This document shows, one piece after another, positions 1-64,000 of a stretch of 64,000 nucleotides of DNA. The notes beneath the pieces are model-generated. The model did not search any database and was not told where the DNA came from. It saw nothing but the letters and a program-made list of their open reading frames with translations. The stretch lies in IMG/VR virus record IMGVR_UViG_3300017917_003852, positions 1 through 64,000 of that record; one strand, given 5' to 3'. The position numbers were made by a program, and so were the translations under genes. Source of the DNA: a virus. Each line of letters starts with the position of its first letter. The stretch's first letter is position 1.

Positions 1-123
1 ATGTGTTTGAATGTGCTTTATCATCCGGATTTTACCACTGCGTTATCGCCACAGCTTCATCCTCGGCTCCGCCCGTTTGGCAAGTTATAGTGTTGCCGCA
101 GCCTCGTTCCGCTACACACTTTA

Positions 124-291
124 TTACTTGTGTCGTTTCGTTAAACGACGCAATTCTTTAAGTTCTTCTGATTGCTTTTGCAATCTTTCCATCTTACTTT
201 TAACTAATTGTTCAAGCAACCTATCGTCAAAAACAAAATTGCGTTCTTCTAACTTTTTGTGAAACGACAGTATTTCTTGTTCGTTCGTCAT
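124..291 (-). CDS. small hypothetical coiled-coil protein (55 aa), not in ORF track
   Basis: ATG at 291 with AAGGAAG upstream; reads MTNEQEILSFHKKLEERNFV...LTKRHK-TAA; first ORF after the attenuator terminator. Confidence 0.6.
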   Translation of the reverse strand: MTNEQEILSFHKKLEERNFVFDDRLLEQLVKSKMERLQKQSEELKELRRLTKRHK

Positions 292-304
292 CACTTCCTT
301 TATA

Positions 305-346
305 AAACAAAAACCCCAGGGTGTTTAGTCCTGGGGTTTTATAGAA
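305..346 (-). terminator. intrinsic terminator of a putative attenuator
   Basis: minus strand AAAACCCCAGG-actaaacac-CCTGGGGTTTTTGTTTT. Confidence 0.8.
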
Positions 347-362
347 TTTGGTTATTTAAAAC

Positions 363-485
363 TTAGGTTCTATAATCCCCCAGGCCACGATTACTAATAT
401 CACGTGTAATCATACCCCAGTAGGCCACTAGCCCACATTCGGGTTGTGATATAAACGCTTTATGTAATAGTGCTGAAGTCATCAT
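363..485 (-). CDS. putative attenuator leader peptide (40 aa)
   Basis: MMTSALLHKAFISQPECGLVAYWGMITRDISNRGLGDYRT-TAA; its last codons are complementary to the 5' arm of the terminator. Confidence 0.6.
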   Translation of the reverse strand: MMTSALLHKAFISQPECGLVAYWGMITRDISNRGLGDYRT

Positions 486-545
486 AGTATCTATTGTAGT
501 TTTATTTATCATTCTTGTCAAGCTTTATTTTATTTATGATTGCCA

Positions 546-1421
546 TTATTTTTCTTGCAACTGTTGTATTTTTAGCAACTCTCTTGTTTCTTTGGTTGTA
601 GCTAACCGACTACCAACATCTTCAATAATCCTTTTTGCTTTTACAACTAGCTCTGCATTACTTTTTGCTAGTATCCTTGGACTAACAAATATATTGTCTT
701 CCATGCCAACACGAGCATGTCCGCCATTGATAGTACTTAATGCTACATATGGCATTTGCCAGCGGCCTACACCAAATGCATACCAATTTGCATTGCTGGG
801 TAACAGACTTCGAGCATATTGTAACGTCTCAGGGCAACTAGGCCAACCCCATTTTACACCAGTTGCAATTTGTACTAACGGAGGGTTGTCGATTTCGCCA
901 TTTTCAATTAGTTCTTTAGCAATCATCATGTCGCCGCTGTCAAAGATCTCTAACTCTGGTTTAACTCCTGCTTTCCTAATAAGTTCTGCCATAGCACGTA
1001 TAACAGGAATACTATTAACAGTAATTTGATCTCGCCCTCGATTCATTGTATTAAAGTCCAAACTACATATTTCTGGTTGAAGTTTTAACACATGGGCTAC
1101 ACGTTCTTCTGGAGATAGAAATCCAGGATGGCCATGGCGTACAGACTCAGCAGGCCCAGCAGCACCAGGTCCAGTAGTTAGATTAATTAGAATTTCCTTA
1201 TTCTGTGCGCGAATACGTTCTACTACTTCCTGATAGTATTCAAACTTTATACTAGGGCCAGTAGTTTCTGGGTCTCTAACATGTAAATGTACAATACTAG
1301 CGCCAGCATCGGCAGCTTCTAACGCTGAATCAGCAATCTCTTTGGGAGTGACTGGCAAGTTAGGATTACTCTTTTTTGTAGTATGAGCACCAGTAACTGC
1401 ACAAGTTAAGATAGTTTTCAT
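546..1421 (-). CDS. beta-keto acid cleavage enzyme (BKACE/DUF849, Kce family)
   Basis: ITCAVTGA-like N-terminus, PxTPxEIA, HLHVR metal motif, RVGMEDN. Confidence 0.9.
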   Translation of the reverse strand: MKTILTCAVTGAHTTKKSNPNLPVTPKEIADSALEAADAGASIVHLHVRDPETTGPSIKFEYYQEVVERIRAQNKEILINLTTGPGAAGPAESVRHGHPGFLSPEERVAHVLKLQPEICSLDFNTMNRGRDQITVNSIPVIRAMAELIRKAGVKPELEIFDSGDMMIAKELIENGEIDNPPLVQIATGVKWGWPSCPETLQYARSLLPSNANWYAFGVGRWQMPYVALSTINGGHARVGMEDNIFVSPRILAKSNAELVVKAKRIIEDVGSRLATTKETRELLKIQQLQEK

Positions 1422-2164
1422 AATGTACGACCACCATCAATAACAAAAGTATTACCTGTAGTAAAACGTAACCGAGTAGCAATAGCTTCTACTGCTGCGC
1501 CAATATCCTCGGGCGTACCTACTCGCTGTAGCGGAGTTAAAGATGCCATACGATCGTAAAAGTCCTGTCCGTACGACAAAAATCCAGTGTTAATCGAACT
1601 CGGACAAATAGACACAACACGAATATTAGGAGCAAAGGCCAGTGCTAAGTTTTTAGTAAGTGCTTCAACACCAGCTTTTGACGATACATAAGCCACGTTG
1701 CTACCATGCCCTGGGCGTTGCGTACTAGCTGAACTAATATTAACTATTAGTGCATTTGGGCTTTTGTCTAGCAATGGTTTAAAAGTTCTAATTGTAGAAA
1801 ATACTGATCTTAGATTAGATGTTAAAATTTCTTCAAAGAATTCGTCGGTTACCGATTCGATGTCTCGATGAGGAATTGGTCTTGAATGTCCTGCTGATGT
1901 TACTAAGATATCACATTGTGAAATTAATTCTTTAACAGAAACTAGGTCGTCGGTATTGCATACATCAGCATAAATGGCAAGATGATTGTCACCAGGTAAG
2001 GTGTTTATAAAATCCCTAAAATCATCTAAATTACTTCTTACTAAGCCCACAATACGTGCGCCGCTAGCTGCCAAACTTTGGCATACTGCCCGGCCAATTC
2101 CTCCATTGGCTCCGGTAATTACAGCAGTTTGTCCTGATAGATCTTTTAATGGTGTAAATGTCAT
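1418..2164 (-). CDS. short-chain dehydrogenase/reductase
   Basis: TGANGGIG, NISS, YVSSK catalytic motif, C-terminal IDGG. Confidence 0.9.
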   Translation of the reverse strand: MTFTPLKDLSGQTAVITGANGGIGRAVCQSLAASGARIVGLVRSNLDDFRDFINTLPGDNHLAIYADVCNTDDLVSVKELISQCDILVTSAGHSRPIPHRDIESVTDEFFEEILTSNLRSVFSTIRTFKPLLDKSPNALIVNISSASTQRPGHGSNVAYVSSKAGVEALTKNLALAFAPNIRVVSICPSSINTGFLSYGQDFYDRMASLTPLQRVGTPEDIGAAVEAIATRLRFTTGNTFVIDGGRTL

Positions 2165-2226
2165 AATAAATACTCGCATCTTCCTGTGTTATAAACTATA
2201 CTACAAACTTCAACTACAGTCAATCT

Positions 2227-3381
2227 ATGCCCTCAACTCCTTTAGTCTATACTGGTGACCAATTTGGTTTCTATACCGTTGGTCCTAATTTTAAAACATA
2301 CAGCAAACTATTAGCCATTGAGGAAATGCAAAGAACTGGGCAGCATTTAGAATGGCATTTCAACGAACATACTTATAAACAATATACCTGGAAAACCGAA
2401 CCAGAAGAAACGTTAAGTGAATTGTATAAAAAAAGAGCTCAAGAAATTAGAGATTCTTATGATTATATTGTTTTATGGTATAGTGGCGGCGCTGATAGTA
2501 AATGTGTGCTTGATTCTTTCTTAGATAATGATATTAAAATAGATGAAATTGCAAATTTTATATCGTACGATGCTGACAAAAACAAAAAAAGTGTATTAAA
2601 CGAAGAAATATTTTGCACTGCGTTACCACACCTAGATCGAATAAAAGAAAAATGGCCCGATGTTAAGCACCGTGTTGTTGATATAAGTCAAATCATTGCT
2701 GATATTTATTTAAGACCTGACTTCAAGTTTGAACATATCTATTACATCAAGGGCATTATGTCTGCTAATAGTTTAGCACGGTCTTACATTAGAGAATATG
2801 TCAATGACTATAAATCTATAATGGACAGTGGAAAAAGAATGTGTTTCTTGTGGGGCGCAGAAAAACCTAGATTAATGAAGAAACAAGGAAAATGGAACAC
2901 ATATTTCATTGATGTCTTTAGTGAAACTAATTTAAGATTACAAAGCTTAGGACATTTAGGGTATTTTGACGAATGGTTTTTTTGGGGTCCTAATACTGCT
3001 CCGATTGTTGCAAAACAAAGTCATATATTAATGAACATTATGAAGCAAGCAGAAACTATGCCCGATCTACTTTCGCCAGTCTCAGGTGCTCATCTTCCAA
3101 TCGCAGACAATGGAATGTATTTACGCAATGACATTTATCATAGTGCAATCTATCCTAAATGGAATCCAAACCTAATCGTTGCACCAAAACCACACAATCT
3201 ACTACTGTCTGAAAGAGATCATTGGTTTTGGTCGCAAAATGTAGCATCCAATGAAGGAGTGAAAAACGCCCAAAACGGAATTAAAGAAATGGTTCGACGA
3301 ATTGGAAGTTATTGGTTAAATGATATCAATGATTTGTCAAGGGGAATTAAAGGATGCTATACACATTATCCATTAGAGTAA
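2227..3381 (+). CDS. PP-loop (adenine nucleotide alpha-hydrolase-like) protein
   Basis: LWYSGGADS PP-loop motif; exact activity unknown. Confidence 0.6.
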   Translation: MPSTPLVYTGDQFGFYTVGPNFKTYSKLLAIEEMQRTGQHLEWHFNEHTYKQYTWKTEPEETLSELYKKRAQEIRDSYDYIVLWYSGGADSKCVLDSFLDNDIKIDEIANFISYDADKNKKSVLNEEIFCTALPHLDRIKEKWPDVKHRVVDISQIIADIYLRPDFKFEHIYYIKGIMSANSLARSYIREYVNDYKSIMDSGKRMCFLWGAEKPRLMKKQGKWNTYFIDVFSETNLRLQSLGHLGYFDEWFFWGPNTAPIVAKQSHILMNIMKQAETMPDLLSPVSGAHLPIADNGMYLRNDIYHSAIYPKWNPNLIVAPKPHNLLLSERDHWFWSQNVASNEGVKNAQNGIKEMVRRIGSYWLNDINDLSRGIKGCYTHYPLE

Positions 3382-4463
3382 TGTTTTAACAACCATGTGC
3401 GTGATATCTTGTTTGCTGGCGACAACGGAATAGTATTAACTTGCTCGACAAAATCAGGCCTGCAATGTTGTCCTAGAGATAGTAAGAAATCTGTAATAGT
3501 ATTTTTATCACAATCACCAGTATAGATTACCCGAACACGATTTTCGCCAAACACAACACATTGACCAATGTCGGGTATATTAGAAGTTAGTTGATTTTCT
3601 ATACTCACTGGATTCACTTTAATTCCTCGTACATTAATTTGGTCTCGAGATCTTCCTAATATACGATAGTATCCATCCGCATCAACTTCAGCTAAATCTC
3701 CAGTATCATACCAATCTGCAGAGCAAACAGTATAGCCGCGAATTAATAAATGCCCGTCGTCAATCTTTGCTTCTACTCCGTCGGGTAATCCAACTGTGCC
3801 TACTTTTTGTATGCCATCTAACGGATTAGTAAAGCAATGACTTAGTGCTTCAGTCATTCCAAACGCTTCTACAATAGGAACAGAGAATTTTTCTCGAAGT
3901 CTATGATAAAGCTCATCGGGCATAGGCGAACTAGCAGATCGAATAAATCGCAACGACGGCAAGTTCATGTTTTCTATCAACTTTAATACATCAGGTATGG
4001 CAGTAACAAATGTGGGATCAAAAGTTTCTAGTTCTCTTATTTTTTTAATGTTTAAGAAAGATACCGTACATCCGGCTAATTTTGTTGCCCAATAAAATCC
4101 TTGTCCGTGTGCATGCCACAATGGCATTATACTAACATAGCGATCCTTGTCTGTAATGTTATAACTTTGTACAATTCGTCTGGCTAAGTTATTAACTTGA
4201 TCTTGTGTAAAACTACAGAATTTACTATCTCCGGTGGTGCCGCTAGTGTACCAAAATACTTTTTCGTTATGGTATGCACCACCATCTCTAGTATGGCGAC
4301 CTTCGCGATTTATTAATAAACTATAGTCAGAATGATCTAGTAGGTACTTAATTCTGTCTGCTGGGCTGTCTGGATTGATTATCATCAGACTGTATTCATC
4401 TAGAGTCGGAATTAAATCCCAGGGGTTATCAACACAGATAACTGCACGTTTGCGGTTTGTCAT
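3366..4463 (-). CDS. AMP-binding enzyme / acyl-CoA synthetase-like
   Basis: YTSGTTGDSK, EAFGMTE, YDTGDL, GRSRDQI ANL-superfamily motifs. Confidence 0.9.
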   Translation of the reverse strand: MTNRKRAVICVDNPWDLIPTLDEYSLMIINPDSPADRIKYLLDHSDYSLLINREGRHTRDGGAYHNEKVFWYTSGTTGDSKFCSFTQDQVNNLARRIVQSYNITDKDRYVSIMPLWHAHGQGFYWATKLAGCTVSFLNIKKIRELETFDPTFVTAIPDVLKLIENMNLPSLRFIRSASSPMPDELYHRLREKFSVPIVEAFGMTEALSHCFTNPLDGIQKVGTVGLPDGVEAKIDDGHLLIRGYTVCSADWYDTGDLAEVDADGYYRILGRSRDQINVRGIKVNPVSIENQLTSNIPDIGQCVVFGENRVRVIYTGDCDKNTITDFLLSLGQHCRPDFVEQVNTIPLSPANKISRTWLLKHYSNG

Positions 4464-4524
4464 AGTAAGTTAATTATAAAGAGTTTATGTAAAAACAGCA
4501 ACCGGAGTTGCTGTTTTGATTGAA

Positions 4525-5499
4525 TTAATGTAATGTTCTAATTCGTTTTATCAAACCATCGCTAAAGTGATATTTACATTTAGCATAGGTAATTTGCGAT
4601 TTGTGTTTTAAGATATTACGATCCTCGTCACTGATATCAACAATACTTACTCCGTTTTGTTTTGCTTCAGTTTCAAATTTTTCTGCATCTTCAATACTCC
4701 ATTGGCGCTCTTTGCGAGCTGCCTCAAATGCGGCGCTGCGGAATATCTCTTGTTCTGCCTCAGTCAATGTGGTCCAAAATTTATTGCTAATTAAAATAGT
4801 AGTCATAAACATTGAGTGATTTGTTTTTAAAATATGCTTACCTTCAAATCTTAGATAAGTTGTTTCTACAGCATCGCCGAGGTTGCTGTCAAGGATATCA
4901 TATTTTTTCCAAAGGTATGGAGGAATAGATACAGCTTCGCCACCGATACTTTCAATAGTTGTACCTAGAGTTAATGGTTTATCAACAATAATTTTTAATC
5001 CTTGTAAATCCTCAATCCCGTTAATTGGATTGTTAGAACCAATTACTCGATATCCACCTGAGTAAGTAAATGCTAATCCAGTAACTGGAGTACGGCGTCC
5101 CAACTCGGCACACAGTTCTTTACCAATTTCACCTTCAAGAACACGACTAACATGATCGTGATCGTCAAATATAAATGGTAAGTCAATTGCATCAAAATCG
5201 TTATAACGATCTCCAATGCGACCTACCTGTGTTTGACTCATTTCAATGTCGCCATCATCTAATGCCTTCCAGAAAGAATTAAATCCTTCGCTGAAATTTT
5301 CATTATTATAATCATTCATTAATTCTAAACCAGCAATAGGAGCATATTTTTCGCAATATTCTGGATAGGTAAGAATTTCTAAATCTATCGAATTTAAACC
5401 TTGTTTAATAAGTTCTTCTTTAAAAGCATTGGCAGTACGCACAAATAAATCTTGTGGTTGATGTGCAATAAGCCAGCGTACTTTGCGGGGGTTGTTCAT
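4525..5499 (-). CDS. dctP: TRAP transporter substrate-binding protein (DctP family); no obvious signal peptide
   Basis: DLPFIFDDHDH, YSGGYR, EDLQGLKI motifs; ATG preceded by AGGAG. Confidence 0.75.
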   Translation of the reverse strand: MNNPRKVRWLIAHQPQDLFVRTANAFKEELIKQGLNSIDLEILTYPEYCEKYAPIAGLELMNDYNNENFSEGFNSFWKALDDGDIEMSQTQVGRIGDRYNDFDAIDLPFIFDDHDHVSRVLEGEIGKELCAELGRRTPVTGLAFTYSGGYRVIGSNNPINGIEDLQGLKIIVDKPLTLGTTIESIGGEAVSIPPYLWKKYDILDSNLGDAVETTYLRFEGKHILKTNHSMFMTTILISNKFWTTLTEAEQEIFRSAAFEAARKERQWSIEDAEKFETEAKQNGVSIVDISDEDRNILKHKSQITYAKCKYHFSDGLIKRIRTLH

Positions 5500-5640
5500 G
5501 TGTTCTCCTGGAGATTGATGTATAAATGTATTTATACTTCGGGACAAAAGCAAAATTTCTAGTAATATTTAGCCCAATAAAAAAGCCCGTACATAGTACA
5601 CAACGATTAGGTTTTGAAGTCACTTTTGGTAAATAATTGT

Positions 5641-6117
5641 ATGAAACATATACATCATATTATACCAAAATATATGGGCGGGACCGATGACCCGAGCAAT
5701 CTAGTAGAACTTACTGTAGAAGAACATGCAGAAGCACACCGACTACTTTACGAACAACACGGAAACAAACAAGATTATATTGCTTGGCAGGCATTACTAG
5801 GAAGATTAGGACGAGAAGAAATACTAAGGTTGAAACAAAGTATGGGCATGAAGGGCAAAAAACACACACCCGAGGCCATTGCAAAGATGCAGGTGTCTTG
5901 TGCTAAACGTACCGAACGTCAAAGATTAAATGGTGTTTTAGAAGAAGCTAATGCTAAAAGATCTGCGTCTCATAAAGGGAAGAAAAAATCCCCCGAACAT
6001 CTGGCTAATTGGGCCGCTGCCCGTAAAGGGCATGTAGTATCCGACGAAACGAAAGAAAAGATAAGGCGAACCCTTGCAGAAACGAGGGCCAAAAAGAAAG
6101 CCCTACTAGAGGGCTAA
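5641..6117 (+). CDS. HNH homing endonuclease with NUMOD3-like repeats
   Basis: HIHHIIP...GGTDDPSNL...EH..AH; KGKKHTPE and KGHVVSDETKEKI repeats; opposite strand to its neighbours. Confidence 0.85.
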   Translation: MKHIHHIIPKYMGGTDDPSNLVELTVEEHAEAHRLLYEQHGNKQDYIAWQALLGRLGREEILRLKQSMGMKGKKHTPEAIAKMQVSCAKRTERQRLNGVLEEANAKRSASHKGKKKSPEHLANWAAARKGHVVSDETKEKIRRTLAETRAKKKALLEG

Positions 6118-6134
6118 CTTATTGCTTTTATAGA

Positions 6135-6209
6135 TTAGCGATTTGCAATGTACATTGAAATCTCGAATCCGTATCTTAAGTCAGTCGCTGCTGGTGTAGT
6201 CCATGCCAT
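6135..6209 (-). CDS. pqqA: coenzyme PQQ precursor peptide PqqA (24 aa), not in ORF track
   Basis: MAWTTPAATDLRYGFEISMYIANR with the conserved ExxxY; AAGGAG RBS. Confidence 0.92.
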   Translation of the reverse strand: MAWTTPAATDLRYGFEISMYIANR

Positions 6210-6258
6210 GTTATTTCTCCTTGATTAAATTAACATACTGCAACAGTATGTATCATAA

Positions 6259-6495
6259 TTATACGGTAAATCTTTCAGGTTTTGTATCCATAACATCATG
6301 ATTTTGTTCTAGTGATTTTACGGAGGTCCCCCATTTAACTCTTAACCATGCTCGCTCATGAATGTAATGTGCTAGAGTCATCCATATATTAATAATAATT
6401 GCTCCTGCTAATCCGGTGTAAAGTCCGGTAATAATGGTAGCAGTAATACGCCATGTAATTGCTCTTGCAATTGTTCTCTTATGTGATTCTGTCAA
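6259..6495 (-). CDS. DUF2061-like small membrane protein
   Basis: ESHKRTIARAITWR...HERAW pattern. Confidence 0.65.
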   Translation of the reverse strand: MTESHKRTIARAITWRITATIITGLYTGLAGAIIINIWMTLAHYIHERAWLRVKWGTSVKSLEQNHDVMDTKPERFTV

Positions 6496-6508
6496 TTTAT
6501 ATCTCCAA

Positions 6509-6530
6509 TAAAAAAGCCCCTTTCGGGGCT
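6509..6530 (-). terminator. intrinsic terminator after ahpD
   Basis: AGCCCC-GAAA-GGGGCTTTTTT on minus strand. Confidence 0.8.
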
Positions 6531-6533
6531 GAT

Positions 6534-7046
6534 TTAACTATTGAGCACCTTAGCTACTGACGTTATAACGGCAGCGATTCGTCCGATGTCTCTTAGCTGT
6601 TCTACTGTATATCCCATTTTCTTCAAATTGTCATAGTGTGACTTAACACAAAAATGACACTTACCCACAATACTAGCAGCAAGGCTGTAAGCTTCAAAAC
6701 GTTCCTTTGTGGTGCCGCCATGAGTACTTATAGCGTTCATACGTAGCTGTGCAGGTAATCCTTTAAGATTAGGATCGTCAGCCATTTCTACATATGGATA
6801 CCATACGTTGTTCATACCCATAAGACTTGAGGCTGTTAGTGCTGCATCTCGCTCGGTAGCATCTGCAATATTAGCTTGTATAAAGCTAACTAACTTACCG
6901 TTGCCGGTAGCCATTGCTGCTGCTAAAGCACAAGCATTAGCTTCAACAGGGTCAAGTGCAGACCTATTGATAACATTATCAAGATTAAGTTTTGTGTCTT
7001 TAGCATATTCTGGCAGACCTTCTTTAATTTGTTCAACCCAACTCAT
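6534..7046 (-). CDS. ahpD: alkyl hydroperoxide reductase AhpD
   Basis: LPEYAKD, MGMNNVWY, GKCHFCVKSH (CxxC). Confidence 0.92.
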   Translation of the reverse strand: MSWVEQIKEGLPEYAKDTKLNLDNVINRSALDPVEANACALAAAMATGNGKLVSFIQANIADATERDAALTASSLMGMNNVWYPYVEMADDPNLKGLPAQLRMNAISTHGGTTKERFEAYSLAASIVGKCHFCVKSHYDNLKKMGYTVEQLRDIGRIAAVITSVAKVLNS

Positions 7047-7279
7047 TTTACTTGTTCCTTTTCTTGTTTTTCTCGTTCAGCTGCTTCCCAAGTTGTTTTA
7101 GCTACTTGGTACGCTGCTTCTGTTAGACTATGCCAACCAATGCAATCACCAGTTGGACTACGGCCGCAGCCGCATGTACCTTTTTTCATTGCTTTATCCT
7201 TTTTAAAAATTGCGTCCCAGTTAGCATCAAACGTTTTTTGACTAACACTATAAGGGCGCGGATTAGAACCTTTGCTCAT
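7043..7279 (-). CDS. CDGSH-type iron-sulfur domain protein
   Basis: CGCGRSPTGDCIGWH. Confidence 0.7.
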   Translation of the reverse strand: MSKGSNPRPYSVSQKTFDANWDAIFKKDKAMKKGTCGCGRSPTGDCIGWHSLTEAAYQVAKTTWEAAEREKQEKEQVK

Positions 7280-7344
7280 TTATTATCCTTGCATTTAGGG
7301 CAGTGATTGTTCTTTAAGTAATCAAATAATTCTCTAAAGTTCAT
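7276..7344 (-). CDS. 22-aa CxxC micropeptide
   Basis: MNFRELFDYLKNNHCPKCKDNK; ATGA overlaps with both neighbours. Confidence 0.55.
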   Translation of the reverse strand: MNFRELFDYLKNNHCPKCKDNK

Positions 7345-7748
7345 CGTGTTTGATCTCCAAGTATTTTATAACCTTTATAAGTAGGATGTACTCCGTCATT
7401 GCTAATATTGCTTTCGGGTCTAGGAATAACGGTATCCCCAAACTCAGCAGCAACTTGACGAACTGCTTCTACTTGTCTAGGCTTTAATCTTTGACTAGGC
7501 AGCAACCAAAACACTCTATCAGCTTGAGCATTAGTACGCAAAGATCTAATATGACCTTCAGTATTAATGCCTTGATAATCATTGGCCCCTAAACTGATAA
7601 CAAGTGTTCTGGCGGGCTTCAATTTATGCAAATGCTTTTTGTTCCAATCGCTGGAATTAATGCCGCTTTTTGCAATAGCCTGACACTCAGGACGAACTTG
7701 ACTTACACCTACAGCAATACTATCTCCAACAATTAGACATTCAAGCAT
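7341..7748 (-). CDS. SGNH/GDSL hydrolase-like protein
   Basis: GDSI, SLGAND, DGVHP blocks. Confidence 0.8.
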   Translation of the reverse strand: MLECLIVGDSIAVGVSQVRPECQAIAKSGINSSDWNKKHLHKLKPARTLVISLGANDYQGINTEGHIRSLRTNAQADRVFWLLPSQRLKPRQVEAVRQVAAEFGDTVIPRPESNISNDGVHPTYKGYKILGDQTR

Positions 7749-7761
7749 GTGCCATCTCCTA

Positions 7762-8307
7762 TTAAAGTGTTTCGCCACCAATTGGACGACTGCATGGGCA
7801 TAGTTCGCCGGTTTGCAATGCGTCTAAGATGCGTAGTGTTTCGTCTGGATTACGGCCAACATCTAAGTTATTAACTGTAACATGCTGAATAACGTTATCT
7901 GGATCAACAATAAATGTTGCACGTAGTGCCGCGCCAGCTGGTGCATAGAAAATACCTAGCTGTTCTGCAAGACTGTTTTCATCGCGGGCCACGTCAGCAA
8001 AAGACCAAGAATTAGTTTTCTTTAGATCTTCATGAGCATTACGCCAAGCAAGTTTGCAAAACTCGTTATCTGTGGAACCGATAAGCAATACTGCGTCACG
8101 ATCTGCGAAATCTTTATTAAGTTTATCATATGCAACGATTTCAGTTGGGCATACGAATGTAAAATCTTTTGGATAGTAAACGATAACTTTCCATTTGCCT
8201 TCAAAGCTTTTGTCTGTAATAGTTTCAAATGCATTGTCGGGTGTAAGAGCTCCAGGCTTGACACCAGTTACTGCAAAATGAGTTACTTTATCTCCAATTG
8301 TTTTCAT
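7762..8307 (-). CDS. ahpC: peroxiredoxin AhpC
   Basis: YPKDFTFVCPTE, GRNPDE, GELCP. Confidence 0.95.
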   Translation of the reverse strand: MKTIGDKVTHFAVTGVKPGALTPDNAFETITDKSFEGKWKVIVYYPKDFTFVCPTEIVAYDKLNKDFADRDAVLLIGSTDNEFCKLAWRNAHEDLKKTNSWSFADVARDENSLAEQLGIFYAPAGAALRATFIVDPDNVIQHVTVNNLDVGRNPDETLRILDALQTGELCPCSRPIGGETL

Positions 8308-8336
8308 TTGATTTTCTCCTATAAGTTAAAATGAAA

Positions 8337-8681
8337 TTATCTTTGTGCCCTGCAATTAGGACAAATTACCATTAAATTTGTTTCTTCGTTGTTATGTGTA
8401 TTGTTATCTCTATGGTCAATTACTAGTGGTATATCTTTACCAGCATGATCATCACGCCCGCATATTTCACAATGTGCGCCACGATGTTCAATTAAGTATC
8501 TTCGTACATAATCAGGCACCTGTCGCCATGCAGTGGTAGATTGGTTTTCCTTCCACTCATTTACCAACAATCTACTTTTATGTTGTTGTTGGCAATGATT
8601 ATTACAATATTTGTTTGTGTAACTATGCCCTTTAACAGGATTTACACGCCCACAATTTAAACAAGTAAAACAAGAGTTCAT
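8337..8681 (-). CDS. HNH endonuclease (zinc-binding)
   Basis: CEICG...DHRDNN..NN...NL..ICPNC. Confidence 0.8.
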   Translation of the reverse strand: MNSCFTCLNCGRVNPVKGHSYTNKYCNNHCQQQHKSRLLVNEWKENQSTTAWRQVPDYVRRYLIEHRGAHCEICGRDDHAGKDIPLVIDHRDNNTHNNEETNLMVICPNCRAQR

Positions 8682-8780
8682 AATTTAATAGAGTAAGTTG
8701 CAAAGCACTTTATAATATTTACTGCTCTATGTGAATCATTATATAGGAGTATAACATGCTCTGCAACTATTTTGGTAAAA

Positions 8781-9350
8781 TTACTCTTCGTCGTCTTCTT
8801 CGTAATCGTCGTAGTCGTCGTCTCTGTAAATATACTCTTTGGTATCATAATCCTGATAGTAAGCTTCATTTGGTGCTAAAATTCTAAATGAATTAGCAAA
8901 CCTTAAAGTTATCACCATAAGTTCTTTTTCATCGCGGATATCACAAATAGCCCAACGACTTCCGCAACTACCAATTACATCTTTGATCTTACTATGCTCG
9001 TACTCACCTGCTTTAAGGGCTCGGAATAAATCGCTACCTTGACTGAAAATAATACGGCCAGCACGTCGTTCGGGATGTTTAAGCCACGCATCAGTAATAC
9101 CCAACTTTGAAATTGTGGCATTATTGTCCGGATCAATTGTTAACTTACATTTTTTAAATTTGATACTACCCTTGGTCTTTTCATTACCCGGGGTTTCCTT
9201 GGTGCTCCAAGGCATATCTGAGGTTACGTGATTAACGTAAAAAGTGACACCATGTGCTTTTACAACCCACATAGGAATGGTTGGATCTGTTAAATGACCT
9301 TTGTTAAAGTGAAACACTAGGTCCTTACATGCATATTCAATCTATTTCAT
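8781..9350 (-). CDS. hypothetical protein with an in-frame TAG at codon 3 (amber read-through candidate)
   Basis: AAGGAAAATAAAA-ATG AAA TAG ATT GAA TAT GCA TGT AAG GAC CTA GTG TTT, in frame with the tracked ORF 8781..9317. Confidence 0.65.
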
Positions 9351-9376
9351 TTTTATTTTCCTTAAAATTTTATTTA

Positions 9377-9613
9377 TTAGTTCTCATCGAAGTTAGTAAC
9401 AATAAATTCTTTACTTGGTTTAAATTTAGCAGGAGCCTTTACTTTACTATCAAAAGTAATATGATATCCAGCAAATTTTTCACCTTCATATTTAACTCTA
9501 ATATCTGATACCTGACGACCAGTTTGTCGCTCAATCGCTGCCACAACTATATGATTAACGGTATTTGCACCAATGGTAGCAGTCATTTCAATATCAATAT
9601 CAAACTTATTCAT
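9377..9613 (-). CDS. hypothetical protein
   Basis: AAAGGA RBS directly after the tRNA CCA. Confidence 0.7.
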   Translation of the reverse strand: MNKFDIDIEMTATIGANTVNHIVVAAIERQTGRQVSDIRVKYEGEKFAGYHITFDSKVKAPAKFKPSKEFIVTNFDEN

Positions 9614-9624
9614 AATAATCCTTT

Positions 9625-9700
9625 TGGTGCGCTAGGTGGGAATCGAACCCACGCATCTGGAGTTTTAGAGGCTCCTGCTGTTCCATTTAGCTACTAGCGC
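9625..9700 (-). tRNA. tRNA with CUA anticodon (amber suppressor)
   Basis: GCGCTAG/CTAGCGC acceptor, A73, encoded CCA, GTGGG-TTCGATT-CCCAC T arm, anticodon arm GGAGC-CTCTAAA-ACTCC (C31-A39 mismatch). Confidence 0.85.
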
Positions 9701-9753
9701 ATGATACGAGAAAGGCAGCATTGCGCTGCCTTTATTACTCAGCTAGACTAGAA

Positions 9754-10023
9754 TTAGTCTGCTAGGCCCATTGCGATGGCTTTGTAACCAGCTGCAACGA
9801 TTTTACGGCTAGCTTTACCATGACGGTACTCGGTTACACGAACGCCGTTACCTGCTTTACGGGTATTGGCATACACAGGAAAACCTGCGTAACGAATTTC
9901 GCTGATGGTAGCCGTTGGGTTCTTGATGCTAAAACGTTTAGCAATCTGGCTAGCAGTCAGGGTCTCACCGTCAAGGACGAGAGCGCGGAACAACTTACCT
10001 TGTTTTGTGTTTAAATCAAACAT
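9754..10023 (-). CDS. helix-turn-helix DNA-binding protein
   Basis: LTASQIAKRFSIKNPTATISEIR; own promoter at 10071-10099. Confidence 0.6.
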   Translation of the reverse strand: MFDLNTKQGKLFRALVLDGETLTASQIAKRFSIKNPTATISEIRYAGFPVYANTRKAGNGVRVTEYRHGKASRKIVAAGYKAIAMGLAD

Positions 10024-10103
10024 CTTTAATATCTCCTAAATTAAGATATGCTGTACGACAGCATCTAAGTATTATAGCTAAGTGTTTTGGAAAATGCAAC
10101 TGT

Positions 10104-10526
10104 TTATTTCGCCGTTTTTTCTTCTTGTTTTACCAAACTGTAAGATCCATTTTCGTTATCGATCCATTGAATAGTATCGCCTTCTTTCCAACCTGCTTCG
10201 TTAAGAATTTCATCGGTAAAAGGTAACATAAGGTCACCAGTCTCGGGATCTTCTTCTAGTGTTACAGTATATGTTTTTCCCGTTGGAATAACATCAATAA
10301 CATTAGCAACTTTAAAGCTACGCCATTCATTTTTATCCGTGCACCAGACGCTTAAATTATCTAAATTAACTTTTTTCTTTTCGCTGGTTTTAGATTCAGA
10401 TATAGGTGCAGGTAGTAGATCAGCTTTTAATGTACAAGGCATATGACGCAATTCACCATTTACTTTAGTAAAGGTAACTGTGCATACACCTTGCTCTAGC
10501 ATAGCGATGATTTCATCTCTTGTCAT
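10104..10526 (-). CDS. SH3/WYL-like beta-barrel fused to an AbrB-like domain
   Basis: VTFTKVNGELR.M.CTL...WRSF; LEEDPETGDLMLPF...GWKEGD. Confidence 0.55.
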   Translation of the reverse strand: MTRDEIIAMLEQGVCTVTFTKVNGELRHMPCTLKADLLPAPISESKTSEKKKVNLDNLSVWCTDKNEWRSFKVANVIDVIPTGKTYTVTLEEDPETGDLMLPFTDEILNEAGWKEGDTIQWIDNENGSYSLVKQEEKTAK

Positions 10527-10690
10527 TCTTCTGTTTGTCCTTTGTTTCTAGCAGATTTAGTTCGAGCATTCTTTGATTCAGCTTCTACAAACTCTCGAAT
10601 AAAATGTCTTTCGCGTTCTTTGTTAAAAGTTAGAATCGCTGCTGCTTTATCTGCTTTTTTAATTTTTACTGCACGTGGATCGTATCCCAT
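10523..10690 (-). CDS. small basic hypothetical protein (55 aa)
   Basis: MGYDPRAVKIKK...; GGAGG RBS; ATGA overlap with the next gene. Confidence 0.6.
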   Translation of the reverse strand: MGYDPRAVKIKKADKAAAILTFNKERERHFIREFVEAESKNARTKSARNKGQTEE

Positions 10691-10691
10691 T

Positions 10692-11093
10692 TTAGTCCTC
10701 CTTGGTAATTTCTAGTGGGCCTGCTGCCCAACATTCTGTTTCGTACTGCACCCAACCTTCTTCTTCCCAGCCGCTGTAACCTTCTTCTTCCCAAAGTTCG
10801 TCTAAACGATCACGTTCTTCTTCGGACATATCATCGGGCCAAATAACATCGCCATACCACCCATCGTCTAAACTAACGAGCTCTGAATCGTAACCACAAT
10901 CATACATATTGACAGAATCAGCACCGGGACCTTCACTTTGATCTAACTCAGGTGGATCATCGTCTTCTGTGGTTATAATCCATGTACCCCAACGAAACCC
11001 ACTAATGCGACGAATAACCATATCATCTTTTTGCCAGAGTTCGTGTTCTTCAACGGATTTCTTTTCAGTTGTTGATACTTCCCATGTAGCCAT
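10692..11093 (-). CDS. acidic hypothetical phage protein
   Basis: ORF with RBS in operon. Confidence 0.7.
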   Translation of the reverse strand: MATWEVSTTEKKSVEEHELWQKDDMVIRRISGFRWGTWIITTEDDDPPELDQSEGPGADSVNMYDCGYDSELVSLDDGWYGDVIWPDDMSEEERDRLDELWEEEGYSGWEEEGWVQYETECWAAGPLEITKED

Positions 11094-11094
11094 T

Positions 11095-11331
11095 TTAACT
11101 TCCTTTCAATTCTTTAAGCACCATATCCTTGGCACGATTATCGAGATCTTTGGTCTCAGCTTCGGTTATATAGTAAGCTATGTCTGATGCAAATGCATAT
11201 AACGCTATTTTACCTTCGTCAGTGAAATGGCTGTAATGCCTGCCCGTGCTACTATTATAGTAATATCGGCGATCTGACATAAGCTCTTTGATACCGCCGT
11301 ACATCATGTGTTTAATTGCAGTTTTATCCAT
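11095..11331 (-). CDS. hypothetical protein
   Basis: start revised to MDKTAIK to avoid overlap with the ligase. Confidence 0.6.
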   Translation of the reverse strand: MDKTAIKHMMYGGIKELMSDRRYYYNSSTGRHYSHFTDEGKIALYAFASDIAYYITEAETKDLDNRAKDMVLKELKGS

Positions 11332-11341
11332 TCTATATCCT

Positions 11342-12655
11342 TTAGATCTTTTCGCCCGGTTCAAATCCTCTAAACCTAAGGAAACGCGGAAACCTAAGCG
11401 AATAAGTGCCATCTTGATTCTGAGTAACAGCATCGGCTCGAACCTCAACAATTTGTTTAACCATCGCAGTGCGTCCTGCCCAATAACTATCACGATCGCT
11501 ATCGGAAAAGCCACTGCCCACATTAACACGAATTCTACGACCATCGTCCTCGCCTTCACATATAATAGCACCTAGCCTGCCTGCATTGCGACCAGTTCCT
11601 TCTTCAAAATCCACCACTTCGAGGCTGATTTCAATAAATGGTTTGAGCTTAAGCCAACTTGCAGTACGCTTGCATTCGTATGGTGCAGCAGGATCTTTAA
11701 TCATAATGCCTTCGTATCCGCCAGCAATAGCTTGTGCATTGATCATTTTAAAACGAGCTTGTCCCTTGTGAGTATCAAGATCAATAAGTTCTTGACCAAC
11801 TACAGCAACATTAGGCAGCACTGCTTGATTTTGCAAATACCAAATGTTTAATGTAGTGCTACGATCTTTTTGACTCATCGGACAAGTGCCTGCATTAAAC
11901 TCGTCCAAGGTAAGCATATCAAACAAATTGAGTACAGCATCGTTGGTAACTACATTTTCTTTCCTATGGACCTGCTTCATAAGATCCTGGAAAGAGCTAG
12001 ACATTACTTCACCGTCAAGAACCATTGGCTTATTGAATTCATTGGACACTCCCGCAAGTTGGGCTCGGATAGTATCGAAGTTGAGCAACTCCTTGCCGTT
12101 TCTGCTAAACTGAAGAACACGACCATCTGGATACACAATAGTGATAACACGCACACCGTCGAGCTTGACTTCCACCAGTTTTTGACCGGTAAGCTTTCCT
12201 TCGTGATTAGCACTATCGTGAGCAAGCTGACAACCGAAAGTAGGTACAATGTAACGATCATTAATTTTCTCCACTACTTTGTTAATTGTTTTTTCCGAAA
12301 CACCACAACGAAGATCTTTGATAAGGATGCGACGGTACCACCCATTCCATTCTGCTTGGGTGGCGGCGGACATCATCTCTGCAACGGTATCGCGAGCTGC
12401 ATTGCCGGTGAGTGAACGATCAACCAAACGCTCAACGATATCATTAAAAGTATCCCAATGTAAGCCAGGACCATCTTCATCTTTTTTCTCCGGTATTTGT
12501 TTAAGGCCGAATGTAATCATACTATCTAATGCGAGTCGGCAACCAGCAAAAAAGATATCGTTGCCATGTGTAGCAACAACTTTAATAACAGCTTCTTTAG
12601 CAAGACGACTATCGTCGCTTTCTAGTTCTGCAATAACTTCCCAAGGATTACGCAT
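11342..12655 (-). CDS. ATP-dependent DNA ligase
   Basis: EVKLDGVR (KxDG), LDGE, EGIMIK, WLKLK, SLRFPRF; start revised to MRNPW. Confidence 0.95.
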   Translation of the reverse strand: MRNPWEVIAELESDDSRLAKEAVIKVVATHGNDIFFAGCRLALDSMITFGLKQIPEKKDEDGPGLHWDTFNDIVERLVDRSLTGNAARDTVAEMMSAATQAEWNGWYRRILIKDLRCGVSEKTINKVVEKINDRYIVPTFGCQLAHDSANHEGKLTGQKLVEVKLDGVRVITIVYPDGRVLQFSRNGKELLNFDTIRAQLAGVSNEFNKPMVLDGEVMSSSFQDLMKQVHRKENVVTNDAVLNLFDMLTLDEFNAGTCPMSQKDRSTTLNIWYLQNQAVLPNVAVVGQELIDLDTHKGQARFKMINAQAIAGGYEGIMIKDPAAPYECKRTASWLKLKPFIEISLEVVDFEEGTGRNAGRLGAIICEGEDDGRRIRVNVGSGFSDSDRDSYWAGRTAMVKQIVEVRADAVTQNQDGTYSLRFPRFLRFRGFEPGEKI

Positions 12656-13055
12656 TCTGGAGCTCCTGAATATGACGGCATGATCGACGGAATTGGAATC
12701 CTGGGCAAGTGCAGGTCCAAGAATTTTTTGTACGAATAACAGTATAACGAGATCCCTTTGATCCTTCAACGGACCAAGTTTCTGTTTTGTCTTTTACTGC
12801 TTCCACAGCAGCCTTACGACCGTCGGCGTATTCCAAATCAGTAATACGCTCTAACGGAATTTCCCTTATGCGAACTGGACTATCAAAATCTGTTACAATT
12901 CTAATAAAATCAGGCGGTGTAAATTTAGTTGCTTTTTCAACAATACCAGTGATTGTTGTTTTATTAACTTTTGGGCTACCAATTACGTAGCTAGGAAATT
13001 CAAAAGTAATAGCAACACGAGAACCGACGGAAGGGATAGAGAATTGTGTATTCAT
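12648..13055 (-). CDS. SWIM zinc-finger protein
   Basis: CTCPGFQFRRSCRH. Confidence 0.8.
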   Translation of the reverse strand: MNTQFSIPSVGSRVAITFEFPSYVIGSPKVNKTTITGIVEKATKFTPPDFIRIVTDFDSPVRIREIPLERITDLEYADGRKAAVEAVKDKTETWSVEGSKGSRYTVIRTKNSWTCTCPGFQFRRSCRHIQELQNA

Positions 13056-13061
13056 ACTCTA

Positions 13062-13110
13062 ATTATAGCAAAGAGCTGAATTTTGGTCAATAGTTGCAAA
13101 AATACAACTA
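13062..13110 (-). promoter_or_regulatory. sigma70-like promoter with upstream GTTG-N8-CAAC palindrome
   Basis: TTGACC (13085-90)-N17-TATAAT (13062-67); TAGTTG-N8-CAACTA at 13091-13110. Confidence 0.8.
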
Positions 13111-14199
13111 TCTGATATTCTTAAAGAAGCTTTGATCTACGTTAGCAAACATACCAAGTGCATATCGCATTTCGTTACTTCGATTTACCACAGTATGTGT
13201 ATAATTTTGATTATTGATTACGGATACGCAATTCTCTAATAATGGAAGTAATCCGACTCCGTTTATTTTAAAATAATGATCATCTGATGGATTTAGTGCA
13301 AAATAGAGTTGAGTGCAACCTTGCGGAAGTATTCCTGGTCTATGATCTACGTGTGGAGCAATATACCCGCCTGGCGGAAGAATTCCAATAAAACTTACAA
13401 ATATATTGTCCAAAGGCAAATTTTTATAAAAATTATAAAGATTAGGTAATTTGTTTTTATCTAAAGTAAAATCTTCAAGGGAATTATTTGTCCTAGGCAT
13501 GTATGTATAAACTGTTTTCCAGTTTAACGAAGGGTCAAATTTGGATCCAGAATCAGTTTGATTATAGCCGTGTTGTAGTGGTTTTAAAAACTCATTGGCA
13601 ATTAAATAGTCGTGATTTTCTTTTAACTCATTGAGTAAAGATTCTTTATCGTAATCATAGTCAAAGAAAAAATAAGGAATTTTACTATCGCCATAGAGAT
13701 TATTCTTTTCAACTTTTTTACGAGCATAAAAATCAAAATTATATTTAAAAAAATCTTTAATTAATTTTGAATAATTGCCATCTATTTCTATAGATTCCGG
13801 ATAAAAAATATCGTACTTTTCGAATAAATTGCTACCTAAATCGTTAGTGGCAAATTTTTCGTTGGCAATATTAATTAACAAACTTAACGGATTAGAAATA
13901 GGTATATGCCAAGTTAAATTTTCTTTCCACAATTCTGTACATGGTTGTATTTTTTGTCCTTCTTCTTCGGCCCAACTTAGAAATAAGAATTGTCTAAGAC
14001 CAACACCATCTATAAAAACATTTTCAAATTGAATTTTTGATGAATTTAATAGTTTAATTTTTAATACCGAAAGCCCAAAAAAATCTACATCGGCTGTAAT
14101 AGTATTATTTGTAATGATAAAATCTATTTCTTCATCGTTGATAGTAATCTGCAGGTTGGCATCGCTACCACCTGTTACTGGTATTTCTAGTTTTGTCAT
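13108..14199 (-). CDS. 2OG-Fe(II) oxygenase (aspartyl/asparaginyl beta-hydroxylase-like C-terminal domain)
   Basis: LPPGGYIAPHVD...HTVVN....R. Confidence 0.75.
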   Translation of the reverse strand: MTKLEIPVTGGSDANLQITINDEEIDFIITNNTITADVDFFGLSVLKIKLLNSSKIQFENVFIDGVGLRQFLFLSWAEEEGQKIQPCTELWKENLTWHIPISNPLSLLINIANEKFATNDLGSNLFEKYDIFYPESIEIDGNYSKLIKDFFKYNFDFYARKKVEKNNLYGDSKIPYFFFDYDYDKESLLNELKENHDYLIANEFLKPLQHGYNQTDSGSKFDPSLNWKTVYTYMPRTNNSLEDFTLDKNKLPNLYNFYKNLPLDNIFVSFIGILPPGGYIAPHVDHRPGILPQGCTQLYFALNPSDDHYFKINGVGLLPLLENCVSVINNQNYTHTVVNRSNEMRYALGMFANVDQSFFKNIR

Positions 14200-14227
14200 T
14201 ATTTGTGTTGTTTATATTTAAAACGGA

Positions 14228-14620
14228 TTACTTAACCCAATTTGATTCTCTTATCGTAACAATATTAGAATCTGTTTTAATTTTTTCAAACCATTTAAAA
14301 TAGTGAGGATGGATTAAATCATTGGGTTCATCTGGACCGTCGGCGATAAATTTTATGTAGTAACCGGATTGTTGGTCATTTCCGTTTGGGTTAGCTGTGG
14401 TTCCATCTGGAAACGGGATATCTTCGTATAACGTTTCTATTAGAACAAGTTTTCCTTGATCAAACAAATTCGCTTCAAAAGCATCAATTTCGGCAAAATC
14501 TTTGTCAAACTCAACTAAATCGTCCCCGGATAAGAATTCACGATATGTGCGTTCGGTTATAAACATATAACTATCGTAGTTTTTATAAACATGAGCTAGA
14601 CTGCGCCAAACGAATTCCAT
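14228..14620 (-). CDS. hypothetical protein
   Basis: ORF behind a TAAATA motif. Confidence 0.55.
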   Translation of the reverse strand: MEFVWRSLAHVYKNYDSYMFITERTYREFLSGDDLVEFDKDFAEIDAFEANLFDQGKLVLIETLYEDIPFPDGTTANPNGNDQQSGYYIKFIADGPDEPNDLIHPHYFKWFEKIKTDSNIVTIRESNWVK

Positions 14621-14671
14621 AACAAATATCCTTAAAAATTTACTAGTATTTATAAAATATAGCACACTTAA

Positions 14672-15035
14672 TAAAAAACAGGGCCCAAAAGCCCTGTTAC
14701 TATTTTGGGTAATAAGGCATAGTTGCCCCAGAGGTTATGCTGCTAGAGCAAAAACCTCGTCATTAGCTGCGTTTGCAGTTATAGTTTTGCTTCTTTTACG
14801 GAGATCGCCTACCGTGTTGTCCATATCCTTACTCATTGCCCTGTCGAAACCATGTCAGCCCCGGCAAAAGCATACTGGCAGTTACACATACTTTCTTTTA
14901 ACTTTCGGTCCTATCCGTACCATTGCTGGCCTCTTGATTTAAACGGTCTATGAAAGTACCAATATACTTTTGGTGGAGCTGGCGGGAGTCGAACCCGCGT
15001 CCAGAACACCTTTCATTCAACTTCATACAACAATA
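14672..15035 (-). ncRNA. ssrA: circularly permuted (two-piece) tmRNA
   Basis: 3' tRNA-like half GGACGCGGGTTCGACTCCCGCCAGCTCCACCA (ends 14971) precedes 5' half GGGGCTGAC..TTCGAC (starts 14862); tag ANAANDEVFALAA-TAA at 14776-14735; promoter 15042-15070; terminator near 14672-14697. Confidence 0.9.
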
Positions 15036-15074
15036 GCTTATATTATATACTTATTTACAACCAGAGTCAATTAA

Positions 15075-15671
15075 TTAGACAGGATCAGTAAAAACAAGCT
15101 CGTTACCGCGCATCATTACGTTCCCTTCGCCTAGATCATTAACTCCGGGCCCGTGGTTAATTAACTCAATAATATTCCATACGGCAACAAGAACTCCGCG
15201 ATGAGCGCGAGCATATTCAAAGAAAGCAGGATAAGAAGTTTTTAATTTGGAAAAACGTAACTGCATGCCACGGAAGGTTTGTGGCGGCTGTTCTGTGTCG
15301 ATTGTACATTCGTCGATAAAATAACCAGCTTCGGTAACTACACGCTCAGCAGGACCAGATAATTCAGCTAGTTTTTCTAAGCGTACTGCTACAACACCAG
15401 GAACCACCGGTACAAGTTGGCGGCTTATGATACGTGGGAAACTAGGGTTATTTTGATTTGCAAAGCAGACACTTAACCAAGCGCGATATGAACTGTCATT
15501 CGCATTGAATGTCTTCAAAACATAATCTAATTTTGGATGAGCCCATACTGTAGCGAAAGATCCCGACCCTAGCGGACTAAATCCTTGATCGGTTAATACT
15601 GTTTTATAATCGTTAGCGGCTAGTGTTTGCTTAACGCCAACTAATTCTGTTAGTATTTCTTGTATGAGCAT
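15075..15671 (-). CDS. protein-kinase-like fold protein with M-x-x-x-E-I-L-T-E N-terminus
   Basis: LGSGSFATVW, VLK, NDLGEGNVMMR, DP; TAAATA motif upstream. Confidence 0.65.
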   Translation of the reverse strand: MLIQEILTELVGVKQTLAANDYKTVLTDQGFSPLGSGSFATVWAHPKLDYVLKTFNANDSSYRAWLSVCFANQNNPSFPRIISRQLVPVVPGVVAVRLEKLAELSGPAERVVTEAGYFIDECTIDTEQPPQTFRGMQLRFSKLKTSYPAFFEYARAHRGVLVAVWNIIELINHGPGVNDLGEGNVMMRGNELVFTDPV

Positions 15672-15713
15672 ACAGTATTTACCTGTTTGGTACCCGGCTG
15701 TATGCCCATACAC

Positions 15714-16637
15714 TTAATTAACTTCAAACAAATTATTATCTAGTGGCTTTGAATCTTTTTTAGTCTTAGCCTTTTTATCAGGATTCCTAATTTCTTCTAA
15801 TACACCTTGCTCAAATTTGGTATCGGGTACAGTTTGAACACCGTCAGGTAATTGGGTAGATAACTGTTTATCCTCGGGAGTAACAACCGAATCCTCTGCG
15901 CTTTGAATACGCTGTTCGGCAATCTTAAAGTATTGCTCGGTCATTTCGACCCCGATAAAGTTCCTACCGGTTAGCTTTGCGCTAACTCCGCAACTGCCCG
16001 AACCCATTGTAAAGTCTAATACAGTATCACCGGGATTAGAATAAGTCATAATTAGCCAATTCAATACATTAGTTGGCTTTTGTGTTGGATGCACTGTTTG
16101 CTGGGCAGAAAAATTTCTACTAGCATGTAGGATACTTTTAGGATAGCGAGTTCCTGAGTTCTCTCCGCCCATAAAAGGCTTGAAACCATATCCGTGGTTG
16201 TTAATCCCGTTTCCGTAACCTTTTTCTTTGTCTTTAGCTTCACGCTTATAAGGGTCGCCTGTTTCCATAATTGGATTGTACGTACCACCCGACTCTTTAC
16301 TAAAGACCATAATATTCTCATGGACTTTTTGCGGACGATACTTGGCCAAACCTGGACTACCGCACTTATTTTTATTCCAAATTAGTTCGTGTCTAAACCA
16401 ATCAATCTTACTTGCAATCACTAGACTAGTAAAAGGCTGACTACCAAAAATAATGATGTTAGCTTTAGGCTTGCAAATACGTTCTAGCTCTTGCCACATC
16501 AATTTAAAATCTAGTGTTTGATCCCACTCAATGGTTGTTGTTCCATACGGAGGATCAACACAAACCATATCCACAGACTTATCTGCAATTTTTTTAAAAG
16601 CATCAAAACAGGATTCGTTGTACAATTGGATATTCAT
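15714..16637 (-). CDS. N6-adenine/N4-cytosine DNA methyltransferase (beta class)
   Basis: DPPY precedes HPTQKP and DFTMGSGS. Confidence 0.92.
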   Translation of the reverse strand: MNIQLYNESCFDAFKKIADKSVDMVCVDPPYGTTTIEWDQTLDFKLMWQELERICKPKANIIIFGSQPFTSLVIASKIDWFRHELIWNKNKCGSPGLAKYRPQKVHENIMVFSKESGGTYNPIMETGDPYKREAKDKEKGYGNGINNHGYGFKPFMGGENSGTRYPKSILHASRNFSAQQTVHPTQKPTNVLNWLIMTYSNPGDTVLDFTMGSGSCGVSAKLTGRNFIGVEMTEQYFKIAEQRIQSAEDSVVTPEDKQLSTQLPDGVQTVPDTKFEQGVLEEIRNPDKKAKTKKDSKPLDNNLFEVN

Positions 16638-16645
16638 ACGAGTAT

Positions 16646-17314
16646 TTACTTTTTAATGTTTTTGTTTCTATAATCAATAGCAGTGGTCCATTGTGCGGCT
16701 TTGTTAGCCCAACATTTAAATGCACCGTCGGTAATAATATTATAAAACACTTCTTCAAATGTTTGAGTGTTAGGTTCAGAATCATGTTCTTTGCTCCACA
16801 TGATCTGTAAGTTATTAGTAGGGTTTTTACCCCAATGTGTAATTTGTTTTACACCCCTAACCATAACATGACTAAAATCTTTTTTATCAAGACTTAAGAA
16901 CCAATAATCTCTAGCAGTTTCTTTTTTATGCTTAATAACTAGCTCAGCAAATTTTGTGTCACTGATTTTGTTTGTAATTTTAAGTTCTGCGTATTGGGCA
17001 GCGGTAAGATCTGTAAGTGCCCACAGTAATCCTAGCTTACTAAATGCATTATCCGAACTGCCAATGGATGTTTTGATATTTACAGCGTGGGTGGAACCGT
17101 CGTAATCGATTACCTCCATGTCCATGAAATTTCTCAGGACACCTTCTTTAATCCTATCTTTAAATTGCGGCTGTTTTTGTAGCCATGCAATAATTTTGTC
17201 TTCGTCTTTTTTACTATTAACACGACCTTCGCTATTTTCATTTACTGCTTTAAGATTAGATTTCTTAATAGCATCAACGATGTCGTTAAGGATTTTAGGT
17301 GCCTTGGGGTTCAT
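16646..17314 (-). CDS. putative type II restriction endonuclease
   Basis: directly upstream of the methyltransferase; E/D...MD...VNIKTS resembles a PD-(D/E)xK variant. Confidence 0.55.
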   Translation of the reverse strand: MNPKAPKILNDIVDAIKKSNLKAVNENSEGRVNSKKDEDKIIAWLQKQPQFKDRIKEGVLRNFMDMEVIDYDGSTHAVNIKTSIGSSDNAFSKLGLLWALTDLTAAQYAELKITNKISDTKFAELVIKHKKETARDYWFLSLDKKDFSHVMVRGVKQITHWGKNPTNNLQIMWSKEHDSEPNTQTFEEVFYNIITDGAFKCWANKAAQWTTAIDYRNKNIKK

Positions 17315-17548
17315 TGTTACTCCACGTCGTAGTCAGCGTTGTCGATTTGCTCTTGCCAAAATGCACGAGCATCTTTTTCATTGTCAAACGATTCAAGAAC
17401 GTTCATTCCGCCAAGTGGATGTGGGAACCAAACATGCCATTCTTCGGCGTCTTCGTCGTAAGTGCAATAAAGTTCAACTGGCTCGTTCATTAACTTTTCC
17501 TTTAGTAAAAAAGCCCGCCGGAGCGGGCTTATTCTAGCACGTACCTTA

Positions 17549-17872
17549 TTAGGCAGGCTGTGCAGTTTTTGCACGAGCTTTGATAGCATCCATGCTAGGC
17601 TTGGTACCTTTAACCTTAACAGTGCCAACGGCATTGTACTTAGTATCAGCTGCATCAATTGCAGCAGCGTACTCAGAATTCTTATAAAGATCCGTAGTTT
17701 TAAGGTGGGTAACTAGCTCACCCTTGGTCATTGCACGAGGCAGCTCGACCAAGTTAATATCAGTGTCAGTCTTAGCAAGAATCTTGACACGGGTCATGTC
17801 GCCAGCAAAGCGAACCTTGTACTGGCCTTTAGTTTTAGAAACACCACCAACGTTAAAAGTTTTGTCAGTCAT
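17549..17872 (-). CDS. hypothetical phage protein
   Basis: GGAG RBS, promoter 17933-17961, terminator near 17508-17530. Confidence 0.7.
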   Translation of the reverse strand: MTDKTFNVGGVSKTKGQYKVRFAGDMTRVKILAKTDTDINLVELPRAMTKGELVTHLKTTDLYKNSEYAAAIDAADTKYNAVGTVKVKGTKPSMDAIKARAKTAQPA

Positions 17873-18115
17873 TTGAAACATCTCCACAAGTTTAGTTGAA
17901 AAAACTGATTGCCTCATTGCAACCATACCACTATTATATTGCCATTTGTCTTAGAGGTCAACCTCTTTTTGGTCGGCAATTTAACCAAAATCATTTACTC
18001 AGTTCGGTTGCGGTTTCTTTGGTTTTAACCACAGCCTTGTCTAGCATACGAGCAATGCCCGTAAAGCCAATCGTTGCTACAATAATACCAAAAATGGTTC
18101 CGTATATAAAAGTTC

Positions 18116-18535
18116 TCATCCGGCATTCTCCGCTTCAATTGATTCAATTGCTTGGGCAAGATCCGCCCATTTACGTCCTTGGCTATAGATCCAATGGCCG
18201 TCGGTCCAAAGATAAAAGTATTCCGAATCGCTATACCACTGTAGAAACTCTTCGCGGCTATTAAACACCCGCATTTCAACACCGTCTTCGCCGCGATCGC
18301 GTCCGTAATACTTGCACCACCCTTCGGTTTCTTTGTTGTTAAATTCGTGCTTTTCACCGATCTCTGGACCTAGCGAACTAAGATCGCCGTGTGACAGTAG
18401 TTGAAAAATCTTGTCAGTCGTTTGATAATTCTTGTACAGAATTTCTCCGTTATGTTCAATATAGCCGTCCCAGTGACAATAAATTGCCAGGATCTTGCCG
18501 TCTTTTTCCATACCAATTGCTGAACGAGTTGCCAT
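18116..18535 (-). CDS. hypothetical phage protein (YCHWDGY family)
   Basis: MATRSAIG...IYCHWDGY. Confidence 0.7.
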   Translation of the reverse strand: MATRSAIGMEKDGKILAIYCHWDGYIEHNGEILYKNYQTTDKIFQLLSHGDLSSLGPEIGEKHEFNNKETEGWCKYYGRDRGEDGVEMRVFNSREEFLQWYSDSEYFYLWTDGHWIYSQGRKWADLAQAIESIEAENAG

Positions 18536-19204
18536 TAGTTATCCTTTACGGGGTTGATTAATACATTAAGACGATCTGCACAACGACGAACGTCTTCGCT
18601 AAGTTGGCCTCGACCAATCGTTTCTTCAATTAATCGAGCAACATTGTGAAGTTCAATTACTGCTTCATGTAATTTTTCGTTCATTTTTTGCTTTCGGAAA
18701 TTTAGCACACCAGATACAACGAGTTGAGCTTACATCATAAAAGTAAAGTCCGGTATCAGGATATTGGGTACCGCAGCCCGAACACTTGTATGTTAGCATT
18801 TCTACCTCATTTTGGTCAATAGGTCCGTTAAGAGATTCTTGCTGTTTTGGACCAAGTTCGCCAGTAACTGGTTGCGGTTGCATTAGTTATAACCTACCAA
18901 ATGGTCCTCGGGCTCGAGCATATCAGCTTCGAGTACAGCATCGTGATAGTTAGTAGCATTTAAAAGAATTACTTGACCTTCGGCAAAGCAAGCCATATAG
19001 TTGCCGGTTGCTGAATCTTGTTCTACGTTAATAAGAAAGTTAGTCATTCTGCAATCTCCGTGTCGTGATAGAAAAATGCTGCATTAAGATTAGTTTCAAG
19101 TACATCAGCCCGTGGCCTATATTCTTCAACTAGAATGGTAGCCAATTGTTGAAGACTAGCATTAGACAGCATAGCGATTTCGTTAGCAAGAAGTTCAATT
19201 TTGG

Positions 19205-19372
19205 TCATAGCTCATCCAAGTTAATATCACCAAGTTCTTTGGGTTTGGCTTGAGGCTTGCCCCATGCACTTGCACCTGCGTCTGGGCTACTCTTACCAGC
19301 TGGAATTTGTTGAATCTCACCGCCGTTAGCAAGAAACTCTGCAATGGCCTTTTCGTATTCTTCTTTAGTCAA
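19205..19372 (-). CDS. SutA-like RNA-polymerase-binding small protein
   Basis: EKAIAEFLANGGEIQQIP resembles the SutA EFLxRGGxV motif; TTG start. Confidence 0.5.
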   Translation of the reverse strand: MTKEEYEKAIAEFLANGGEIQQIPAGKSSPDAGASAWGKPQAKPKELGDINLDEL

Positions 19373-19824
19373 TTATGCTCTCCCATAAAAGTCTGCGTCA
19401 AGATCGGCTGCGTTATTTGCATATTCCTGCGGATCTTCGTCAAAGTCGGATTCTAGAATTTCTAGAACTTGTTTTACACTAAGACCTACTGTGTCGGCGA
19501 TAGCCTGCAAGGGCATGCCTTGGAAATCCATTTCGCGGATTTCAATTTCAAGATCCTTAAAGTATCCCATAATTAACCCCAATCTTTCTTGTCACCGTAC
19601 TGTTCGTTATAGTCATAGCCTGCCATATAAGCTTCGTACTCAGCAGAGCCTTCTACAAGAACGACTTTCTCACTTTGGTAAGTGCCACCTACAAAATAAT
19701 GCGGGCTACGCGGACGGTGGTAATAACTATCGGCACTACCACGATCAAAAGCACCACCGTGGCGTGTATCAAACTTGGTTGTATCTACAGTCATCATTTT
19801 CTCCTTGTTATTCACTATACTGCT

Positions 19825-19853
19825 ATTATAGCAAAATGGGTCTTTTTGGTCAA
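19825..19853 (-). promoter_or_regulatory. sigma70-like early promoter, near-identical to 23825-23853
   Basis: TTGACC-N17-TATAAT; the two copies differ at one base over 29 bp. Confidence 0.8.
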
Positions 19854-20134
19854 TCACCAGAATCAATTTGATAGCGATCGTTGCAATTTTCGCAAGTATA
19901 TTCAGTTAAGCAACGACCAACTTTTTTACTAGAATAGCGATGCCGGCACGGATCTCCGTCTTTATTAAGCGGCACTTCGCCAGTTGGGCGACCGAACATG
20001 TATTGCCCGCCGCAGTTAGTACATTGGAAAGTATCTGTTTCTCGGTCATAGCCTGCTATGACATTTTTGTATTTGGCATCCCCGGCTGGGACACGGCCCG
20101 AACCGTTGCAAACTGGACAAGTACCTTTAAGCAT
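19850..20134 (-). CDS. zinc-finger protein (DnaJ-like CxxCxGxG)
   Basis: CPVCNGSG, CTNCGG, CENC. Confidence 0.6.
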   Translation of the reverse strand: MLKGTCPVCNGSGRVPAGDAKYKNVIAGYDRETDTFQCTNCGGQYMFGRPTGEVPLNKDGDPCRHRYSSKKVGRCLTEYTCENCNDRYQIDSGD

Positions 20135-20228
20135 CAAAACTCCTTAACATTCACTATACCAATATTATAGCAAAATACGGAATTTTGGGCAACCAAAATA
20201 AAATGTTGCAAAAAAGCAACAAAAGTTG

Positions 20229-20627
20229 CTAAACATACAACCCTAATTTACGCAACTCTACTACAAAAGCAGGACGCAAATGGGGCTCTACTTCTAGCAC
20301 ATCTTTGCCGCCCATGTCTAATCGATCGGCAATATCTTTGGCTTCTTTAAGACCAAGGCGCCTACGGTCGTGCGCCCGTATGCATTTAATAACTGCAACT
20401 TTGTTTTGGATAGGGTTTAAGAAAGGATTCTTTACATGGACCTTATCAGTTTGGTACTTACCAGTTAGCATGGCCATAAACACTTCGCCTTTAAGATCAG
20501 GATCAATGGTATCCGCAATAGCAGTCCAAAGTTCCTGACCTTTTTCTGGCCCGTAGATCTCAGCAACGGTTTGCATGTATGCAATGCTAGCGTCAATGAG
20601 CTCTTCCTTGTGTTTTTCTGGTATCAT
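20229..20627 (-). CDS. protein with ribosomal L7/L12 C-terminal-like domain
   Basis: KVAVIKCIR...LGLKEAKD. Confidence 0.6.
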   Translation of the reverse strand: MIPEKHKEELIDASIAYMQTVAEIYGPEKGQELWTAIADTIDPDLKGEVFMAMLTGKYQTDKVHVKNPFLNPIQNKVAVIKCIRAHDRRRLGLKEAKDIADRLDMGGKDVLEVEPHLRPAFVVELRKLGLYV

Positions 20628-21273
20628 TAGAAATCCAATGTAAATCGACCGGCTGCAATATCTAATAGTATTGCATAACGACTACGAGTACGATAATCGG
20701 TTTTAGGCAGATCGTACTCGTAGCTGTCGGCATAATGCACCTTTCTGACCTTGGTCTTCAAACTTGTAACTTCCCATCTGTTCCAACCATTATCCTCAAA
20801 GTTGTATGAGCCAATAACAGTTTTCAGTTTAAATCTTCGATCAAGATCGTGTTTGGTATCTGCACCAATTGGAATGCAGTTAAAACTACGAACAATTTCC
20901 ATGTTGGCTAGCTTTTTTTGTTTGGCTTGCTCACGCTCAATTTTGCCGCCAATGGCCACAAGGTCGCGACCACTTAGACCCATGAGCTGGGCGTAAGCAA
21001 CAAACTGCTCTAACTGTTCTTTTTTATCGTCACTGAATCTTTTTAGATCAAAACTCATGATAATTCCTATAACCTTTTCGCTTGCTTTGTACAGCAATTT
21101 GTTCGAAGTTGGCCCAATCGCAATATGCGTATTCGTTCATATTGGATCTTCCCAACATAATTTCCCATAGGTATCGTTTGTTGTTTTTGGTGACACGAGC
21201 CTTGGCGCTAGATTCTAATTTATACCAGCCCACTGCTTCTTTTTGTTTCACATTATAAACAACAAAACCCATA

Positions 21274-21681
21274 TTATATACTCACCTCAAATTTAAAATC
21301 GTCAGGGTCATCCACAAGTTGTGATTCCTTAACCTCAGTCCAACGACCATCTATCCTAATTTCTAATTTAATCTTTGTTAGTTCGTTAGCCACAGCACGA
21401 TCAATTTGATCCATCATTCCTGTTTTTTTGAGGACTTCAAGTCGGTGCCATTTTTTGAACGTTTCCGTTTCACACATTTTGACAAAGGCGTCTCGTTTGT
21501 TTTCCAATTGGTTACGACTAGCTTCACTATAACCTCTGGCCCCTGAGGCCCTGTGCCGACAATGAACTGCGCTGCTAGTCTTATTTCGCTTCTGCCCACC
21601 TGCACCGGTTCCTTTGGTGTATGACCAATCACAGTCGTCCTTTGTTACGCTAAACAATAATTGTCTTTTACCGTTTTCCAT
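21274..21681 (-). CDS. class I release-factor GGQ-domain protein (ArfB/PrfH-like peptidyl-tRNA hydrolase)
   Basis: GTGAGGQKRNKTSSAV...H..SG...SRNQLENK; too short to hold stop-codon recognition domains. Confidence 0.85.
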   Translation of the reverse strand: MENGKRQLLFSVTKDDCDWSYTKGTGAGGQKRNKTSSAVHCRHRASGARGYSEASRNQLENKRDAFVKMCETETFKKWHRLEVLKKTGMMDQIDRAVANELTKIKLEIRIDGRWTEVKESQLVDDPDDFKFEVSI

Positions 21682-22565
21682 TATACCCACCTTAATGCAA
21701 ACTCAATTGCATCACGCTCGTTAATAAACTGCCACACAACTTGATAGTCGAACTGATCACAGAAATTTCGGTTAATAATACGATCACGCCACCCACACCG
21801 ACTGGCTTTTACGCCATGCTTTTCTTTTAACCAGTCCCACATTTCTACATAATGGTACCAATCTCGTGCAATGGTTGCGATACTGTACCGCCACAGTTTT
21901 CGATCTCGTCTTCGTTGTCGGCTGTTCATGCCCACCTCAATAAAAATGAGGTTAAATCTTGTTCAGTCTTATACACAATACCAGTGGCATAAACTTCGTA
22001 GTTGCCATTTTCATCGCACCAATCTTGCATTGGATCAATTTGAGCCCAGGAGAGCCAGTCATTAAATCCAATATGGTTATAGCGACGATCAATAGTAAAT
22101 TTACTCATGCCCATCTCAATGCAAACATTGTAGCATCATCTTGATTTTTGAACAACCACGAAGACTTACCAAACGCGGTAATTAACGCCCATTGTTTGTC
22201 TTTGTTTGAAGTATATAATCCACCTTCGCCCAATTGCCTGACACACCAAACTATCATATCCTCAACTTCATGATAGCGATCTCGTTCAAAATGTACCTGA
22301 AATGGATGCGTATGATCAACGCTCATTACGCCCACTTTAATTGGAATAATACAGCATCTTGTTCGTGTTTAAAATACCATTCGGTTTGTTCCTTTGGGCC
22401 ATCCAAAAATCCTAGTATATCAATACCTAGCTTGTACCATGCTTCGCCAAAAGGGCCTATGTTTTCTTCGCACCACTCCTGTGCCAATGGCCACTCTGGA
22501 TTGTTAATTATGATGTGGTACCGCCACTCTGGATCCATCATGTCTGTTTTTTTAACAAGTCCCAA
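21681..22565 (-). repeat. array 1 of small F-x-L-R/K-W-terminated paralogous CDSs (4 genes)
   Basis: ORFs ending at 21681, 21926, 22105, 22326 finish EFALRWV, SFLLRWA, MFALRWA, LFQLKWA. Confidence 0.8.
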
Positions 22566-24248
22566 GCTAATCCATCCCAGGGTTCAAACTCAACATCTAT
22601 CCACCCAGGGTGGTGCCGCGGTTTTATTTCCCACCACTCATTTTTGGTATCACGATAAACTGTACGGAACTTGGAGCCATAGTATGATTGAACATATTTT
22701 ATTACCCGCTCGGCATTGTTTGTAATGCTCATAAACGGGCCGCCGAGGTCTTCTAAGAACACTATACCGTGTTCTCGGTCTATGGACAAGACATGCAGTT
22801 GTGTTCTCATTATTCAATTCCAAAATGTTCTGACAGCCATTGCCTTGCTTGAAAACGTGCTATCAATTGATTCTCACCCGGATCTAAAACATTCATACAT
22901 TCTCGTACAATCAACTCAGCGAATTTTTCGTTGTCAAAATGAAGTTGTCCTTCCGGACGCTCGTTCCAGCATTGTTCAGCAAGTAGTTTAATTCTTTCGT
23001 TCATTTTGAAAGTACCTTTGCAAGATAACTATGGATCTGATCCATTTCTTCCTGTTCAACATAAAAATCGGTCTGTGGATCCCAATACTGTCCGGCTTTA
23101 GGATCATAGTATAGCACACGACCATCAGCATAAAAGAAAGGACCTTCCAGGCCTTCTCGCGGTTGCCAACGATTGTCACGCTCACCAAGAACAGCATATC
23201 CCATGATTATTCCTCTACAATTTGAGTTTGACGCATATATAGAACAAAGGCAAAAAATACACTGCCTACAATATCAAGCCCATTGTACCTTAGGGCTTGA
23301 TAACATTCACTATAGGTTGCAATACGAGTCATTATTCCACCTCAAATTCTTTATACTTGCGCCATTCCCACTCAGTGGGCTCGACTTCCTCAGACCATAC
23401 CAGTGCCTTTGCTTCGTCGTCAAACACTCTCTCAACATAGTCCCAGAATTCAACACCATTAGTGCAACTTGTAAAACCGATATACACTTTCATCACATTG
23501 ACCAATACGATTCAGAAGAAGGCGAGCAGTAGTACGGAGTATCATAACGCTCTTGGAACTTCTGGCCCGACAGCAGGTTGTCGCGAGTCACATAAGTTTC
23601 AAATACCTTTGCAACGAATCCAGCCATTTCAAAATCACGCTGGACGGTAAGGATGTGAGCCTTGGTAGTAGGTGCAAAGTCAATTACTTTTTGGAAACGC
23701 AGACCCACTCGGTTACGACCATAACGCTCGTCTTTTTTAATACGACGATCGGCTTTGTACAGTTCAACAGTATAAGCGGTAAGCTTGGACATTTGGTACG
23801 CTCCTAATTAATTACTATAAACATATTATAGCAAAATGGGTCTTTTTGGACAACCGTTTTATTTGTTGCAATTTTAGCAACAAAGTATTAGTTGCTTATT
23901 CAGCAACAGTTAGCATATTAGCAGGAACATTCCAAGTGGTAAAACCTTCGCGTACCTTGACATTTTTAATGTTAATTTTAACAACCGCACCTTGGTGGGT
24001 ACGTCCAGTTTTGGGGTGTGTGAATTTAACAACATCACCAAGCATAAGCGAACGTCTTGCATCTTTAGTAACTTGGGCACGGCGATATTTAATAGCCGAT
24101 GCGATGCTATTCAGCTGTTCGTTAGTAAAGTTACCAAACATAATTGCTGAATTAACATCCTGAATAGAAAGTTGCGACATCATTAACTCCTAGTTAGTTA
24201 CAGTTCTAAGAGTATAACAAAATGGGCAATTTAGGTCAAGTGTTGTTT

Positions 24249-24614
24249 TTATGCAACATGAAAGATAGGATATACTGCATCACTGCCAGGCATGCCGTTC
24301 CATACGGTGCGTACAATAAGAATTTTATGTTGTTCGTGTAGCAGTTGCACGCCTAGTGCTATATGATTGGTATTGTCATACAACCAAAAGTGCTGTCCTG
24401 CACCTAGTAGGCGTATTTTGGCTTTGGCTCGAGGAATTTTTGGAATAACTTCTTGAATTACAAAATCATCAACTTTGCGTTCGTGTGCTTGATCTAGTAA
24501 ATGTTCGTCCAAGAATAAGGTATAGTCGCCAACATCTAGCCTCCCCACTACTTCAGGTCTGCGGCTAAAATATCTTACGGCTGTTTGTTTATTATCAAAT
24601 TCATGAGAACGCAT
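24249..24614 (-). CDS. MRxxEF-tagged protein, possible RelE/DUF4258-like ribonuclease fold
   Basis: MRSHEF start; H..DQAHER and C-terminal IVRTVW. Confidence 0.4.
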   Translation of the reverse strand: MRSHEFDNKQTAVRYFSRRPEVVGRLDVGDYTLFLDEHLLDQAHERKVDDFVIQEVIPKIPRAKAKIRLLGAGQHFWLYDNTNHIALGVQLLHEQHKILIVRTVWNGMPGSDAVYPIFHVA

Positions 24615-24617
24615 CAA

Positions 24618-25517
24618 CTATTTAGTTTTGTATTCTTCAAGAATTTGTTCAAGATCTTCTTGAGTTACTGTAGGAAAAACAATGTTGTAGAAATGCCATA
24701 TTTTTTTTAGAAAAATTTTGTTAAACCCATGATGAAATTCTGTATCGTATGAATTAATTAAAATATTATTTTTCTTTTCTGTATCTTTAACTAATTTGTC
24801 CAGTAGCAATTTAAAATTCTGTTCTTCAAATTTTAACCTACGTAATGCATGCATTATAAAAGATGTTCGAAAATGTAAAACATCTAATTCATTGATTTTA
24901 GCTTTTTTTATAAAATTAGTGAAATGTGCTAGATGCTTAGATTCTTCTTTAATAAATTCTTTAAAAATTTGTTTTTTAATTGGATTTTTAGTATATCTAT
25001 AAAACGACATAAATGAAGTAATCAAATAACTTTCCCCAGTTACTATGTCAGCTAGAAAACCAAATAAAGTTCCGCGATCCCAATTGCTAAGTTCCGACCT
25101 AACAAGTTCTTGACAGGTTGGATTATAATAGTCAGGTTGATAATTACCGGGCTTTTCTTCCATTTTGTCAATGATAGCCCCAAATAATTCTCGGTGCCGT
25201 AATTCGTCGCTAATAATTACTTCAAAATTTTCTTTAAAAGATTGTAAGTCGGTAGGAGATAAGTGCTTATAATAATGATCTAACTCTCCGTTGTTTAATC
25301 TTTCTAAAATAGAATCATAAAAAATCGAAGCAGTACTTTCTCCATTAAAACAAAAAATTAACCAACTATTGTAACATGATTTCTCGAATAGTTTTGAGAC
25401 AGTTGCTGAACTGAGACTATTAATCCCAGGAAATAAGTTCTCATGTAATTCAAAAGGATCTTCGGCAGGAAACTCGCATTGATCTATTAGACCAAAAACA
25501 CATTCAGTATTAGACAT
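24618..25517 (-). CDS. ferritin-like di-iron protein
   Basis: paired DELRH and EESKH (ExxH) motifs. Confidence 0.65.
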   Translation of the reverse strand: MSNTECVFGLIDQCEFPAEDPFELHENLFPGINSLSSATVSKLFEKSCYNSWLIFCFNGESTASIFYDSILERLNNGELDHYYKHLSPTDLQSFKENFEVIISDELRHRELFGAIIDKMEEKPGNYQPDYYNPTCQELVRSELSNWDRGTLFGFLADIVTGESYLITSFMSFYRYTKNPIKKQIFKEFIKEESKHLAHFTNFIKKAKINELDVLHFRTSFIMHALRRLKFEEQNFKLLLDKLVKDTEKKNNILINSYDTEFHHGFNKIFLKKIWHFYNIVFPTVTQEDLEQILEEYKTK

Positions 25518-25525
25518 GTAATTAC

Positions 25526-25729
25526 TTATTTTTTAGAGCGACCGCTCTTCATATTTGCACACCAATGATACATTTTGGCTCGCTCACCACTGGCATTTTT
25601 AGCACGTTGGCGTAAATCAGTAACGGATCCCGAACAACTAGCACCAGCACGTTTAACGCGACCAGGACGGCTCTTACCTTTGATCTTACCATCGGCAAAG
25701 TTTTCTGTAATAAACTCGTATGCTCTCAT
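25526..25729 (-). CDS. small basic MRxxEF-tagged phage protein
   Basis: MRAYEFITENFADGK..GKSRPGRVKR. Confidence 0.75.
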   Translation of the reverse strand: MRAYEFITENFADGKIKGKSRPGRVKRAGASCSGSVTDLRQRAKNASGERAKMYHWCANMKSGRSKK

Positions 25730-26811
25730 GAGCGTAACCACAATACAAAGGGATCATTTACTACAATAGTTCCATCAGCTCTCTGCATATAATTTCCACC
25801 GTGTAAATCTATTGCGAATCCTTGATCCCTACCAAACTTTGCAACTGTATGAACAGTATCTAATAAATTTTTAGTATTCACTGGCCCACCTAGATATTTA
25901 ATAACTTTCTTTACGGTGTATGGATCAATTGTGCGTTTAACTTCGTTGTAATATTCTCTGCGAGCCAGATCTTTAAGAGCTTGATTAAAGTCGCCATTGG
26001 CCATATGATCTATTGCTAGATCTATATAACCGACTAAATGCTTTACTTGATCTGGTAATTCTTTTAAAGGTTCCATTCTAGCTTGAATGTAATTCTTACC
26101 ACCAAATTGAAAACTTTCAAATCCTGAAAATTTTGGTAAATGCGGATTATCTGTGTTTGCATTACAGTAATCAATCCAATTTATGAACATACGCTGGTCG
26201 GGACTAAAATCTTTATGACCTTTACGATAGCCAAATATGATCAATACTTGTCCAGTACCTGGCTCTAAGTATGCTTGTTTGTCGATGCCACTACCTAAGT
26301 ATTTGTAACCTTTATCCATTAATACTTTACGAACACCGCCGTGTATTTCTCCGGCCATTTCATCAATCGTATTCCATGCACCCGTAGATTTATCTAATAC
26401 CTCAGCATCACCAGTGCGTCCTGCGGTCCAACGTGGTAATTTTTCTTGTGGAATTCTAACTTGTGCATTAGTTGGAATATCCTTCCAAGGGCGCCCAAAA
26501 TAACCTTCAGCGTCTCCTTGGCTCCAATATTTTGTATCTGTGTCCCAAGTAGTTTTTCCAGGATTAGGATTTTTTTCAAAATAACCTGATTTTTTAGCTG
26601 CCGCTAACTCTTCTGGACTCATGTTTCTATATACATGAGTTACATCGTCGGGACTTCCAGGTACTCGACCGCCGAACATTCCGCCCTTGGGTTGATCAAT
26701 ATAATTTTTTACCTTAGGGGCCTGACCCGCTGCATAATCAACAGCATCCTTACCTAGTTTCCATAACCAGGACCGTAGTCCGCCTTCATCTAAAAAATCA
26801 TCTGCTCTCAT
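25726..26811 (-). CDS. tagged two-domain protein: possible ADP-ribosyltransferase-like domain plus kinase-like domain
   Basis: MRADDFLDE; HVYRNMSPEE; YLGSGIDK, DLHGGNYMQR, NDP. Confidence 0.55.
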   Translation of the reverse strand: MRADDFLDEGGLRSWLWKLGKDAVDYAAGQAPKVKNYIDQPKGGMFGGRVPGSPDDVTHVYRNMSPEELAAAKKSGYFEKNPNPGKTTWDTDTKYWSQGDAEGYFGRPWKDIPTNAQVRIPQEKLPRWTAGRTGDAEVLDKSTGAWNTIDEMAGEIHGGVRKVLMDKGYKYLGSGIDKQAYLEPGTGQVLIIFGYRKGHKDFSPDQRMFINWIDYCNANTDNPHLPKFSGFESFQFGGKNYIQARMEPLKELPDQVKHLVGYIDLAIDHMANGDFNQALKDLARREYYNEVKRTIDPYTVKKVIKYLGGPVNTKNLLDTVHTVAKFGRDQGFAIDLHGGNYMQRADGTIVVNDPFVLWLRS

Positions 26812-29723
26812 CTTGCTGGCACAATCGTAAATGGACCGCGATCTCTAACATCGCGAGGTGCAGTAGTGGTCATCCACTGTCTTGCATATTGGTTAGCGTC
26901 GCCTTGGTTTGTGGTGTTAATAAACGAATACACTTCTTGATCGTTACGATCTAATATTAACCAACGTGCATTACCCGGTGGCAAGCTACCTGTACCTTGT
27001 GCTTGATTTACCGGCTCAGCTTCGATGTTTCTAATGTAATAACCATTGGCGTCTAATTGCCTACGCACATAGTCCATAGCAGCATTGGAATTCGCTGCTG
27101 ACACAGTTACATTAGTAGTTCTACCATCTGTTCCAGTGTAAGTTACACGATATCGTTCTTGCCCAACACTACCAGCTGGAACCGGTTCTCCTGTTGTTGC
27201 TGGTATTGCACGTTGTCTTGCAAGTTCTGCACTGCTACCGGGAATACCTCTACCCTCTATACGACGCCAACCATAAGTTTCTGTATCATCATCTATACCG
27301 CGTCCTGCTAACCAATCAGAATATTTTCTCGATGCTTCTTGATCTGTATTGGCAATAAATCTAAACACAGGACGATATGGTACTGTACTACGATCTACGA
27401 TTTCGTAATTAGCGTCAGAACTTTGTTCGCCACCAACCGCAGGGAAGTCACGCCCTGCACTAGCAGGTTGGCCACTAAGTAAGTATGCACGATTTTGTTC
27501 CATGTCGATGATACGAATATCTTCGCGAGGAATTCCGCGTCTATTCCTTATATTATCTGCTATAGTTTGAATATAAGTCCATGTGCCTTGCTGCCCAGGA
27601 AGTAATACTTCACCGTCGTAATTATTAATGATAGAATAAATTGCCGGACCTGGTCTATTGGTGCTGCCGGATTCTCTTGATCGCATCTGTGGGCGAACAT
27701 AAACAGGATCATCAAATCCTGTTTGCTCTTGCCATCTTGCAGCATGACGCTCGGCGTCGGCAACCAAATTACCAATACCACTTATAGTATGAACAACTTC
27801 ATTAGAGTTTCTACTTACTACTTCCCAAGTGCCGGTAAATTCTTGATCTTGGCTTCTTGGTGTTTGCTGTGTATGTCTTTCTACGCGAATGTCAGCAAAT
27901 GGCACATAGGAGAATCTACCTGGATGTTCCATAGTCGCTATTTGTCGTGCCGCATAGTCTGATGTGGCACGAACTACTACTCCGCGTTCTCTGTCGTGTT
28001 CAGGATAAACCAAATAGTCTCGTGCATTAGAATCTGGCTCATTCGCTTCAATTGACGCAATTTCTAATTCAGTAGCTGGTCGTTGAGGTACTGCACGCCA
28101 TCCTCGTGTAAATTCTTCCACGGATCGTCCTGCAATGTTCAGACTCCACTTTAATATAGCACGAGCTTTAGCTTGTTCGGGACTGGTAGCAATGACTTCG
28201 GTACCTTGGCTTTGGTAAGGCGAGTCTGGAGAACCAAACACCATCCAAACAAATGGTACATCTAAGTTTGCATCGCCTTGTTGTTTTCCAATTTGTCGCT
28301 TCTGCTGAATTTGTCGAACAAAACTCTTTAGTGCTTGCTTAGGCAATTCACCAGCTGCATATTTGGCAAAGTATTGAATACTATCATCTTCTTTGCCTTG
28401 TGTTAAAGTCTTATATAACTTTTTGTAATATTCTTGTTTATATTCTTCGGGCTTGGTAGCAACATCTAATGCCACCACAGCTCGCAATAGTGTGTTCTTA
28501 ACATTACCTATACTGCCGCTACCGCTCATCCAGTCTCCGCCCGGACCTCGGAATTCAATCCACTTGTCACGATTATTAATACTGGTAAATTTCTCTGTTG
28601 ATCCGGTGTGTAGTATTTTGCTGGCTAATTGATTAAGACCACCTTGGAACTGTCTCATCATTTCTTCAACACGATCTGGATTGTTTCGTGCTTGCAACAC
28701 AATTTTCTTTAGCGCAGATTTACAGTAAGTATTACCTTCACGACCAAATTGTTCAAGAACGTAATTGTCGCCTAAGAACATGGCCAACTTTACATAATCA
28801 AGATTCTGTTGATTAGGAACGCTAACATTCATATGTAAGCCGGTGCTGTCATTAGTATAAGCACCTACTCTATTAGCCCACTTTATCACCTTATCTATAT
28901 CCGACAGCATTTCGGGAACGGTCAATGGAGGACTAACGAACTCTAAGCCAGACTCACCATCGTCACCGTGTAAGCTACCATCAGGTTCTACTACATAATG
29001 CCCAGGTCGTCTTGTGGCACCATGATAGCTAGATGCAGAATTCACCGGACGATCTATTGCATTACTAAAATCATCAGCTATGTCATCGATGCTAGTTCCA
29101 CCGCCACCATAATAGTCTGGCTCGGTCCAATATGGCCATTCTAGATCATATTCGTTAGCAAAGCTTGACATATATTCTATGTCTTCCTCTTCTAGATATT
29201 CTACAAATCGATCGTCGGCTTCGTCATTAAATTCATCTAATAGCTGCTCGCGAATATCGTCTTCGTGTTCGTCGATGTATGCTCGAAGAGCGATTTCATA
29301 TTCTTCAGTGGTGTCGTAATCGCCTTCACTTACATATTCTGTGGCAATTTCCAGTGCTCGCTCATTCCCAGAGTCAGAATCCATCCACTCGTTGAACTTT
29401 TCATCCATCCAGCCCCAGAAGTTTTCATTGAGTTCATCAATTTTTCTTTGGATCACCCCGGTGCTGCTGCCCATCGAGCCGCCACGGAAGAAACTAATGA
29501 CATCTCTCGCCCACCCGGGTCCAGTAGGAAAACTCTCATCATACTCGTAGTCAGGTTCAGATTCAAACTCATCTTCTTCATCACCAAAATAATTCGGAAC
29601 AATCAATTCAAATTCCATGCCTACTCGAGCATCAATATTTGCTGCCATTTTTGTTAAATTAGTTGGGCTCATATTAAGCTCAAATAATTCATCTTCACTT
29701 AAATTAAATTCGCGATATCTCAT
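26808..29723 (-). CDS. putative amidoligase (COOH-NH2 ligase) with repeated C-terminal modules
   Basis: VGMEFE, EPDGSL, LEFVSPP, TGLHMNVS, IEFR. Confidence 0.75.
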   Translation of the reverse strand: MRYREFNLSEDELFELNMSPTNLTKMAANIDARVGMEFELIVPNYFGDEEDEFESEPDYEYDESFPTGPGWARDVISFFRGGSMGSSTGVIQRKIDELNENFWGWMDEKFNEWMDSDSGNERALEIATEYVSEGDYDTTEEYEIALRAYIDEHEDDIREQLLDEFNDEADDRFVEYLEEEDIEYMSSFANEYDLEWPYWTEPDYYGGGGTSIDDIADDFSNAIDRPVNSASSYHGATRRPGHYVVEPDGSLHGDDGESGLEFVSPPLTVPEMLSDIDKVIKWANRVGAYTNDSTGLHMNVSVPNQQNLDYVKLAMFLGDNYVLEQFGREGNTYCKSALKKIVLQARNNPDRVEEMMRQFQGGLNQLASKILHTGSTEKFTSINNRDKWIEFRGPGGDWMSGSGSIGNVKNTLLRAVVALDVATKPEEYKQEYYKKLYKTLTQGKEDDSIQYFAKYAAGELPKQALKSFVRQIQQKRQIGKQQGDANLDVPFVWMVFGSPDSPYQSQGTEVIATSPEQAKARAILKWSLNIAGRSVEEFTRGWRAVPQRPATELEIASIEANEPDSNARDYLVYPEHDRERGVVVRATSDYAARQIATMEHPGRFSYVPFADIRVERHTQQTPRSQDQEFTGTWEVVSRNSNEVVHTISGIGNLVADAERHAARWQEQTGFDDPVYVRPQMRSRESGSTNRPGPAIYSIINNYDGEVLLPGQQGTWTYIQTIADNIRNRRGIPREDIRIIDMEQNRAYLLSGQPASAGRDFPAVGGEQSSDANYEIVDRSTVPYRPVFRFIANTDQEASRKYSDWLAGRGIDDDTETYGWRRIEGRGIPGSSAELARQRAIPATTGEPVPAGSVGQERYRVTYTGTDGRTTNVTVSAANSNAAMDYVRRQLDANGYYIRNIEAEPVNQAQGTGSLPPGNARWLILDRNDQEVYSFINTTNQGDANQYARQWMTTTAPRDVRDRGPFTIVPAR

Positions 29724-31078
29724 TCTATAATCTCTGGATGTTCTTTGCCGTATAATTTCATCAGGTAGCCGGCTACGGCATCGGCTTCTTGTTCTATAGG
29801 TGATCCCGGATAACTTTGGTCACCATGCACACGACGATCCTCGTGTTGCTTACGATGTGTTAATTCATGTGCCACGGTACGCATTATGTCAATCATGTTT
29901 CTGTTACCAGTGTAAATCCACATGATATCTTCTGCATCGTCATAGTATCCAGTACGATGTTGATCTGGTCCTTCCTTAGCATCCTGGAATCTAATTTGAG
30001 GAAGTTCTTGTTTAATCTTTAATTTTTTTACGCACCAGTGAATAAAGTCACGTAATTGTTCTTCATGATCACGGAATGTGCTTTCTGTTAAATTATCAGC
30101 ACGAGTGAATGTATCTACTATTTTATAATGCTTGGGTCCTACTAATTCAAAGTCATACTTGTCATCGTCATCTATATTAAAAGGACGAAGAAAATGCTTT
30201 GTCTTACGCTTAATTGCTAACGCACCGTTAGGAGTAAATCCTGTTTGCTCGAGGTCTGCACGATAAACTCTACCCATCGCACCAATTACCGCTAAATCAA
30301 CTTTATAACCTTGCTTCAACAATCTATCAGTAATGGTAACAATCTGGCTGATTCCTTCACCATCATCACCATCCCGGTCGTCTAAGAATTCATTAACCTG
30401 TGTTTCCGCCACACCTTGCTCACCGTGACGAATACTACCGTCCTTCATCAACTTTAAGTTGAGATTGTATTGTTTATTGTCGTGCTTGACTTTGTTCATA
30501 CGACCTGCTTTGAAGCCTTTGGCAAAGTATTGTTTATACATTCCATCGTGTTGGGTGTGCCAATAGTTTATCTTCATAGCTCGTTCTAATGTTGCACCAT
30601 CAGCAAGACTTACGCCTTTAGTGAAACCATCCTCTTGTGCCATCTTGGCAATTTCTGGACTAAATCCTTCATCGTCATCATCACCGTTGAGTCCATCTGG
30701 AGCGAATTCGTTTAACTGTGCATTGAAAATTAACTCCGCAAGTCTAAGAGCATTGTCTCTAGTTTTTGGAATAGCTACACCGGCTTTGCGGCCTCTGCCG
30801 AATCCTTGTTCATAATCAAGCAAATGAATATTAACAGTAGGGTATTCACCTTGACGACCAACTACACTGTAAAGCATTGCACCATTGCGAGATTTGTCTT
30901 TTGGTTCAAACTTCACACTAACTTGTTCAGGTTTTTCTCTATCCTGTCTTGTATATCCACGACCTAAATATTGCTCTATAATATCAGCAAATTCAGTTAG
31001 TGGAAAAGAGTCAGGATCGTCTCTGCCACTATCACCGTTGGTGTCTAAAAATTCCCTTAAAAAATCACTTGCTCGCAT
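29720..31078 (-). CDS. tagged multi-module protein with C-terminal HExxH metallopeptidase-like domain
   Basis: MRASDFLREF; VAHELTHRKQ...EQEAD. Confidence 0.65.
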   Translation of the reverse strand: MRASDFLREFLDTNGDSGRDDPDSFPLTEFADIIEQYLGRGYTRQDREKPEQVSVKFEPKDKSRNGAMLYSVVGRQGEYPTVNIHLLDYEQGFGRGRKAGVAIPKTRDNALRLAELIFNAQLNEFAPDGLNGDDDDEGFSPEIAKMAQEDGFTKGVSLADGATLERAMKINYWHTQHDGMYKQYFAKGFKAGRMNKVKHDNKQYNLNLKLMKDGSIRHGEQGVAETQVNEFLDDRDGDDGEGISQIVTITDRLLKQGYKVDLAVIGAMGRVYRADLEQTGFTPNGALAIKRKTKHFLRPFNIDDDDKYDFELVGPKHYKIVDTFTRADNLTESTFRDHEEQLRDFIHWCVKKLKIKQELPQIRFQDAKEGPDQHRTGYYDDAEDIMWIYTGNRNMIDIMRTVAHELTHRKQHEDRRVHGDQSYPGSPIEQEADAVAGYLMKLYGKEHPEIIE

Positions 31079-31955
31079 TTCTTTTTGCCTTTTCTTGGTC
31101 GTCTTGACCTTTTAAGTATTTGTTAAATTGATTTGCTATAAATTCATTTTTTTTACGTTCTGCATCGGTAACTGTATCAGCAGCCATCCTAGCACTACTC
31201 ATTACACCAGATCTAATCGCTGGATCTAGCGCAGCGGTTCTCAATGATTTATCTGTTAAACGATCTAGAATACTAGTAAAGCTTGGTTGTCCTCTTGGTA
31301 TTTTAGTAGGAACCTGGGCGCCAACATTTCCTCCAATGTCAGAAATAGGTCGCGGACTCATTGAGTAACCTCTATTTACAAACTTATTAGACAAATCAGC
31401 ATATTTGCTACTAGCTTGTCTATAAGCAGCCGGTCCGCCAAATTGCTGTATTTCTTTATCTATATTGCTATAGCTAGGAGGTTCCATTCCGTATTCTTTT
31501 CTAAAGGCTTTAGCAGCATGAAACTTTGCTGTTCCTTCTTCGCGACCGATATTTTTAGCAGTTAAAGGATTATATGGATGTGGCTTATTAGCAAGATCGT
31601 ATCCTATATCTTTAATTTTACCAACAGTATCTTTAGCAAGTTCCGGTGCAACTGTAGCTGATTTTGCTGCTGCATCTGCTGCTGTTCTTGTACCTACATT
31701 CCTTGCTAATCCTGTAACACCTTGAACTACTTTTTTACCTAAACCAGCAAAAGGAAATAAAATATCTTCGGGACTGATTAAGGGTGCTTCTAATCCAGGC
31801 TCGATAGGCCAACCTCGTTCATCTCTAGGTAACGTAACATTTTTACCGCGGTTTTCCGCCGATGGCACATACCCTTGTGGCATCCAGTCCTTTTGTAACT
31901 CTTTTCTTGCAGCCTCTACATCGTCGGCTTCATTTATAAATTCATGAGCTCGCAT
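31065..31955 (-). CDS. MRxxEF-tagged hypothetical protein
   Basis: MRAHEFINE start. Confidence 0.65.
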   Translation of the reverse strand: MRAHEFINEADDVEAARKELQKDWMPQGYVPSAENRGKNVTLPRDERGWPIEPGLEAPLISPEDILFPFAGLGKKVVQGVTGLARNVGTRTAADAAAKSATVAPELAKDTVGKIKDIGYDLANKPHPYNPLTAKNIGREEGTAKFHAAKAFRKEYGMEPPSYSNIDKEIQQFGGPAAYRQASSKYADLSNKFVNRGYSMSPRPISDIGGNVGAQVPTKIPRGQPSFTSILDRLTDKSLRTAALDPAIRSGVMSSARMAADTVTDAERKKNEFIANQFNKYLKGQDDQEKAKRNASK

Positions 31956-32595
31956 TGTCTTTATCCTGTGGCCCGGCAATCATCTTGCCGTAGTCTTTAC
32001 TCTGTATATTCTGTGGTTCGTGCTCACGCTGTCCTTTTAATATTTCAAAAGCTCGACGTAATCCACGGGCCACCGTATCTAGGCCATTTTCATCTGCTTG
32101 ATACTTAATACCAATACCTCCCGATTGTTCCCATTCGGTAATTACAGTATTACGATCATCAACTAGTATATTCGGCGTGCCGTCGGCTTGTTTAGCGTAT
32201 TTTCCCTTGCGGGGAGTAATAATAATTTTATTAGGCTGTGGATCTAGGTTTTCAGCAATCCAAGCACGTTTCATTGCTTCGCTGTTTTTGTGATCACCAC
32301 GTAATGGGCTAGAGCAAATATTGTAAGATCCAAATACTTGTACGGCCATTGCTACTAATCTATCAGCTGATGCAAATTTAGGCAGTCTATAGAAGAAATC
32401 TGTACCAACCATTTGTTGTATAACGGGCTCACGCTTTTCTGGTGGAATAGCGTGATAATCGTATCTTCCTTGTGTGTTAGGTGGTACTCCAGCTAATTTT
32501 GCATATTCTGCAAAGAAATCAGCTAATACACCGTCCATATCTAAGAATATTTCTGGACGTCCGTGAGATTGTTGTTCTAGTTCAAATAAGCGCAT
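31942..32595 (-). CDS. HAD-family 5'(3')-deoxyribonucleotidase-like protein
   Basis: FLDMDGVLADF, K..W, ILVDDR; TAAATA upstream. Confidence 0.85.
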   Translation of the reverse strand: MRLFELEQQSHGRPEIFLDMDGVLADFFAEYAKLAGVPPNTQGRYDYHAIPPEKREPVIQQMVGTDFFYRLPKFASADRLVAMAVQVFGSYNICSSPLRGDHKNSEAMKRAWIAENLDPQPNKIIITPRKGKYAKQADGTPNILVDDRNTVITEWEQSGGIGIKYQADENGLDTVARGLRRAFEILKGQREHEPQNIQSKDYGKMIAGPQDKDNASS

Positions 32596-32609
32596 TTTGT
32601 ATTTATTGA

Positions 32610-33467
32610 TTAAAAGAAATGGACTGCTTTTACAAATTGTCTTGTTTCAAGATCTTTTAGTATATCACCTGTGTAATCTAAATCAGCTACTGGTATGCTA
32701 CCTATAGTCTGAGATAAATCCTGCCAACTATATCCTAGTGAATTAAAAAACTCATGATGTTTATTGTAATATACTTTTAGATTTTGCTCTAAACTAACTT
32801 GCTCATCGTTATAAAATTTTACTACAAAATCAGCTGAATAATGACAAAAAGGTTGAAACGCTTCGGGTTGAATATAGGAATCGTTGTCTAACATTAAATC
32901 GTACAATGTTTTACCAATCTCTGCATAGTTAATATACACTGATCCAAATTTAATTTGGGATTCAAAATATTGGTAATCATTGCTATCAAGTACTTCTGTT
33001 TTTGGTAATCCAAAGTAAGTAACTACGTGTCTGGGATGTGCGCCTCGAGCTACACTTTCGCAACGATGTACTAGTAAATTTAGATCGCATAAATGTTTTT
33101 TAAATTCTGAGTTAGGGTCTTTTTTATCTAGTAGTCCATGTTCGATTTCAAATATATGATGTAAGCGATTTAGGGTGTCTTGCTCCGTTGCTGATTCTAA
33201 ACGGTAATCAATTTTAATCCACTGATTTAATTTTACTATTAGATTGTTAATATCGTTTAGAGCTCGGTTGGTTTGTTGTTCTACAGTACCAAATCCGTAA
33301 AATCTAGCAGGATCATCAATTGGATATCCTAGATGTTGTGCTAGCTCAACTCTTTGTATCCATTTTTTAGTAATAGGCGTATTGCGTAATGAATAATCTA
33401 CTACTATTTGATCGCTGTGTTCGTGAGGATTTGCATAGATAATTTGTAATTTTTTATATTTTAACAT
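32610..33467 (-). CDS. hypothetical phage protein
   Basis: 285-aa ORF in operon. Confidence 0.7.
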   Translation of the reverse strand: MLKYKKLQIIYANPHEHSDQIVVDYSLRNTPITKKWIQRVELAQHLGYPIDDPARFYGFGTVEQQTNRALNDINNLIVKLNQWIKIDYRLESATEQDTLNRLHHIFEIEHGLLDKKDPNSEFKKHLCDLNLLVHRCESVARGAHPRHVVTYFGLPKTEVLDSNDYQYFESQIKFGSVYINYAEIGKTLYDLMLDNDSYIQPEAFQPFCHYSADFVVKFYNDEQVSLEQNLKVYYNKHHEFFNSLGYSWQDLSQTIGSIPVADLDYTGDILKDLETRQFVKAVHFF

Positions 33468-33940
33468 TTATTAAAATCTTGATGTCTAAACCAACGACGT
33501 TGCCCAAAGCTAGTTTTTAATGTAAGTCCGTAATATGCAAATTCTTCGCGCCAAGCAAAAAAACTAGGCCCGTGTCCGCCGCTATTTTCTGGCACTCCGT
33601 AATCCCAACGATGTACATCCCATTGATATTGATGTACCATTTCGTGTGCTAGGGTATTCATAAACCATTGCGGGCAAAACCATTTGTTGTTTAATCGTAT
33701 GCGTACCCAACTACCATTCCAAACATGACGTTTTTCCCACTGACAGTAACCCCAACATTTTTGTGTCTGCCCGAGTTCTATTATTGGCCTACGTAGCTGA
33801 TTTTCAAATACATAGCGATTGATTATTTTATACGCATATATTGCGTCATCGTATGTAGGTCTAAATAGTTTTCGTCTTTGATAAGTTAAACTAGGAAGCT
33901 CAGCTTCCATAATTGATCTAATAGGATTGGGTCTTGCCAT
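33461..33940 (-). CDS. SprT-like metalloprotease
   Basis: LAHEMVHQ...HGPSF. Confidence 0.8.
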   Translation of the reverse strand: MARPNPIRSIMEAELPSLTYQRRKLFRPTYDDAIYAYKIINRYVFENQLRRPIIELGQTQKCWGYCQWEKRHVWNGSWVRIRLNNKWFCPQWFMNTLAHEMVHQYQWDVHRWDYGVPENSGGHGPSFFAWREEFAYYGLTLKTSFGQRRWFRHQDFNKC

Positions 33941-33999
33941 AAGAACACCCCCGGACAAAGTATTTAAACTTGTGCGGGGGTGTTTAACAGAAGTTTTAA

Positions 34000-34557
34000 T
34001 TATCGCTTAGTATCCAACTCTTTAAGCAATTTTTCACCTTCAATTTCGTTACTACGAGCTAGTGCTTGACGATCCTTACGATCCTTTAGGGGATTTTCGT
34101 CAATTGGCAATACTATCTTTACATACGTTTGAAAGTATTGTCCATTAGGCACCGTTTCTCTTTTAACAGAAACACCCGTAATATCTACCCGATCGCAAAA
34201 GCTACGAATAGCAGTTTTCATATTTGTAGTAGAATTTTTACCTTCTTGTGTTCGATAAGTTTTACTAACCTTATCAACTTGACCACCGGCGGTATCACAA
34301 ATTTTACCCTTAGCTAGTTCAATCGCTAGGTCCTCAGACGTTTGCATGTCGTCGCTTTGGGCTGTGGCCATTGCACATGCAATAGCAGTCGTTGCAGTAC
34401 AATCTTCTTTGTACCAAGAAGGTTGGCTCTTTACCGCAGTTTTAACTGCTTCGACGTTACGTTCGTGACGTTCTTCAGCCGCTTTAATAGCCGGATCTTT
34501 AGTGCTACTACATGCAGACAACATTACTGCTAGAATTACCGGAATTACCTTATACAT
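34000..34557 (-). CDS. lipoprotein (LPP20-like)
   Basis: lipobox LSAC; PSW...A...A pattern. Confidence 0.7.
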   Translation of the reverse strand: MYKVIPVILAVMLSACSSTKDPAIKAAEERHERNVEAVKTAVKSQPSWYKEDCTATTAIACAMATAQSDDMQTSEDLAIELAKGKICDTAGGQVDKVSKTYRTQEGKNSTTNMKTAIRSFCDRVDITGVSVKRETVPNGQYFQTYVKIVLPIDENPLKDRKDRQALARSNEIEGEKLLKELDTKR

Positions 34558-34568
34558 AATTTACCTCT

Positions 34569-34685
34569 TTATTTAGAAATCGTATTACCCAAACTGGTCA
34601 AGTCCTTGCCAAGACCACCCACAAGTCCGCCAACTGTACCACAGCCAGTGAGACTAACTACTACTGCAAAAATTAAAGCTTTCAT
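34569..34685 (-). CDS. entericidin-like small lipoprotein (38 aa)
   Basis: MKALIFAVVVSLTGCGTVGGLVGGLGKDL. Confidence 0.65.
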   Translation of the reverse strand: MKALIFAVVVSLTGCGTVGGLVGGLGKDLTSLGNTISK

Positions 34686-34712
34686 AATGTACATAGTTTA
34701 TTACCTTTTTGA

Positions 34713-35306
34713 TTATTTGTCAATACGGCTTTGTTCCCATTTTTTCCAAATGGTCCAATTACGCCCAGTCTGACAAACATAACCTTTGTACTGTACAGCT
34801 ACGCCAGACGGACGAATTTCATTTTCAATAAAAATACTACATACCAAATTTTGGTTATCAATTGGATATACATATCTAATCGAACCATCGGCATTTACAT
34901 ATTTTGGATCTATAGTAAGATCACTCAAATTAACTTGTTGGCCCACACGAACGGTAGTTATCTGTTTCTTAGCGGTATCACAAACGGTTTCGACGTTTTG
35001 TTGCACACTTACATCATATTCGGGTGTATTAGATAGTAACCAAGTACTAGCAGCATCTCGAGCTGCCATACAGGATCGAACTGCGGTATTGCCCTCTCCA
35101 TATTTTTCAGCCCAAGTCCAAGTGCGATCAACTAACACACGGAACGAGTATGTGCATCGGAATCGATTTTTATCCACTTGCACATATGACTCACGTTGAT
35201 TGTCAATAGGCAAGCCACCTACGCTAAGAATTTCTTTACGTTGGAAACACTCGCCACTAGCTGCGGTAGCTGTTACTAACAATAAACTGGCAATTAATTT
35301 CTGCAT
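34713..35306 (-). CDS. secreted Cys-containing protein
   Basis: signal peptide ending ASG. Confidence 0.6.
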   Translation of the reverse strand: MQKLIASLLLVTATAASGECFQRKEILSVGGLPIDNQRESYVQVDKNRFRCTYSFRVLVDRTWTWAEKYGEGNTAVRSCMAARDAASTWLLSNTPEYDVSVQQNVETVCDTAKKQITTVRVGQQVNLSDLTIDPKYVNADGSIRYVYPIDNQNLVCSIFIENEIRPSGVAVQYKGYVCQTGRNWTIWKKWEQSRIDK

Positions 35307-35614
35307 GTTTTATATCTATCGTATTCGGCCATGCGTTGCACTGAGCTACGGCGACCTTCGTCTATGTTTCTACGTTCTTGGTAAGTTCCATCATTAACCG
35401 ATGCCAAAAACCCAAACACACTGCGAATCATAAAGAAATTAACAATTTCATCACGCTCGCTCACACGCTGACTTTCTAAAAAATCCTTTTGGCTCTTATC
35501 CGAACAATTAATTTGGTAATGATTAAGATCTTGTGTAGTTATCCTAGACTCTGTGGTCATAACAGAACATCCAGACAAAGACATAACAATTAACGCGATG
35601 GCTTGGAGCCGCAT
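35294..35614 (-). CDS. lipoprotein
   Basis: lipobox LSGC. Confidence 0.65.
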   Translation of the reverse strand: MRLQAIALIVMSLSGCSVMTTESRITTQDLNHYQINCSDKSQKDFLESQRVSERDEIVNFFMIRSVFGFLASVNDGTYQERRNIDEGRRSSVQRMAEYDRYKTCRN

Positions 35615-35859
35615 AATTCGTCCGATTCAAGTAACTTCTGGTTTATAATTCCGTTCTTTTCTCTAGCTACCGGATCCCATTCAAAACTTGCTTCGTCAAT
35701 AAGCGTTAAGGTTTTCCATAGCAAGTTACGTTCCACCCCTTTATTAGTGCAACTAACTTGCCATTTATTTAGAGTAGCATTAGATGCCGGACGCTCAGTG
35801 GGCGGCAACAAGGCGCACCCACTGAGTATAACCGGAATTAAAAGACTGATCCTTTTCAT
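35590..35859 (-). CDS. lipoprotein
   Basis: lipobox LSGC. Confidence 0.65.
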   Translation of the reverse strand: MKRISLLIPVILSGCALLPPTERPASNATLNKWQVSCTNKGVERNLLWKTLTLIDEASFEWDPVAREKNGIINQKLLESDELCGSKPSR

Positions 35860-36022
35860 CTTTTTTTGCTAGGAACTGCGGCAGATTTAAAAGCGGCCAT
35901 TGCTTCAACATCGCTACAGCCAGCATTACGCTGGATATATTTCACCGCGTCACGGGTGTTAAGTTGAAGGATGAAAATTGCCTCGTCGGCGAATTTTTGT
36001 GCTCGGGTCATGCTTGTTTCCT

Positions 36023-36430
36023 TTACCATGAGGAGTTGTAAAAAACTTTAAGTCCAGTAAAAATTTCGGCTCGCGCCTTACGTATAAATTCTAGATCCTG
36101 CTCGCGATAGTAATCATCGCTAGGATCACCAAAAAAGAAACCTGTAGTATGCGGAAGCACACCATTTTTTATATCCGCTTCTAGAGCATCAAGGTCCTCC
36201 CAAGTAAGTTCAAGTTCAATACCATTAAACATTGGATCTGTAGTTGGATCAGTATTTTTACTGCGCCAAAGTTGTTCCATCCAACCATGGAGGTTAGGAT
36301 GTTTGCGCCAATACGCAATTTCTACAGTCGGATCGGCTACATTTTTATTACCTTTTTCGTAATACTCTTCATAATACTCATCTTTAGCATTACGTTTAGC
36401 CGCAGCGTAAGCATACATATCCAAACCCAT
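36023..36430 (-). CDS. hypothetical phage protein (MGLD...YWRKH...YNSSW family)
   Basis: AGGAG RBS; promoter 36459-36487. Confidence 0.75.
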   Translation of the reverse strand: MGLDMYAYAAAKRNAKDEYYEEYYEKGNKNVADPTVEIAYWRKHPNLHGWMEQLWRSKNTDPTTDPMFNGIELELTWEDLDALEADIKNGVLPHTTGFFFGDPSDDYYREQDLEFIRKARAEIFTGLKVFYNSSW

Positions 36431-36859
36431 GATATCTCCTATAAATTACAATAAAACAATTATAGTTAAAAACTGATTTTTGGTCAATCGTTTTTTGGAA
36501 GCTTAACTACAGTTAATTTGTTACTATTGGTTTTAAATTTTGGTTTAGGTTTAGATGGTGTAAATTCTTTGCTTACATAATATTCGCAAAGGCGATGACG
36601 ACACAATGTAGGAATGTCTTCGAAACCGGGTTCAAGGATAAATTGGTAAGGACTACGACCCCACGTGGAGAATTTTAGAAAATTATAGTAGGCCTTACGA
36701 TGTTCTTTAATTGTTGAATCAAATACTGTGGGCGGACGGCAATTTAATAGCAAGTTATTCATTGTCAATTCCTCTATAGATTTAACAAGTGTATATACTA
36801 GCATAAGAAAAAAGCCCTGTCAAGCAGGGCTTTTTAGTGTTGTATTTTTACAACAATGT

Positions 36860-37078
36860 TTATTTTTTAGCAACAGGTTGCTTAGGGAAAAAAGCAGTTG
36901 CTGATTCAGCAACAGTTTTTGCTAAGTCAAAACTGGTGTTATAAACAGTTTTGGTAAAAGTTGCATTTGCATCAACTAGGGTTTCTAGGCTAGCACGTAC
37001 ATCTTCATTTGGAACATGGATCAAAACTGATTTGGTTGTCTTTACTGCGTTATCAACTACTGTATCTACTGTAAACAT
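36860..37078 (-). CDS. phasin-like protein
   Basis: Ala/Thr-rich amphipathic 72-aa protein; AAGGAG RBS; upstream ATGTTGC-GGT-GCAACAT palindrome. Confidence 0.45.
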   Translation of the reverse strand: MFTVDTVVDNAVKTTKSVLIHVPNEDVRASLETLVDANATFTKTVYNTSFDLAKTVAESATAFFPKQPVAKK

Positions 37079-37222
37079 TTGAATCTCCTTAAAAGTAATG
37101 TTCAATGATTATACTATATTTACATGTTGCGGTGCAACATTTAATCTACCCATATAATGATTTTATTTGTCCGTTTTTAATGGCTAAATATTTTACAACA
37201 TATTTCAAGGAGATGTTTAAAA

Positions 37223-37531
37223 ATGGAATTTCTAATTCTTATTATTGCAGTTATTGCTGTACTTGGTTGGTTTATTTGGAAGGATCGGAAATTTGAAGAT
37301 TCCAGTTCTCATCCGTTAGATGGCGCTACCAAAAATGCAGTTGTTGAGACTCTTGACGTTAATAAGGACGGCAAAGTTGATCTTAAAGATGCTGTAGCCG
37401 CTGCTGAAGTAGTAGTTGAAAAAACAAAAAAGACTGCTACCAAAGCCAAGGAAGTTGCTAAGAAAACTGTAGCTAAGGCCAAAGCTAAGGCTCCTGCTAA
37501 GAAGACCACTGCAAAAAAATCAGCTAAATGA
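37223..37531 (+). CDS. membrane-anchored protein with EF-hand-like loop and Lys/Ala-rich tail
   Basis: N-terminal TM; DVNKDGKVDLKD; AKK repeats. Confidence 0.75.
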   Translation: MEFLILIIAVIAVLGWFIWKDRKFEDSSSHPLDGATKNAVVETLDVNKDGKVDLKDAVAAAEVVVEKTKKTATKAKEVAKKTVAKAKAKAPAKKTTAKKSAK

Positions 37532-38652
37532 TAGAAATATTGCCACTGACTAATGTCAGTGTTTATACCGATACTGGCGTTAGTTCGTGGCATTTCTTTC
37601 AACTCAATGACTATAAGTATAGATTTTATTCTAAAGATTTATACAACAACGTCGAAGAATTTTTATCTACTAATACCGATCTAAAACTTGCTGGGTTCCA
37701 TGTGCCATTTCCAGCTAACCGCGATTGGCTTGATCGGTTTGATCGAGTTTATAATCATGTTGCACACACCTTTATATTCTGTTCAGAATTACACGAATCA
37801 ACAGTAAATCAACTAATAGCATTAGATAAACCAAATGTATCTATATACATTTGCGGGCGTATTCGACATCGTTTCCAACATGCCCGTGTGCATCTTTGGA
37901 TGGACTGGTTTATTACTACTAGTCATTTTTATAAAAACATACGCCCGGATCTACTAGGACAAAAATTACATAACAACAATAAAGAAAAATATTTTGATGT
38001 TCTACTAGGTTGTGCTAGAACACATAGAGATTTTGTATATTCTGTAGTCAATGATAAAAACTTAAATGATAAAGTGATAATGAGTTATCACAAATCAGCT
38101 AATCAAGATTTAAAGAATACTTCGTTTGTATTTGAGACTGAGGGATTAGAATTCGAAGAGACTAGAACCTATCAGCACACTATCGATCCTGTGGTGTATT
38201 ATGGTAAAGGTATGTCTTTAAGTCAAGTTATACCAATAACTGTATATAATCAAACTCATTACTCAATAGTAGCAGAAACTAACTTTAGTAATGATTACAA
38301 TTTTTATACCGAAAAAATAGTTAAGCCGATACTTGCTGGAAGACTGTTTATTGCCATTGCTGGGCAAGGATATTTAGAATTCTTACGCGAACTTGGTTTT
38401 CGTACTTTTAGTAATGTAATAGATGAATCATATGATCTTGAGCCCGATAATCTAAAAAGATGGGCTATGGCGATGAATCAGGTTGAACTATTATGTTCTA
38501 TGGATGCCGACAAAGTTGCTGAAGAGATTAAAGAAATAGTTAGCCATAACCAGCAACTTATGTTAAAGACTGACTGGTATGGCCAACTAGCACGTGATTT
38601 TATTCTTGAATTGGATTCATTCTTAGGGCCTGCTCATATAATTGCCGGCTAG
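37528..38652 (+). CDS. glycosyltransferase-like protein (paralogue of 52073..53326)
   Basis: SIVAET...TEKIVKPI...LRELGFRTF..IDESYD. Confidence 0.55.
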   Translation: MIEILPLTNVSVYTDTGVSSWHFFQLNDYKYRFYSKDLYNNVEEFLSTNTDLKLAGFHVPFPANRDWLDRFDRVYNHVAHTFIFCSELHESTVNQLIALDKPNVSIYICGRIRHRFQHARVHLWMDWFITTSHFYKNIRPDLLGQKLHNNNKEKYFDVLLGCARTHRDFVYSVVNDKNLNDKVIMSYHKSANQDLKNTSFVFETEGLEFEETRTYQHTIDPVVYYGKGMSLSQVIPITVYNQTHYSIVAETNFSNDYNFYTEKIVKPILAGRLFIAIAGQGYLEFLRELGFRTFSNVIDESYDLEPDNLKRWAMAMNQVELLCSMDADKVAEEIKEIVSHNQQLMLKTDWYGQLARDFILELDSFLGPAHIIAG

Positions 38653-39637
38653 CCAAATTTTTAGCTTTGCTTTCGCACATAATATCAAATTGATCGCGGA
38701 AGCTGAGTGCCCATTCATTCACAGAAGTATTCCAATAAAAGTTAGAGTGTGCTCTAAGTTTTTGTCTGTTGTGGCCTTCAGTTAGTAATGTTGCAAAATC
38801 AGGCTGTACAAAGTCTGGGTGCCCAACCAAGCAATCTTCGCGACTAACAGAGTAATGCATAGTAGGCCTAACACCACGCCAGCTATCCACCACCATTTGT
38901 ACCCTATCATCGGTGGGCGATATATACTCTCCACCGCTTTTGATCCAATGGTGATGAATGTCCATAACGATAGGCAAGATATCGCTAAGAGTAAGACATT
39001 CGTTGAGTCCATAGCCTATTTCTTCGTTTTCGATGGTAATGGTATTTCTTGCTTCTGGGGATAACCTCGTGTATGCACTGCGGATACCTTGGGGACCGAG
39101 CTTACCCGCGATGTGGACGTTGATCTTAAAGTCCTGGAAGGATCGGCCATAGCCCATCCAAGCGGCCATTGTAGCATGATATTCAAACTCCTCTATACTT
39201 TTATTTACAACGTCAGGGCGATCACTCGCCAAGACAGTAAACTGACCGGGATGGAAGCTAAGACGAGTCCCACTGTCCATAGCCAATCGTCCCACTTCAT
39301 TGAAGTGCGTTTCACAATACCGTCGTACATCTGCTTGCTGCCAATAATAAGACCAACTAGGCTCAGTATAGCAAGGCAATATATCGCTGCTAAGACGCAC
39401 CATTCTAAGATCTGGCTCAAGATTTCCTACCCTTTCTACAAGCTTACGAGTTGCTTCAATATTCTGGACCATGAGGTCCCATAGTTTTTGTTCGGCCACA
39501 TCACGCTTTTGCCTGTTGAGCCATGCAACAGTAGTGGCGCCAGTGTTGTATTTTTTCGCATCGTCCTTTGGTCCAATGCCATCAACTTGAGTTTCATTGT
39601 CGATCCATTTGCATGCAAAACCAATTCGTTTAATCAT
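38600..39637 (-). CDS. uvsE: UV damage endonuclease
   Basis: RIGFACK, RLSSD, RLSFHPGQF, ENEE, DIHHH, AHS, MCESKAK. Confidence 0.92.
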   Translation of the reverse strand: MIKRIGFACKWIDNETQVDGIGPKDDAKKYNTGATTVAWLNRQKRDVAEQKLWDLMVQNIEATRKLVERVGNLEPDLRMVRLSSDILPCYTEPSWSYYWQQADVRRYCETHFNEVGRLAMDSGTRLSFHPGQFTVLASDRPDVVNKSIEEFEYHATMAAWMGYGRSFQDFKINVHIAGKLGPQGIRSAYTRLSPEARNTITIENEEIGYGLNECLTLSDILPIVMDIHHHWIKSGGEYISPTDDRVQMVVDSWRGVRPTMHYSVSREDCLVGHPDFVQPDFATLLTEGHNRQKLRAHSNFYWNTSVNEWALSFRDQFDIMCESKAKNLASRQLYEQALRMNPIQE

Positions 39638-40902
39638 TGTTTTAATTTACCTTCTCTTACTGTTTCTCGTTTTGTAAATTGTCTTGCTATAAATTCGTCG
39701 GCTAGTTGTTCAGTATCAAATGTTTCTTCTAACAGCCAATTGCAACTAGAGCAATCTAGGCTTTCGTATTGGAAATATACTTCGTATTTTTCTTCACCTA
39801 GAGTATTTGTCACTCGAACAATCTTATATGCCTTACCGGCACCTCTCCAAGTAAGTGCAGCAAACACAATTATTATAGCAGGAATAGATAAAAAATACAC
39901 TAGATCCATTAACATTATTCTATCCCAAAATGTTGTTTTATTTTTTTGATTTTATGATCAAGTAGTTCTAAGCCATCAACACCGCCAAGATACCCTTGTG
40001 CCCACACTTCATGCTCTTCAGTAGGCTGCACAACTGCTATACATTCTTGCACAACTAATCGAGCTAGTTCTTCGTTATAAACTTCTATCCAGCGAGGCAC
40101 ATCCAAACCCGACGGAACTTTTTGCTTGGCGGCTGCTGCTAATTCTTGTATTCGCTCGTTCATGCGTTCTTTAAAATATACATAGTTAAATCAACTGCAT
40201 CGAGTCTAACAGTTTCGTAAGGATATTTACGATAATCTGCATCGTTCCATTTGCGGCGGCGAGTATCTAAACTTTGTATGCTTAACATTTTTGGATTAAG
40301 TTTAGTAATCTTACCAATCATTAATCCATTATGATCCGGAAATGCTACTGCATCTCCAACGACAAGGGCTCTACCTAGTTTGTCTTGATGTTCGTAAATC
40401 ATGATATTGCGCTGCCTAGTCCAGTAGGGCAGTTGTTTTGTATGCAAACATATCCCATTGCACCTTCTAATAGCAACCCGCATTTTGGACATTTGTTTGA
40501 CACTTGGGTAGTTACTTCAGGAACATCCTGCCAGTCTGACCATTGATAATTTGCAGTTCTTAACATATCTTCATTTGACCAGTTTAGTCCTGCACGAATG
40601 GTAACATCGTATTTCTGACGATATTGTAGTCTGCGACTGTTATCGTTATTCACTAGCCAACGCATTTCGATCATTTATTCTGCTCCGCTTGTTGAAAACA
40701 TTCTAAACAAAGTACATAGGTTCTAGGGCCACCCATGCCGCTAACAATTCGATTACATTGACTACAACCAATTACTGCGGCAGTATAAATGTAACCTTCT
40801 TTTAGTTCTTCAATAGGTCGCCAGTTACCCGAGTGTGTTCGTTCCCAACCTATAATGTTTGTATCATCCATAGTATAATAATAGCAGTTAATTGATTAAA
40901 TG

Positions 40903-43900
40903 TCAATTCCACATTAAGGCAATATGACTAGCATAAATGGCATGTTTCGCTCTCATCCGGATAGTTAGACGTCCGTTTTGTTCGCCGGTTTCGATATTTC
41001 TTCCGTGCCATGCTAATTGCCAATCCCAATCCCAACCTTGGCGTCCGATCCATTGTTCTAAAAATGGACGGTAATGATCATTTGGGTCTGCGGATTCGAA
41101 CCCTATCCAAACAGCTCCACCTAAGTCTGCCCATCGGGGATCATTATGATCTACTACTATTTCGCCTGAAGGCCATTTTACATCTATTTCAATGTAATCA
41201 ACTAACCACCAATATAATTTTTTAAAGATGCTCACGGTACGGATAAACCTTTCTTACACGATAATTATGACAATGAGAACAATAACGAGTTTGGATATAT
41301 TTGTCTGTATTTTTATTAACTTGATATGGCTTACACCACCGTGTCCAAGAATGCCAACCAAAGTTGCACCAAAAACTAGTTACTAGTGGTTCTTCATCCT
41401 TTAATATCCTAGCTGTATTTTCAACTTCGTTCATTTTACCCCAAATTTTAAAGCAAATAGTATAGCAGGTTCTTCCCACTCAAATTGAAAAATATCGTAA
41501 GTTCGTTGATGCACACTTCCCCATTCTACATGAAAACGACGAAAGTGTTTTCCTTCAGTATTATAGTTTAAACACCAGTTATACATTTCTTCTGTGCATT
41601 TTGGCACACGAATTCTATACCTAAAATACGGACGATGCCCACCTTCGCAATGAAAGTATTCCATTAGTAATTGTACTCAAACGTACCCCAACCTAGTAAG
41701 GTTCTAGGTGTGTTTTTTCGAGCTTGTATCCACATGTAACCATCTTTGTCGTATTCGCTAAACCAATCTACATAACTTTTGTTGTAAAGAATATCTTGCA
41801 TTTCCCAAAGATAATTTTTTGGATACTGATAACATGGATCGTCTCCTTTGTATCGACGCCGCATCGGCAATTTTTGCGATGGGTGTTCTGATAGTACCAT
41901 CAAAAGATGCTCTTGTTCTAACTCCTTAAGGGTAATAGGAACGAAGTTTGCCTTATGATACAAACTAGGCAAAGCTCGATCGACCACTTTGTTGTAATCG
42001 TATTCTCGAATAATAACTCTGCGTCGTAATTGTTTCTTCATGCAAACCTCAGTGCAAATTTTACAGCAATTTGTGAATCATCAAACCAAAATATATTGCC
42101 CGTCCATGAATAACGATTAGGATGATTTTTACTAAGCCAACCGTGTATTTCGCCCCATTTCATATAGTTGGCGTGTATTGGAATATAGCCGGCACGCTCA
42201 AACTGTTCGCAGTGAGTTTCATGTACCACAGGAGAACCGTCGAGCTGTGTCCGAATAAATGTTCTAATCGGTATTAACTCACTCACGCAAACCTCAGTGC
42301 AAATTCTGTAGCAGCCTTTTCGTCTCGAAAGACAAACATAGTATCTGTAGTTTCTAAATCCTCTACATCACCTACAATCCATTGATTATAATAGCACCAG
42401 TCGTCACCGTTAAGCCAGTGGTTAATCGATCCTTCTCGACCGCCATAACGAGCACTGCCTTGTCCGGCATTTGCTGCTAGCCAAGATTCAATTTCCGCCT
42501 TTTTATCTCGCATTGTGTTGAAAGGTACTTTAACTTTGTTCATTGCCTGCCCATCTTAATAAGAATAATGCTTTTTGTTTCTTATTACTAAAATAAAAAG
42601 TTTTATTATAGTATCCCCACTCATCTTCCATGACTTCATCTAACCATTTGCAGCGTTGGACAATATCGTCATTATATAATAAAGTATCATACATCTCATA
42701 CGATTCCGGATATTGCAGTTCTAGCAGCAAAGTTTGGTCCATGGCATCAGCTAGTTCCTTTGCTACTCGATTTACATATTCTTCTGCTATGTCCATTATG
42801 CCCACCTCAATAAAAACCAAGCGAATTTCTCTTCATTAACAACTCTATAATCTTCGATAGTTATTAACCTCGCGTCCATTTCTATTTCTATACCATACTC
42901 ATCTAGTATGCGATGCAATTGTGCGTCATATCTTGGACTGCCGGTGATTACTCGTGCTTGCCCGGTAATGGGCCAAGATCGGTGCTGCCCTTCTTCGTTC
43001 CATTCTCTACTTAGAATTTTCTGTAGTTCGCCGGGTGTCATGCCCACCTCAATGCAAAATGTACAGCATCTTCTCTATTTTCAAATTGAATAAATTTGTC
43101 AGTAGTCCAACCAGGATTGTGAAAATACATACCTGTGCAATTCTCTTCTAACCACCGATCAACTAACCAATCCTTGTAACTGCGACGAAATCGGCTTTGG
43201 ATATTATCGTAATCGTATTTGGCATATACTACTGTGTGTAAAGGCATTATCCGCCCCACCTAAGCATAAAGAATGTAGCATCCTCTTGACGCTTGAACAC
43301 AAAGTAAAGACCGTTGTTGCGCCAATTGCCACTTTTAAAATTCTCGTAGCAAAATCTCTGCAACCTTTCGGATTGCCCCCAAGCATCTACTTCAGGAAGC
43401 ATACGAAATTGATGCGGCCAATATTTTTTATTATAGGTTTGCATAGTCTGCGGTTAATGCATTTAAAATAACTTGATTGCGTTCAGCTTGCCAACTTTTA
43501 AGCCAAGGAGTACGATCACATTCCTCAATGTGTTTTAAAATTTGAGTGCGGCTACTAGATTCAATTGCTTCATGTAATCCAATCATCATAACTGGTTGTC
43601 GCCAACGATATACTACTATACACATTTTGTCATCGGGATGCAAGTTCCATGCCCACTCATAAGGGTAATCACCATCAAGATCTGGAATATCACTTAAATG
43701 TTTAAATTTCGTCATAATAATCCTCTACCACAACCCAACCTAACTTTTGAAAGTCTTCTCTAATCTCATCAGTAATAACACTTTCTGCTACATACTTTCT
43801 TAGATCAAATCCTTGCGCTAGTGCTGCTTCGTAGTCAATTTCTTCTGGATTGCCGCGAATACCCGAACAATACCAATTCATGTAATCACCTTCGCACCGA

Positions 43901-45756
43901 ATGTCGGCAACTACGCCACCGGCATAGCGCCAAGTACAGGACCATATAGCATCTTTAAGTATAGGCACGACTTCCATTTTTTGGAATGCATTATTGCATA
44001 GTGCGGCATAAAGATTTTGTGAGTATGCGTCACTGGCACGTACTTTATCCACAAACCACTTTGCGTCTTTCATGTCTCGTTCTAAATTGTAATCCATTAT
44101 TGTCCTTCCCATTTTAACTGAAATAACATTGCATCCTGTTCGTTGGTGAATTCAAACTCGTATCGAAGATACCAATCTTCATCCGCAAGTTCGCTTTCAT
44201 ATACTAGCCAACAAACAAAACTAGGGCAATTTTCTCTTGCCCAAGTTGAGAGTTCAATCTCGTCGATGTCAAATAATACTACTATTGCCATTTTAGTAAA
44301 AAATTACTAGCGTCTGCTTCGTTTTCTATAACTACCACCATACCTTGTTGATGTTTCCGTCCGTTAGGCAAGCACTGATCCATCCATGCATATATTTCTG
44401 GCTCATTGTCCGTCCACCAACGAAAGTCAGTGATGATTATGTAATAATATGGCATCTCTTCATCAAACGGACCGGTGGCGATAAATCTGCCTTTGTCGTC
44501 TGGAAACACTACGCTCACTGTTTTTGTTCCTTTTCTTTAGGTGCTTTTACTGCACAAATGGCAACAAAGCCTTTGCCATCCCATTCTTTACGAGCATCCA
44601 TACACGCTTGATAATCGGGATATTCTTTTTTGTAAATGAATTTTATTTGTGGTGGCGGATCAGTCCAAAGTTGCACAACCAATATCCAAGGCATTAAGTC
44701 TAACATATCAGTTCCTTAATATTTCAAAAGTCCATTTAGCACTATCGGGATCTACTTCAAACCATAATTGATTACTTTCGTCTAGCCATACAGTAAAACC
44801 TTTACTGGTAAAAAAATCTACAGCAATTTGTTTAAATCGTTGATCATCGTAGTCAGGAATAGTTTTAGCTTCTTTTTGAATAGCATGTAGTTCATTGGTA
44901 TAATAATTTAGAATATGAGCGTGAAACCATTCGGGTGCGTATCTAAAAGAGAATTGCATTTCAACTCCACCTTAACAAAAAAGTCATCATTTCTTCTTCA
45001 GTATCAAACTGCCAAAGATCGAAACTCATACGACGCCCACAATTATGTTCTTGGCACCACTCTTGTGCGGGCATTAACATGTGCTCACGCAAGCCAGTTG
45101 GTGTTACTGCACCATGTTCGTGAGCTAATTGTACTCTTAACCAATAACCTTGAGGGCGAGGCCAAGACTCCCATACTAATTTCATGTTATTTTTATTCTG
45201 TCAGTATTGGCTCTATTGCTATACACTTTATAACCGCGCTCTCGCATTAGATCTGCTGCTGCCTGAGGACTGTCATCGAACATTAGTTCGAGATCCTCTT
45301 TAGTAATATCATTGCTGCAATCGATGGCGTACAGTTCATAATGCCGCTGACTATTAACTCTGGCCCTTAGTAGCATTTGTTGAAGCATACCATTCATTGG
45401 ATTGCGAACAGGCTCTTCGTCATTGAGAATCCTAAAAGTATTTTCTGCGTCCCAGTGTTCATACTGAGTGATAGGAATAATGCTTTCTAGTCCTTCTTCA
45501 CACCAATAAACAAGATATGCGTTAGTAGTCATAGATATTTTATTTGAAAAAATGTTGCTCGAGCCGGATCGTCAAAGTCTAATCTAATATCAGTTGCACG
45601 TTGATTATATTCATCGTAACAAAAATGTGTTCTAACTGTAAAACCCAATTCTCTTTTTAAACGCCAGGTTATTAAAAAAATTTTATCGCCGTGCTCGTTC
45701 TCAATGCGTTGGCGCAAAGTTTTCCATTCTGGTTTGCTAAAGATCAAAGTGGTCAT
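40903..45756 (-). repeat. array 2 of small F-x-L-R/K-W/F-terminated paralogous CDSs, interspersed with other small genes
   Basis: clear members end at 41431, 42038, 42283, 42530, 42796, 43038, 43247, 44097, 44282, 44961; degenerate members at 40903, 44708, 45529. Confidence 0.8.
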
Positions 45757-46102
45757 ACTGCATTATAGCAGTATATTTAGATTAGGTCAAGCTATCCAGC
45801 CTTGTCCGGTTATCTGATGATACCAGGGATAAAACGGTCCGACTACAATAAACTGCCAATCGCTAGTTATCCATGCGGTCGCCGGATTGGCAAGATGTTG
45901 GTACTTGGGTAGCACTTCGTGCCCGTTTATTGTTATTTTTGCAACTTCTACTGCACCGTTGCTAATCTTACAACTAAAGTTTAACCCTTCTAGTAAATCA
46001 AAATACATTGTTGATTTTACCGGCTGATTATTCACTGTAAAATGATATTTTGGATTATGGTGCTCAACTAAATGAATCTTTACTTCAATTTGATTAGCTG
46101 TA

Positions 46103-47413
46103 TCAATATCCGTAATGTCTAAGAAATTTTTCATATCTTGGTGCATAATCTAAAATGGAATTTCCCCGCAGGGATTCAAACGCTTTTAAAAAGGATATTA
46201 AATTGTATCTTAATTCCTCGACATTTTTTGGTACGTTATAGTCGCAAATAAATTGATAGTAATCTAGTATAATGTTTGCAGTAGCCTGGTCAATTTGATT
46301 AGTTTGTCTGACATTAACTAAATTTTCTTTAGTAAGTCGATATTTTTTAATTAATGTTTGTAATTTTTCTTTAATCTCTTGACGTATGTCTTCGGGCATT
46401 ATTTCCATGCGAAGCCACTCGGGTCTATACAGTATATTACAACTTTCTGATATTACTTTATTGTTAATCATAAACTCAAATAATTTATCTAATTCGTATA
46501 TAGAAAAAATATTAGGTGTAATTCGTAAAGAAATAACTAGTCCGGAATTCTCTTTTCTTAGTTGTAAAAAATTATCTATGTTCGACAGTATTTCTGTAAT
46601 TTGTCCAGGCCAGCGTATATAATCGTTAATAGGATCTACAGATTCTATACTAATACCTAAATGAAATTGTTCAAAATGTCCTATTAGATTATGGATTCGT
46701 TGATTATATATTGTGCCATTTGTTGTGGTGCCAACAATTATATCTTTAGCTAAATCATGCTCAATTAATTTTTCACAGATAGTATAAAATGCTTCTTCGT
46801 ATAATGTTTCTCCTCCTAAGAAATGTATATAACGAAGATTAGGAATTTCTTTTAGTTCTTCAATGAATTGATTTATTAATGTTTGGTCCTTAGTCCAAGA
46901 TTCAATTTTTTCAGGTTTCAAAAATAATTTAGAATTTATTTTGTGTAGCTTATGAAATTCTTGTTCTAGTTTGCTGCTTGCTTCGGGTCTGCACATTATA
47001 CAAGCACTATTACATGTATTACCTAGTTCAACTTGTAATTCAACTGGCGCTAAATTTGCTTCACCGTTATTATTAAAACTATATTCAAAGTTTTTGTAAT
47101 GCGGACTGCTTCTAAAAGTTTTTAGAAAGTCATTTGTATCAACAGCACTTTTATTAAGTTGTCTCATACGTCCGTTTAACTTACCAAAACTTTCTTCATA
47201 ATAACAAATGGAACAATGATTAGGTTCTTCGCCGGCCAATAACTGTTGGCGAAGAATTTTCATCTGATCGCTGTTGTAATATTGCATTATCGATTGATTA
47301 CTAAACGAATGGAGCCGTTGTGGATTTTTAGCCCAACTACATGACTCAAAACTTCCGTCGTAGGTAAGTCTCACGTGGAACCACGGACTAGAACAAAAAG
47401 TTTTTTCAAACAT
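46103..47413 (-). CDS. radical SAM protein with twitch/SPASM-like N-terminal domain
   Basis: CNSACIMC, FLGGE, TTNGT; N-terminal FCSSPW...CSIC. Confidence 0.88.
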   Translation of the reverse strand: MFEKTFCSSPWFHVRLTYDGSFESCSWAKNPQRLHSFSNQSIMQYYNSDQMKILRQQLLAGEEPNHCSICYYEESFGKLNGRMRQLNKSAVDTNDFLKTFRSSPHYKNFEYSFNNNGEANLAPVELQVELGNTCNSACIMCRPEASSKLEQEFHKLHKINSKLFLKPEKIESWTKDQTLINQFIEELKEIPNLRYIHFLGGETLYEEAFYTICEKLIEHDLAKDIIVGTTTNGTIYNQRIHNLIGHFEQFHLGISIESVDPINDYIRWPGQITEILSNIDNFLQLRKENSGLVISLRITPNIFSIYELDKLFEFMINNKVISESCNILYRPEWLRMEIMPEDIRQEIKEKLQTLIKKYRLTKENLVNVRQTNQIDQATANIILDYYQFICDYNVPKNVEELRYNLISFLKAFESLRGNSILDYAPRYEKFLRHYGY

Positions 47414-48672
47414 TAATCAATAATTCCGAAGTTGGCCCAGTTAGATGCACCAAGACACACCCAACCCATTGGGCCTCCAGGATTTGGATTTGTGTTCCAA
47501 ACTACATGTCCGCGTTGGCTTACATAATTTGGTGGTTCAGCAGCAGAGGTAAATTTCATTGTTCCAATTCGTAAATCATTTATAGTTGCCGAGCCATCAG
47601 TATCTAAAGTTATATTTTCTTTGTTGTTAGATGTTAAAATTAACTTTTGATTTCTTGGAGTTCCAAAATTGCCAACGCCGGCTGATTTCTTGTTGGCCAC
47701 AATTTCAACTTCTTGATCCCAAATTGACAATGCTGCACTAGGTTCAATGGTGTTAATACCGACACGTTTTGGTGTTACATATAAAGTTTCTGCTAACAAA
47801 GATTCACCGCTTACTTGCAATTCTTTAAGCACACCAAGATGCTGTAAATTACTGCTTATTATAGTGGATCCAAGTTTATTGTCGGTGATTACGTCTGCAC
47901 CGTTTAACTTAATCTTAGTAAGATCTAAACCGTCAGTTTTGATTTTATCAAATACCAATGAACTAAAACTGTCAAACAATCCTCTGTTCATATTTGACAA
48001 TGCCGAGGTAGTAGTTTCTTTGATTAAGTTTGTATAAAATACACATTCTCGATCTACTTCGCCGTTAATTGACAAATTACCGTTGATTGACACTAATCCT
48101 TCAACTGTAAGATCTTTTGTTAGTAAGTTGTTTTCAATAACAGTAGCATCATCGAGTATTGTTAAGGCTACACCAGTTGATCGATCATCAATACCGGTAC
48201 TGCTAAAATTCTCTATTAGTCCGCCTTTAATATTATCGCCACTAATAATTAAATCATTTAATTTTATTGCCGCAGGATTGATACTATTGTCAGGGAATGT
48301 AATCTCTCTGATACGATCCACTATTAATGTAGCAGTAGCATCATTGACTGCTTGATTTAAATTAAACTTAGCTAATCGTTCTGATACAGTTTTGTTAATT
48401 AACTCCACAGTAGAAGTTTGGGCTTCAGTGATAGTTTCATTAATTCTATCTGTGATGCGTTTTTCTAATTTCTTACTATCAATTGTGTATTGTGCAGCTT
48501 TTTTGTCTAATGCTGCATTGGCAGCATTTTGTACGTGCGTATTGTAATCAAAAGATTCTAAGCGAGAGTTGATACTATCTAATATTAGTTTATCAACTTG
48601 AGTTGATACATTGACGGTAATCTCGCTTACTATTTGATCGACTATTTTGCTTATGTGTTCGTTAAGATCCAT
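47413..48672 (-). CDS. hypothetical, possibly structural (coiled-coil plus beta-rich C-terminus)
   Basis: RVGINTIEP and GWVC...W..FG fibre-like motifs. Confidence 0.45.
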   Translation of the reverse strand: MDLNEHISKIVDQIVSEITVNVSTQVDKLILDSINSRLESFDYNTHVQNAANAALDKKAAQYTIDSKKLEKRITDRINETITEAQTSTVELINKTVSERLAKFNLNQAVNDATATLIVDRIREITFPDNSINPAAIKLNDLIISGDNIKGGLIENFSSTGIDDRSTGVALTILDDATVIENNLLTKDLTVEGLVSINGNLSINGEVDRECVFYTNLIKETTTSALSNMNRGLFDSFSSLVFDKIKTDGLDLTKIKLNGADVITDNKLGSTIISSNLQHLGVLKELQVSGESLLAETLYVTPKRVGINTIEPSAALSIWDQEVEIVANKKSAGVGNFGTPRNQKLILTSNNKENITLDTDGSATINDLRIGTMKFTSAAEPPNYVSQRGHVVWNTNPNPGGPMGWVCLGASNWANFGIID

Positions 48673-49402
48673 TATTATCAAATTGAATACTAATTACGTG
48701 CTCGTAATTTTTCTTGATTAAACTTTTATACATTAAATTCTTATGCACACTAAAACCAACGCCGCCAGCATCTGCACTAAATTTTGCTAGTTGTTTAAAA
48801 AACATAGCCCTTCTATCAAATGGGCCTACATTTACTAACTGATCGTTGGTTATTTCGAATACTTTTGTTACCCACTTATTTCTATCTTGAAGATTATAAT
48901 CGTGAAATTCTAAAAATACAGAATTTTGGTTTGTGCTGCGTATTAGTGCAGGAACGGAAAATTCTTTATCTTTAAAGTCTTGATTTTTGTAATCCTTACA
49001 AGTAGTTATCAAATATTCTTTAGTAAGATTACAAATTTCTACTACTCGATTTTTTTGATCCGAATCAGAATCTGCAAAGGTAAAATACTCATCCAATGCA
49101 ACTACTACATCAAATGATTTTTGATACTGTTCAAAGTTCTTTTTATCAATATAATTATATTTTATATTAAGTTCGTCTAATAGCTTTCTTGCATCGTTGC
49201 TTATTTTGGTAACTGATACATTTTTACAATTGGTCGCAAGTATAGCCGGACTGAAGCCCACAAACAAAATAGAATTAGGAGAAAAATTGTGGAATTCTGC
49301 TACTCCATCAATTATTTCTTTTTTGCGTTTAACTATATCAGCTGGTTTTTGATGTGATTTAAATGCTCTAAACAAACAATCCGTGTAACTTTCAAAGCTC
49401 AT
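48662..49402 (-). CDS. degenerate class I methyltransferase-like protein
   Basis: ILFVGF and FDVVVALDEYF in motif I/III-like positions. Confidence 0.4.
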   Translation of the reverse strand: MSFESYTDCLFRAFKSHQKPADIVKRKKEIIDGVAEFHNFSPNSILFVGFSPAILATNCKNVSVTKISNDARKLLDELNIKYNYIDKKNFEQYQKSFDVVVALDEYFTFADSDSDQKNRVVEICNLTKEYLITTCKDYKNQDFKDKEFSVPALIRSTNQNSVFLEFHDYNLQDRNKWVTKVFEITNDQLVNVGPFDRRAMFFKQLAKFSADAGGVGFSVHKNLMYKSLIKKNYEHVISIQFDNNGS

Positions 49403-49436
49403 GATGCCCTTTAATTTTTTATTATCGTGTAGTTAT

Positions 49437-50354
49437 TTATTGAGTTTGACGTATTAAATCAAGTGTAACACAGTGAAAACCGCCGCCTAATGTTCTACTA
49501 TGCCTTAATTCTAACGGTATAACTGTAAAATTGTAATTTTCTAATATATTCATTAACTTGTGTTGATGTTTATCAATGATAACAGTATAAGGATCTACAA
49601 CTAACATGTTTAGAGCTATCCATTTACTAGCATATGGATACTTGTAAAAATCTTGTGCTACTACGTCATCAACCCAAATAATTTCCCAGTTATGAAAAAC
49701 ATTGGGTAAATTATCCATATTGACTCTGCTAGCATTTACCATTACTAGACCTTCGCGTAATGGTACAATAGTACTATCAATATGAACTCCAGAATAGAAA
49801 TTACAAACTTCTACTTTAACATCCGGAAATTTATGTTGTAACCATTTTGCTGCACTGCGATTACCACTGGCACTTTCTAAGTATAACATAGTATCATTAA
49901 GACGTAAAACATTTGCGGCATCTAAAATCATACCTTCGTTTCTTGGCATGCGATGCACAGTATCGGCGCGAAATATTACATCGTCTAATCCCTCTATTTC
50001 CATGTCTCTACAAGGATACATCATAGCAGGATCCACAATTGTGTCGCCATAAATTAGTAATCGATCTCTTGGGCAATATCCATACATACCACCATGCTCT
50101 TGATAATTAATTGCTCGAGGTCTATGTACTGTTGCTCCAAATTGTTCTAGGGTGTCAGCTAATATATCAAGATCCTCGTTAGCTTCGTCAATGATCCAGT
50201 CCGGAACTGGGCCGCTAGGTACTGGAGTTTCTGTCCATGTAGTTTTTTCACTTTCTTTTGCAAATACCGGATCGTCACTAGGCCAATTAGCAAAGTCTGC
50301 TCGACCAACTACTACTTCGACTAACGTATCCCATTCATTATAACTGTGTATCAT
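49437..50354 (-). CDS. amidinotransferase (glycine/inosamine-phosphate amidinotransferase family)
   Basis: SYNEWD.L, CPRD, DAAN, HIDST, GGGFHCVTLD. Confidence 0.9.
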   Translation of the reverse strand: MIHSYNEWDTLVEVVVGRADFANWPSDDPVFAKESEKTTWTETPVPSGPVPDWIIDEANEDLDILADTLEQFGATVHRPRAINYQEHGGMYGYCPRDRLLIYGDTIVDPAMMYPCRDMEIEGLDDVIFRADTVHRMPRNEGMILDAANVLRLNDTMLYLESASGNRSAAKWLQHKFPDVKVEVCNFYSGVHIDSTIVPLREGLVMVNASRVNMDNLPNVFHNWEIIWVDDVVAQDFYKYPYASKWIALNMLVVDPYTVIIDKHQHKLMNILENYNFTVIPLELRHSRTLGGGFHCVTLDLIRQTQ

Positions 50355-50866
50355 ACATGCCCAGTGATTTGTAAAGTATAACGAGGCTCAAATCCCATGT
50401 TATATGCTCCGTGGGGAGCATCCCATGGCCATACTAATGTAAAGCCTGCCTTCCATTCTGAGTAGCCGGTGCCTTGACACTCTGCAAAGTGCCCGGGCTT
50501 GCGATCTTCGAGAAATATAACTGCTCGCCTAATAGAACTTTCTTTTCCTTTTAAGTTAAAGAGCTCAATATATTTGCGATATGTATCAATATGTTCAGGT
50601 AAGCTACTACCAGGATCCATGCGATAATATGATGTACCAACGTCTTTCCAATGCTCATATCTTTCAAAAAAATCAATAAATCTTTTATTCCATGTAGGTT
50701 GTGTATTACGCATGTCGCACATCCAACCACCAAAAGGTCCCCGGAATCCTGCATCTTCCCAATCTATTTCTGTTGTAGGATCATTGAATTTTTCTTTAAT
50801 GTAATTGAGATTTTTAAATTCGTCGTCCCAAAATTTTTCTAAGTTAAATGATTCGTGTGTTGCCAT
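50351..50866 (-). CDS. 2OG-Fe(II) oxygenase-like protein
   Basis: PEHID...HGAYN....RYTLQITG. Confidence 0.75.
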   Translation of the reverse strand: MATHESFNLEKFWDDEFKNLNYIKEKFNDPTTEIDWEDAGFRGPFGGWMCDMRNTQPTWNKRFIDFFERYEHWKDVGTSYYRMDPGSSLPEHIDTYRKYIELFNLKGKESSIRRAVIFLEDRKPGHFAECQGTGYSEWKAGFTLVWPWDAPHGAYNMGFEPRYTLQITGHV

Positions 50867-52070
50867 AGTATATTACCTCATACTCCTTACTTGTTTTGTA
50901 TTGTCTCCATGGATCTACAATAACACTCCCTGGTTCTAGATCCACGTATAATTCTTGTTCTTTCTCCTTGCCGGTATAACCGTAAGTGATATTTCTGTTA
51001 TGCGCCAAGAATGCAATTACCGGCATTCCATCAAACGGTGGTTGATCACCAGTTAGTGGATCAATGTAAAAATATTTTGCTTGTATTTCATCTAGGTAGT
51101 GCCCTATTAATAAACTATAACTACCGTCGCAATAATCAACATCGGGCTTATAGGCTTTGCCCATAATAAAGATAGGAAGATTTTTTTGTATTTGAATTCG
51201 TTTAAGATATCTTGCTAGGTTCTTTGCTTGTTGCTCTCTAGCATGCATTACAGTATCAAAGATATCATAGCCTAGATTTAAGTTTTCTGCTAACCAACGT
51301 AATGCAATGTTATCTCTTGGATGACATGGGCCGGCATCACCCATGCCTGCAGTCATGTATTTTGAACTCATAATACGTGTAGTACTCTTGGCTAATGCAT
51401 CTGTAACTACATCTACATTAATATTACCGTTCTTCATTGCAACATCTTGAATCATATTTACTAGACCAACCTTAGTACTAATAAAAGTATTATAGAAAAT
51501 TTTAATAGATTCTGCTTCGTCCCATGTACCTACAACATAGCGAGGATCATTTTGCATCAATGGTTGATAAAAATCTATTAGCAGTTTTGCATCACCAGTT
51601 TCGCTACCATCTTCAGTGCCAATGATAACCATTTCAGGATTGACCATATCCCACTCTACACTTCCCATTGCAATAAGATAAGGGTTGTAAATGAAACGTG
51701 CATTAGTAATACATGGCCTAAGTTCTCTTCTAACTGTTCCTGGGAGTACTGTAGAAATAAGGACAACTAATTGTTCAGGGCCGACCCAGGCATCAATTTG
51801 ACTTAGTACTTCTTTTACTATTGTATAATCAAAATCTTTATTAGGCAAATGTGTAATGGGTTTTGATCCATCGTAGTCGGGATCATGCGGAGTTTGTACG
51901 GCCACAAAAATAATATCCTTTCCAACAACTGCGCCACGAAGATTGTCGGATATTTTAATCACCCCACTGGATTTTGGGTAAATATCATAGCCGGTGACTT
52001 CATAATGCGTTGCCATTACTTCTGCACACGGCAACCCCAATTTACCAATTCCTATAAACCCAACTTGCAT
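50844..52070 (-). CDS. UDP-glucose/GDP-mannose dehydrogenase family protein
   Basis: GIGKLG, AVQTP, STVLPGT, GPCHPRD, AYKPD. Confidence 0.9.
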   Translation of the reverse strand: MQVGFIGIGKLGLPCAEVMATHYEVTGYDIYPKSSGVIKISDNLRGAVVGKDIIFVAVQTPHDPDYDGSKPITHLPNKDFDYTIVKEVLSQIDAWVGPEQLVVLISTVLPGTVRRELRPCITNARFIYNPYLIAMGSVEWDMVNPEMVIIGTEDGSETGDAKLLIDFYQPLMQNDPRYVVGTWDEAESIKIFYNTFISTKVGLVNMIQDVAMKNGNINVDVVTDALAKSTTRIMSSKYMTAGMGDAGPCHPRDNIALRWLAENLNLGYDIFDTVMHAREQQAKNLARYLKRIQIQKNLPIFIMGKAYKPDVDYCDGSYSLLIGHYLDEIQAKYFYIDPLTGDQPPFDGMPVIAFLAHNRNITYGYTGKEKEQELYVDLEPGSVIVDPWRQYKTSKEYEVIYYGNTRII

Positions 52071-52072
52071 AT

Positions 52073-53326
52073 ATGTTCTCCATTGAAAAATTTATTAATG
52101 TAATACATGAACAATTACTTAGACCTTTGCTTATACAATCCTACGGATTTGATCCTTCTTATTCAACAAAGATTGAGGATTTACGTTTCTTATTTTATCC
52201 CCCATACTGTAAAGCAAATGCCGGTAGATTAGCAGGAAGATGCACTTGGTGGCATGAGGAACCTTTAAACAACGAAGATCTAACTAAATTACAATATTAC
52301 GATATAATACTTCCTCCAGATCATCAACTATTAGATTATGCTGCAATAATAGCAAATATTTCTCCAGAATCACCTTCACAACCCCCGTGCTATACTCTAA
52401 TGCACGAATGCAATTTTCATTTATTTGCAAATTCCGAGATCAGTCTATTGAAGAAAAAATTTCTTCAAGAATATCGAGCAAATGACTGGTATTTTTTCTA
52501 TCATGGATTTGTTGCGTTAGATTGGTTTCATAACTACAAATATTTGAATTTTTCGCATTACAAGATTAACAAAGTATTTATTTGTTTAAATCATTTGCTC
52601 AGTAATAATCGTAGCTACAGACTAAATCTATTGTCTCATATAAAATCTAAAAAAATAGAACAATTTGGTTACGTTTCTGCACCGTTACTATCCAAAGATG
52701 TTATAAAAAACGAAATTTTAGATGAAAATTCTCGGTTGAGTATTGTTGCAAAAAAACATATTTTAAATCACTTGGTACATTCTGCAGATCCGATGGTATT
52801 AGATTCTATTGACTACAAAAAAGCCAGTGCTGATATATGTCATGATTATATACATTCAGCTATGTGGAATGTAGTAACTGAAACTAATTTTTACGATGAT
52901 AAATTGCATTTAACAGAAAAAATATTCAAGCCCATAGTGACACGGCGTCCATTTATTTTAGTTTCTGCTCCGGGCAACTTGGCTTATTTGAGAAGTTATG
53001 GATTCAAAACATTTAGTGATTATATAGACGAAAGTTACGATGATGAACAAGACCCTGATAAGAGAATTGAAATGATAACCAGAGAGTTAGAAAAACTGTG
53101 TCAATTATCGCATACTGAATTAATGGATATGTTTGATAAAATGCAAGACATATTAGAATTCAACCACCAACATTTCTATGGAAAGTTTAAAGAAATAATT
53201 GTAAACGAACTAGTGGATAATTTTGAAGGTTGCGCTAAAAAATATAATTTGCATTTGTCGGACTGGCGCCAGGTACCTACACATTTAATTAATTTTGAAA
53301 AAGTAAAGAAACTATTATTGTCCTAA
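52073..53326 (+). CDS. glycosyltransferase-like protein
   Basis: NVVTET...LTEKIFKPI...GFKTF..IDESYD. Confidence 0.55.
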   Translation: MFSIEKFINVIHEQLLRPLLIQSYGFDPSYSTKIEDLRFLFYPPYCKANAGRLAGRCTWWHEEPLNNEDLTKLQYYDIILPPDHQLLDYAAIIANISPESPSQPPCYTLMHECNFHLFANSEISLLKKKFLQEYRANDWYFFYHGFVALDWFHNYKYLNFSHYKINKVFICLNHLLSNNRSYRLNLLSHIKSKKIEQFGYVSAPLLSKDVIKNEILDENSRLSIVAKKHILNHLVHSADPMVLDSIDYKKASADICHDYIHSAMWNVVTETNFYDDKLHLTEKIFKPIVTRRPFILVSAPGNLAYLRSYGFKTFSDYIDESYDDEQDPDKRIEMITRELEKLCQLSHTELMDMFDKMQDILEFNHQHFYGKFKEIIVNELVDNFEGCAKKYNLHLSDWRQVPTHLINFEKVKKLLLS

Positions 53327-54057
53327 GATTTAGAAATAGTATCTAGTATTAATGTTTCCATATCATGTATTCTAGTTCTCGTAGTTTTGCTGTTTAAAAC
53401 TACAAATAACTTTTTCTGCCCTTTTATGTAGGCGCTCATAACAAGACATCCGCCACTTAATCTAACATAACCAGTCTTGCTAACAATAACGTTGTATTTT
53501 GCAACCAATGGATTTGTATTATTAAACTTTAATTTTCTTTTTTTCTTTACCAATTGAATTATACTTTGATTACTAGCATTAACAATTGCCGGATATTTTT
53601 CTGCTGCTAATAATAATTTTATTAAATCATTTCCATTACTTACATTTCGATTGTCTAGCCCAGTACTGTCATAGAATTGAGTATTGTTCATTCCGAGAAC
53701 TCGAGCTTTATGATTCATGTCGGAAATACATGCTTCATATCCGCGGCGATAAATTTTGCATAGCATATTAGCAGCATCATTGTCACTACGTACAATTGCA
53801 AGATCAATTAATTGTTGTCTAGTAAGTGTTAATCCTCTAAACTTTTTAAATTTTGTTTGTTCAATTAGAGATTCATTGCTATCTAATATTACCATCACAG
53901 TCATTAGTTTAGTTATACTAGCAATCGGTTGAACTGCATCTACATTGTGTTGTTCAATAATAGATCCATTTTCATCAGCAATGGCCCATGCTTTAGCATC
54001 AATATTAACTGAATGCACCAGGGCAGGAAATAATAATAGCAAGAACAATAATTTCAT
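53323..54057 (-). CDS. D-alanyl-D-alanine carboxypeptidase/endopeptidase (peptidase S11)
   Basis: signal peptide, SITK (SxxK), SDN, KTG. Confidence 0.9.
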   Translation of the reverse strand: MKLLFLLLLFPALVHSVNIDAKAWAIADENGSIIEQHNVDAVQPIASITKLMTVMVILDSNESLIEQTKFKKFRGLTLTRQQLIDLAIVRSDNDAANMLCKIYRRGYEACISDMNHKARVLGMNNTQFYDSTGLDNRNVSNGNDLIKLLLAAEKYPAIVNASNQSIIQLVKKKRKLKFNNTNPLVAKYNVIVSKTGYVRLSGGCLVMSAYIKGQKKLFVVLNSKTTRTRIHDMETLILDTISKS

Positions 54058-54074
54058 TACTATACTTAGTAAGA

Positions 54075-54911
54075 TTAAATTACTTCAAAATCCCAATATC
54101 CTTTGTAAAGAGTATTGCATGGATTTTCTTTGTTTGGAAGATCTGGATTCCAGAATATGCGTATTGGCTGACTGCAATCTTCTATAAACAATCGCGGTGG
54201 ATACTGCCAATTTTGTGTAGATGATTGATTAAGGTAAAGGTAATCTTTTTTAAATCCAATTTTATTAACAAATACTATTGTTGCTGATTCTAGATCTTTA
54301 ATAGTTAATTTATTTTCTATATTAGATAAACACGTACCAGGAGTTACAGAAATAAAATCTTCAATGATTAAATCTGGTTTAACGCTTATTTCAGATATTA
54401 CGTTATAAAAATTTGTAGGCAAATTAGAACAGTTGTTAAGAACATTATCAATATCGTGCAATTTATTATCTTTATATATATGCAAATCTACTGACAATTC
54501 ATCTGGTATTGAAATATAGTCCGAAGCAAAAATTTTGTTAGCTTGCTGCCAAATTTTTAATTGCAATTGATCAAACATTGCTGGGCCAACTTGTTCTGAA
54601 ATTAGAACCTCAACATTGTTTAATGTGATGTTTTCAAAATTATCATTGATACAAGTTATTTTATCTTTATATCCTAGTTTGGATAATATGTGTTTTCCTA
54701 TAATACTTGCTTCTTTAGAAATTTCTATTAAGTATCCGTGCTTGGCGCCGGCTTCTAATGCATAAGCAGATAAAATTCCCGTCCCTGACCCAATATCAGC
54801 AAATAACTTATTCTGGACTTCATTATGAATGTGTTTTTGAAACCATGCATTTCTAAGGGAATCATTGAGCATGCCCTTATATTGAGTAATTACTCTTTTT
54901 GACAAAATCAT
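54075..54911 (-). CDS. PRMT-like class I SAM-dependent methyltransferase
   Basis: MLNDSLRN, DIGSGTGILS..A..AGA, LISE. Confidence 0.75.
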   Translation of the reverse strand: MILSKRVITQYKGMLNDSLRNAWFQKHIHNEVQNKLFADIGSGTGILSAYALEAGAKHGYLIEISKEASIIGKHILSKLGYKDKITCINDNFENITLNNVEVLISEQVGPAMFDQLQLKIWQQANKIFASDYISIPDELSVDLHIYKDNKLHDIDNVLNNCSNLPTNFYNVISEISVKPDLIIEDFISVTPGTCLSNIENKLTIKDLESATIVFVNKIGFKKDYLYLNQSSTQNWQYPPRLFIEDCSQPIRIFWNPDLPNKENPCNTLYKGYWDFEVI

Positions 54912-54942
54912 ATGTTATATTACATTAAAAATCTTAGAATGT

Positions 54943-55219
54943 CTAGCTGTAATCGGTAATTACGTTTGCAACTTCTTCAATATGTAAATTCAATTTTTTT
55001 GCAATCTGAACTATCGAAAACCCTTGCCTATGAAGATCTAGTATCAGTCTGATTATGCTTGAGTTTATGGTTGTCAATTATTTTCTCCACGATATCATTT
55101 GGATATCGTAATCGTAGGCATATATCTTCAATAGAATAATTGTGATCAAAATGCATACGTATCACTAAATCTATGTTTGCCTTAAAACTATATTTAACGT
55201 TGCTCTTGCTCACAATCAA
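54943..55219 (-). CDS. two tandem small HTH-like ORFs (55028..55219 and 54943..55077)
   Basis: YSIEDICLRL and FSIVQIAKKLNL patterns. Confidence 0.4.
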
Positions 55220-55979
55220 CCCATTTTAAATTATTGTAATGTTGATATGGCCAAGTTCCTTTTGGTATCAAACAATTCCCTAGTTCTGGATAATTATCAA
55301 TTCTAATTTGCACAATTGCCCAGGATAACCATATTAAATATGAGATTGCAATTACGCAAATTGACCAGCAGGTGATACGATATTTTAATATTTTACGTTT
55401 CCTAGCATCGACTTTCTTTTTTATCGCGTCTCGTTGCATTTCTGCAGCAATGGCTCCGGCTTGTTCTTTACCTACTACTTTCATCATTGCTTCTACTTCT
55501 GTCCATAATGCACCTAATTCAGGAGGGCTTTGATAGACCATAATCTCGCGCAATTCTGCGCCCATTGCGTCTAATTGCTTTTTGAGCAATACTCGTTGTA
55601 AAGCACGTTTGCCCAGACTGTCTTCGCCGTGATATACTTCTGTTTTACTTCTGCGTTCTTCTTCTGCGAATACTGCATTGCATTTATAAAGATTGTCAAA
55701 ATATACGCCTAGCTGTTGGCCAATTTCTGTATAGATATTAGTAGTGTCGCCAGATTGTTTGTTTAAGTCAATGATACGATTGCGTTCAGTGACATATTGA
55801 TTTTTTTCTGCTATTGTGGGTTGATGGTCTTTGAACTTATTATGGAATTGGTCATCAAGATCCTTGAGTACATCTTTAATGTCCCCAGCGGCTCCTTTGA
55901 TATCCTTGTAAAGCTTACATCCCTCTTTAACAAGTTTAACAGCTCCATTTGCAAGAGCAAACAGCGTCAATGGATCCAA
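55194..55979 (-). CDS. hypothetical membrane protein
   Basis: MDPLTLFALAN start, coiled coil, C-terminal TM. Confidence 0.7.
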   Translation of the reverse strand: MDPLTLFALANGAVKLVKEGCKLYKDIKGAAGDIKDVLKDLDDQFHNKFKDHQPTIAEKNQYVTERNRIIDLNKQSGDTTNIYTEIGQQLGVYFDNLYKCNAVFAEEERRSKTEVYHGEDSLGKRALQRVLLKKQLDAMGAELREIMVYQSPPELGALWTEVEAMMKVVGKEQAGAIAAEMQRDAIKKKVDARKRKILKYRITCWSICVIAISYLIWLSWAIVQIRIDNYPELGNCLIPKGTWPYQHYNNLKWVDCEQEQR

Positions 55980-56138
55980 CGTTCGACTCCATTAAATGCT
56001 GCTATAATTTTTAAGCAAAAAATAAAGCCTGTCACGGCCTTGGTCCTTTATGTTTATTATAATCGAAGACCAAAAATAATTGACTTATAGATATTTACAA
56101 CAAAGTCAATAAAAAAGCCCTTTACGGGCTGGTTTAAC

Positions 56139-56216
56139 CTACATTCTATGTGGTGGTGTTACTGGTGTAGGTTGTGGTGGATTCTTGGGTGGTCTATGTG
56201 CAAACCAATATAACAT
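56139..56216 (-). CDS. 25-aa proline-rich micropeptide
   Basis: AAGGAG RBS; MLYWFAHRPPKNPPQPTPVTPPHRM-TAG; hairpins at about 56233-56258 and 56111-56130. Confidence 0.6.
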   Translation of the reverse strand: MLYWFAHRPPKNPPQPTPVTPPHRM

Positions 56217-56256
56217 TGCTATGCTCCTTAATAAAAATCCTGCTTTTAAAGCAGGA

Positions 56257-56976
56257 TTAACTTCTTGTTGTATGTGCTAGTCTAGTCCATAATAATAACT
56301 GTATAAAAATTGCGCCTGGGTCGATCTCATACCATTTAGCCCTAAAAGACCAGTGACTAGATTTTGCATGATGGTTATTGTGCAGCTCTTCTCCAAACAA
56401 TATTAATGCCCACGGAATAATATTTCTGGAATTATCTTTTGTATCAAAATTTCTATTACCAATGTAATGACTAAACACGACGTGAATTCTCTCGGCCATT
56501 AAATGTGGCCATAATACCACAATAGACCAAATTATAAATCCAGCCAGCGGACTAGTTACAGATAAAATAAACAATAATAAAATTACTTTTCCTAAGTACG
56601 AATGCTTTAAATAAAATTCTTCTAATCTAGTAATTACTAAGTCCTTGGAGTTTAATTCGATAATACTGTCCAACTTGGGCCCAAGATCTTTTTTTATGTG
56701 ATAAAAAGCACCGTTGATTAGTATCGGAATTATTCCTTTGAATAAAGGACTATGCGGATCATTATGAGTATCGGCTGTATGATGATGATAACGATGTATT
56801 CCTACCCACAACTTTGGTGGAAACGGAGTTAAAATCCAAAGAGCAATTCTAAAAAAATGATTTAAAAAAGGATGCAGTTTTACACTCCTGTGAGTTAAAA
56901 CTCTATGGAGATATACTGTAACTGCGAAATTGCTTATTGATAATAATGTTAAAAGTATGGTTAAGTTAAGCAACAT
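56257..56976 (-). CDS. delta-9-type fatty acid desaturase
   Basis: His boxes HRVLTH, HRYHH, DPHSP, HNNHH. Confidence 0.88.
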   Translation of the reverse strand: MLLNLTILLTLLSISNFAVTVYLHRVLTHRSVKLHPFLNHFFRIALWILTPFPPKLWVGIHRYHHHTADTHNDPHSPLFKGIIPILINGAFYHIKKDLGPKLDSIIELNSKDLVITRLEEFYLKHSYLGKVILLLFILSVTSPLAGFIIWSIVVLWPHLMAERIHVVFSHYIGNRNFDTKDNSRNIIPWALILFGEELHNNHHAKSSHWSFRAKWYEIDPGAIFIQLLLWTRLAHTTRS

Positions 56977-57318
56977 TTACTTGTATAATATTCGAGTCCC
57001 AAGCCCAGTGCCTTGTTTTAAAGGACTTTGATCTGGTATATAGATCTTATCCCCGACTCCTAACATACAGTATTCGTTAGTTTGCAAATCATGTATAAAC
57101 CAACTAGTTGTTTGAGTTTCAAAATTAGCATATACTAAATTAACAGTTTGTTCATCGGGTGCTCGTGTAGCCATAATCAGCTTTTCACCATATTTTTCCA
57201 TAGTAGCTTCTACATCTTCGTAGCTACCACACATAAAACGAATCTGTCGTGATCTAGGGTCAGCATTAGCTGCCAGAGCTATTGTGGCCAGTAAGATGGC
57301 AGCTAATAAGTTTTTCAT
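56977..57318 (-). CDS. secreted protein
   Basis: signal peptide ANA; two Cys. Confidence 0.65.
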   Translation of the reverse strand: MKNLLAAILLATIALAANADPRSRQIRFMCGSYEDVEATMEKYGEKLIMATRAPDEQTVNLVYANFETQTTSWFIHDLQTNEYCMLGVGDKIYIPDQSPLKQGTGLGTRILYK

Positions 57319-57329
57319 ATAAGTATATA

Positions 57330-57962
57330 TCACTTATTTGCTAGTGGATTATCTAATGCTTTTTTAATTTTATCATCTAGCTCACGACGTAGTTGTTTAA
57401 TTTCAGCTTCGTTTTCGCGTTGCATTTGACGTACCGCTTGATCTACTGCTCGCTGCAATTCCTTGTTTTGAGTACTAGTATCTTTTTCTAACTGTCTAGT
57501 AATCTTATCTACATCTGCTTTAGTATCGCGTACATCCTTACGTGCGTCCTGCACAGACTTATCAGTTTCACGCTGATTTGCTTTGCTGTCACGCTCTACA
57601 CCTTCAACAACACCTTCTAGACGACGGATATCGCTCTTAAGATCGTTTTTGATATCTTGTGTATATTGCACAGACTTTTCAGAATTCTGCATAGTAACTT
57701 CCATTTTCTTGTTTAGTTCAGACAAGTCTGGCGCTACGTACTCAGCAATCTTTTTCTTCATTCCCATGTAATCTTTATACACTTCAAACGCACCATAAAG
57801 TCCGCCTAGTGTAGATGATACAATAGTAGCCGCTACCATTAGTTTAGCAGGAGTAAATTCGTAGCCACCAATACTGATAACAGTATCTTTACTGGCATAC
57901 TTTTTCATTGCTGCTTCGGCTTCGTCAATTTTAGCATTAACATCTTTAATTTCTTCGCTCAT
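57330..57962 (-). CDS. single-TM coiled-coil protein
   Basis: TM near residues 40-60, long heptad region. Confidence 0.7.
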   Translation of the reverse strand: MSEEIKDVNAKIDEAEAAMKKYASKDTVISIGGYEFTPAKLMVAATIVSSTLGGLYGAFEVYKDYMGMKKKIAEYVAPDLSELNKKMEVTMQNSEKSVQYTQDIKNDLKSDIRRLEGVVEGVERDSKANQRETDKSVQDARKDVRDTKADVDKITRQLEKDTSTQNKELQRAVDQAVRQMQRENEAEIKQLRRELDDKIKKALDNPLANK

Positions 57963-57963
57963 T

Positions 57964-60231
57964 TTAATTTCCTAAGTTATATTGTGAATCAACCATTTGT
58001 TGATGGACACGGTCGCTGCCCCCAAATAATCCTCGACCTGACGGTGAATCAACAGTGCGTTGATTATTATAAATTGAATATGGTTTATACCCTGCGGCAT
58101 CGGGTAATATAAATCGATTATAATTATCAAATCCCGGCGTATAACCCATTGCTTGAATAACTACATTCTGTACTTCTACTTGTGCTGCCATATCTGCTGC
58201 TTTACCCATTTCATTGGCCAAGTCTTTACCTTTTTCTACTGCTTCTTTTTTAGCTGCCTCGCGGCGCTGTTCTGCTATTTGTTCTCTAGTTGTAGTAGGT
58301 CTTGTTGGACGAATGCCATCGTCGGGTGCTTTGACAGTTGTAGTAGTTTCTGTTTTTTTAGTTTCTTTTGTAGTAGTTTCTTGATTGACCGCAGTAGTAG
58401 TTGGTGCTGGAGCAGTTAATTTAACTGCTGCTGCCGGACTTGCTTCATTTGTAGTAGCAGTGCTCTTGGTTGTTACCACACTATTAACTACTGGATCTGA
58501 TACTGTTGGTGCTGCTTGTGCCACCGGATCACTAGTTGTTTGTGCCACTACTATAGTAGTTGTTGATTCGGTTACTGTAGTTGTAGTAGAACCAACATTT
58601 AAAATATTTTTCTTAGCATAAGCCTCGGCATAGTTAGGACATTGTTTGCTGTACAGTCCATCAAGACTACAATCATAAGCAAATTGATATCCTGGGCAAT
58701 ATGTAGCATATAAAGGACTTGCTGCACAACTAGCTGTTGCAGTTTGATATGCCGGGCAATATGAATGTGACAATGGGTCTGCGTTACACTCTGTTGCTGC
58801 ATTTGCATAGCCAGGGCAGTACGAACCGTATAATGGGTTTGAACTACATTCTGTTGTTGCAGTTTGATATGCCGGGCAGTATGAATATGTTAATGGATTT
58901 GAATTGCATTCAGACAATGCTGTACTGTACCCCGAACATGCTGTACTATATAATGGATTTAAACTACACTGATAAGTTAAATATGCTGCGGCATATCCTG
59001 GACACGCAGGATCTGACAGTTGATTTGCATTACATTGTTGAGTAAATATGGCTGCGGCATATCCTGGACAATTAGGACTATATAGCGCACTAATTGAACA
59101 TTGTTGAGTAAAGTATGCTTGCTCATATCCAGGGCAACTTGGACTAGATAATGGATTTACGGTACAAGGATCTGGTGTATAAACAGCGGTACTATACATA
59201 TTTGTAATACTAGCGGAACCAGATGTCCATGGATTCATACTAAACGTTCCTAGTGTGCTCATTGGCACTGATGAACTTAATCTATATTCTTTAGAATATG
59301 TTCCGCTGGTTCCGTTATTGCCACCATTGTGTGTTTGATTATCTGTGTAAATTGTTGTTCCGGAACTGTTTGTTAGTGATGTATGAACACCGGCGTCAGA
59401 ATAATTATAACCAGTTAAGCAAAACCCAAATATGTCAAAGAAGGAACAGGTTCTTCCAGCAACATTATAATTGTAGCCATAGTTGAAACCATGTATAGTT
59501 GCACCAGCGCCGGCTAATGCTAGTGCAGAATTGATTGCATAGGCCTGGGGGCCTGTAGTGCCGGATAAAAGATTTTCACTAATACTTACGGTATTATAGT
59601 TTGCACAGGTTGGATTATATGCAGGATTTGAATAACAAGGATCTACAGTATAACGTAGTCCTATACTAACGTTACGAATTTCTGGTCCAAAATATCCTGC
59701 CCAGAAGCCGCCGTCTTTCCCGCTAAATTGTACAGTTAAGTTTCCAAAATCGCTTACCGGTCCAGGATTAGCATAATTTATAATACCACTAAATGTAGTC
59801 CAGTCAATTTTAGTACTGTAAATCCAACTGTCAGTTCTACGTATTGTGCTGTTATTGGCGGCATAGGTATTAACTGTTGCAGTTAGTGTGTCGATACCAC
59901 CTTGTCGATTATCACCATTCATGTTACGAATATCCCATGAATAGCTATAACCTTGAACGGTGATTCCTGCACCAGCATTCTGTAACGCTTGATTTATAGC
60001 GAATGTCTGTGCTACTGTTGCTTGTCCATAACTAAAGTGAATAGTGTTAGTGGATGGGTCATAAAGCGGTTGTGGTCCGCCTGGCATGTATCCTGGTGGC
60101 AGCGGCCCTGTAGTGGCACCAGTCCAGGTATGTGTAGTACCTGACGTTATTTGGTTAGGTGTCGTTTCTACAGTCTGAGCGCCTACTGAAATAAACAACC
60201 CCAACAATAAAATTGTTAGGATTTTTTTCAT
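57964..60231 (-). CDS. secreted protein with tandem Cys repeats and Thr-rich linker
   Basis: signal peptide; about 10 C-x2-(N/D)PL-x4-CP-x-Y repeats. Confidence 0.75.
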   Translation of the reverse strand: MKKILTILLLGLFISVGAQTVETTPNQITSGTTHTWTGATTGPLPPGYMPGGPQPLYDPSTNTIHFSYGQATVAQTFAINQALQNAGAGITVQGYSYSWDIRNMNGDNRQGGIDTLTATVNTYAANNSTIRRTDSWIYSTKIDWTTFSGIINYANPGPVSDFGNLTVQFSGKDGGFWAGYFGPEIRNVSIGLRYTVDPCYSNPAYNPTCANYNTVSISENLLSGTTGPQAYAINSALALAGAGATIHGFNYGYNYNVAGRTCSFFDIFGFCLTGYNYSDAGVHTSLTNSSGTTIYTDNQTHNGGNNGTSGTYSKEYRLSSSVPMSTLGTFSMNPWTSGSASITNMYSTAVYTPDPCTVNPLSSPSCPGYEQAYFTQQCSISALYSPNCPGYAAAIFTQQCNANQLSDPACPGYAAAYLTYQCSLNPLYSTACSGYSTALSECNSNPLTYSYCPAYQTATTECSSNPLYGSYCPGYANAATECNADPLSHSYCPAYQTATASCAASPLYATYCPGYQFAYDCSLDGLYSKQCPNYAEAYAKKNILNVGSTTTTVTESTTTIVVAQTTSDPVAQAAPTVSDPVVNSVVTTKSTATTNEASPAAAVKLTAPAPTTTAVNQETTTKETKKTETTTTVKAPDDGIRPTRPTTTREQIAEQRREAAKKEAVEKGKDLANEMGKAADMAAQVEVQNVVIQAMGYTPGFDNYNRFILPDAAGYKPYSIYNNQRTVDSPSGRGLFGGSDRVHQQMVDSQYNLGN

Positions 60232-60692
60232 TAGTCTTTGCTCTTAACTTTTTGTGGTGCTCGACTAGGATTAGCGTCCCAAATTTCTCTTGCTGCTTCA
60301 CCGATCTTACCATCTACTGGACAAGGTGTGCCGGCGTTCATCATTGCTGTAAATACACGCTCATCTTGACACATTACCGCGACCGCAGCAACTTTCATGC
60401 CCATGTCAAATAGTGTTTTTGATAATTTTAAACGTTCGCAGTTCTTATCTACAAATGTGCTACCAATGGAAACACCTAATATTTGTGTTTGTACTGCGCC
60501 GCTTGCTGCTACAGCACAAAGATCATTGTTTAGAGTGGTAATAGCAGGTGCCACGGCTGTTGGCGGTGGCGATTTAACTGTAGTGGTGGTTGTAGATTCT
60601 GTGGTACTACGAGATGTAGAATCTGTGATAATAGGATCAACTGCATAAGCAGTAGATGCTACTAAACTAAGGGTTACTAATAACTTTTTCAT
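60231..60692 (-). CDS. secreted Cys-containing phage protein
   Basis: signal peptide AYA; NCERLKL...MCQD...GTPCP. Confidence 0.7.
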   Translation of the reverse strand: MKKLLVTLSLVASTAYAVDPIITDSTSRSTTESTTTTTVKSPPPTAVAPAITTLNNDLCAVAASGAVQTQILGVSIGSTFVDKNCERLKLSKTLFDMGMKVAAVAVMCQDERVFTAMMNAGTPCPVDGKIGEAAREIWDANPSRAPQKVKSKD

Positions 60693-60807
60693 TTTTGCTC
60701 CTGGACTTTATAGCCTCTTTTTGTGGGAGCCTAAAATTGAAAATATATTTTTGAATAGGCAAAAGCTCCTTTATCTTATTTAAGGAACTTTTGAAAAAAA
60801 TTAACGG

Positions 60808-61125
60808 CTAATTATTTTGTTCTAGAGCAAATCTTGAGCAAACAATATCATAAAACTCATCTAGATTACCACCAAATTTACCTTTAAGATATTCGGCTAG
60901 ATCATTGCATAGTTTTTCGTTTTTATCTTTATTAGCCTGTACAAATTCATTGTGTAACTTTTTCCAGTGATTTAACATCGTAATTTCCGTTAGCGGAATT
61001 TCCTCTGTTGGAACTACACAAAATGTTTCTAGTATTTTATCTTCAACAATATGCGGTTCTAGTTCCAGTACCACATACTTTTCAGATAATTCCTCAGCTA
61101 TTTGTCTTGAAAATATAATATCCAT
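60808..61125 (-). CDS. hypothetical protein
   Basis: ORF in operon. Confidence 0.65.
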   Translation of the reverse strand: MDIIFSRQIAEELSEKYVVLELEPHIVEDKILETFCVVPTEEIPLTEITMLNHWKKLHNEFVQANKDKNEKLCNDLAEYLKGKFGGNLDEFYDIVCSRFALEQNN

Positions 61126-61682
61126 TATTTGTTTGCGCTTTCGTAGGTACGTTTCTTAATTCCTGCATCTGCATATATTTGCTGTACTGCACGAGCTTGA
61201 TAATAGCAGTCTATTAATGCATTGTGAGCACCGTGCCTATCTTTCTTTCTAGGATCACCATGAACTCCAAAAAGAGTACGGCTATCTCTAATTTGCCAGA
61301 ACTGCCATGGAGTAGGACGTCCTACTTGTCTATACAAGTCCTCTAATATAACAATGTCAAAAGCAGGTCCTTGACACCAAATATTATCGACACCAACTAA
61401 GAAGCGATTAAGATCATCGAGCATTGTGTTGAGGCTAACTCTACCTTCGGTGCCCATTGCTTCTTCACGCACTTCTTCTGTTTGAGTCCCCCACCATGCC
61501 ACAGTCTCATCTTGTACGTGACGGTCCATAGCTAACTGTTCATCTACATCAGGTTTAAGATATAAACCGTTTTCTGTATTAACATCAACGTCCCACGGAC
61601 TGAACTTTACAGCGCCAAGTGTAAGGATAACTGACCACGGACGAGTGCTTAGTGTTTCAAGATCTAGCATGGCATCCATCAT
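61125..61682 (-). CDS. DEDDh 3'-5' exonuclease
   Basis: MLDLETL, FDIVIL, RDSRT, HNALID. Confidence 0.85.
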   Translation of the reverse strand: MMDAMLDLETLSTRPWSVILTLGAVKFSPWDVDVNTENGLYLKPDVDEQLAMDRHVQDETVAWWGTQTEEVREEAMGTEGRVSLNTMLDDLNRFLVGVDNIWCQGPAFDIVILEDLYRQVGRPTPWQFWQIRDSRTLFGVHGDPRKKDRHGAHNALIDCYYQARAVQQIYADAGIKKRTYESANK

Positions 61683-62155
61683 TGACCCCTTAGTGCTTTA
61701 TCGGCTTCACTTGCTGCTACACGCTTACGCAGGCTACTAGAACTAAACGAATGATCTCTTCCATTGAATACTATTTGAATGCCGCGATTATAACATTCCA
61801 CATCACCAGTGAATGGTTTATCTGCATATTCTACACCTAGTATTCTAACATCCAAAGGAAGAATTAAAAGTAAGTCTATAAGATCTTGCTCGGTCTGGTA
61901 TACAACCACCTCATCAACATAACGGCACGCCGCGAGTTGTATTTGCCTTTCAACGATTGACTGTACAGGTTTATTTTTAGTGTCTGGGCGGTCAATCGTG
62001 GGATCAGTTTGTAGCCCGGCAATAAGATAGTCGCAATGATTCTTAGCCTCGGCCAGCATAGCAACATGTCCCGCATGGAGCATGTCGAAGGTTGAAAAAG
62101 TAATCCCAATCTTAAGTCCTTTGTCCTTAAGTTCTCGAATATGATTGAATATCAT
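61679..62155 (-). CDS. cytidylyltransferase (TagD/RfaE-like)
   Basis: FDMLHAGH (HxGH), SSSSLR. Confidence 0.88.
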   Translation of the reverse strand: MIFNHIRELKDKGLKIGITFSTFDMLHAGHVAMLAEAKNHCDYLIAGLQTDPTIDRPDTKNKPVQSIVERQIQLAACRYVDEVVVYQTEQDLIDLLLILPLDVRILGVEYADKPFTGDVECYNRGIQIVFNGRDHSFSSSSLRKRVAASEADKALRGQ

Positions 62156-62466
62156 TATTTTACAGGTTCTAATTTAATGCTTAAAGGAAAACCATTTGTT
62201 CTTGCTAATAGTGTAGCTTCAACACCTTTTTGTTCAGCAATTTCATATGGTAAAGTTTTTACAATACTGCTACCATCTTCGTGAATTTTCTTTGTTAGTT
62301 CAACCGCAGTATTTTCATCATGATGAAAAATTACTTTTAAACTTTCAATAACGAATTCCATTGTGGTTACGTTATCATTCATGTAGATTACATTAAACAA
62401 ACTTGGTGGTTCGATAGTATGTTTAACAGCAACTTTGGGTTTGTTGATAGTTTCAGTTTTGCTCAT
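62155..62466 (-). CDS. clpS: ATP-dependent Clp protease adaptor ClpS
   Basis: NDNVTTMEFV, IHEDG, EIAEQK, FPL. Confidence 0.9.
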   Translation of the reverse strand: MSKTETINKPKVAVKHTIEPPSLFNVIYMNDNVTTMEFVIESLKVIFHHDENTAVELTKKIHEDGSSIVKTLPYEIAEQKGVEATLLARTNGFPLSIKLEPVK

Positions 62467-62520
62467 GTTATTGTCTAATTAAGTGGAGGGAAAGAACCCC
62501 TCCACTGTCGCTACATTATA

Positions 62521-62973
62521 TTACTTAGCGAAGGTAATTGCAATCTTCTTGGGCTTTTGTTCTTCAGGAACAATATGCTCAAGGCTAATTGCAAGGATGC
62601 CATTGATAACAGTGGCGCCTTTTACTTCAACGTTTTCATTTAATGTAAATGAGCGATTAAAAGTTCGGGCACTAATACCGCGATGGATATATTCCTGCTC
62701 GTCTTTTACTTTACGCTCGCCCTTGATGTATAAGACATTGTCCTTGCGTTCAATGTCTAATTCATCTTCCCCAAAGCCTGCAACGGCAACTTGAATAGCC
62801 CAGTTGTTTTCATCAACTTTGATAATGTTATAGGGAGGATAGTTTTCTGCTTTTGCGCTATTGGCCCATGTGCGGCCTAGCTCATCGAATAGTCGATCAA
62901 AGCCGATCGCGTGACGATGAATTTGTGCAGATAGTTGTGGAAGGTCAAGGGTGTTGATACTGAATTGTGTCAT
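62521..62973 (-). CDS. small heat-shock protein Hsp20 (IbpA-like)
   Basis: IGFDRLF, YPPYNI, AVAGF, HRGIS.R.F, NGIL. Confidence 0.95.
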   Translation of the reverse strand: MTQFSINTLDLPQLSAQIHRHAIGFDRLFDELGRTWANSAKAENYPPYNIIKVDENNWAIQVAVAGFGEDELDIERKDNVLYIKGERKVKDEQEYIHRGISARTFNRSFTLNENVEVKGATVINGILAISLEHIVPEEQKPKKIAITFAK

Positions 62974-63062
62974 AATTTTCTCCTTTCAAATAAGCAAGTA
63001 TGACTATGTAGCCCTATCGGCGCTACATATATATTTATACACGATTTCTCGTGTTTTTGCAA

Positions 63063-63305
63063 CTATTTTGGATTCTTAAATTCAAATCTGTGTGATGCAT
63101 AAGAATGTGGTTCCCAAGTTAATGCAAATTGTGTATATTCTTTATCGTTATTAAGGCACAACCGAAATGTATATTTGTGTATTTTGGTTCGATATTTAAT
63201 ATCGTATTTTTCAGCCCAAGCTTCAATATCTTTTTTAATTAACTGAAGAGCATGCTGTGCAGACATTCCGCCTGCACCCATTGGCAAGCGAAATTCAATA
63301 TACAT
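63063..63305 (-). CDS. small protein, probable distant F-x-L-x-W family member
   Basis: KEYTQFALTW. Confidence 0.55.
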   Translation of the reverse strand: MYIEFRLPMGAGGMSAQHALQLIKKDIEAWAEKYDIKYRTKIHKYTFRLCLNNDKEYTQFALTWEPHSYASHRFEFKNPK

Positions 63306-63541
63306 TAGAATAGTTTTTTAGGTAGCTGTTCAGCTGATAGCTTTTTCTGCCAGCGACGCTTGGCTGCAGATTTTGCTTTCTTGCGAGCAGTTGTAGGTTT
63401 TTCGTAAAATTCGCGCTCGCGCAATTCCTGCAAAAGTCCGCTATCGCTTACTTTCTTTTTAAATTTACGCAAAGCTTTTTCTACGTTATCATTTACTACT
63501 AGGACTTTATTTCCGGTTACTTTATTAAATTTATCGAACAT
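63305..63541 (-). CDS. rpsU: 30S ribosomal protein bS21
   Basis: VEKALRKFKKKV...REFYEKPTTARK. Confidence 0.92.
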   Translation of the reverse strand: MFDKFNKVTGNKVLVVNDNVEKALRKFKKKVSDSGLLQELREREFYEKPTTARKKAKSAAKRRWQKKLSAEQLPKKLF

Positions 63542-63544
63542 GAT

Positions 63545-63904
63545 TTATTTATTTTGTTGATGGTATCTAAGTGCAAAATATTGATATACATTTTCTACTT
63601 TGATAGCGTTTGTTAAAAAGTTCTCCGGACCAAAGTAGTATGTTTTTTCTAATGTACATAACTGATCTATCACTGGATCTCGTTGTGCAACATTTACAAC
63701 TACAGCATCGCTTAATTCTACAGCACGATTAAGCCAATCTGTATCGTTCATCTCGGAGCGATACAAATAAATGTTAAACTGATCGTCACTTCCTTTACAC
63801 ATTCGAGCTAATAGCTCAACTTCATCGACAGTAGCATTAACTACTGTAACTGTGTGAAATGGATCCTCAACAAAGTCTGGAGGAGTAATAAAATTACTAT
63901 ACAT
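63545..63904 (-). CDS. hypothetical protein
   Basis: MYSNFITPPD; in operon with rpsU. Confidence 0.65.
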   Translation of the reverse strand: MYSNFITPPDFVEDPFHTVTVVNATVDEVELLARMCKGSDDQFNIYLYRSEMNDTDWLNRAVELSDAVVVNVAQRDPVIDQLCTLEKTYYFGPENFLTNAIKVENVYQYFALRYHQQNK

Positions 63905-64000
63905 TTTTATTCTTTAAAATTTCTTCGATTTGTTGTTCAACTTGTGCTTGCTCGGCATCGCTTAGATCCTCAATTTCGTATTCTCCAGCTTCAAGCTTTT

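Follow-up and report, generated by a model that had tools for sequence, protein, structure and literature searches.

The window, a stretch of 64,000 nucleotides, comprises bases 1-64000 of the 78-kb IMG/VR phage contig IMGVR_UViG_3300017917_003852. The completeness of this contig was estimated by CheckV at ~20%, so that it is regarded as a giant-phage fragment. A BKACE gene on the minus strand ends at position 546, and downstream of it lies the self-contained cassette of ~220 nt described here, which is situated between the BKACE-containing metabolic operon and the next module. The cassette opens with a near-consensus promoter placed downstream of the BKACE stop codon, which scores 11 of 12 and is the top promoter-like site within positions 1-3000. 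The start ATG of a short leader ORF is found only 7 nt past the -10 box; a Shine-Dalgarno sequence cannot be accommodated in this distance, so that a leaderless mRNA is expected. A 40-codon leader ORF had been proposed on the minus strand in an earlier, sequence-only reading of the window, and it is present. It is followed by an intrinsic terminator, a small protein gene and the beginning of a structured RNA (Table 1).

Table 1. Features of the cassette and of the genes behind it, in window coordinates
Feature	Positions	Strand	Details
Dedicated sigma-70-type promoter	521-493	minus	TTGACA 521-516, 17-nt spacer, TACAAT 498-493
Region 1, transcript 5' end	487-473	minus	CUAUGAU 487-481 and CUUCAG 478-473; can pair with the antiterminator 5' arm
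Leader ORF, 40 codons and TAA	485-363	minus	ATG ATG 485-480; TAA 365-363
Hairpin within the ORF	412-388	minus	UGAUUAC/GUAAUCG, just upstream of the switch; 7 pairs
Region 2, antiterminator 5' arm (last ORF codons)	384-368	minus	CCTGGGGGATTATAGAA / CCUGGGGGAUUAUAGAA
Region 3, antiterminator 3' arm	346-330	minus	TTCTATAAAACCCCAGG / UUCUAUAAAACCCCAGG; 340-330 doubles as terminator 5' arm
Intrinsic terminator	340-304	minus	AAAACCCCAGG 340-330, loop 329-321, CCTGGGGTTTT 320-310, U-run to 304
First gated gene, 55-aa helical protein	300-124	minus	Shine-Dalgarno AAGGAAG 300-294, ATG 291, motif K-x-E-R
Conserved structured RNA, start	123-1	minus	AGUGUG..GGAACGAGG..CACU..AAACGGGCGG..; cut by contig end

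Two alternative hairpins meet at the end of the leader ORF. The antiterminator stem, built from its two arms (Regions 2 and 3), has 15 pairs and is interrupted by a 2x2 internal loop; the terminator shares the whole of its 5' arm with this structure. The two hairpins had been claimed to be mutually exclusive, and both folds exist: the antiterminator is present in the minimum-free-energy fold of the full leader, at -58.8 kcal/mol, and the full-length terminator state reaches -57.2 kcal/mol, which makes the two nearly isoenergetic. Of the arms proposed at the outset, 330-346 was placed exactly, whereas its partner, given as about 369-385, was one base off and is really 384-368. The fold of the full leader is far more stable than expected from shuffled sequences (z = -4.6; 0 of 200 shuffles as stable), and the terminator core is found at a single site in the 64 kb, against none in 100 shuffles. 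A generic terminator scan limited to loops of 8 nt missed this terminator solely because its loop measures 9 nt. The additional hairpin within the ORF is nearly invariant among nine subfamily sequences and may act as an RNA polymerase pause hairpin.

The influence of the ribosome on this choice was modelled by masking 31 nt of the window's leader and folding what was left, a test of geometry and thermodynamics only. When the mask was placed on the stop codon or one codon before it, the terminator formed, which agrees with the earlier proposal that a ribosome reaching the stop hides the antiterminator. When the ribosome was imitated as stalled in the middle of the ORF or at its start, the antiterminator formed instead. 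Stalling would, on these folds, cause read-through, in agreement with one part of the original proposal; its other part, read-through in the absence of a ribosome, is doubtful, because the antiterminator 5' arm can pair with the 5' end of the transcript. In the predicted fold, this pairing with Region 1 takes place before the 3' arm has been transcribed and buries the start codon, with a probability of 0.98 in the window and of 0.74-0.98 in the relatives L012, L021 and L010. Region 1 would act as an anti-antiterminator, forming a trp-like 1:2 helix that favours termination kinetically. Since the 5' arm would already be paired with the transcript 5' end, a ribosome-free transcript may terminate in the window, as in the trp leader. 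The same Region 1 partner was not seen across the whole family; the pairing stands out in the window and its nearest relatives alone, so that a universal region-1 anti-antiterminator was not established.

Homologues of the cassette were collected both through the 55-aa gene and through a three-segment pattern (CCUGGGG / CCCCAGG / CCUGGGG), and the two sets of matches overlapped. A pattern representing the terminator alone matched more than 119 IMG/VR contigs, many of them 100-360 kb in length. Removal of duplicates and of six unrelated matches left 84 sequence-distinct leaders on IMG/VR phage contigs. As the family was gathered through an exact terminator pattern, conservation of the terminator carries no weight, and the conservation that counts is that found upstream of it; the members are moreover related to each other, so that the counts given below overstate the number of independent events. 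The family is characterized by a leader of 35-51 codons that contains at least 19 amino-acid types and ends inside a hairpin competing with the CCCCAGG/CCUGGGG terminator. The window fits this description and scores 43 bits (E = 6e-9) against model R1, although it was itself part of the R1 seed alignment. On the sequence evidence, a chance origin of the cassette is excluded, because the whole of it is kept in 84 sequence-distinct copies. Among cultured phages, blastn searches with the cassette, with the main-family leader and with the leader plus RNA gave no match; in tblastn searches of the same phages the two small proteins were unmatched, the leader peptide yielding E values of at least 2 at best. 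The bacterial and archaeal genomes contained no exact match to the terminator core.

The gene order behind the terminator indicates what the switch would control. The 55-aa gene begins 13 nt past the terminator U-run, and a sigma-70-type scan found no promoter-like site on the minus strand of the window between 304 and 1. Homologues of the 55-aa protein, helical, 50-62 aa long and with the K-x-E-R motif, are encoded directly behind the terminator in at least 50 of the 84 members. A large protein search returned 108 homologues, all of them hypothetical except for two to which their source gives the label 'heme oxygenase', and searches of Pfam and PHROG gave no match for the protein. The structured RNA that follows has a length of ~200-300 nt, extends to the first tRNA in relatives and found no match in Rfam. 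Judged from this arrangement, the direct target of the gating is the 55-aa protein gene together with the ~250-nt RNA.

The genes that come next are visible in the relatives. The window's contig stops 304 nt past the terminator, and a search of its 78 kb found no tRNA array, only one unrelated tRNA. In nearly all copies with enough sequence, ARAGORN detected same-strand tRNA arrays 86-1654 nt downstream, and it found none on the opposite strand downstream of the copies. The arrays contain up to 41 tRNAs and cover up to all 20 amino-acid types; they were confirmed by Rfam, which also placed a GOLLD RNA after one of them. All of the closest relatives (L010-L013) possess such arrays. The sequence-only reading had predicted tRNAs beyond position 1, which proves right for these relatives; the window's own contig ends too early, and a tRNA array is presumed to follow in the part of the phage genome that it does not reach. 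L013 and L127 are among 28 of 80 relatives in which the sigma-70-type scan revealed a promoter scoring 10-12 of 12 downstream of the terminator and ahead of the first tRNA, most often by 30-40 nt. In these cases, read-through would only add to the transcription of the array.

A separate observation concerns a 157-kb contig (L019) that matched the three-segment pattern and has an unrelated leader. Herein, a leaderless 25-codon ORF encodes MSKFITNTITGTGTDGDTNLPGVIV, a peptide in which half of the residues are Thr, Gly or Asp, and the same kind of switch is located 8 nt before genes for tRNA-Asp, Gly, Gly, Thr, Thr, Thr. It concerns a single case.

The location of the cassette between the BKACE-containing metabolic operon and the next module would also suit a constitutive insulator, whose terminator blocks transcription arriving from the upstream metabolic genes and whose alternative hairpin has no regulatory role. 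An insulator, however, needs neither an ORF nor a competing hairpin, and the near-consensus promoter of the cassette lies on the terminator side of the BKACE stop codon. In eight related phage loci that contain BKACE, none has the cassette downstream, so that BKACE synteny is no guide to homologues; the cassette, on the other hand, always accompanies the 55-aa gene, the structured RNA or the tRNA module. This explanation is the most improbable of those considered here, and we give it very little credence.

Conservation of the antiterminator was assessed in several ways. When the nascent RNA was folded up to and including CCCCAGG, 83 of 88 copies showed the terminator CCCC paired with a G-run lying upstream, and the resulting three-stem hairpin had a median energy of -26.8 kcal/mol, compared with -12.5 kcal/mol for the terminator hairpin alone. 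The 5' arm starts 11-28 nt ahead of the stop codon in the family copies, most commonly 22 nt. The inner stems vary in sequence yet retain pairing (GUGUA/UACAC, UUGUAG/CUACAA and GAGUUA/UAACUC, with AUAGAA/UUCUAU in the window), and L127 and L013 display a compensatory A-U to G-C change in the inner stem of the antiterminator. In a plain MAFFT alignment, 84% of the cells were paired, against 23-63% when the partners were slid; in the model-fitted alignment, which leans towards the structure, the values were 83% and at most 50%. In the latter alignment, with the same structural leaning, both partners had changed in 69 cells, compared with 26 +/- 6 for shuffled sequences. The covariation for which the earlier reading proposed to look is therefore found, the homologous leaders keeping both the ORF and the antiterminator with compensatory changes. 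Across the family, the two full-length states differ by a median of -1.9 kcal/mol; 56 of the 84 copies favour the antiterminator.

The ORF is retained just as consistently. An ATG-started ORF is present in all 84 sequence-distinct copies, and it reaches at least 39 codons in 95% of them, as opposed to 4.9% of shuffles. Among the 76 aligned copies, the start ATG is invariant, and a Trp codon occupies a single column in every one and never moves. The stop codon is located 25-34 nt ahead of the terminator stem across the copies, and the leader of L010 differs by an in-frame 3-nt deletion. In 72 of the 84 members, a promoter scoring 11-12 of 12 lies no more than 90 nt upstream of the leader ATG. 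The leaderless layout of the window, with 6-10 nt between the -10 box and the ATG, recurs in 28 of these; the others have a longer 5' UTR, in several of which an AGGA-type Shine-Dalgarno sequence was recognized by eye. The use of two translation-start modes on the same ORF argues that translation itself is the conserved feature, and we infer that the leader ORF is translated.

In the window, the peptide MMTSALLHKAFISQPECGLVAYWGMITRDISNRGLGDYRT contains all 20 amino acids, the set being complete within the first 32 of its 40 codons, and no single-residue run occurs in it, as had been stated from the sequence. In the family, all 20 amino acids occur in 69 of the 84 distinct peptides (82%), and at least 19 occur in 94%. 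The corresponding values for same-length segments of the phages' own long ORFs are 2.5% and 13%, and for segments of 40 residues the frequency of all 20 is 0.8%. In addition, 64 of the 84 peptides complete the set before the antiterminator 5' arm starts. The rare residues move freely: Cys is found in 74 of 76 aligned peptides, as a single copy in 59 of them, this copy being spread over 20 alignment columns, while a single His occupies 10 different columns. As these residues change columns, relatedness cannot explain the all-20 composition. The pattern indicates that selection acts on the presence of residues and not on their position, as would be expected of a sensor but not of a folded peptide.

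These properties bear on the possibility of a purely non-coding device, such as a riboswitch, a T-box-like tRNA sensor, a protein-binding leader or a stand-alone small RNA, in which the ORF would be incidental. The very stable fold (z = -4.6), the nucleotide conservation at synonymous sites and the conserved hairpins inside the ORF are what such a device would show. However, the ORF is kept in every copy where about 5% would be expected, its start and stop stand at fixed places, two translation-start modes serve it, and the bias in composition exists at the level of amino acids. Searches of Rfam at gathering and permissive thresholds, the T-box model included, left the leader unmatched; its best score was with His_leader (19.1 bits, E = 1.5, against a cut-off of 49). 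A non-coding switch is accordingly considered very unlikely, if somewhat less so than the insulator.

Certain parts of the peptide are under tighter constraint. In the main subfamily, the peptide contains a conserved N/Y-D-R-T-P-E block, and its codons (GAU CGY ACA CCA GAG) show little synonymous-site variation. In the window's own subfamily, the D-R-T-P-E block is absent entirely. The conservation of synonymous sites, together with the fixed Trp, points to some unexplained constraint at the level of the RNA or of the nascent peptide. One reading of these features is that a functional micro-protein is the product of the ORF, served by a promoter and a terminator of its own, with the hairpin stabilizing the mRNA or strengthening termination, and the downstream genes being transcribed independently. 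The invariant Trp and the conserved block speak for this reading, as does the strong promoter that precedes the first tRNA of 28 of 80 relatives. It is at odds with Cys wandering over 20 columns and His over 10, which is unfit for a folded or binding peptide, with a composition of all 20 amino acids that would have no obvious use, and with the finding that the peptide matched no Pfam or PHROG family. Furthermore, hairpin and terminator contend for one and the same CCCC, the one not adding to the other, and are about equally stable, and the short distance of the 55-aa gene from the U-run, with no promoter-like site between, counts against this reading. A micro-protein is considered improbable, though it ranks as the leading alternative.

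The same conserved residues could alternatively belong to a nascent-peptide arrest sensor of the TnaC/SecM type, in which the Trp and the downstream block would stall the ribosome in response to one ligand or state and not to any tRNA shortage. The Trp codon in one column of all 76 aligned copies and the D-R-T-P-E block with its few synonymous changes in the main subfamily are in keeping with such a sensor. Yet Trp and Pro are separated by anything between 9 and 14 residues in the different members, the block is missing from the window's subfamily, and the all-20 composition with its wandering Cys and His would be left unexplained. A SecM/TnaC-like arrest motif with fixed spacing was rejected on account of this variable spacing and of the missing motif, and the arrest sensor as a whole is judged a little less probable than the micro-protein and more probable than the non-coding switch.

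The level at which the peptide would sense decoding was examined by comparing leader codons with the anticodons of the arrays. The fraction of leader codons exactly matching array anticodons had a median of 0.35, compared with 0.41 in phage ORFs, and exceeded that of phage ORFs in just 4 of 33 cases, so that the idea of leader codons mirroring the array anticodons was rejected for this cassette family. The leader codons are not enriched for array anticodons; the level of sensing in this family would be that of amino-acid types or of overall decoding speed, and host tRNAs may contribute. The earlier suggestion of a general sensor, as opposed to one for a single amino acid, is in harmony with the all-20 composition. 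Each computational check put forward in the earlier reading turned out in its favour, the ribosome-free case being doubtful.

Taking the conserved features and the modelled folds together, we assign a probability of about 0.7 to the reading that the cassette is a ribosome-mediated transcription attenuator in which the leader peptide serves as a checklist of all 20 amino acids. According to this attenuation model, RNA polymerase would start at the dedicated promoter and a ribosome would initiate on the leaderless AUG. With fast decoding, the ribosome would stand at the last 6-8 codons or at the stop while the polymerase transcribes positions 346-304; it would cover 384-368, leaving 340-330 to pair with 320-310, and transcription would terminate. 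A ribosome delayed at any earlier codon, whether by a shortage of any one charged tRNA or by a general slowing, would leave the 5' arm free, and such a delay is the presumed physiological trigger of the switch. The free arm would pair with 346-330 and block the terminator, and the polymerase would read on into the 55-aa gene, the structured RNA and, in relatives, the tRNA array. The phage tRNA genes of the relatives are thus probably switched on when ribosomes decode slowly. A more specific version, in which the peptide, having every amino acid before the switch, is a pan-amino-acid checklist, so that a shortage of any charged tRNA leads to read-through and hence to a rescue module of tRNAs, small protein and structured RNA, is given roughly even odds. 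In this version, the shortage could arise from codon demand, from decay of host tRNAs or from tRNA-cleaving defences.

The architecture is that of leader-peptide attenuation without two of its defining features, namely runs of a single amino acid and downstream biosynthetic genes. The enterobacterial trpL, hisL, leuL and pheL leaders and the multivalent leaders of thr and ilvGMEDA have the same order of promoter, short ORF and intrinsic terminator before the regulated genes. They also share with the cassette the use of common bases by antiterminator and terminator and the polarity of the response, a finished ORF giving termination and an upstream stall giving read-through; all four of their regions are matched in the window, including the pairing of regions 1 and 2. 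The cassette differs from them in that it has no regulatory amino-acid run, every amino acid occurring once or a few times, in that its mRNA is leaderless, and in that the final codons of the ORF itself, upstream of its stop, supply the 5' arm of the antiterminator. Behind it lie genes for a small protein, a structured RNA and tRNAs instead of biosynthetic enzymes, and no sequence homology to the enterobacterial leaders is apparent, His_leader of Rfam reaching 19 bits against the cut-off of 49.

T-box riboswitches are likewise leader RNAs in which a terminator and an antiterminator report on tRNA charging. They bind uncharged tRNA directly, do not need translation, and gate synthetase or amino-acid genes. 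Unlike them, the cassette contains a conserved ORF, and no T-box match was found in it.

The closest system in logic is the uORF attenuator of whiB7/wblC in actinobacteria. According to one study, stalling on the uORF is believed to cause antitermination, the attenuator is activated as numerous different amino acids, tRNAs or tRNA synthetases become depleted, and the uORF, although variable among species, is specifically enriched in alanine (PMC10274678). On this account, it likewise combines a uORF with a terminator into a general translation-stress sensor; it differs from the phage cassette in being bacterial, in gating a transcription factor, in being alanine-enriched and not balanced over all 20 amino acids, and in not being homologous. 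The closest system in terms of target is the trn operon of Anabaena PCC 7120, a supernumerary and horizontally spread tRNA array that is silent and becomes induced when translation is impaired (PMC8421152). A further study describes control of this array by the transcriptional repressor TrcR (PMC10272220). On that description, the Anabaena array, which resides on a cyanobacterial megaplasmid, differs from the phage arrays in relying on a repressor and not on a leader peptide with a terminator.

Full-text searches of the literature returned no description of an attenuator preceding tRNA genes in phages, and nothing on the control of phage tRNA gene expression was found in the literature searched. 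Phage tRNA genes themselves have been recognized for over 50 years. There are reports that phage tRNAs can rescue phages from tRNA-cleaving defences (PMC10264068, PMC11464382, PMC11555353). A link between the cassette and such defences is conceivable.

Altogether, a leader that contains all 20 amino acids would represent a new sensing logic for attenuation, in which the overall health of translation is monitored and not the scarcity of one amino acid. Reporter or cell-free systems would allow direct tests of the cassette, which could itself find use in sensing translation stress in general. Attention is also drawn to the two conserved unknowns that would be gated first, the 55-aa protein and the ~250-nt RNA. 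If the checklist reading is true, the Thr/Gly/Asp-rich leader before genes for tRNA-Asp, Gly and Thr in L019 would be a specialized form of the same principle. The phages would then possess an inducible and self-limiting source of tRNAs and, built in, a means of detecting attacks on translation; the cassette would be evidence that giant phages adjust the use of their translation toolkit to need.

Between the terminator or the 55-aa gene that follows it and the first tRNA lies a conserved structured RNA without a match in Rfam, of which other IMG/VR phage contig loci, L040 and L101 among them, carry full copies (see table). It opens with a 5' hairpin, AGUGUG..GGnAACGAGnnCC..CACU, and contains the single-stranded motifs AAACGGGCGG, GGAUG and GAAAAAU. 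A long helix is formed by GUAUUAAAGC/GCUUUAAUAC, with a variable tip that in some copies includes the T-arm-like GGUUCGAAUCC, and the 3' hairpin (CACACAUUC-GAAA-GAGUGUG) adjoins the tRNA. Directly 5' of the first tRNA, 28 of 80 relatives also possess a near-consensus promoter (TTGACA-17-TATAAT), placed 30–40 nt away in L040, L053, L093, L136, L013, L127 and others. In L040, this promoter sits within the loop of the 3' hairpin.

Features of the window and of related phage loci
Feature	Location	Strand	Remarks
Conserved structured RNA	window 1-123	-	start only; ~200-300 nt when complete
Structured RNA, full copy	L040 ~9200-9460	+
Structured RNA, full copy	L101 ~454-650	+
55-aa helical protein gene	window 124-291	-	motif K-x-E-R; first gene after switch
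Metabolic genes	window 546-5553		upstream of cassette
tRNA, anticodon CUA	window 9625-9700	-	amber suppressor; ARAGORN label Pyl
Circularly permuted (two-piece) tmRNA	window 14644-15084	-	betaproteobacterial type; Rfam 149 + 145 bits; ARAGORN
GOLLD RNA	L024 1-458	-	Rfam 191 bits; cut by locus end
Leader region, apparently specialised	L019 (IMGVR_UViG_3300049215_000686) ~2118-2260	-
Main-subfamily leader, example	L050 1721-1858	-

In leaders of the main subfamily, the N/Y-D-R-T-P-E block, which is missing from the subfamily of the window's own leader, is encoded almost exclusively by GAU, CGY, ACA, CCA and GAG. Synonymous sites conserved to this degree point to an RNA-level or codon-specific constraint on this block. 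In L019 the CCUGGGG/CCCCAGG/CCUGGGG switch of the cassette accompanies a leaderless ORF of 25 codons encoding MSKFITNTITGTGTDGDTNLPGVIV, and a gap of 8 nt separates the end of the switch from tRNAs for, in order, Asp, Gly, Gly, Thr, Thr and Thr. This looks like a specialised leader of the amino-acid-matched type.

The 55-aa protein matched neither Pfam nor PHROG. It has 108 close metagenome homologues on contigs of up to 367 kb, all annotated as hypothetical except two with the source label 'heme oxygenase'. On the other side of the cassette, the metabolic genes encode BKACE, a short-chain dehydrogenase, a protein of 384 aa that matches nothing in Pfam, an AMP-binding ligase and a DctP-type solute-binding protein. 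This gene neighbourhood is not shared by the BKACE relatives on eight other phage contigs.

The 364-kb phage contig L024 presents the leader, then a tRNA array, then GOLLD RNA, and the CUA tRNA of the window is the sole tRNA of its entire 78-kb contig. The window's tmRNA encodes the tag ANAANDEVFALAA, and L134 carries a similar tmRNA; this RNA hints at a betaproteobacterial host for the phage.

What the first reader, a model, noticed from the sequence alone, without database searches (positions are those of the whole stretch)
8781..9700. Amber-suppressor tRNA next to a gene locked by an in-frame TAG at codon 3
Seen: a complete tRNA (9625-9700) with anticodon CUA. Two genes downstream on the same strand, an RBS-led start (AAGGAAAATAAAA-ATG AAA TAG ATT GAA TAT GCA TGT...) has a TAG at 9342-9344 in frame with the 178-codon ORF. 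The alternative GTG at 9317 has only a weak AAGGA close to it. Long ORFs elsewhere are not broken by TAG, and TAG ends several genes, so the genome is not globally recoded. Established: amber suppressors with U35 are often charged with Gln or Lys in E. coli; recoded phages use suppressor tRNAs. Inference: this is a gene-specific translational switch, where the protein is made only once the phage tRNA accumulates, or an early stage of stop-codon reassignment.
Basis: partly seen in the sequence, partly recalled or inferred. Interest (0 to 1): 0.9.

Follow-up and report, generated by a model that had tools for sequence, protein, structure and literature searches.

The report
Phage gene gated by own amber tRNA
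A large phage that otherwise uses the normal genetic code keeps a UAG stop as the third codon of one conserved gene, just downstream of its own UAG-reading tRNA. More than a hundred related phages keep the same pairing, so the full protein can very probably be made only when that tRNA overrides the stop.

Summary
A CUA-anticodon tRNA lies at 9625-9700(-). On the same strand, a Shine-Dalgarno-led ATG-AAA-TAG opens a 189-codon frame at 8781-9350(-).

This is not an error or a one-off. Of 123 non-redundant homologous loci (50-86% protein identity), 120 have TAG at the same site and none has TAA or TGA there. The eight codons after the TAG evolve as coding sequence and form half of the first beta-strand in the predicted structure. 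A CUA tRNA lies on the same strand in 84 of 86 loci with at least 1.5 kb of upstream sequence.

The genome is not recoded. TAG ends 12-13% of genes, and in a complete 374-kb relative this gene is the only clear TAG-locked one.

In relatives where this gene lacks the TAG, a neighbouring PTH2-like gene carries the same leader, and natural PTH2-plus-this-domain fusions exist. A cultured Rhizobium phage has the same, unannotated, module.

Still unknown: which amino acid is inserted (the "Q" in database proteins comes from code-15 gene calling), what the protein does, and what the gate is for.

This scan has noted the same phenomenon before on other DNA. I found no published description.

The parts
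9625..9700 (-). Phage tRNA with anticodon CUA (amber suppressor type). It has an encoded CCA end, G1-C72/C2-G71/G3-C70 and A73, anticodon loop CUCUAAA, and a C31.A39 mismatch.
   Evidence: ARAGORN and Rfam tRNA at 59.4 bits. In a family alignment of 41 sequences the cloverleaf is 92.8% paired and 17 of 21 pairs show compensatory changes, against 33-42% paired in slid controls.
9714..9730 (-). GC-rich hairpin followed by a T-run, 13 nt upstream of the tRNA and after the stop of the preceding HTH gene. It may mark the boundary of the transcription unit.
   Evidence: Read by eye. The terminator scan did not flag it, so this is weak.
9377..9613 (-). 78-codon ORF of unknown function between the tRNA and the TAG gene.
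   Evidence: ORF list. No Pfam or PHROG match.
9357..9363 (-). Shine-Dalgarno sequence AAGGAAA, 6 nt before the ATG.
   Evidence: An SD-like motif lies 4-18 nt before the upstream ATG in 116 of 119 relatives, whatever the leader length.
9345..9350 (-). Two-codon leader ATG AAA (Met-Lys) before the stop.
   Evidence: In relatives the leader is 1-9 codons long and variable in sequence.
9342..9344 (-). In-frame TAG at codon 3, followed by A (TAG-ATT).
   Evidence: TAG is present in 120 of 123 non-redundant loci and TAA or TGA never is. The base after TAG is A in 119 of 120.
8781..9350 (-). Full read-through coding sequence: 189 codons plus TAA.
   Evidence: There are 371 homologues. AlphaFold2 model, mean pLDDT 81.
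9096..9341 (-). N-terminal all-beta 'VFHFNK' domain (residues 4-85). This is the conserved core that travels with CUA tRNAs.
   Evidence: AlphaFold2 pLDDT 92.5. No PDB match, best Z 3.4. 145 clusters at 50% identity, found as N-terminal, stand-alone, C-terminal and PTH2-fused forms.
9315..9317 (-). GTG (Val12). This is the start chosen by standard-code gene callers and is a possible secondary internal start.
   Evidence: GTG is used at this Val in 71% of relatives, against 3-11% at other conserved Val positions. It lies in the middle of beta-strand 4-16.
8826..9071 (-). C-terminal ferredoxin-like (beta-alpha-beta-beta-alpha-beta; ACT/RRM-type) domain, residues 94-175.
   Evidence: VIA-align best Z 5.5, with many ACT and RRM rows; this is only a generic fold match. 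Weak Foldseek RRM rows.
8784..8825 (-). Acidic, low-confidence C-terminal tail.
   Evidence: pLDDT below 50 for residues 179-189.

Best explanation
This is a conserved two-part cassette: a phage-encoded amber-suppressor tRNA(CUA) and, on the same strand a few hundred bases downstream, a gene whose codon 3 is UAG. Ribosomes start at the Shine-Dalgarno-led AUG, translate one sense codon and meet UAG. If host RF1 wins, only Met-Lys is released. If charged tRNA(CUA) wins, translation continues into the 186 remaining codons, whose first residues (I-E-Y-x-C-K-D-L) complete the first beta-strand of the N-terminal domain. Output of the full-length protein is therefore set by the ratio of active suppressor tRNA to RF1. 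The rest of the genome uses UAG as an ordinary stop. The comparative data show that the UAG is selected as UAG, that the codons after it are translated, that the tRNA is a real and conserved tRNA, and that the two are linked. Three steps are inferred: that this tRNA is the decoder, that it is charged by a host synthetase (by E. coli rules Lys or Gln is likeliest for a class-I tRNA with A73 and U35), and that the arrangement acts as a gate or sensor of suppressor activity. The protein's function is unknown. Its fusion and neighbourhood links to PTH2-like peptidyl-tRNA hydrolases point to tRNA or translation biology.
For: (1) The codon identity is under selection. TAG is present in 120 of 123 non-redundant loci and TAA or TGA never is, although TAA is the main stop in these AT-rich genomes. 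With TAA and TGA as controls, the SD-ATG-short leader-stop-long ORF pattern counts are TAG 125, TAA 3, TGA 1.
(2) The eight codons after the TAG are translated. Entropy at codon positions 1/2/3 is 0.53/0.33/0.94, against 1.35/1.53/1.51 in the upstream leader. Ile is kept in 109 of 109, Tyr in 104, Cys in 107, with free synonymous change. These residues form half of strand 4-16 in the model.
(3) Initiation is upstream of the TAG. The SD tracks the ATG in 116 of 119 loci although leader length varies from 1 to 9 codons. The codon after TAG is ATT, ATC or ATA (100/14/3) in close relatives, and encodes Lys, Thr, Asn, Val or Gln in distant ones, so it is not a start codon.
(4) Linkage. A CUA tRNA is found in 84 of 86 non-redundant loci with at least 1.5 kb upstream and in 69 of 70 with at least 3.5 kb. 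It is always on the same strand, 90 times upstream and 3 times downstream, at a median of about 400 nt. In a complete 374-kb relative it sits alone beside this gene, about 120 kb from the 33-tRNA array.
(5) The tRNA is real. Covariation supports the cloverleaf, and the loop is YU-CUA-AA in all 70 unique sequences.
(6) The leader moves between genes. Where this gene lacks the TAG, the adjacent PTH2-like gene has the same M-x-TAG-I leader.
(7) The same module occurs in cultured Rhizobium phage RHph_I1_18, where the ORF is unannotated.
(8) The base after the stop is A, the context known from E. coli genetics to favour amber suppression (established knowledge).
Against: Nothing here is experimental. 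TAG ends 12-13% of this phage's own genes, so an efficient suppressor would extend many phage and host proteins, which argues for weak or tightly limited suppression. GTG at Val12 is enriched (71%) and is preceded by AAGGA within the Lys-Asp codons, so a suppressor-independent short isoform may exist. One group of relatives (L030, L119-L123) has the TAG but no CUA tRNA within 10 kb. Most family members carry a 31:39 mismatch in the anticodon stem, and its effect on decoding is unknown.
Confidence: 0.78

Rival explanations
1. Two-isoform switch. Both a full-length protein (AUG plus UAG read-through) and a shorter protein starting at GTG-Val12 are made. The suppressor tRNA sets the ratio between them rather than turning the gene on or off.
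For: GTG is used at Val12 in 71% of relatives, against 3-11% at other conserved Val positions. AAG-GAC (Lys-Asp) just upstream gives an AAGGA motif. Gene callers pick this start.
Against: 29% of relatives have GTC, GTT or GTA there, and 30 of 118 have no canonical start before Met27. Other positions show equally strong dominance of a single codon (GTC 79% at Val+17), so shared ancestry may explain the enrichment. A start at Val12 would remove half of beta-strand 4-16.
Confidence: 0.1
2. A tiny upstream ORF (Met-Lys-stop) with termination and reinitiation at a nearby start (the ATT after the stop, or GTG-Val12). The UAG is a true stop, and the neighbouring tRNA(CUA) has another role.
For: Short start-stop leaders are known to modulate translation. 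ATT is a rare bacterial start codon. GTG is enriched at Val12.
Against: A plain uORF stop should drift among TAA, TAG and TGA, yet it is TAG in 120 of 120. The codon after it varies synonymously (ATC 14, ATA 3) and in distant relatives encodes Lys, Thr, Asn, Val or Gln. The eight codons before GTG show coding periodicity. The SD tracks the ATG, not the ATT. The near-obligate same-strand CUA tRNA would be left unexplained.
Confidence: 0.06
3. Genome-wide or incipient stop-codon reassignment (code 15, TAG read as an amino acid), with this gene merely the first seen among many recoded genes.
For: Phage-encoded CUA tRNAs are the hallmark of TAG-recoded phages, and standard-code relatives with suppressor tRNAs have been proposed as intermediates (bioRxiv 10.1101/2021.08.26.457843). 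Only about 20% of this genome is in hand.
Against: Coding density under code 11 is 94%, and TAG ends 17 of 142 genes. Stops flanked by long open frames on both sides are not enriched for TAG: 19 of 323, against 63 of 1302 for TAA and 18 of 699 for TGA. In a complete 374-kb relative TAG ends 76 of 577 long frames and this gene is the only clear N-terminal TAG-locked one. The TAG site is fixed over deep divergence, not scattered.
Confidence: 0.03
4. The tRNA inserts a non-canonical residue (pyrrolysine-like) at a functionally special site.
For: ARAGORN labels it tRNA-Pyl. The UAG position is conserved, as in Pyl or Sec genes.
Against: No PylS C-terminal domain is found in this genome or in three complete relatives. 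The tRNA has an ordinary cloverleaf, with a 5-6-nt variable loop and standard D arm, not the compact tRNA-Pyl shape. Homologues without the TAG have Ala, Thr or Asn there, or simply start later. The site lies in a variable N-terminal leader.
Confidence: 0.02

Closest known systems
Stop-codon-recoded phages with phage-encoded suppressor tRNAs (TAG read as Gln, 'code 15': crAss-like, Lak and others; bioRxiv 10.1101/2021.08.26.457843)
   Same: A phage-encoded tRNA(CUA) overrides UAG in a standard-code host, and in-frame stops have been proposed to regulate translation.
   Different: In those phages, dozens to hundreds of mostly late genes carry scattered in-frame TAGs, TAG is depleted as a terminator, and coding density under code 11 is low. 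Here there is one fixed codon in one gene next to the tRNA, TAG remains a normal terminator (12-13% of genes), and the state is stable over deep divergence.
prfB (RF2) autoregulation through an early in-frame UGA; infC AUU start sensing IF3
   Same: An early, conserved, 'defective' translation signal makes a gene's output report the activity of a translation factor that competes at that signal.
   Different: prfB needs a +1 frameshift and its product is the sensed factor itself. Here read-through is in frame, the sensed species is a tRNA (against RF1), and whether the product acts back on that tRNA is unknown.
Gene-specific UAG or UGA decoding by dedicated tRNAs (pyrrolysine, selenocysteine)
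   Same: A dedicated tRNA reads a position-conserved in-frame stop in particular genes, in a genome where that codon otherwise terminates.
   Different: There is no dedicated synthetase or biosynthesis genes (no PylS) and no downstream RNA element (the leader is unstructured). The site lies in a variable N-terminal leader, not in an active site.
Orphan CUA suppressor tRNAs of standard-code jumbo phages (for example Xanthomonas phage XacN1, PMC5852040)
   Same: A large phage with the standard code and a CUA tRNA. The authors read through 18 TAG stops in silico and found no target.
   Different: Here a target is identified. It is an early in-frame TAG that gene callers hide by choosing a downstream start, not a C-terminal extension.
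Lambda bar minigenes (two-codon ORFs that cause peptidyl-tRNA drop-off, toxic when Pth is limiting; recalled from established literature, not tested here)
   Same: A two- or three-codon ORF ends in a stop directly after a strong SD, and relatives show a link to peptidyl-tRNA hydrolase genes.
   Different: Bar minigenes are free-standing. Here the mini-ORF is in frame with a conserved protein and the stop is always UAG.

Membership tests
Amber-suppressor tRNA (elongator tRNA with anticodon CUA) | Canonical cloverleaf supported by covariation | tested here: met
   92.8% of cells are paired and 17 of 21 pairs show compensatory changes. No shuffle out of 500 reached this, and slid controls gave 33-42%. 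Rfam tRNA 59.4 bits.
Amber-suppressor tRNA (elongator tRNA with anticodon CUA) | 7-nt anticodon loop with U33, C34-U35-A36 and a purine at position 37 | tested here: met
   The loop is CUCUAAA in the window. YU-CUA-AA is invariant in the alignment (T32 C33 T34 A36 by sequence position).
Amber-suppressor tRNA (elongator tRNA with anticodon CUA) | Is aminoacylated and suppresses UAG in vivo | not testable with these tools
   Needs a reporter assay, tRNA-seq or proteomics.
Code-15 (TAG-recoded) phage | Many genes with in-frame TAG and low coding density under code 11 | tested here: not met
   94% coding density and one TAG-locked gene. No TAG enrichment against TAA and TGA controls. A complete relative gives the same result.
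Code-15 (TAG-recoded) phage | TAG avoided as a terminator | tested here: not met
   TAG ends 17 of 142 genes here and 76 of 577 long frames in G006.
Pyrrolysine system | PylS synthetase present | tested here: not met
   TIGR02367 finds no match in G000 or in three complete relatives. G000 is only about 20% complete.
Pyrrolysine system | Compact tRNA-Pyl architecture (3-nt variable loop, 6-bp anticodon stem, short D loop) | tested here: not met
   The variable loop is 5-6 nt, the anticodon stem has 5 positions with a 31:39 mismatch, and the D arm is ordinary. The defining features themselves are recalled from the literature.
Upstream ORF with termination-reinitiation | Stop-codon identity free to vary, and the sequence between stop and restart non-coding | tested here: not met
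   TAG in 120 of 120. Coding periodicity in the eight codons after the stop.
Upstream ORF with termination-reinitiation | A usable start codon shortly after the stop | tested here: inconclusive
   GTG at Val12 in 71% of relatives, but none in 30 of 118.
PTH2 peptidyl-tRNA hydrolase (PF01981) | Sequence match of the focal protein to the PTH2 profile | tested here: not met
   No Pfam hit for the focal protein. PTH2 is a separate neighbour (E 0.0015-0.024, below the cut-off) or a fusion partner (P0181, 32 bits) in relatives.
prfB-type autoregulatory recoding | Conserved early in-frame stop in the regulated gene | tested here: met
prfB-type autoregulatory recoding | The gene product acts on the decoding or termination event that it senses | not testable with these tools
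   The protein's function is unknown and no informative fold match was found.

The most novel reading that the evidence does not exclude
The cassette is a self-contained homeostat for stop-codon suppression. The UAG-gated proteins (this VFHFNK-domain protein and, in other phages, the PTH2-like hydrolase it is fused to or adjacent to) act on the suppressor tRNA itself, or on its aminoacyl or peptidyl form. More suppression would then make more of a factor that limits (or amplifies) suppression, a prfB-like feedback loop built around a tRNA. This would let a standard-code phage run a controlled, low level of amber read-through. It would also explain why the same genome invests in a tmRNA and a GGQ-only rescue factor.
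Probability: 0.2. Interest if true: 0.9.

Novelty: new variant of a known kind. Interest (0 to 1): 0.82.

Why it matters
Suppressor tRNAs in phages that use the standard code have been a puzzle. The XacN1 study looked for their targets and found none (PMC5852040). Here the target is an early in-frame UAG that standard gene callers hide, either by picking a downstream start or by switching short contigs to code 15. If confirmed, this is a natural one-codon, tRNA-operated translational gate that recurs across many large-phage lineages and in at least two gene families.

It would matter in four ways:
- Phage genome annotation: truncated or missing ORFs, and a spurious 'Q' in protein databases.
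- Understanding how stop-codon reassignment begins or is held in check.
- tRNA and translation-centred phage-host conflict, given the link to PTH2-like hydrolases, a tmRNA and a GGQ rescue factor.
- Synthetic biology: compact natural suppressor-tRNA and leader pairs.

A cultured phage, Rhizobium phage RHph_I1_18, carries the module, so it can be tested directly.

Tried and rejected
- **Residue at the TAG from homologues:** rejected as evidence. The 'MKQIEY...' proteins are TAG in the DNA, translated under code 15. TAG-free homologues have Ala, Thr or Asn there, or start later.
- **tRNA identity by similarity:** the nearest canonical phage tRNAs are CAU (Met/Ile2-type) and tRNA-Gln is among the least similar, but the scores are too low to assign an amino acid.
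- **Fold searches:**
  - Foldseek against PDB for the whole protein found nothing at E <= 1e-3.
  - VIA-align wide gave only generic ferredoxin-like rows for residues 94-175 (Z <= 5.5).
  - The N-domain gave nothing above Z 3.4.
  - The ESM Atlas gave only low-recognition AsmA/TamB-like rows.
- **Pfam and PHROGs for the focal protein and the 78-aa ORF:** no hits.
- **Phage-encoded PylS, class Ic (Gln/Glu) or class IIb (Lys/Asp/Asn) synthetases:** none in G000 or three complete relatives. PTH2 is also absent from this clade.
- **A stimulatory RNA structure at the TAG:** the region is less structured than shuffles (z = +2.4).
- **Sigma-70 promoter and terminator scan of the cassette:** nothing above background.
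- **Other read-through candidates in the window:** the pair 24249-24617 / 24618-25517 lies in one frame separated by TAG, but an ATG follows two codons after the stop, as at ordinary gene junctions. Not pursued.
- **Tools unavailable:** Conservation across more than 100 loci makes a sequencing error implausible.
Full report
**The observation.** ARAGORN finds a 76-nt tRNA at 9625-9700 on the minus strand with anticodon CUA, and Rfam's tRNA model scores it at 59.4 bits. Downstream on the same strand lies a 78-codon ORF (9377-9613). After it come AAGGAAA, a 6-nt spacer, ATG (9350-9348), AAA, TAG (9344-9342) and ATT GAA TAT GCA TGT AAG GAC CTA GTG... The frame then stays open to the TAA at 8783-8781.

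**Genome context.** The window is part of a 78,424-bp viral contig, rated about 20% complete. It is 38% G+C, and most genes are on the minus strand. The gene content is that of a large phage: HNH endonuclease, DNA ligase, DNA methylase, AhpC, a WYL_2 protein, a two-piece tmRNA and a GGQ-only RF-1-domain protein. Close relatives sit on contigs of 230-374 kb that are rated complete. This is therefore a fragment of a jumbo phage.

**The genome is not recoded.**
- Under code 11 a crude non-overlapping gene set covers 94% of the contig, and 17 of 142 genes end in TAG.
- I surveyed 1.48 Mb of de-replicated related DNA using TAA and TGA as internal controls. Stops flanked by at least 100 open codons on both sides are not enriched for TAG: 19 of 323, against 63 of 1302 for TAA and 18 of 699 for TGA.
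- I fetched a complete 374,314-bp relative, G006, whose focal protein is 84% identical. There TAG ends 76 of 577 long frames. The only clear 'SD-ATG-short leader-TAG-long ORF' case is this gene; a second hit there has an in-frame ATG shortly after its TAG and looks like an ordinary start.
- In G006 the CUA tRNA stands alone beside this gene, about 120 kb from the genome's 33-tRNA array.

**The TAG is a deeply conserved codon.**
- The read-through protein has 371 homologues, with no Pfam or PHROG family.
- I fetched 160 loci from viral and metagenome contigs and read the DNA upstream of the invariant VFHFNK motif.
- Among 123 non-redundant loci (including the window and one cultured phage), 120 have TAG as the nearest upstream in-frame stop. 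In 113 of them it lies exactly nine codons before the Val. None has TAA or TGA.
- An in-frame ATG lies 1-9 codons upstream, with an SD-like motif 4-18 nt before it in 116 of 119.
- Across the 1.48 Mb survey the pattern 'SD-ATG-(0-8 codons)-stop followed by at least 100 open codons' occurs 125 times with TAG, 3 times with TAA and once with TGA. Of the 125, 115 are this gene.
- A sequencing error, a recent nonsense mutation or a pseudogene are therefore excluded.

**Translation passes through the TAG.**
- The eight codons between the TAG and Val12 carry a coding signature. Entropy at codon positions 1/2/3 is 0.53/0.33/0.94, much like the following eight codons (0.11/0.10/0.95). The leader upstream shows no periodicity (1.35/1.53/1.51).
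- Ile is kept in 109 of 109 sequences, Tyr in 104 and Cys in 107, with free synonymous change: TAT/TAC 71/33, AAG/AAA 56/40, GAC/GAT 56/45.
- In AlphaFold2 models (whole protein pLDDT 81; N-domain alone pLDDT 92.5), residues 4-16 form one continuous beta-strand. A start at Val12 would cut it in half.
- The codon after the TAG is ATT, ATC or ATA (100/14/3) in close relatives. In distant relatives it encodes Lys, Thr, Asn, Val or Gln. It is being selected as a residue or a context base, not as a start codon.
- The base after TAG is A in 119 of 120. From E. coli genetics this is the context that favours amber suppression (established knowledge).
- The local RNA is unusually unstructured (z = +2.4), so no SECIS- or PYLIS-like element is involved.

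**A caveat on the start codon.** GTG is used at Val12 in 71% of relatives, against 3-11% at other conserved Val positions. A suppressor-independent short isoform therefore cannot be excluded. However, 30 of 118 relatives have no canonical start before Met27. Other positions also show equally strong dominance of a single codon, so the enrichment may reflect shared ancestry.

**The tRNA is real and linked to the gene.**
- I collected 70 unique CUA tRNAs from the loci.
- In a 41-sequence alignment the cloverleaf is 92.8% paired, and 17 of 21 pairs show compensatory changes. No shuffle out of 500 reached this, and slid controls gave 33-42%.
- Invariant features are G1-C72, C2-G71, A73, an encoded CCA and the YU-CUA-AA loop. 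This answers the shifted-register worry.
- Most members have a non-Watson-Crick 31:39 pair (32 of 41).
- ARAGORN misses variants with an altered elbow (T-loop GTTTGA, no GG in the D loop). A covariance model built here (R1) recovers them.
- With those included, a CUA tRNA is present in 84 of 86 non-redundant loci with at least 1.5 kb upstream and in 69 of 70 with at least 3.5 kb. It is always on the gene's strand, 90 times upstream and 3 times downstream, at a median of about 400 nt.
- One group (L030, L119-L123) has none within 10 kb.

**The inserted amino acid is unknown.**
- The 'Q' at this position in database homologues is TAG in the DNA, translated under code 15 by gene callers on short contigs. 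It is not evidence for Gln.
- TAG-free homologues have Ala, Thr or Asn there, or begin later.
- The nearest canonical phage tRNAs are CAU (Met/Ile2-type), and tRNA-Gln is among the least similar.
- No PylS, class Ic or class IIb synthetase is encoded in this contig or in three complete relatives. A host synthetase must therefore charge it.
- For a class-I tRNA with A73 and U35, E. coli rules suggest Lys or Gln. This is an inference from established knowledge.

**The leader is a portable device, with a link to tRNA biology.**
- In exactly the loci where this gene lacks the TAG (L112/L025, L143, L144), the gene just upstream carries the same SD-ATG-x-TAG-AT[T/A] leader. It is a small PTH2-like protein (Pfam PF01981, E 0.0015-0.024, below the cut-off).
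- In distant lineages the domain occurs as a stand-alone protein of about 85 aa. About half of those genes are TAG-locked. Where they are not, the adjacent PTH2-like gene is ('MT*INNQKLRVVTRRDL...').
- 64 of those 80 loci have a CUA tRNA within 4 kb, and no UUA or UCA anticodon was seen.
- A profile search shows the N-domain in four architectures: N-terminal, stand-alone, C-terminal, and fused to a bona fide PTH2 domain (P0181, 32 bits, above Pfam's cut-off).
- The cultured Rhizobium phage RHph_I1_18 has an unannotated 82-codon ORF, MSEFM-TAG-NESCREVIFHFNK..., that ends 12 nt before its annotated 'tRNA-Pyl(cta)'.
- The protein's own folds are uninformative: no PDB match for the N-domain (best Z 3.4) and a generic ferredoxin-like C-domain (Z <= 5.5).

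**Mechanism.**
- The best-supported reading is that UAG at codon 3 is decoded by the phage's own tRNA(CUA) in competition with host RF1. Full-length protein is then made in proportion to suppressor activity.
- The comparative data show four things. The codon is selected as UAG. The sequence after it is translated. Initiation is upstream. The tRNA is real and physically linked.
- Three things are inferred: that this tRNA is the decoder, that it is charged, and that the arrangement is regulatory.
- TAG still ends about one gene in eight, so suppression is probably weak or limited. That fits a sensor or governor better than a code switch.
- The idea that the gated proteins feed back on the tRNA (a prfB-like loop) is attractive, given the PTH2 link and the phage's tmRNA and GGQ rescue factor. 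I give it only about 20%.

**Comparison with what is known.**
- Recoded 'code 15' phages share the suppressor tRNA. They differ in having many scattered in-frame TAGs, depleted TAG terminators and low code-11 coding density. All three features were tested here and are not met.
- The 'early stage of reassignment' idea is contradicted by the fixed position and deep conservation of the TAG.
- Pyl and Sec share gene-specific decoding by a dedicated tRNA, but they need dedicated enzymes or RNA elements that are absent here.
- prfB shares the logic of an early stop that senses its decoder.
- The XacN1 paper states that the targets of CUA suppressor tRNAs in a standard-code jumbo phage could not be found.
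- My literature searches found no description of gene-specific amber gating next to a phage suppressor tRNA.

**Earlier notes from this scan.** The scan has recorded the same phenomenon on other genomes, for this protein family and for PTH2-like and HD genes. I treated those notes as leads. My own tests agree with them, with one exception: I could not reproduce a reported switch of stop codon with anticodon.

**Verdict.** The gene-specific switch reading is supported by strong comparative but no experimental evidence. It is a new variant of known recoding mechanisms, and it can be tested directly in a cultured phage.

Noticed in passing
window 14674-15084 (-): Phage-encoded two-piece (permuted) tmRNA: Rfam beta_tmRNA 144.8 bits and tmRNA_permuted 149.3 bits. 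ARAGORN gives the tag peptide as ANAANDEVFALAA. It suggests a betaproteobacterial host and investment in ribosome rescue, which may relate to stop-codon suppression.
   Followed up: partly
window 21274-21690 (-): 138-aa protein with only the GGQ/RF-1 domain (Pfam PF00472, 43.6 bits; weak ArfB and PrfH matches). It looks like a codon-independent ribosome-rescue or peptidyl-tRNA hydrolase factor. A homologue is present in the complete relative G006 but not in G007 or G008. The neighbouring ORF 20229-20627 has a sub-threshold hit to the L7/L12 C-terminal domain.
   Followed up: partly
L112:9238-9345 and L143:2573-2680: Upstream of the TAG-locked PTH2-like gene there is a second copy of ATG-TTR-TAG-ATT. 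It is in frame and is followed by a hairpin plus T-run, then by the SD and the real leader. This could be a transcription attenuator that reads amber suppression twice.
   Followed up: no
L161:3977-4225 (Rhizobium phage RHph_I1_18, MN988519.1): An unannotated 82-codon ORF with an in-frame TAG at codon 6 ends 12 nt before the annotated tRNA-Pyl(cta). This is an annotation gap in a cultured phage, caused by the TAG.
   Followed up: yes
L017, L019, L020, L027, L032, L010, L084, L102 and others (tRNA positions): A sub-family of the CUA tRNAs has an altered elbow (T-loop GTTTGA instead of GTTCGA, D loop CGA instead of GG). ARAGORN misses them and the covariance model R1 finds them at 68-78 bits. 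Surveys based on ARAGORN or tRNAscan will under-count phage suppressor tRNAs.
   Followed up: partly
alignment A3, columns 34/42 (tRNA positions 31:39): The last pair of the anticodon stem is a C.A or A.C mismatch in 32 of 41 family members, including the window's tRNA. It is a conserved oddity of unknown effect on decoding.
   Followed up: no
window 9315-9317 (-) and relatives: GTG is used at Val12 in 71% of relatives, against 3-11% at other conserved Val positions. This may mean a secondary internal start, or it may be shared ancestry.
   Followed up: partly
window 24249-25517 (-): A 299-codon ORF ends in TAG and continues in the same frame into a 122-codon ORF (...EEYKTK*LMRSHEF...). It is probably an ordinary gene junction, since an ATG follows two codons after the stop, but with an active suppressor it would give a fusion protein.
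   Followed up: no
protein database entries P0006, P0014, P0058, P0077, P0090, P0097, P0099, P0119: Public protein collections hold versions of this protein with 'Q' at the TAG site, because short contigs were gene-called under code 15. Other entries are truncated at Val12 or Met27. Both are artefacts of the in-frame TAG.
   Followed up: yes
window 8337-8681 (-): An HNH homing-endonuclease-like gene lies directly downstream of the TAG-locked gene (PHROG HNH families, E down to 3e-11). This fits the idea that the tRNA-gene cassette sits in a mobile or variable region.
   Followed up: no

Follow-up and report, generated by a model that had tools for sequence, protein, structure and literature searches.

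A phage-specific family of small proteins in gap-free gene arrays, with C-terminal codons that may double as initiation signals for the gene downstream

Two operons of small paralogous genes

The stretch of DNA analyzed here (the window) comprises the initial 64 kb of a viral contig of 78 kb, which represents part of the genome of an uncultured giant phage and has a CheckV completeness of approximately 20%. The window contains 13 firm and two tail-only members of a family of small proteins (60–86 aa). All of them are encoded on the minus strand, where they form two operons without gaps, both downstream of sigma70-type promoters (Table 1); array 2 spans positions 41431–45756. Promoters are located at the operon borders only (45790, 40906, 24239, and 23853), and the cassettes are separated by no intergenic DNA at all. 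Because the ATG of the first gene of array 2 follows the −10 box so closely, a leaderless transcript is suggested for this array. The presence of host-type sigma70 promoters at both operons would fit early expression, a timing that we infer from promoter sequence. A gene for a GGQ/RF-1-domain protein (21274–21681) is co-operonic with array 1 and directly coupled to its last member, and the same operon contains a gene resembling the C-terminal domain of bL12 (20229–20627). A tmRNA and a tRNA with the anticodon CTA (suppressor type) are also encoded in the window.

Table 1 Family members and promoters of the two arrays in the 64-kb window.
Feature	Position	Strand	Remarks
Promoter, sigma70-type	45762–45790	−	TTGACC-17-(TG)TATAAT; head of array 2; ATG of first gene 5 nt past −10 box
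Marginal member, tail-only	45529–45756	−	Ends ATFFQIKYL; first cistron of array 2; next start overlaps stop as ATGA; orthologues in 22 loci
Member	44961–45185	−	Tail AGG TGG AGT TGA A ATG
Member	44282–44518	−	Tail AAA TGG; codon pair itself gives ATG of next gene; most widespread orthologue group
Member	44097–44291	−	Tail LKWEGQ gives GGAAGGA before TAATG start
Member	43247–43444	−	Tail AGG TGG GGC GGA TAATG
Member	43038–43247	−	Tail TTG AGG TGG GCA TGA; first AlphaFold model, pLDDT 74
Marginal member, tail-only	42796–43041	−	FLLRWA; tail TTG AGG TGG GCA TAATG; one copy of 19-nt repeat
Member	42530–42796	−	Tail LRWAGNEQS with AGA; 14-nt overlap with next start
Member	42283–42543	−	Tail CTG AGG TTT GCG TGA; GTGA start overlap
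Member	42038–42286	−	Between 19-nt direct repeats AATTTGCACTGAGGTTTGC; missing from relatives L010 and L011
Member	41431–41664	−	Tail FALKFGVK; stop overlaps next start as ATGA
Promoter, sigma70-type	40878–40906	−	TTGACA-17-TATTAT; marks end of array-2 operon
Promoter, sigma70-type	24211–24239	−	Upstream of array-1 operon
Promoter, sigma70-type	23825–23853	−	Second promoter upstream of array-1 operon
Member	22326–22541	−	First of array 1; tail AAG TGG GCG TAATG
Member	22105–22326	−	Tail TTG AGA TGG GCA TGA; L007 orthologue has AGG; best AlphaFold model, pLDDT 87
Member	21926–22108	−	Tail TTG AGG TGG GCA TGA; second copy of 19-nt repeat, shared with 42796
Member	21681–21929	−	Tail AGG TGG GTA TAATG; couples to GGQ/RF-1-domain gene

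The family is defined by profile A3, and each candidate was tested with a profile built without the sequence in question. A motif scan for F-x-L-[RK]-[WFY] endings gave 15 to 17 ORFs on the minus strand and five chance ORFs on the plus strand. The leave-one-out HMM detected 13 of 15 at E < 1e-3 (range 3e-12 to 3e-4). The two sequences that failed, 42796–43041 (E 2.8) and 45529–45756 (E 1.8), are tail-only relatives, for which hhalign over the last 20 residues gave 79% and 73%, respectively. ORFs 63063–63317 (E 0.56) and 63545–63913 were not significant, 40903–41235 reached 0.6% in hhalign, and the hhalign probability was ≤6% for 45182, 44708, 44515, 43702, 43431, 41664, 41222, 40903, 40671, 40160, and 39915. 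The first-pass annotation of this DNA had described about 17 paralogues of 60–110 aa in two arrays, the second from 40.9 kb, plus a further copy at 63063. The family and both arrays are real, while the number falls to 13 firm and two marginal members, the upper size limit is lower, the copy at 63063 is not retained, and array 2 starts at 41431.

Family breadth and predicted fold

A profile search yielded 1,725 clusters (50% identity) at E ≤ 1e-3. The family was seen in viruses only, its Atlas neighbours being 86–100% viral, and in 100 of the 150 best clusters the protein terminates exactly one residue past [RK]W. Queries with the window members and 123 homologues found no family in Pfam, PHROGs, or NCBIfam, and a search of the Atlas limited to named clusters found none either. 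The family profile gave chance matches only against PDB sequences (E ≥ 0.2), blastn and tblastn against GenBank phages gave no match, and the 44282 type has no relative in bacterial and archaeal species genomes. No longer fused forms were found by search; tandem two-domain forms are represented by P0044, P0113, and P0116 and may point to pairing. The family is an undescribed, phage-only group of stand-alone mini-domains. With more than 1,700 clusters (50% identity) and no entry in the searched libraries, it constitutes a sizeable unexplored pool in lake phages of candidate host-takeover or counter-defence proteins, which are probably early-acting.

Two members were modelled with AlphaFold. The model of 22105–22326 is a single compact strand-helix-strand-strand-helix domain with a core of approximately 55 residues, and the same core is present in the model of 43038–43247. 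The tail forms the last helix of this compact fold (pLDDT 89–94), and the i, i+3/4, i+7 spacing of A, F, and W suggests that the helix packs in the core. A second conserved motif, W-C-x-E-N, is located in helix 1, and homology spans the whole domain. The earlier proposal of variable heads and a constant tail that docks on one partner does not agree with these features. Foldseek searches of the PDB with both models gave nothing at E ≤ 0.001, and the best BFVD match (E 0.011, TM 0.70) is to an uncharacterised protein from an uncultured phage. The best Z scores in the VIA wide search (6.7 and 6.1) are within the range that the tool assigns to common arrangements, here generic two-layer alpha/beta sandwiches. 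The order of strands and helices is that of ferredoxin-like, ACT, and RRM sandwiches (best VIA Z 5.8–6.7 to ACT domains and similar folds); however, the mini-protein has no fourth strand and no sequence relation to them, and these Z scores reach only the common-arrangement range. Overall, no sequence or fold relative was found in Pfam, PHROGs, NCBIfam, PDB, or BFVD.

Tail codons and the start of the next gene

Arginine in the tails of the window members is encoded by AGG in 8 of 10 cases, one more than the first-pass annotation had read, whereas AGG accounts for 6.9% of the Arg codons in 72 long ORFs (binomial P 2e-8). Codon-pair bias was rejected as the cause because none of the 20 other Arg-Trp dipeptides uses AGG; the fraction in the tails of other genes is 5/38. 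The annotated Shine-Dalgarno-like tail ahead of an overlapping start was also confirmed. Each of the 15 tails has a stop codon that overlaps or adjoins the start of the following gene (ATGA, GTGA, TAATG, or a longer overlap), and the purine-rich run is GAGG or AGGTGG in eight tails, GGAAGGA in one, and weaker in the others. Coupling was recognized here by stop and start codons that overlap or are at most 1 nt apart, together with a Shine-Dalgarno-like run 5–9 nt before the start, and this arrangement was found. Only about a third of the genes in this genome have a clear Shine-Dalgarno sequence, indicating that the phage does not depend heavily on such sequences. The 19-nt identities reported between distant junctions (21928/42798 and 42042/42287) are both exact, and shuffled sequences predict none.

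The codon at this position was then compared across 46 related records. Where the next ATG lies 8–13 nt downstream, AGG accounts for 40 of 55 Arg codons, compared with 15 of 62 where it is further away or absent (Fisher 1.5e-7, for counts of related orthologues with kinship ignored). The AGG background in the relatives is 8.8%, and AGG still reaches 24% where no nearby start was detected. The preferred codon changes with distance: AGG in 24 of 30 cases with the start at 8 nt and in 14 of 26 at 11 nt, AAG in 16 of 23 at 13 nt, and AGA (16) or AAA (10) in most of the 28 cases at 2 nt, where the codon pair supplies the ATG itself. Lys tails use AAG in 62% of cases against a background of 23–27%. 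Such switching with junction geometry also occurs inside single orthologue groups. The 42283 group may be regarded as a natural experiment of AGG versus AGA, since AGG is used in 9/9 forms coupled by ATGA or GTGA and in 3/14 forms (AGA in 11) followed by a TTGAC promoter instead, although coupled and uncoupled forms partly track two clades. Dual use of the tail, as a protein motif and as a probable initiation signal for the next gene, is well supported by these comparisons, and the earlier reading of the genes as self-coupling cassettes gains support from the way the Arg/Lys codon follows the distance to the next start across the 46 records.

Array remodelling, alternatives, and proposed role

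Paralogues are at most 37% identical, and each has its own orthologues, with dN/dS values of 0.10–0.30 and a median dS of about 1.5. As judged from sequence divergence, the paralogues separated long ago and purifying selection acts on every group of orthologues; these findings do not support a fast-evolving library. Relatives carry 3–6 copies per fragment of 22–79 kb, compared with 13–15 in the window. The 42283-type gene has at least six different downstream neighbours, and array-1 types are found in array 2 of other phages. While the flank w50844–w46103 is rigid in synteny, the array is variable; copy number, order, and content are not static among relatives. Indels of 44097 alone, of the block 43038-42796-42530, and of 42038 fit a tail-to-tail event. 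Other indels remove non-family genes as well (43702, 43431, and 44708), and some blocks end at a non-family gene (21048 in L007; 41222 in L027 and L035). At 50–90% protein identity, no indel breakpoint can be placed to the base. Because non-family genes vary too, recombination at the tails is not established, and the suggestion that cassettes are added or shuffled at a shared 3' end gains support only for their varying content and order.

These observations bear on the proposal that variable heads are joined to a constant C-terminal helix that docks on one partner, with the cassettes added and shuffled via the shared 3' tail. Variable content and order, movement between arrays, the tail-to-tail compatible indels, and the position of 42038 between exact repeats and its absence from two relatives (Table 1) are in its favour. 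However, the tail closes a compact domain as its final helix and has conserved hydrophobics at core spacing, the second conserved motif lies in helix 1, and other indels start or stop at non-family genes. In addition, the chance of a 19-nt identity under a Shine-Dalgarno constraint, estimated from codon usage, is approximately 0.03–0.1 per same-peptide pair, and neither conversion nor recombination is needed as an explanation. We consider this proposal unlikely. Shared ancestry or gene conversion of the tails, without selection for a ribosome-binding site, could also produce an AGG excess and identical junctions, given that the members are paralogues, that two pairs share 19 identical nucleotides, and that AGG stands at 24% even without a detected coupled start. 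Synonymous sites of the orthologues are near saturation, and the retained AGG is therefore not simple shared ancestry; the low identity of the paralogues, the geometry-linked switching inside single orthologue groups, and the parallel AAG preference of Lys tails also argue against this explanation, which is the least probable of those considered.

A different role for the proteins, as small ribosome- or rescue-associated factors acting on the translation machinery, is suggested by the RF-1-domain and bL12-like genes in the array-1 operon, by the tmRNA and suppressor-type tRNA, with which such factors would be made, and by ribosome-factor domains among the weak fold neighbours. L007, however, keeps two array-1 members without the RF-1-domain gene, array 2 contains no translation genes, and, with Z < 7, the structural matches do not go beyond generic two-layer alpha/beta sandwiches; these points make this role improbable.

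The reading that we prefer, with a probability of roughly 0.6, is a phage-only mini-domain family with tail codons tuned for coupling the next cistron, maintained in variable arrays of early accessory binders. The family is expanded to 13–15 old paralogues in the two gap-free sigma70-promoter operons. As the domain nearly always seems to end one residue past the conserved Leu-[Arg/Lys]-Trp, these codons fall exactly at the place where initiation signals for the next cistron are required. Choice of AGG (or AAG) would create GAGGTGG 5–9 nt upstream of an overlapping start (ATGA or TAATG), and the alternative choice of AGA or AAA would allow A+TGG to make the ATG itself. Ribosomes would be handed from one cistron to the next, presumably by reinitiation. 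The arrays behave as hyperplastic regions, where entire genes, both members and non-members of the family, are acquired, deleted, or relocated, with each paralogue conserved on its own. The proteins may be early accessory binders with different targets, acting in host take-over or counter-defence. On this reading, the arrays offer a clean, countable case of dual coding: one structural motif of the protein also signals initiation of the downstream gene, and which codon is used can be predicted from the geometry of the junction.

In classical translational coupling, as in the trp operon, stop and start codons overlap and the Shine-Dalgarno sequence lies inside the upstream gene. The arrays resemble this arrangement in their ATGA, TAATG, and GTGA overlaps, in the GAGG placed 5–9 nt before the start within the upstream coding sequence, and in a synonymous choice bent toward the downstream gene. 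They differ in that the signal is the conserved structural motif Leu-Arg-Trp-x-stop of an entire protein family, and every member therefore carries the coupler along; moreover, at 28 junctions the same codon pair supplies the ATG itself. More tentatively, this tail could be a portable translational adaptor behind the spread of the family, with 15–19 nt of tail homology allowing cassettes to be gained, lost, and moved between arrays, a possibility that we consider fairly unlikely. If it were true, a gene dropped behind a member would be expressed at once, and a coupled array could take up a member at any position without regulatory cost.

Such an adaptor would be a coding, translational counterpart to the PeSL promoter cassettes of T4-type phages, which consist of a non-coding promoter and a terminator stem-loop and for which PeSL–PeSL recombination was shown experimentally (Arbiol et al. 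2010, PMC2839356; Comeau et al. 2014, PMC4122927). Both systems involve small, non-essential ORFs of unknown function in early sigma70-driven regions, content that varies among close relatives, and gene borders marked by a short, repeated expression signal. In the arrays of the window, however, the repeat is coding and translational, and neither a promoter nor a terminator lies between the cassettes. If exchange of cassettes were also made easier by the tail, this would account for the ability of giant phages to assemble and rearrange long arrays of accessory genes without added promoters or spacers. Tandem amplification of small genes has been described in giant phage genomes, where the copies are very similar and point to recent duplication (2017, PMC5646251). 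The present arrays likewise contain multiplied small genes, but their copies are far more divergent, have conserved orthologues of their own, and are distributed over two arrays.

Membership and fold of the family

A motif scan, a MAFFT alignment and six-frame HMM searches across the entire record identified 15 minus-strand family genes, four in array 1 (21681-22541) and 11 in array 2 (41431-45756). Thirteen were recovered in a leave-one-out test (E 3e-12 to 3e-4), and two, 42796-43041 and 45529-45756, have only the last strand and helix in common with the family (hhalign 79% and 73%). The family of about 17 paralogues proposed in the first-pass annotation is real, with 13 firm and two marginal members, but its outlying candidate at 63063 was not significant in the HMM search. 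The remaining small genes, which lie among the members in the arrays, showed no kinship to the family (hhalign 6% or less). The aligned members end in F-x-F-x2-3-[ED]-D-A-x2-F-x-L-[RK]-W and also have in common a W-C-x-E-N-x-G motif (helix 1) and a conserved strand 2 Trp. Homology therefore spans the whole domain, which does not support the earlier picture of a constant tail on variable heads.

The AlphaFold model of 22105-22326 (123-sequence input, pLDDT 87) contains a strand (9-13), a helix (15-32), two strands (46-51 and 54-59) and a final helix (62-72); a second modelled member shares this core and adds an N-terminal hairpin. In fold searches, the models matched nothing more specific than two-layer alpha/beta sandwiches of a generic kind (Z at most 6.7). 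The conserved tail residues are spaced i, i+3/4, i+7, which would place them on a helix face packing on the sheet.

The family profile matched 1,725 clusters at the 50% identity level (E<=1e-3) among 1.84 billion representatives; sources label the clusters as hypothetical, with no Pfam domain in any of them. In the best 150 of these clusters, the median length is 72 aa, and the sequence ends exactly one residue past [RK]W in 100 and within three residues in 128. Atlas neighbours of the family are 86-100% viral. Searches of Pfam, PHROGs, NCBIfam and PDB sequences gave no match, a search for longer fused forms found none, and no 44282-type copy turned up in 185,579 species genomes. Tandem two-domain forms of 122-161 aa occur in three metagenome proteins (P0044, P0113 and P0116), hinting that the domains may pair.

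The tail codon and initiation of the next gene

Coupling through overlapping stop and start codons with an upstream Shine-Dalgarno (SD) sequence is textbook knowledge; the novelty here lies in a structural motif, common to the whole family, that carries the coupler. The next start overlaps or abuts the stop codon of the tail in 15/15 members, and array 2 packs 19 genes into 4,854 nt with zero intergenic bases. The tail Arg codon in the window is AGG in eight of ten cases and AGA in two, compared with a background of 6.9% AGG among Arg codons of the 72 long ORFs, confirming the AGG use noticed previously. AGG was found in 0/20 other Arg-Trp dipeptides and in 5/38 cases within the last six codons of other genes. 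A clear SD is present in only about a third of the genes of this phage.

We compared 45 related loci (five viral contigs, one for array 1, and 39 metagenome contigs) containing 192 family ORFs, and grouped the tails by a distance d, which runs from the start of the tail Arg/Lys codon (first base) to the A of the following start codon. AGG was used in 24/30 tails at d=8 (AGG TGG NNA TGA) and 14/26 at d=11 (TAATG), whereas AAG predominated at d=13 (16/23). At d=2, where the codon and TGG themselves form the ATG, AGA (16/28) and AAA (10/28) were used. With the start at d>=14 or missing, AGG accounted for 15/62 Arg codons. The near versus far difference (40/55 vs 15/62; Fisher 1.5e-7, with counts that include related sequences) stands against an AGG background of 8.8% in these relatives. 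Within the 42283 orthologue group, AGG was used in 9/9 ATGA- or GTGA-coupled genes, whereas operon-final genes followed by a TTGAC promoter had AGA in 11/14 and AGG in 3/14. The coupled and uncoupled forms are partly split along two clades; since orthologue dS is approximately 1.5, the third position of the tail codon is not frozen by ancestry. An identical 14-nt stop/start overlap at four array 2 junctions (43702/43715, 43431/43444, 42530/42543 and 41222/41235) may be due to chance.

Array history and possible function

Judged from their sequences, the family genes are old and individually maintained. Identity between window paralogues reaches no more than 37% in partial alignments. Each paralogue has its own orthologues in relatives (45-92% identity), and median dN/dS in the orthologue groups is 0.10-0.30. 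These values speak against a fast-diversifying protein library. The copies in the phage G and 121Q arrays are very similar (PMC5646251).

Gene content and order do vary among relatives in a synteny comparison that covered 46 records. The flank from 50844 to 46103 is the same in every relative, and array 2 has a constant backbone (45529, 45182, 44961, 44515, 44282, 43247 and 42283) with optional genes around it (44708, 44097, 43702 and 43431). Relatives differ widely between 43247 and 42283 and beyond 42283, a type with at least six different downstream neighbours. Genes resembling 22105 and 22326, located in array 1 in the window, lie in array 2 in four related loci (L014, L028, L042 and L043), and L007 is without the block of 21926, 21681, the RF-1-domain gene and 21048. 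Copy number is 3-6 per relative fragment (22-79 kb), compared with 13-15 in the window record. The proposed shuffling of cassettes at shared 3' ends agrees with this variation and with one case in particular: 42038 is bracketed by an exact 19-nt repeat, and in L010 and L011 the 42283 tail is joined directly to a 41664-type gene, which fits a tail-to-tail event. However, other indels have a boundary at a non-family gene, so recombination at family tails is only possible. The 19-nt junction identities pointed out earlier are real, but the paired junctions have their encoded hexapeptide and their SD constraint in common, and codon usage puts the estimated chance of such an identity at roughly 0.03-0.1 for each pair of this kind. 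PeSL cassettes come closest as a model of how early ORFs are shuffled, but they are non-coding promoter-terminator units (PMC2839356), and no such unit lies between the family array genes.

The paralogues present divergent surfaces on a conserved core. With a probability of about 0.4-0.5, the family comprises accessory early proteins binding different host targets, a reading that fits their small size, early-type promoters, hyperplastic setting, divergent-surface paralogy and restriction to viruses. A link to translation, favoured by the coupling of array 1 to an RF-1-domain gene, whose product we read as ArfB-like, and to a bL12-like gene, is a weaker rival to the binding of host targets.

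Genome setting and promoters

The window covers bases 1-64000 of an IMG/VR virus record of 78,424 nt. The record is approximately 20% complete by CheckV, which would imply a genome of several hundred kb; family relatives were found on contigs of 337,915 and 207,307 nt, and a 346,168-nt contig is listed for one family protein cluster. Nearly all long ORFs in the window are on the minus strand, and GC content is 32-43%. The tmRNA matches Rfam beta_tmRNA (144.8 bits) and tmRNA_permuted (149.3 bits); these matches hint that the host is a betaproteobacterium. The CTA tRNA may act as a suppressor rather than mark full recoding, because TAG still ends 6/72 long ORFs.

Features of the window discussed in the text
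Feature	Position	Strand	Remarks
Promoter, sigma70 near-consensus, TATAAT-N5-7-ATG class	about 490-521	-	
ATP-dependent DNA ligase	11342-12655	-	
tRNA, anticodon CTA (reads UAG)	9625-9700	-	tRNA-Pyl per ARAGORN
Promoter, same class	about 13060-13090	-	
Circularly permuted (two-piece) tmRNA, phage-borne	14674-15084	-	tag ANAANDEVFALAA; Rfam
Promoter, same class	about 17930-17961	-	
bL12 C-terminal-domain-like protein	20229-20627	-	weak match, 23.2 bits (cut-off 25.9); last gene of array 1 operon
RF-1-domain protein, GGQ motif	21274-21681	-	Pfam E 3e-11; directly coupled to last array 1 member
Amidoligase domain protein, 971 aa	26808-29723	-	
Promoter, same class	40878-40906	-	
Promoter, same class	45762-45790	-	heads array 2; ATG 5 nt past -10 box
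Radical SAM/SPASM protein	46103-47413	-	
UDP-glucose/GDP-mannose dehydrogenase	50844-52070	-	block rigidly syntenic in all relatives

Both operons are preceded by near-consensus TTGACC-17-(TG)TATAAT promoters. The TATAAT-N5-7-ATG arrangement suggests leaderless transcripts, including that of the first cistron of array 2; the promoters at 24239, 19853 and 36487 are followed by a leader with a strong SD. A 7-bp inverted repeat (ATACTGC TATAAT GCAGTAT, 45755-45774) holds the array 2 -10 box in its loop and also covers the start codon.
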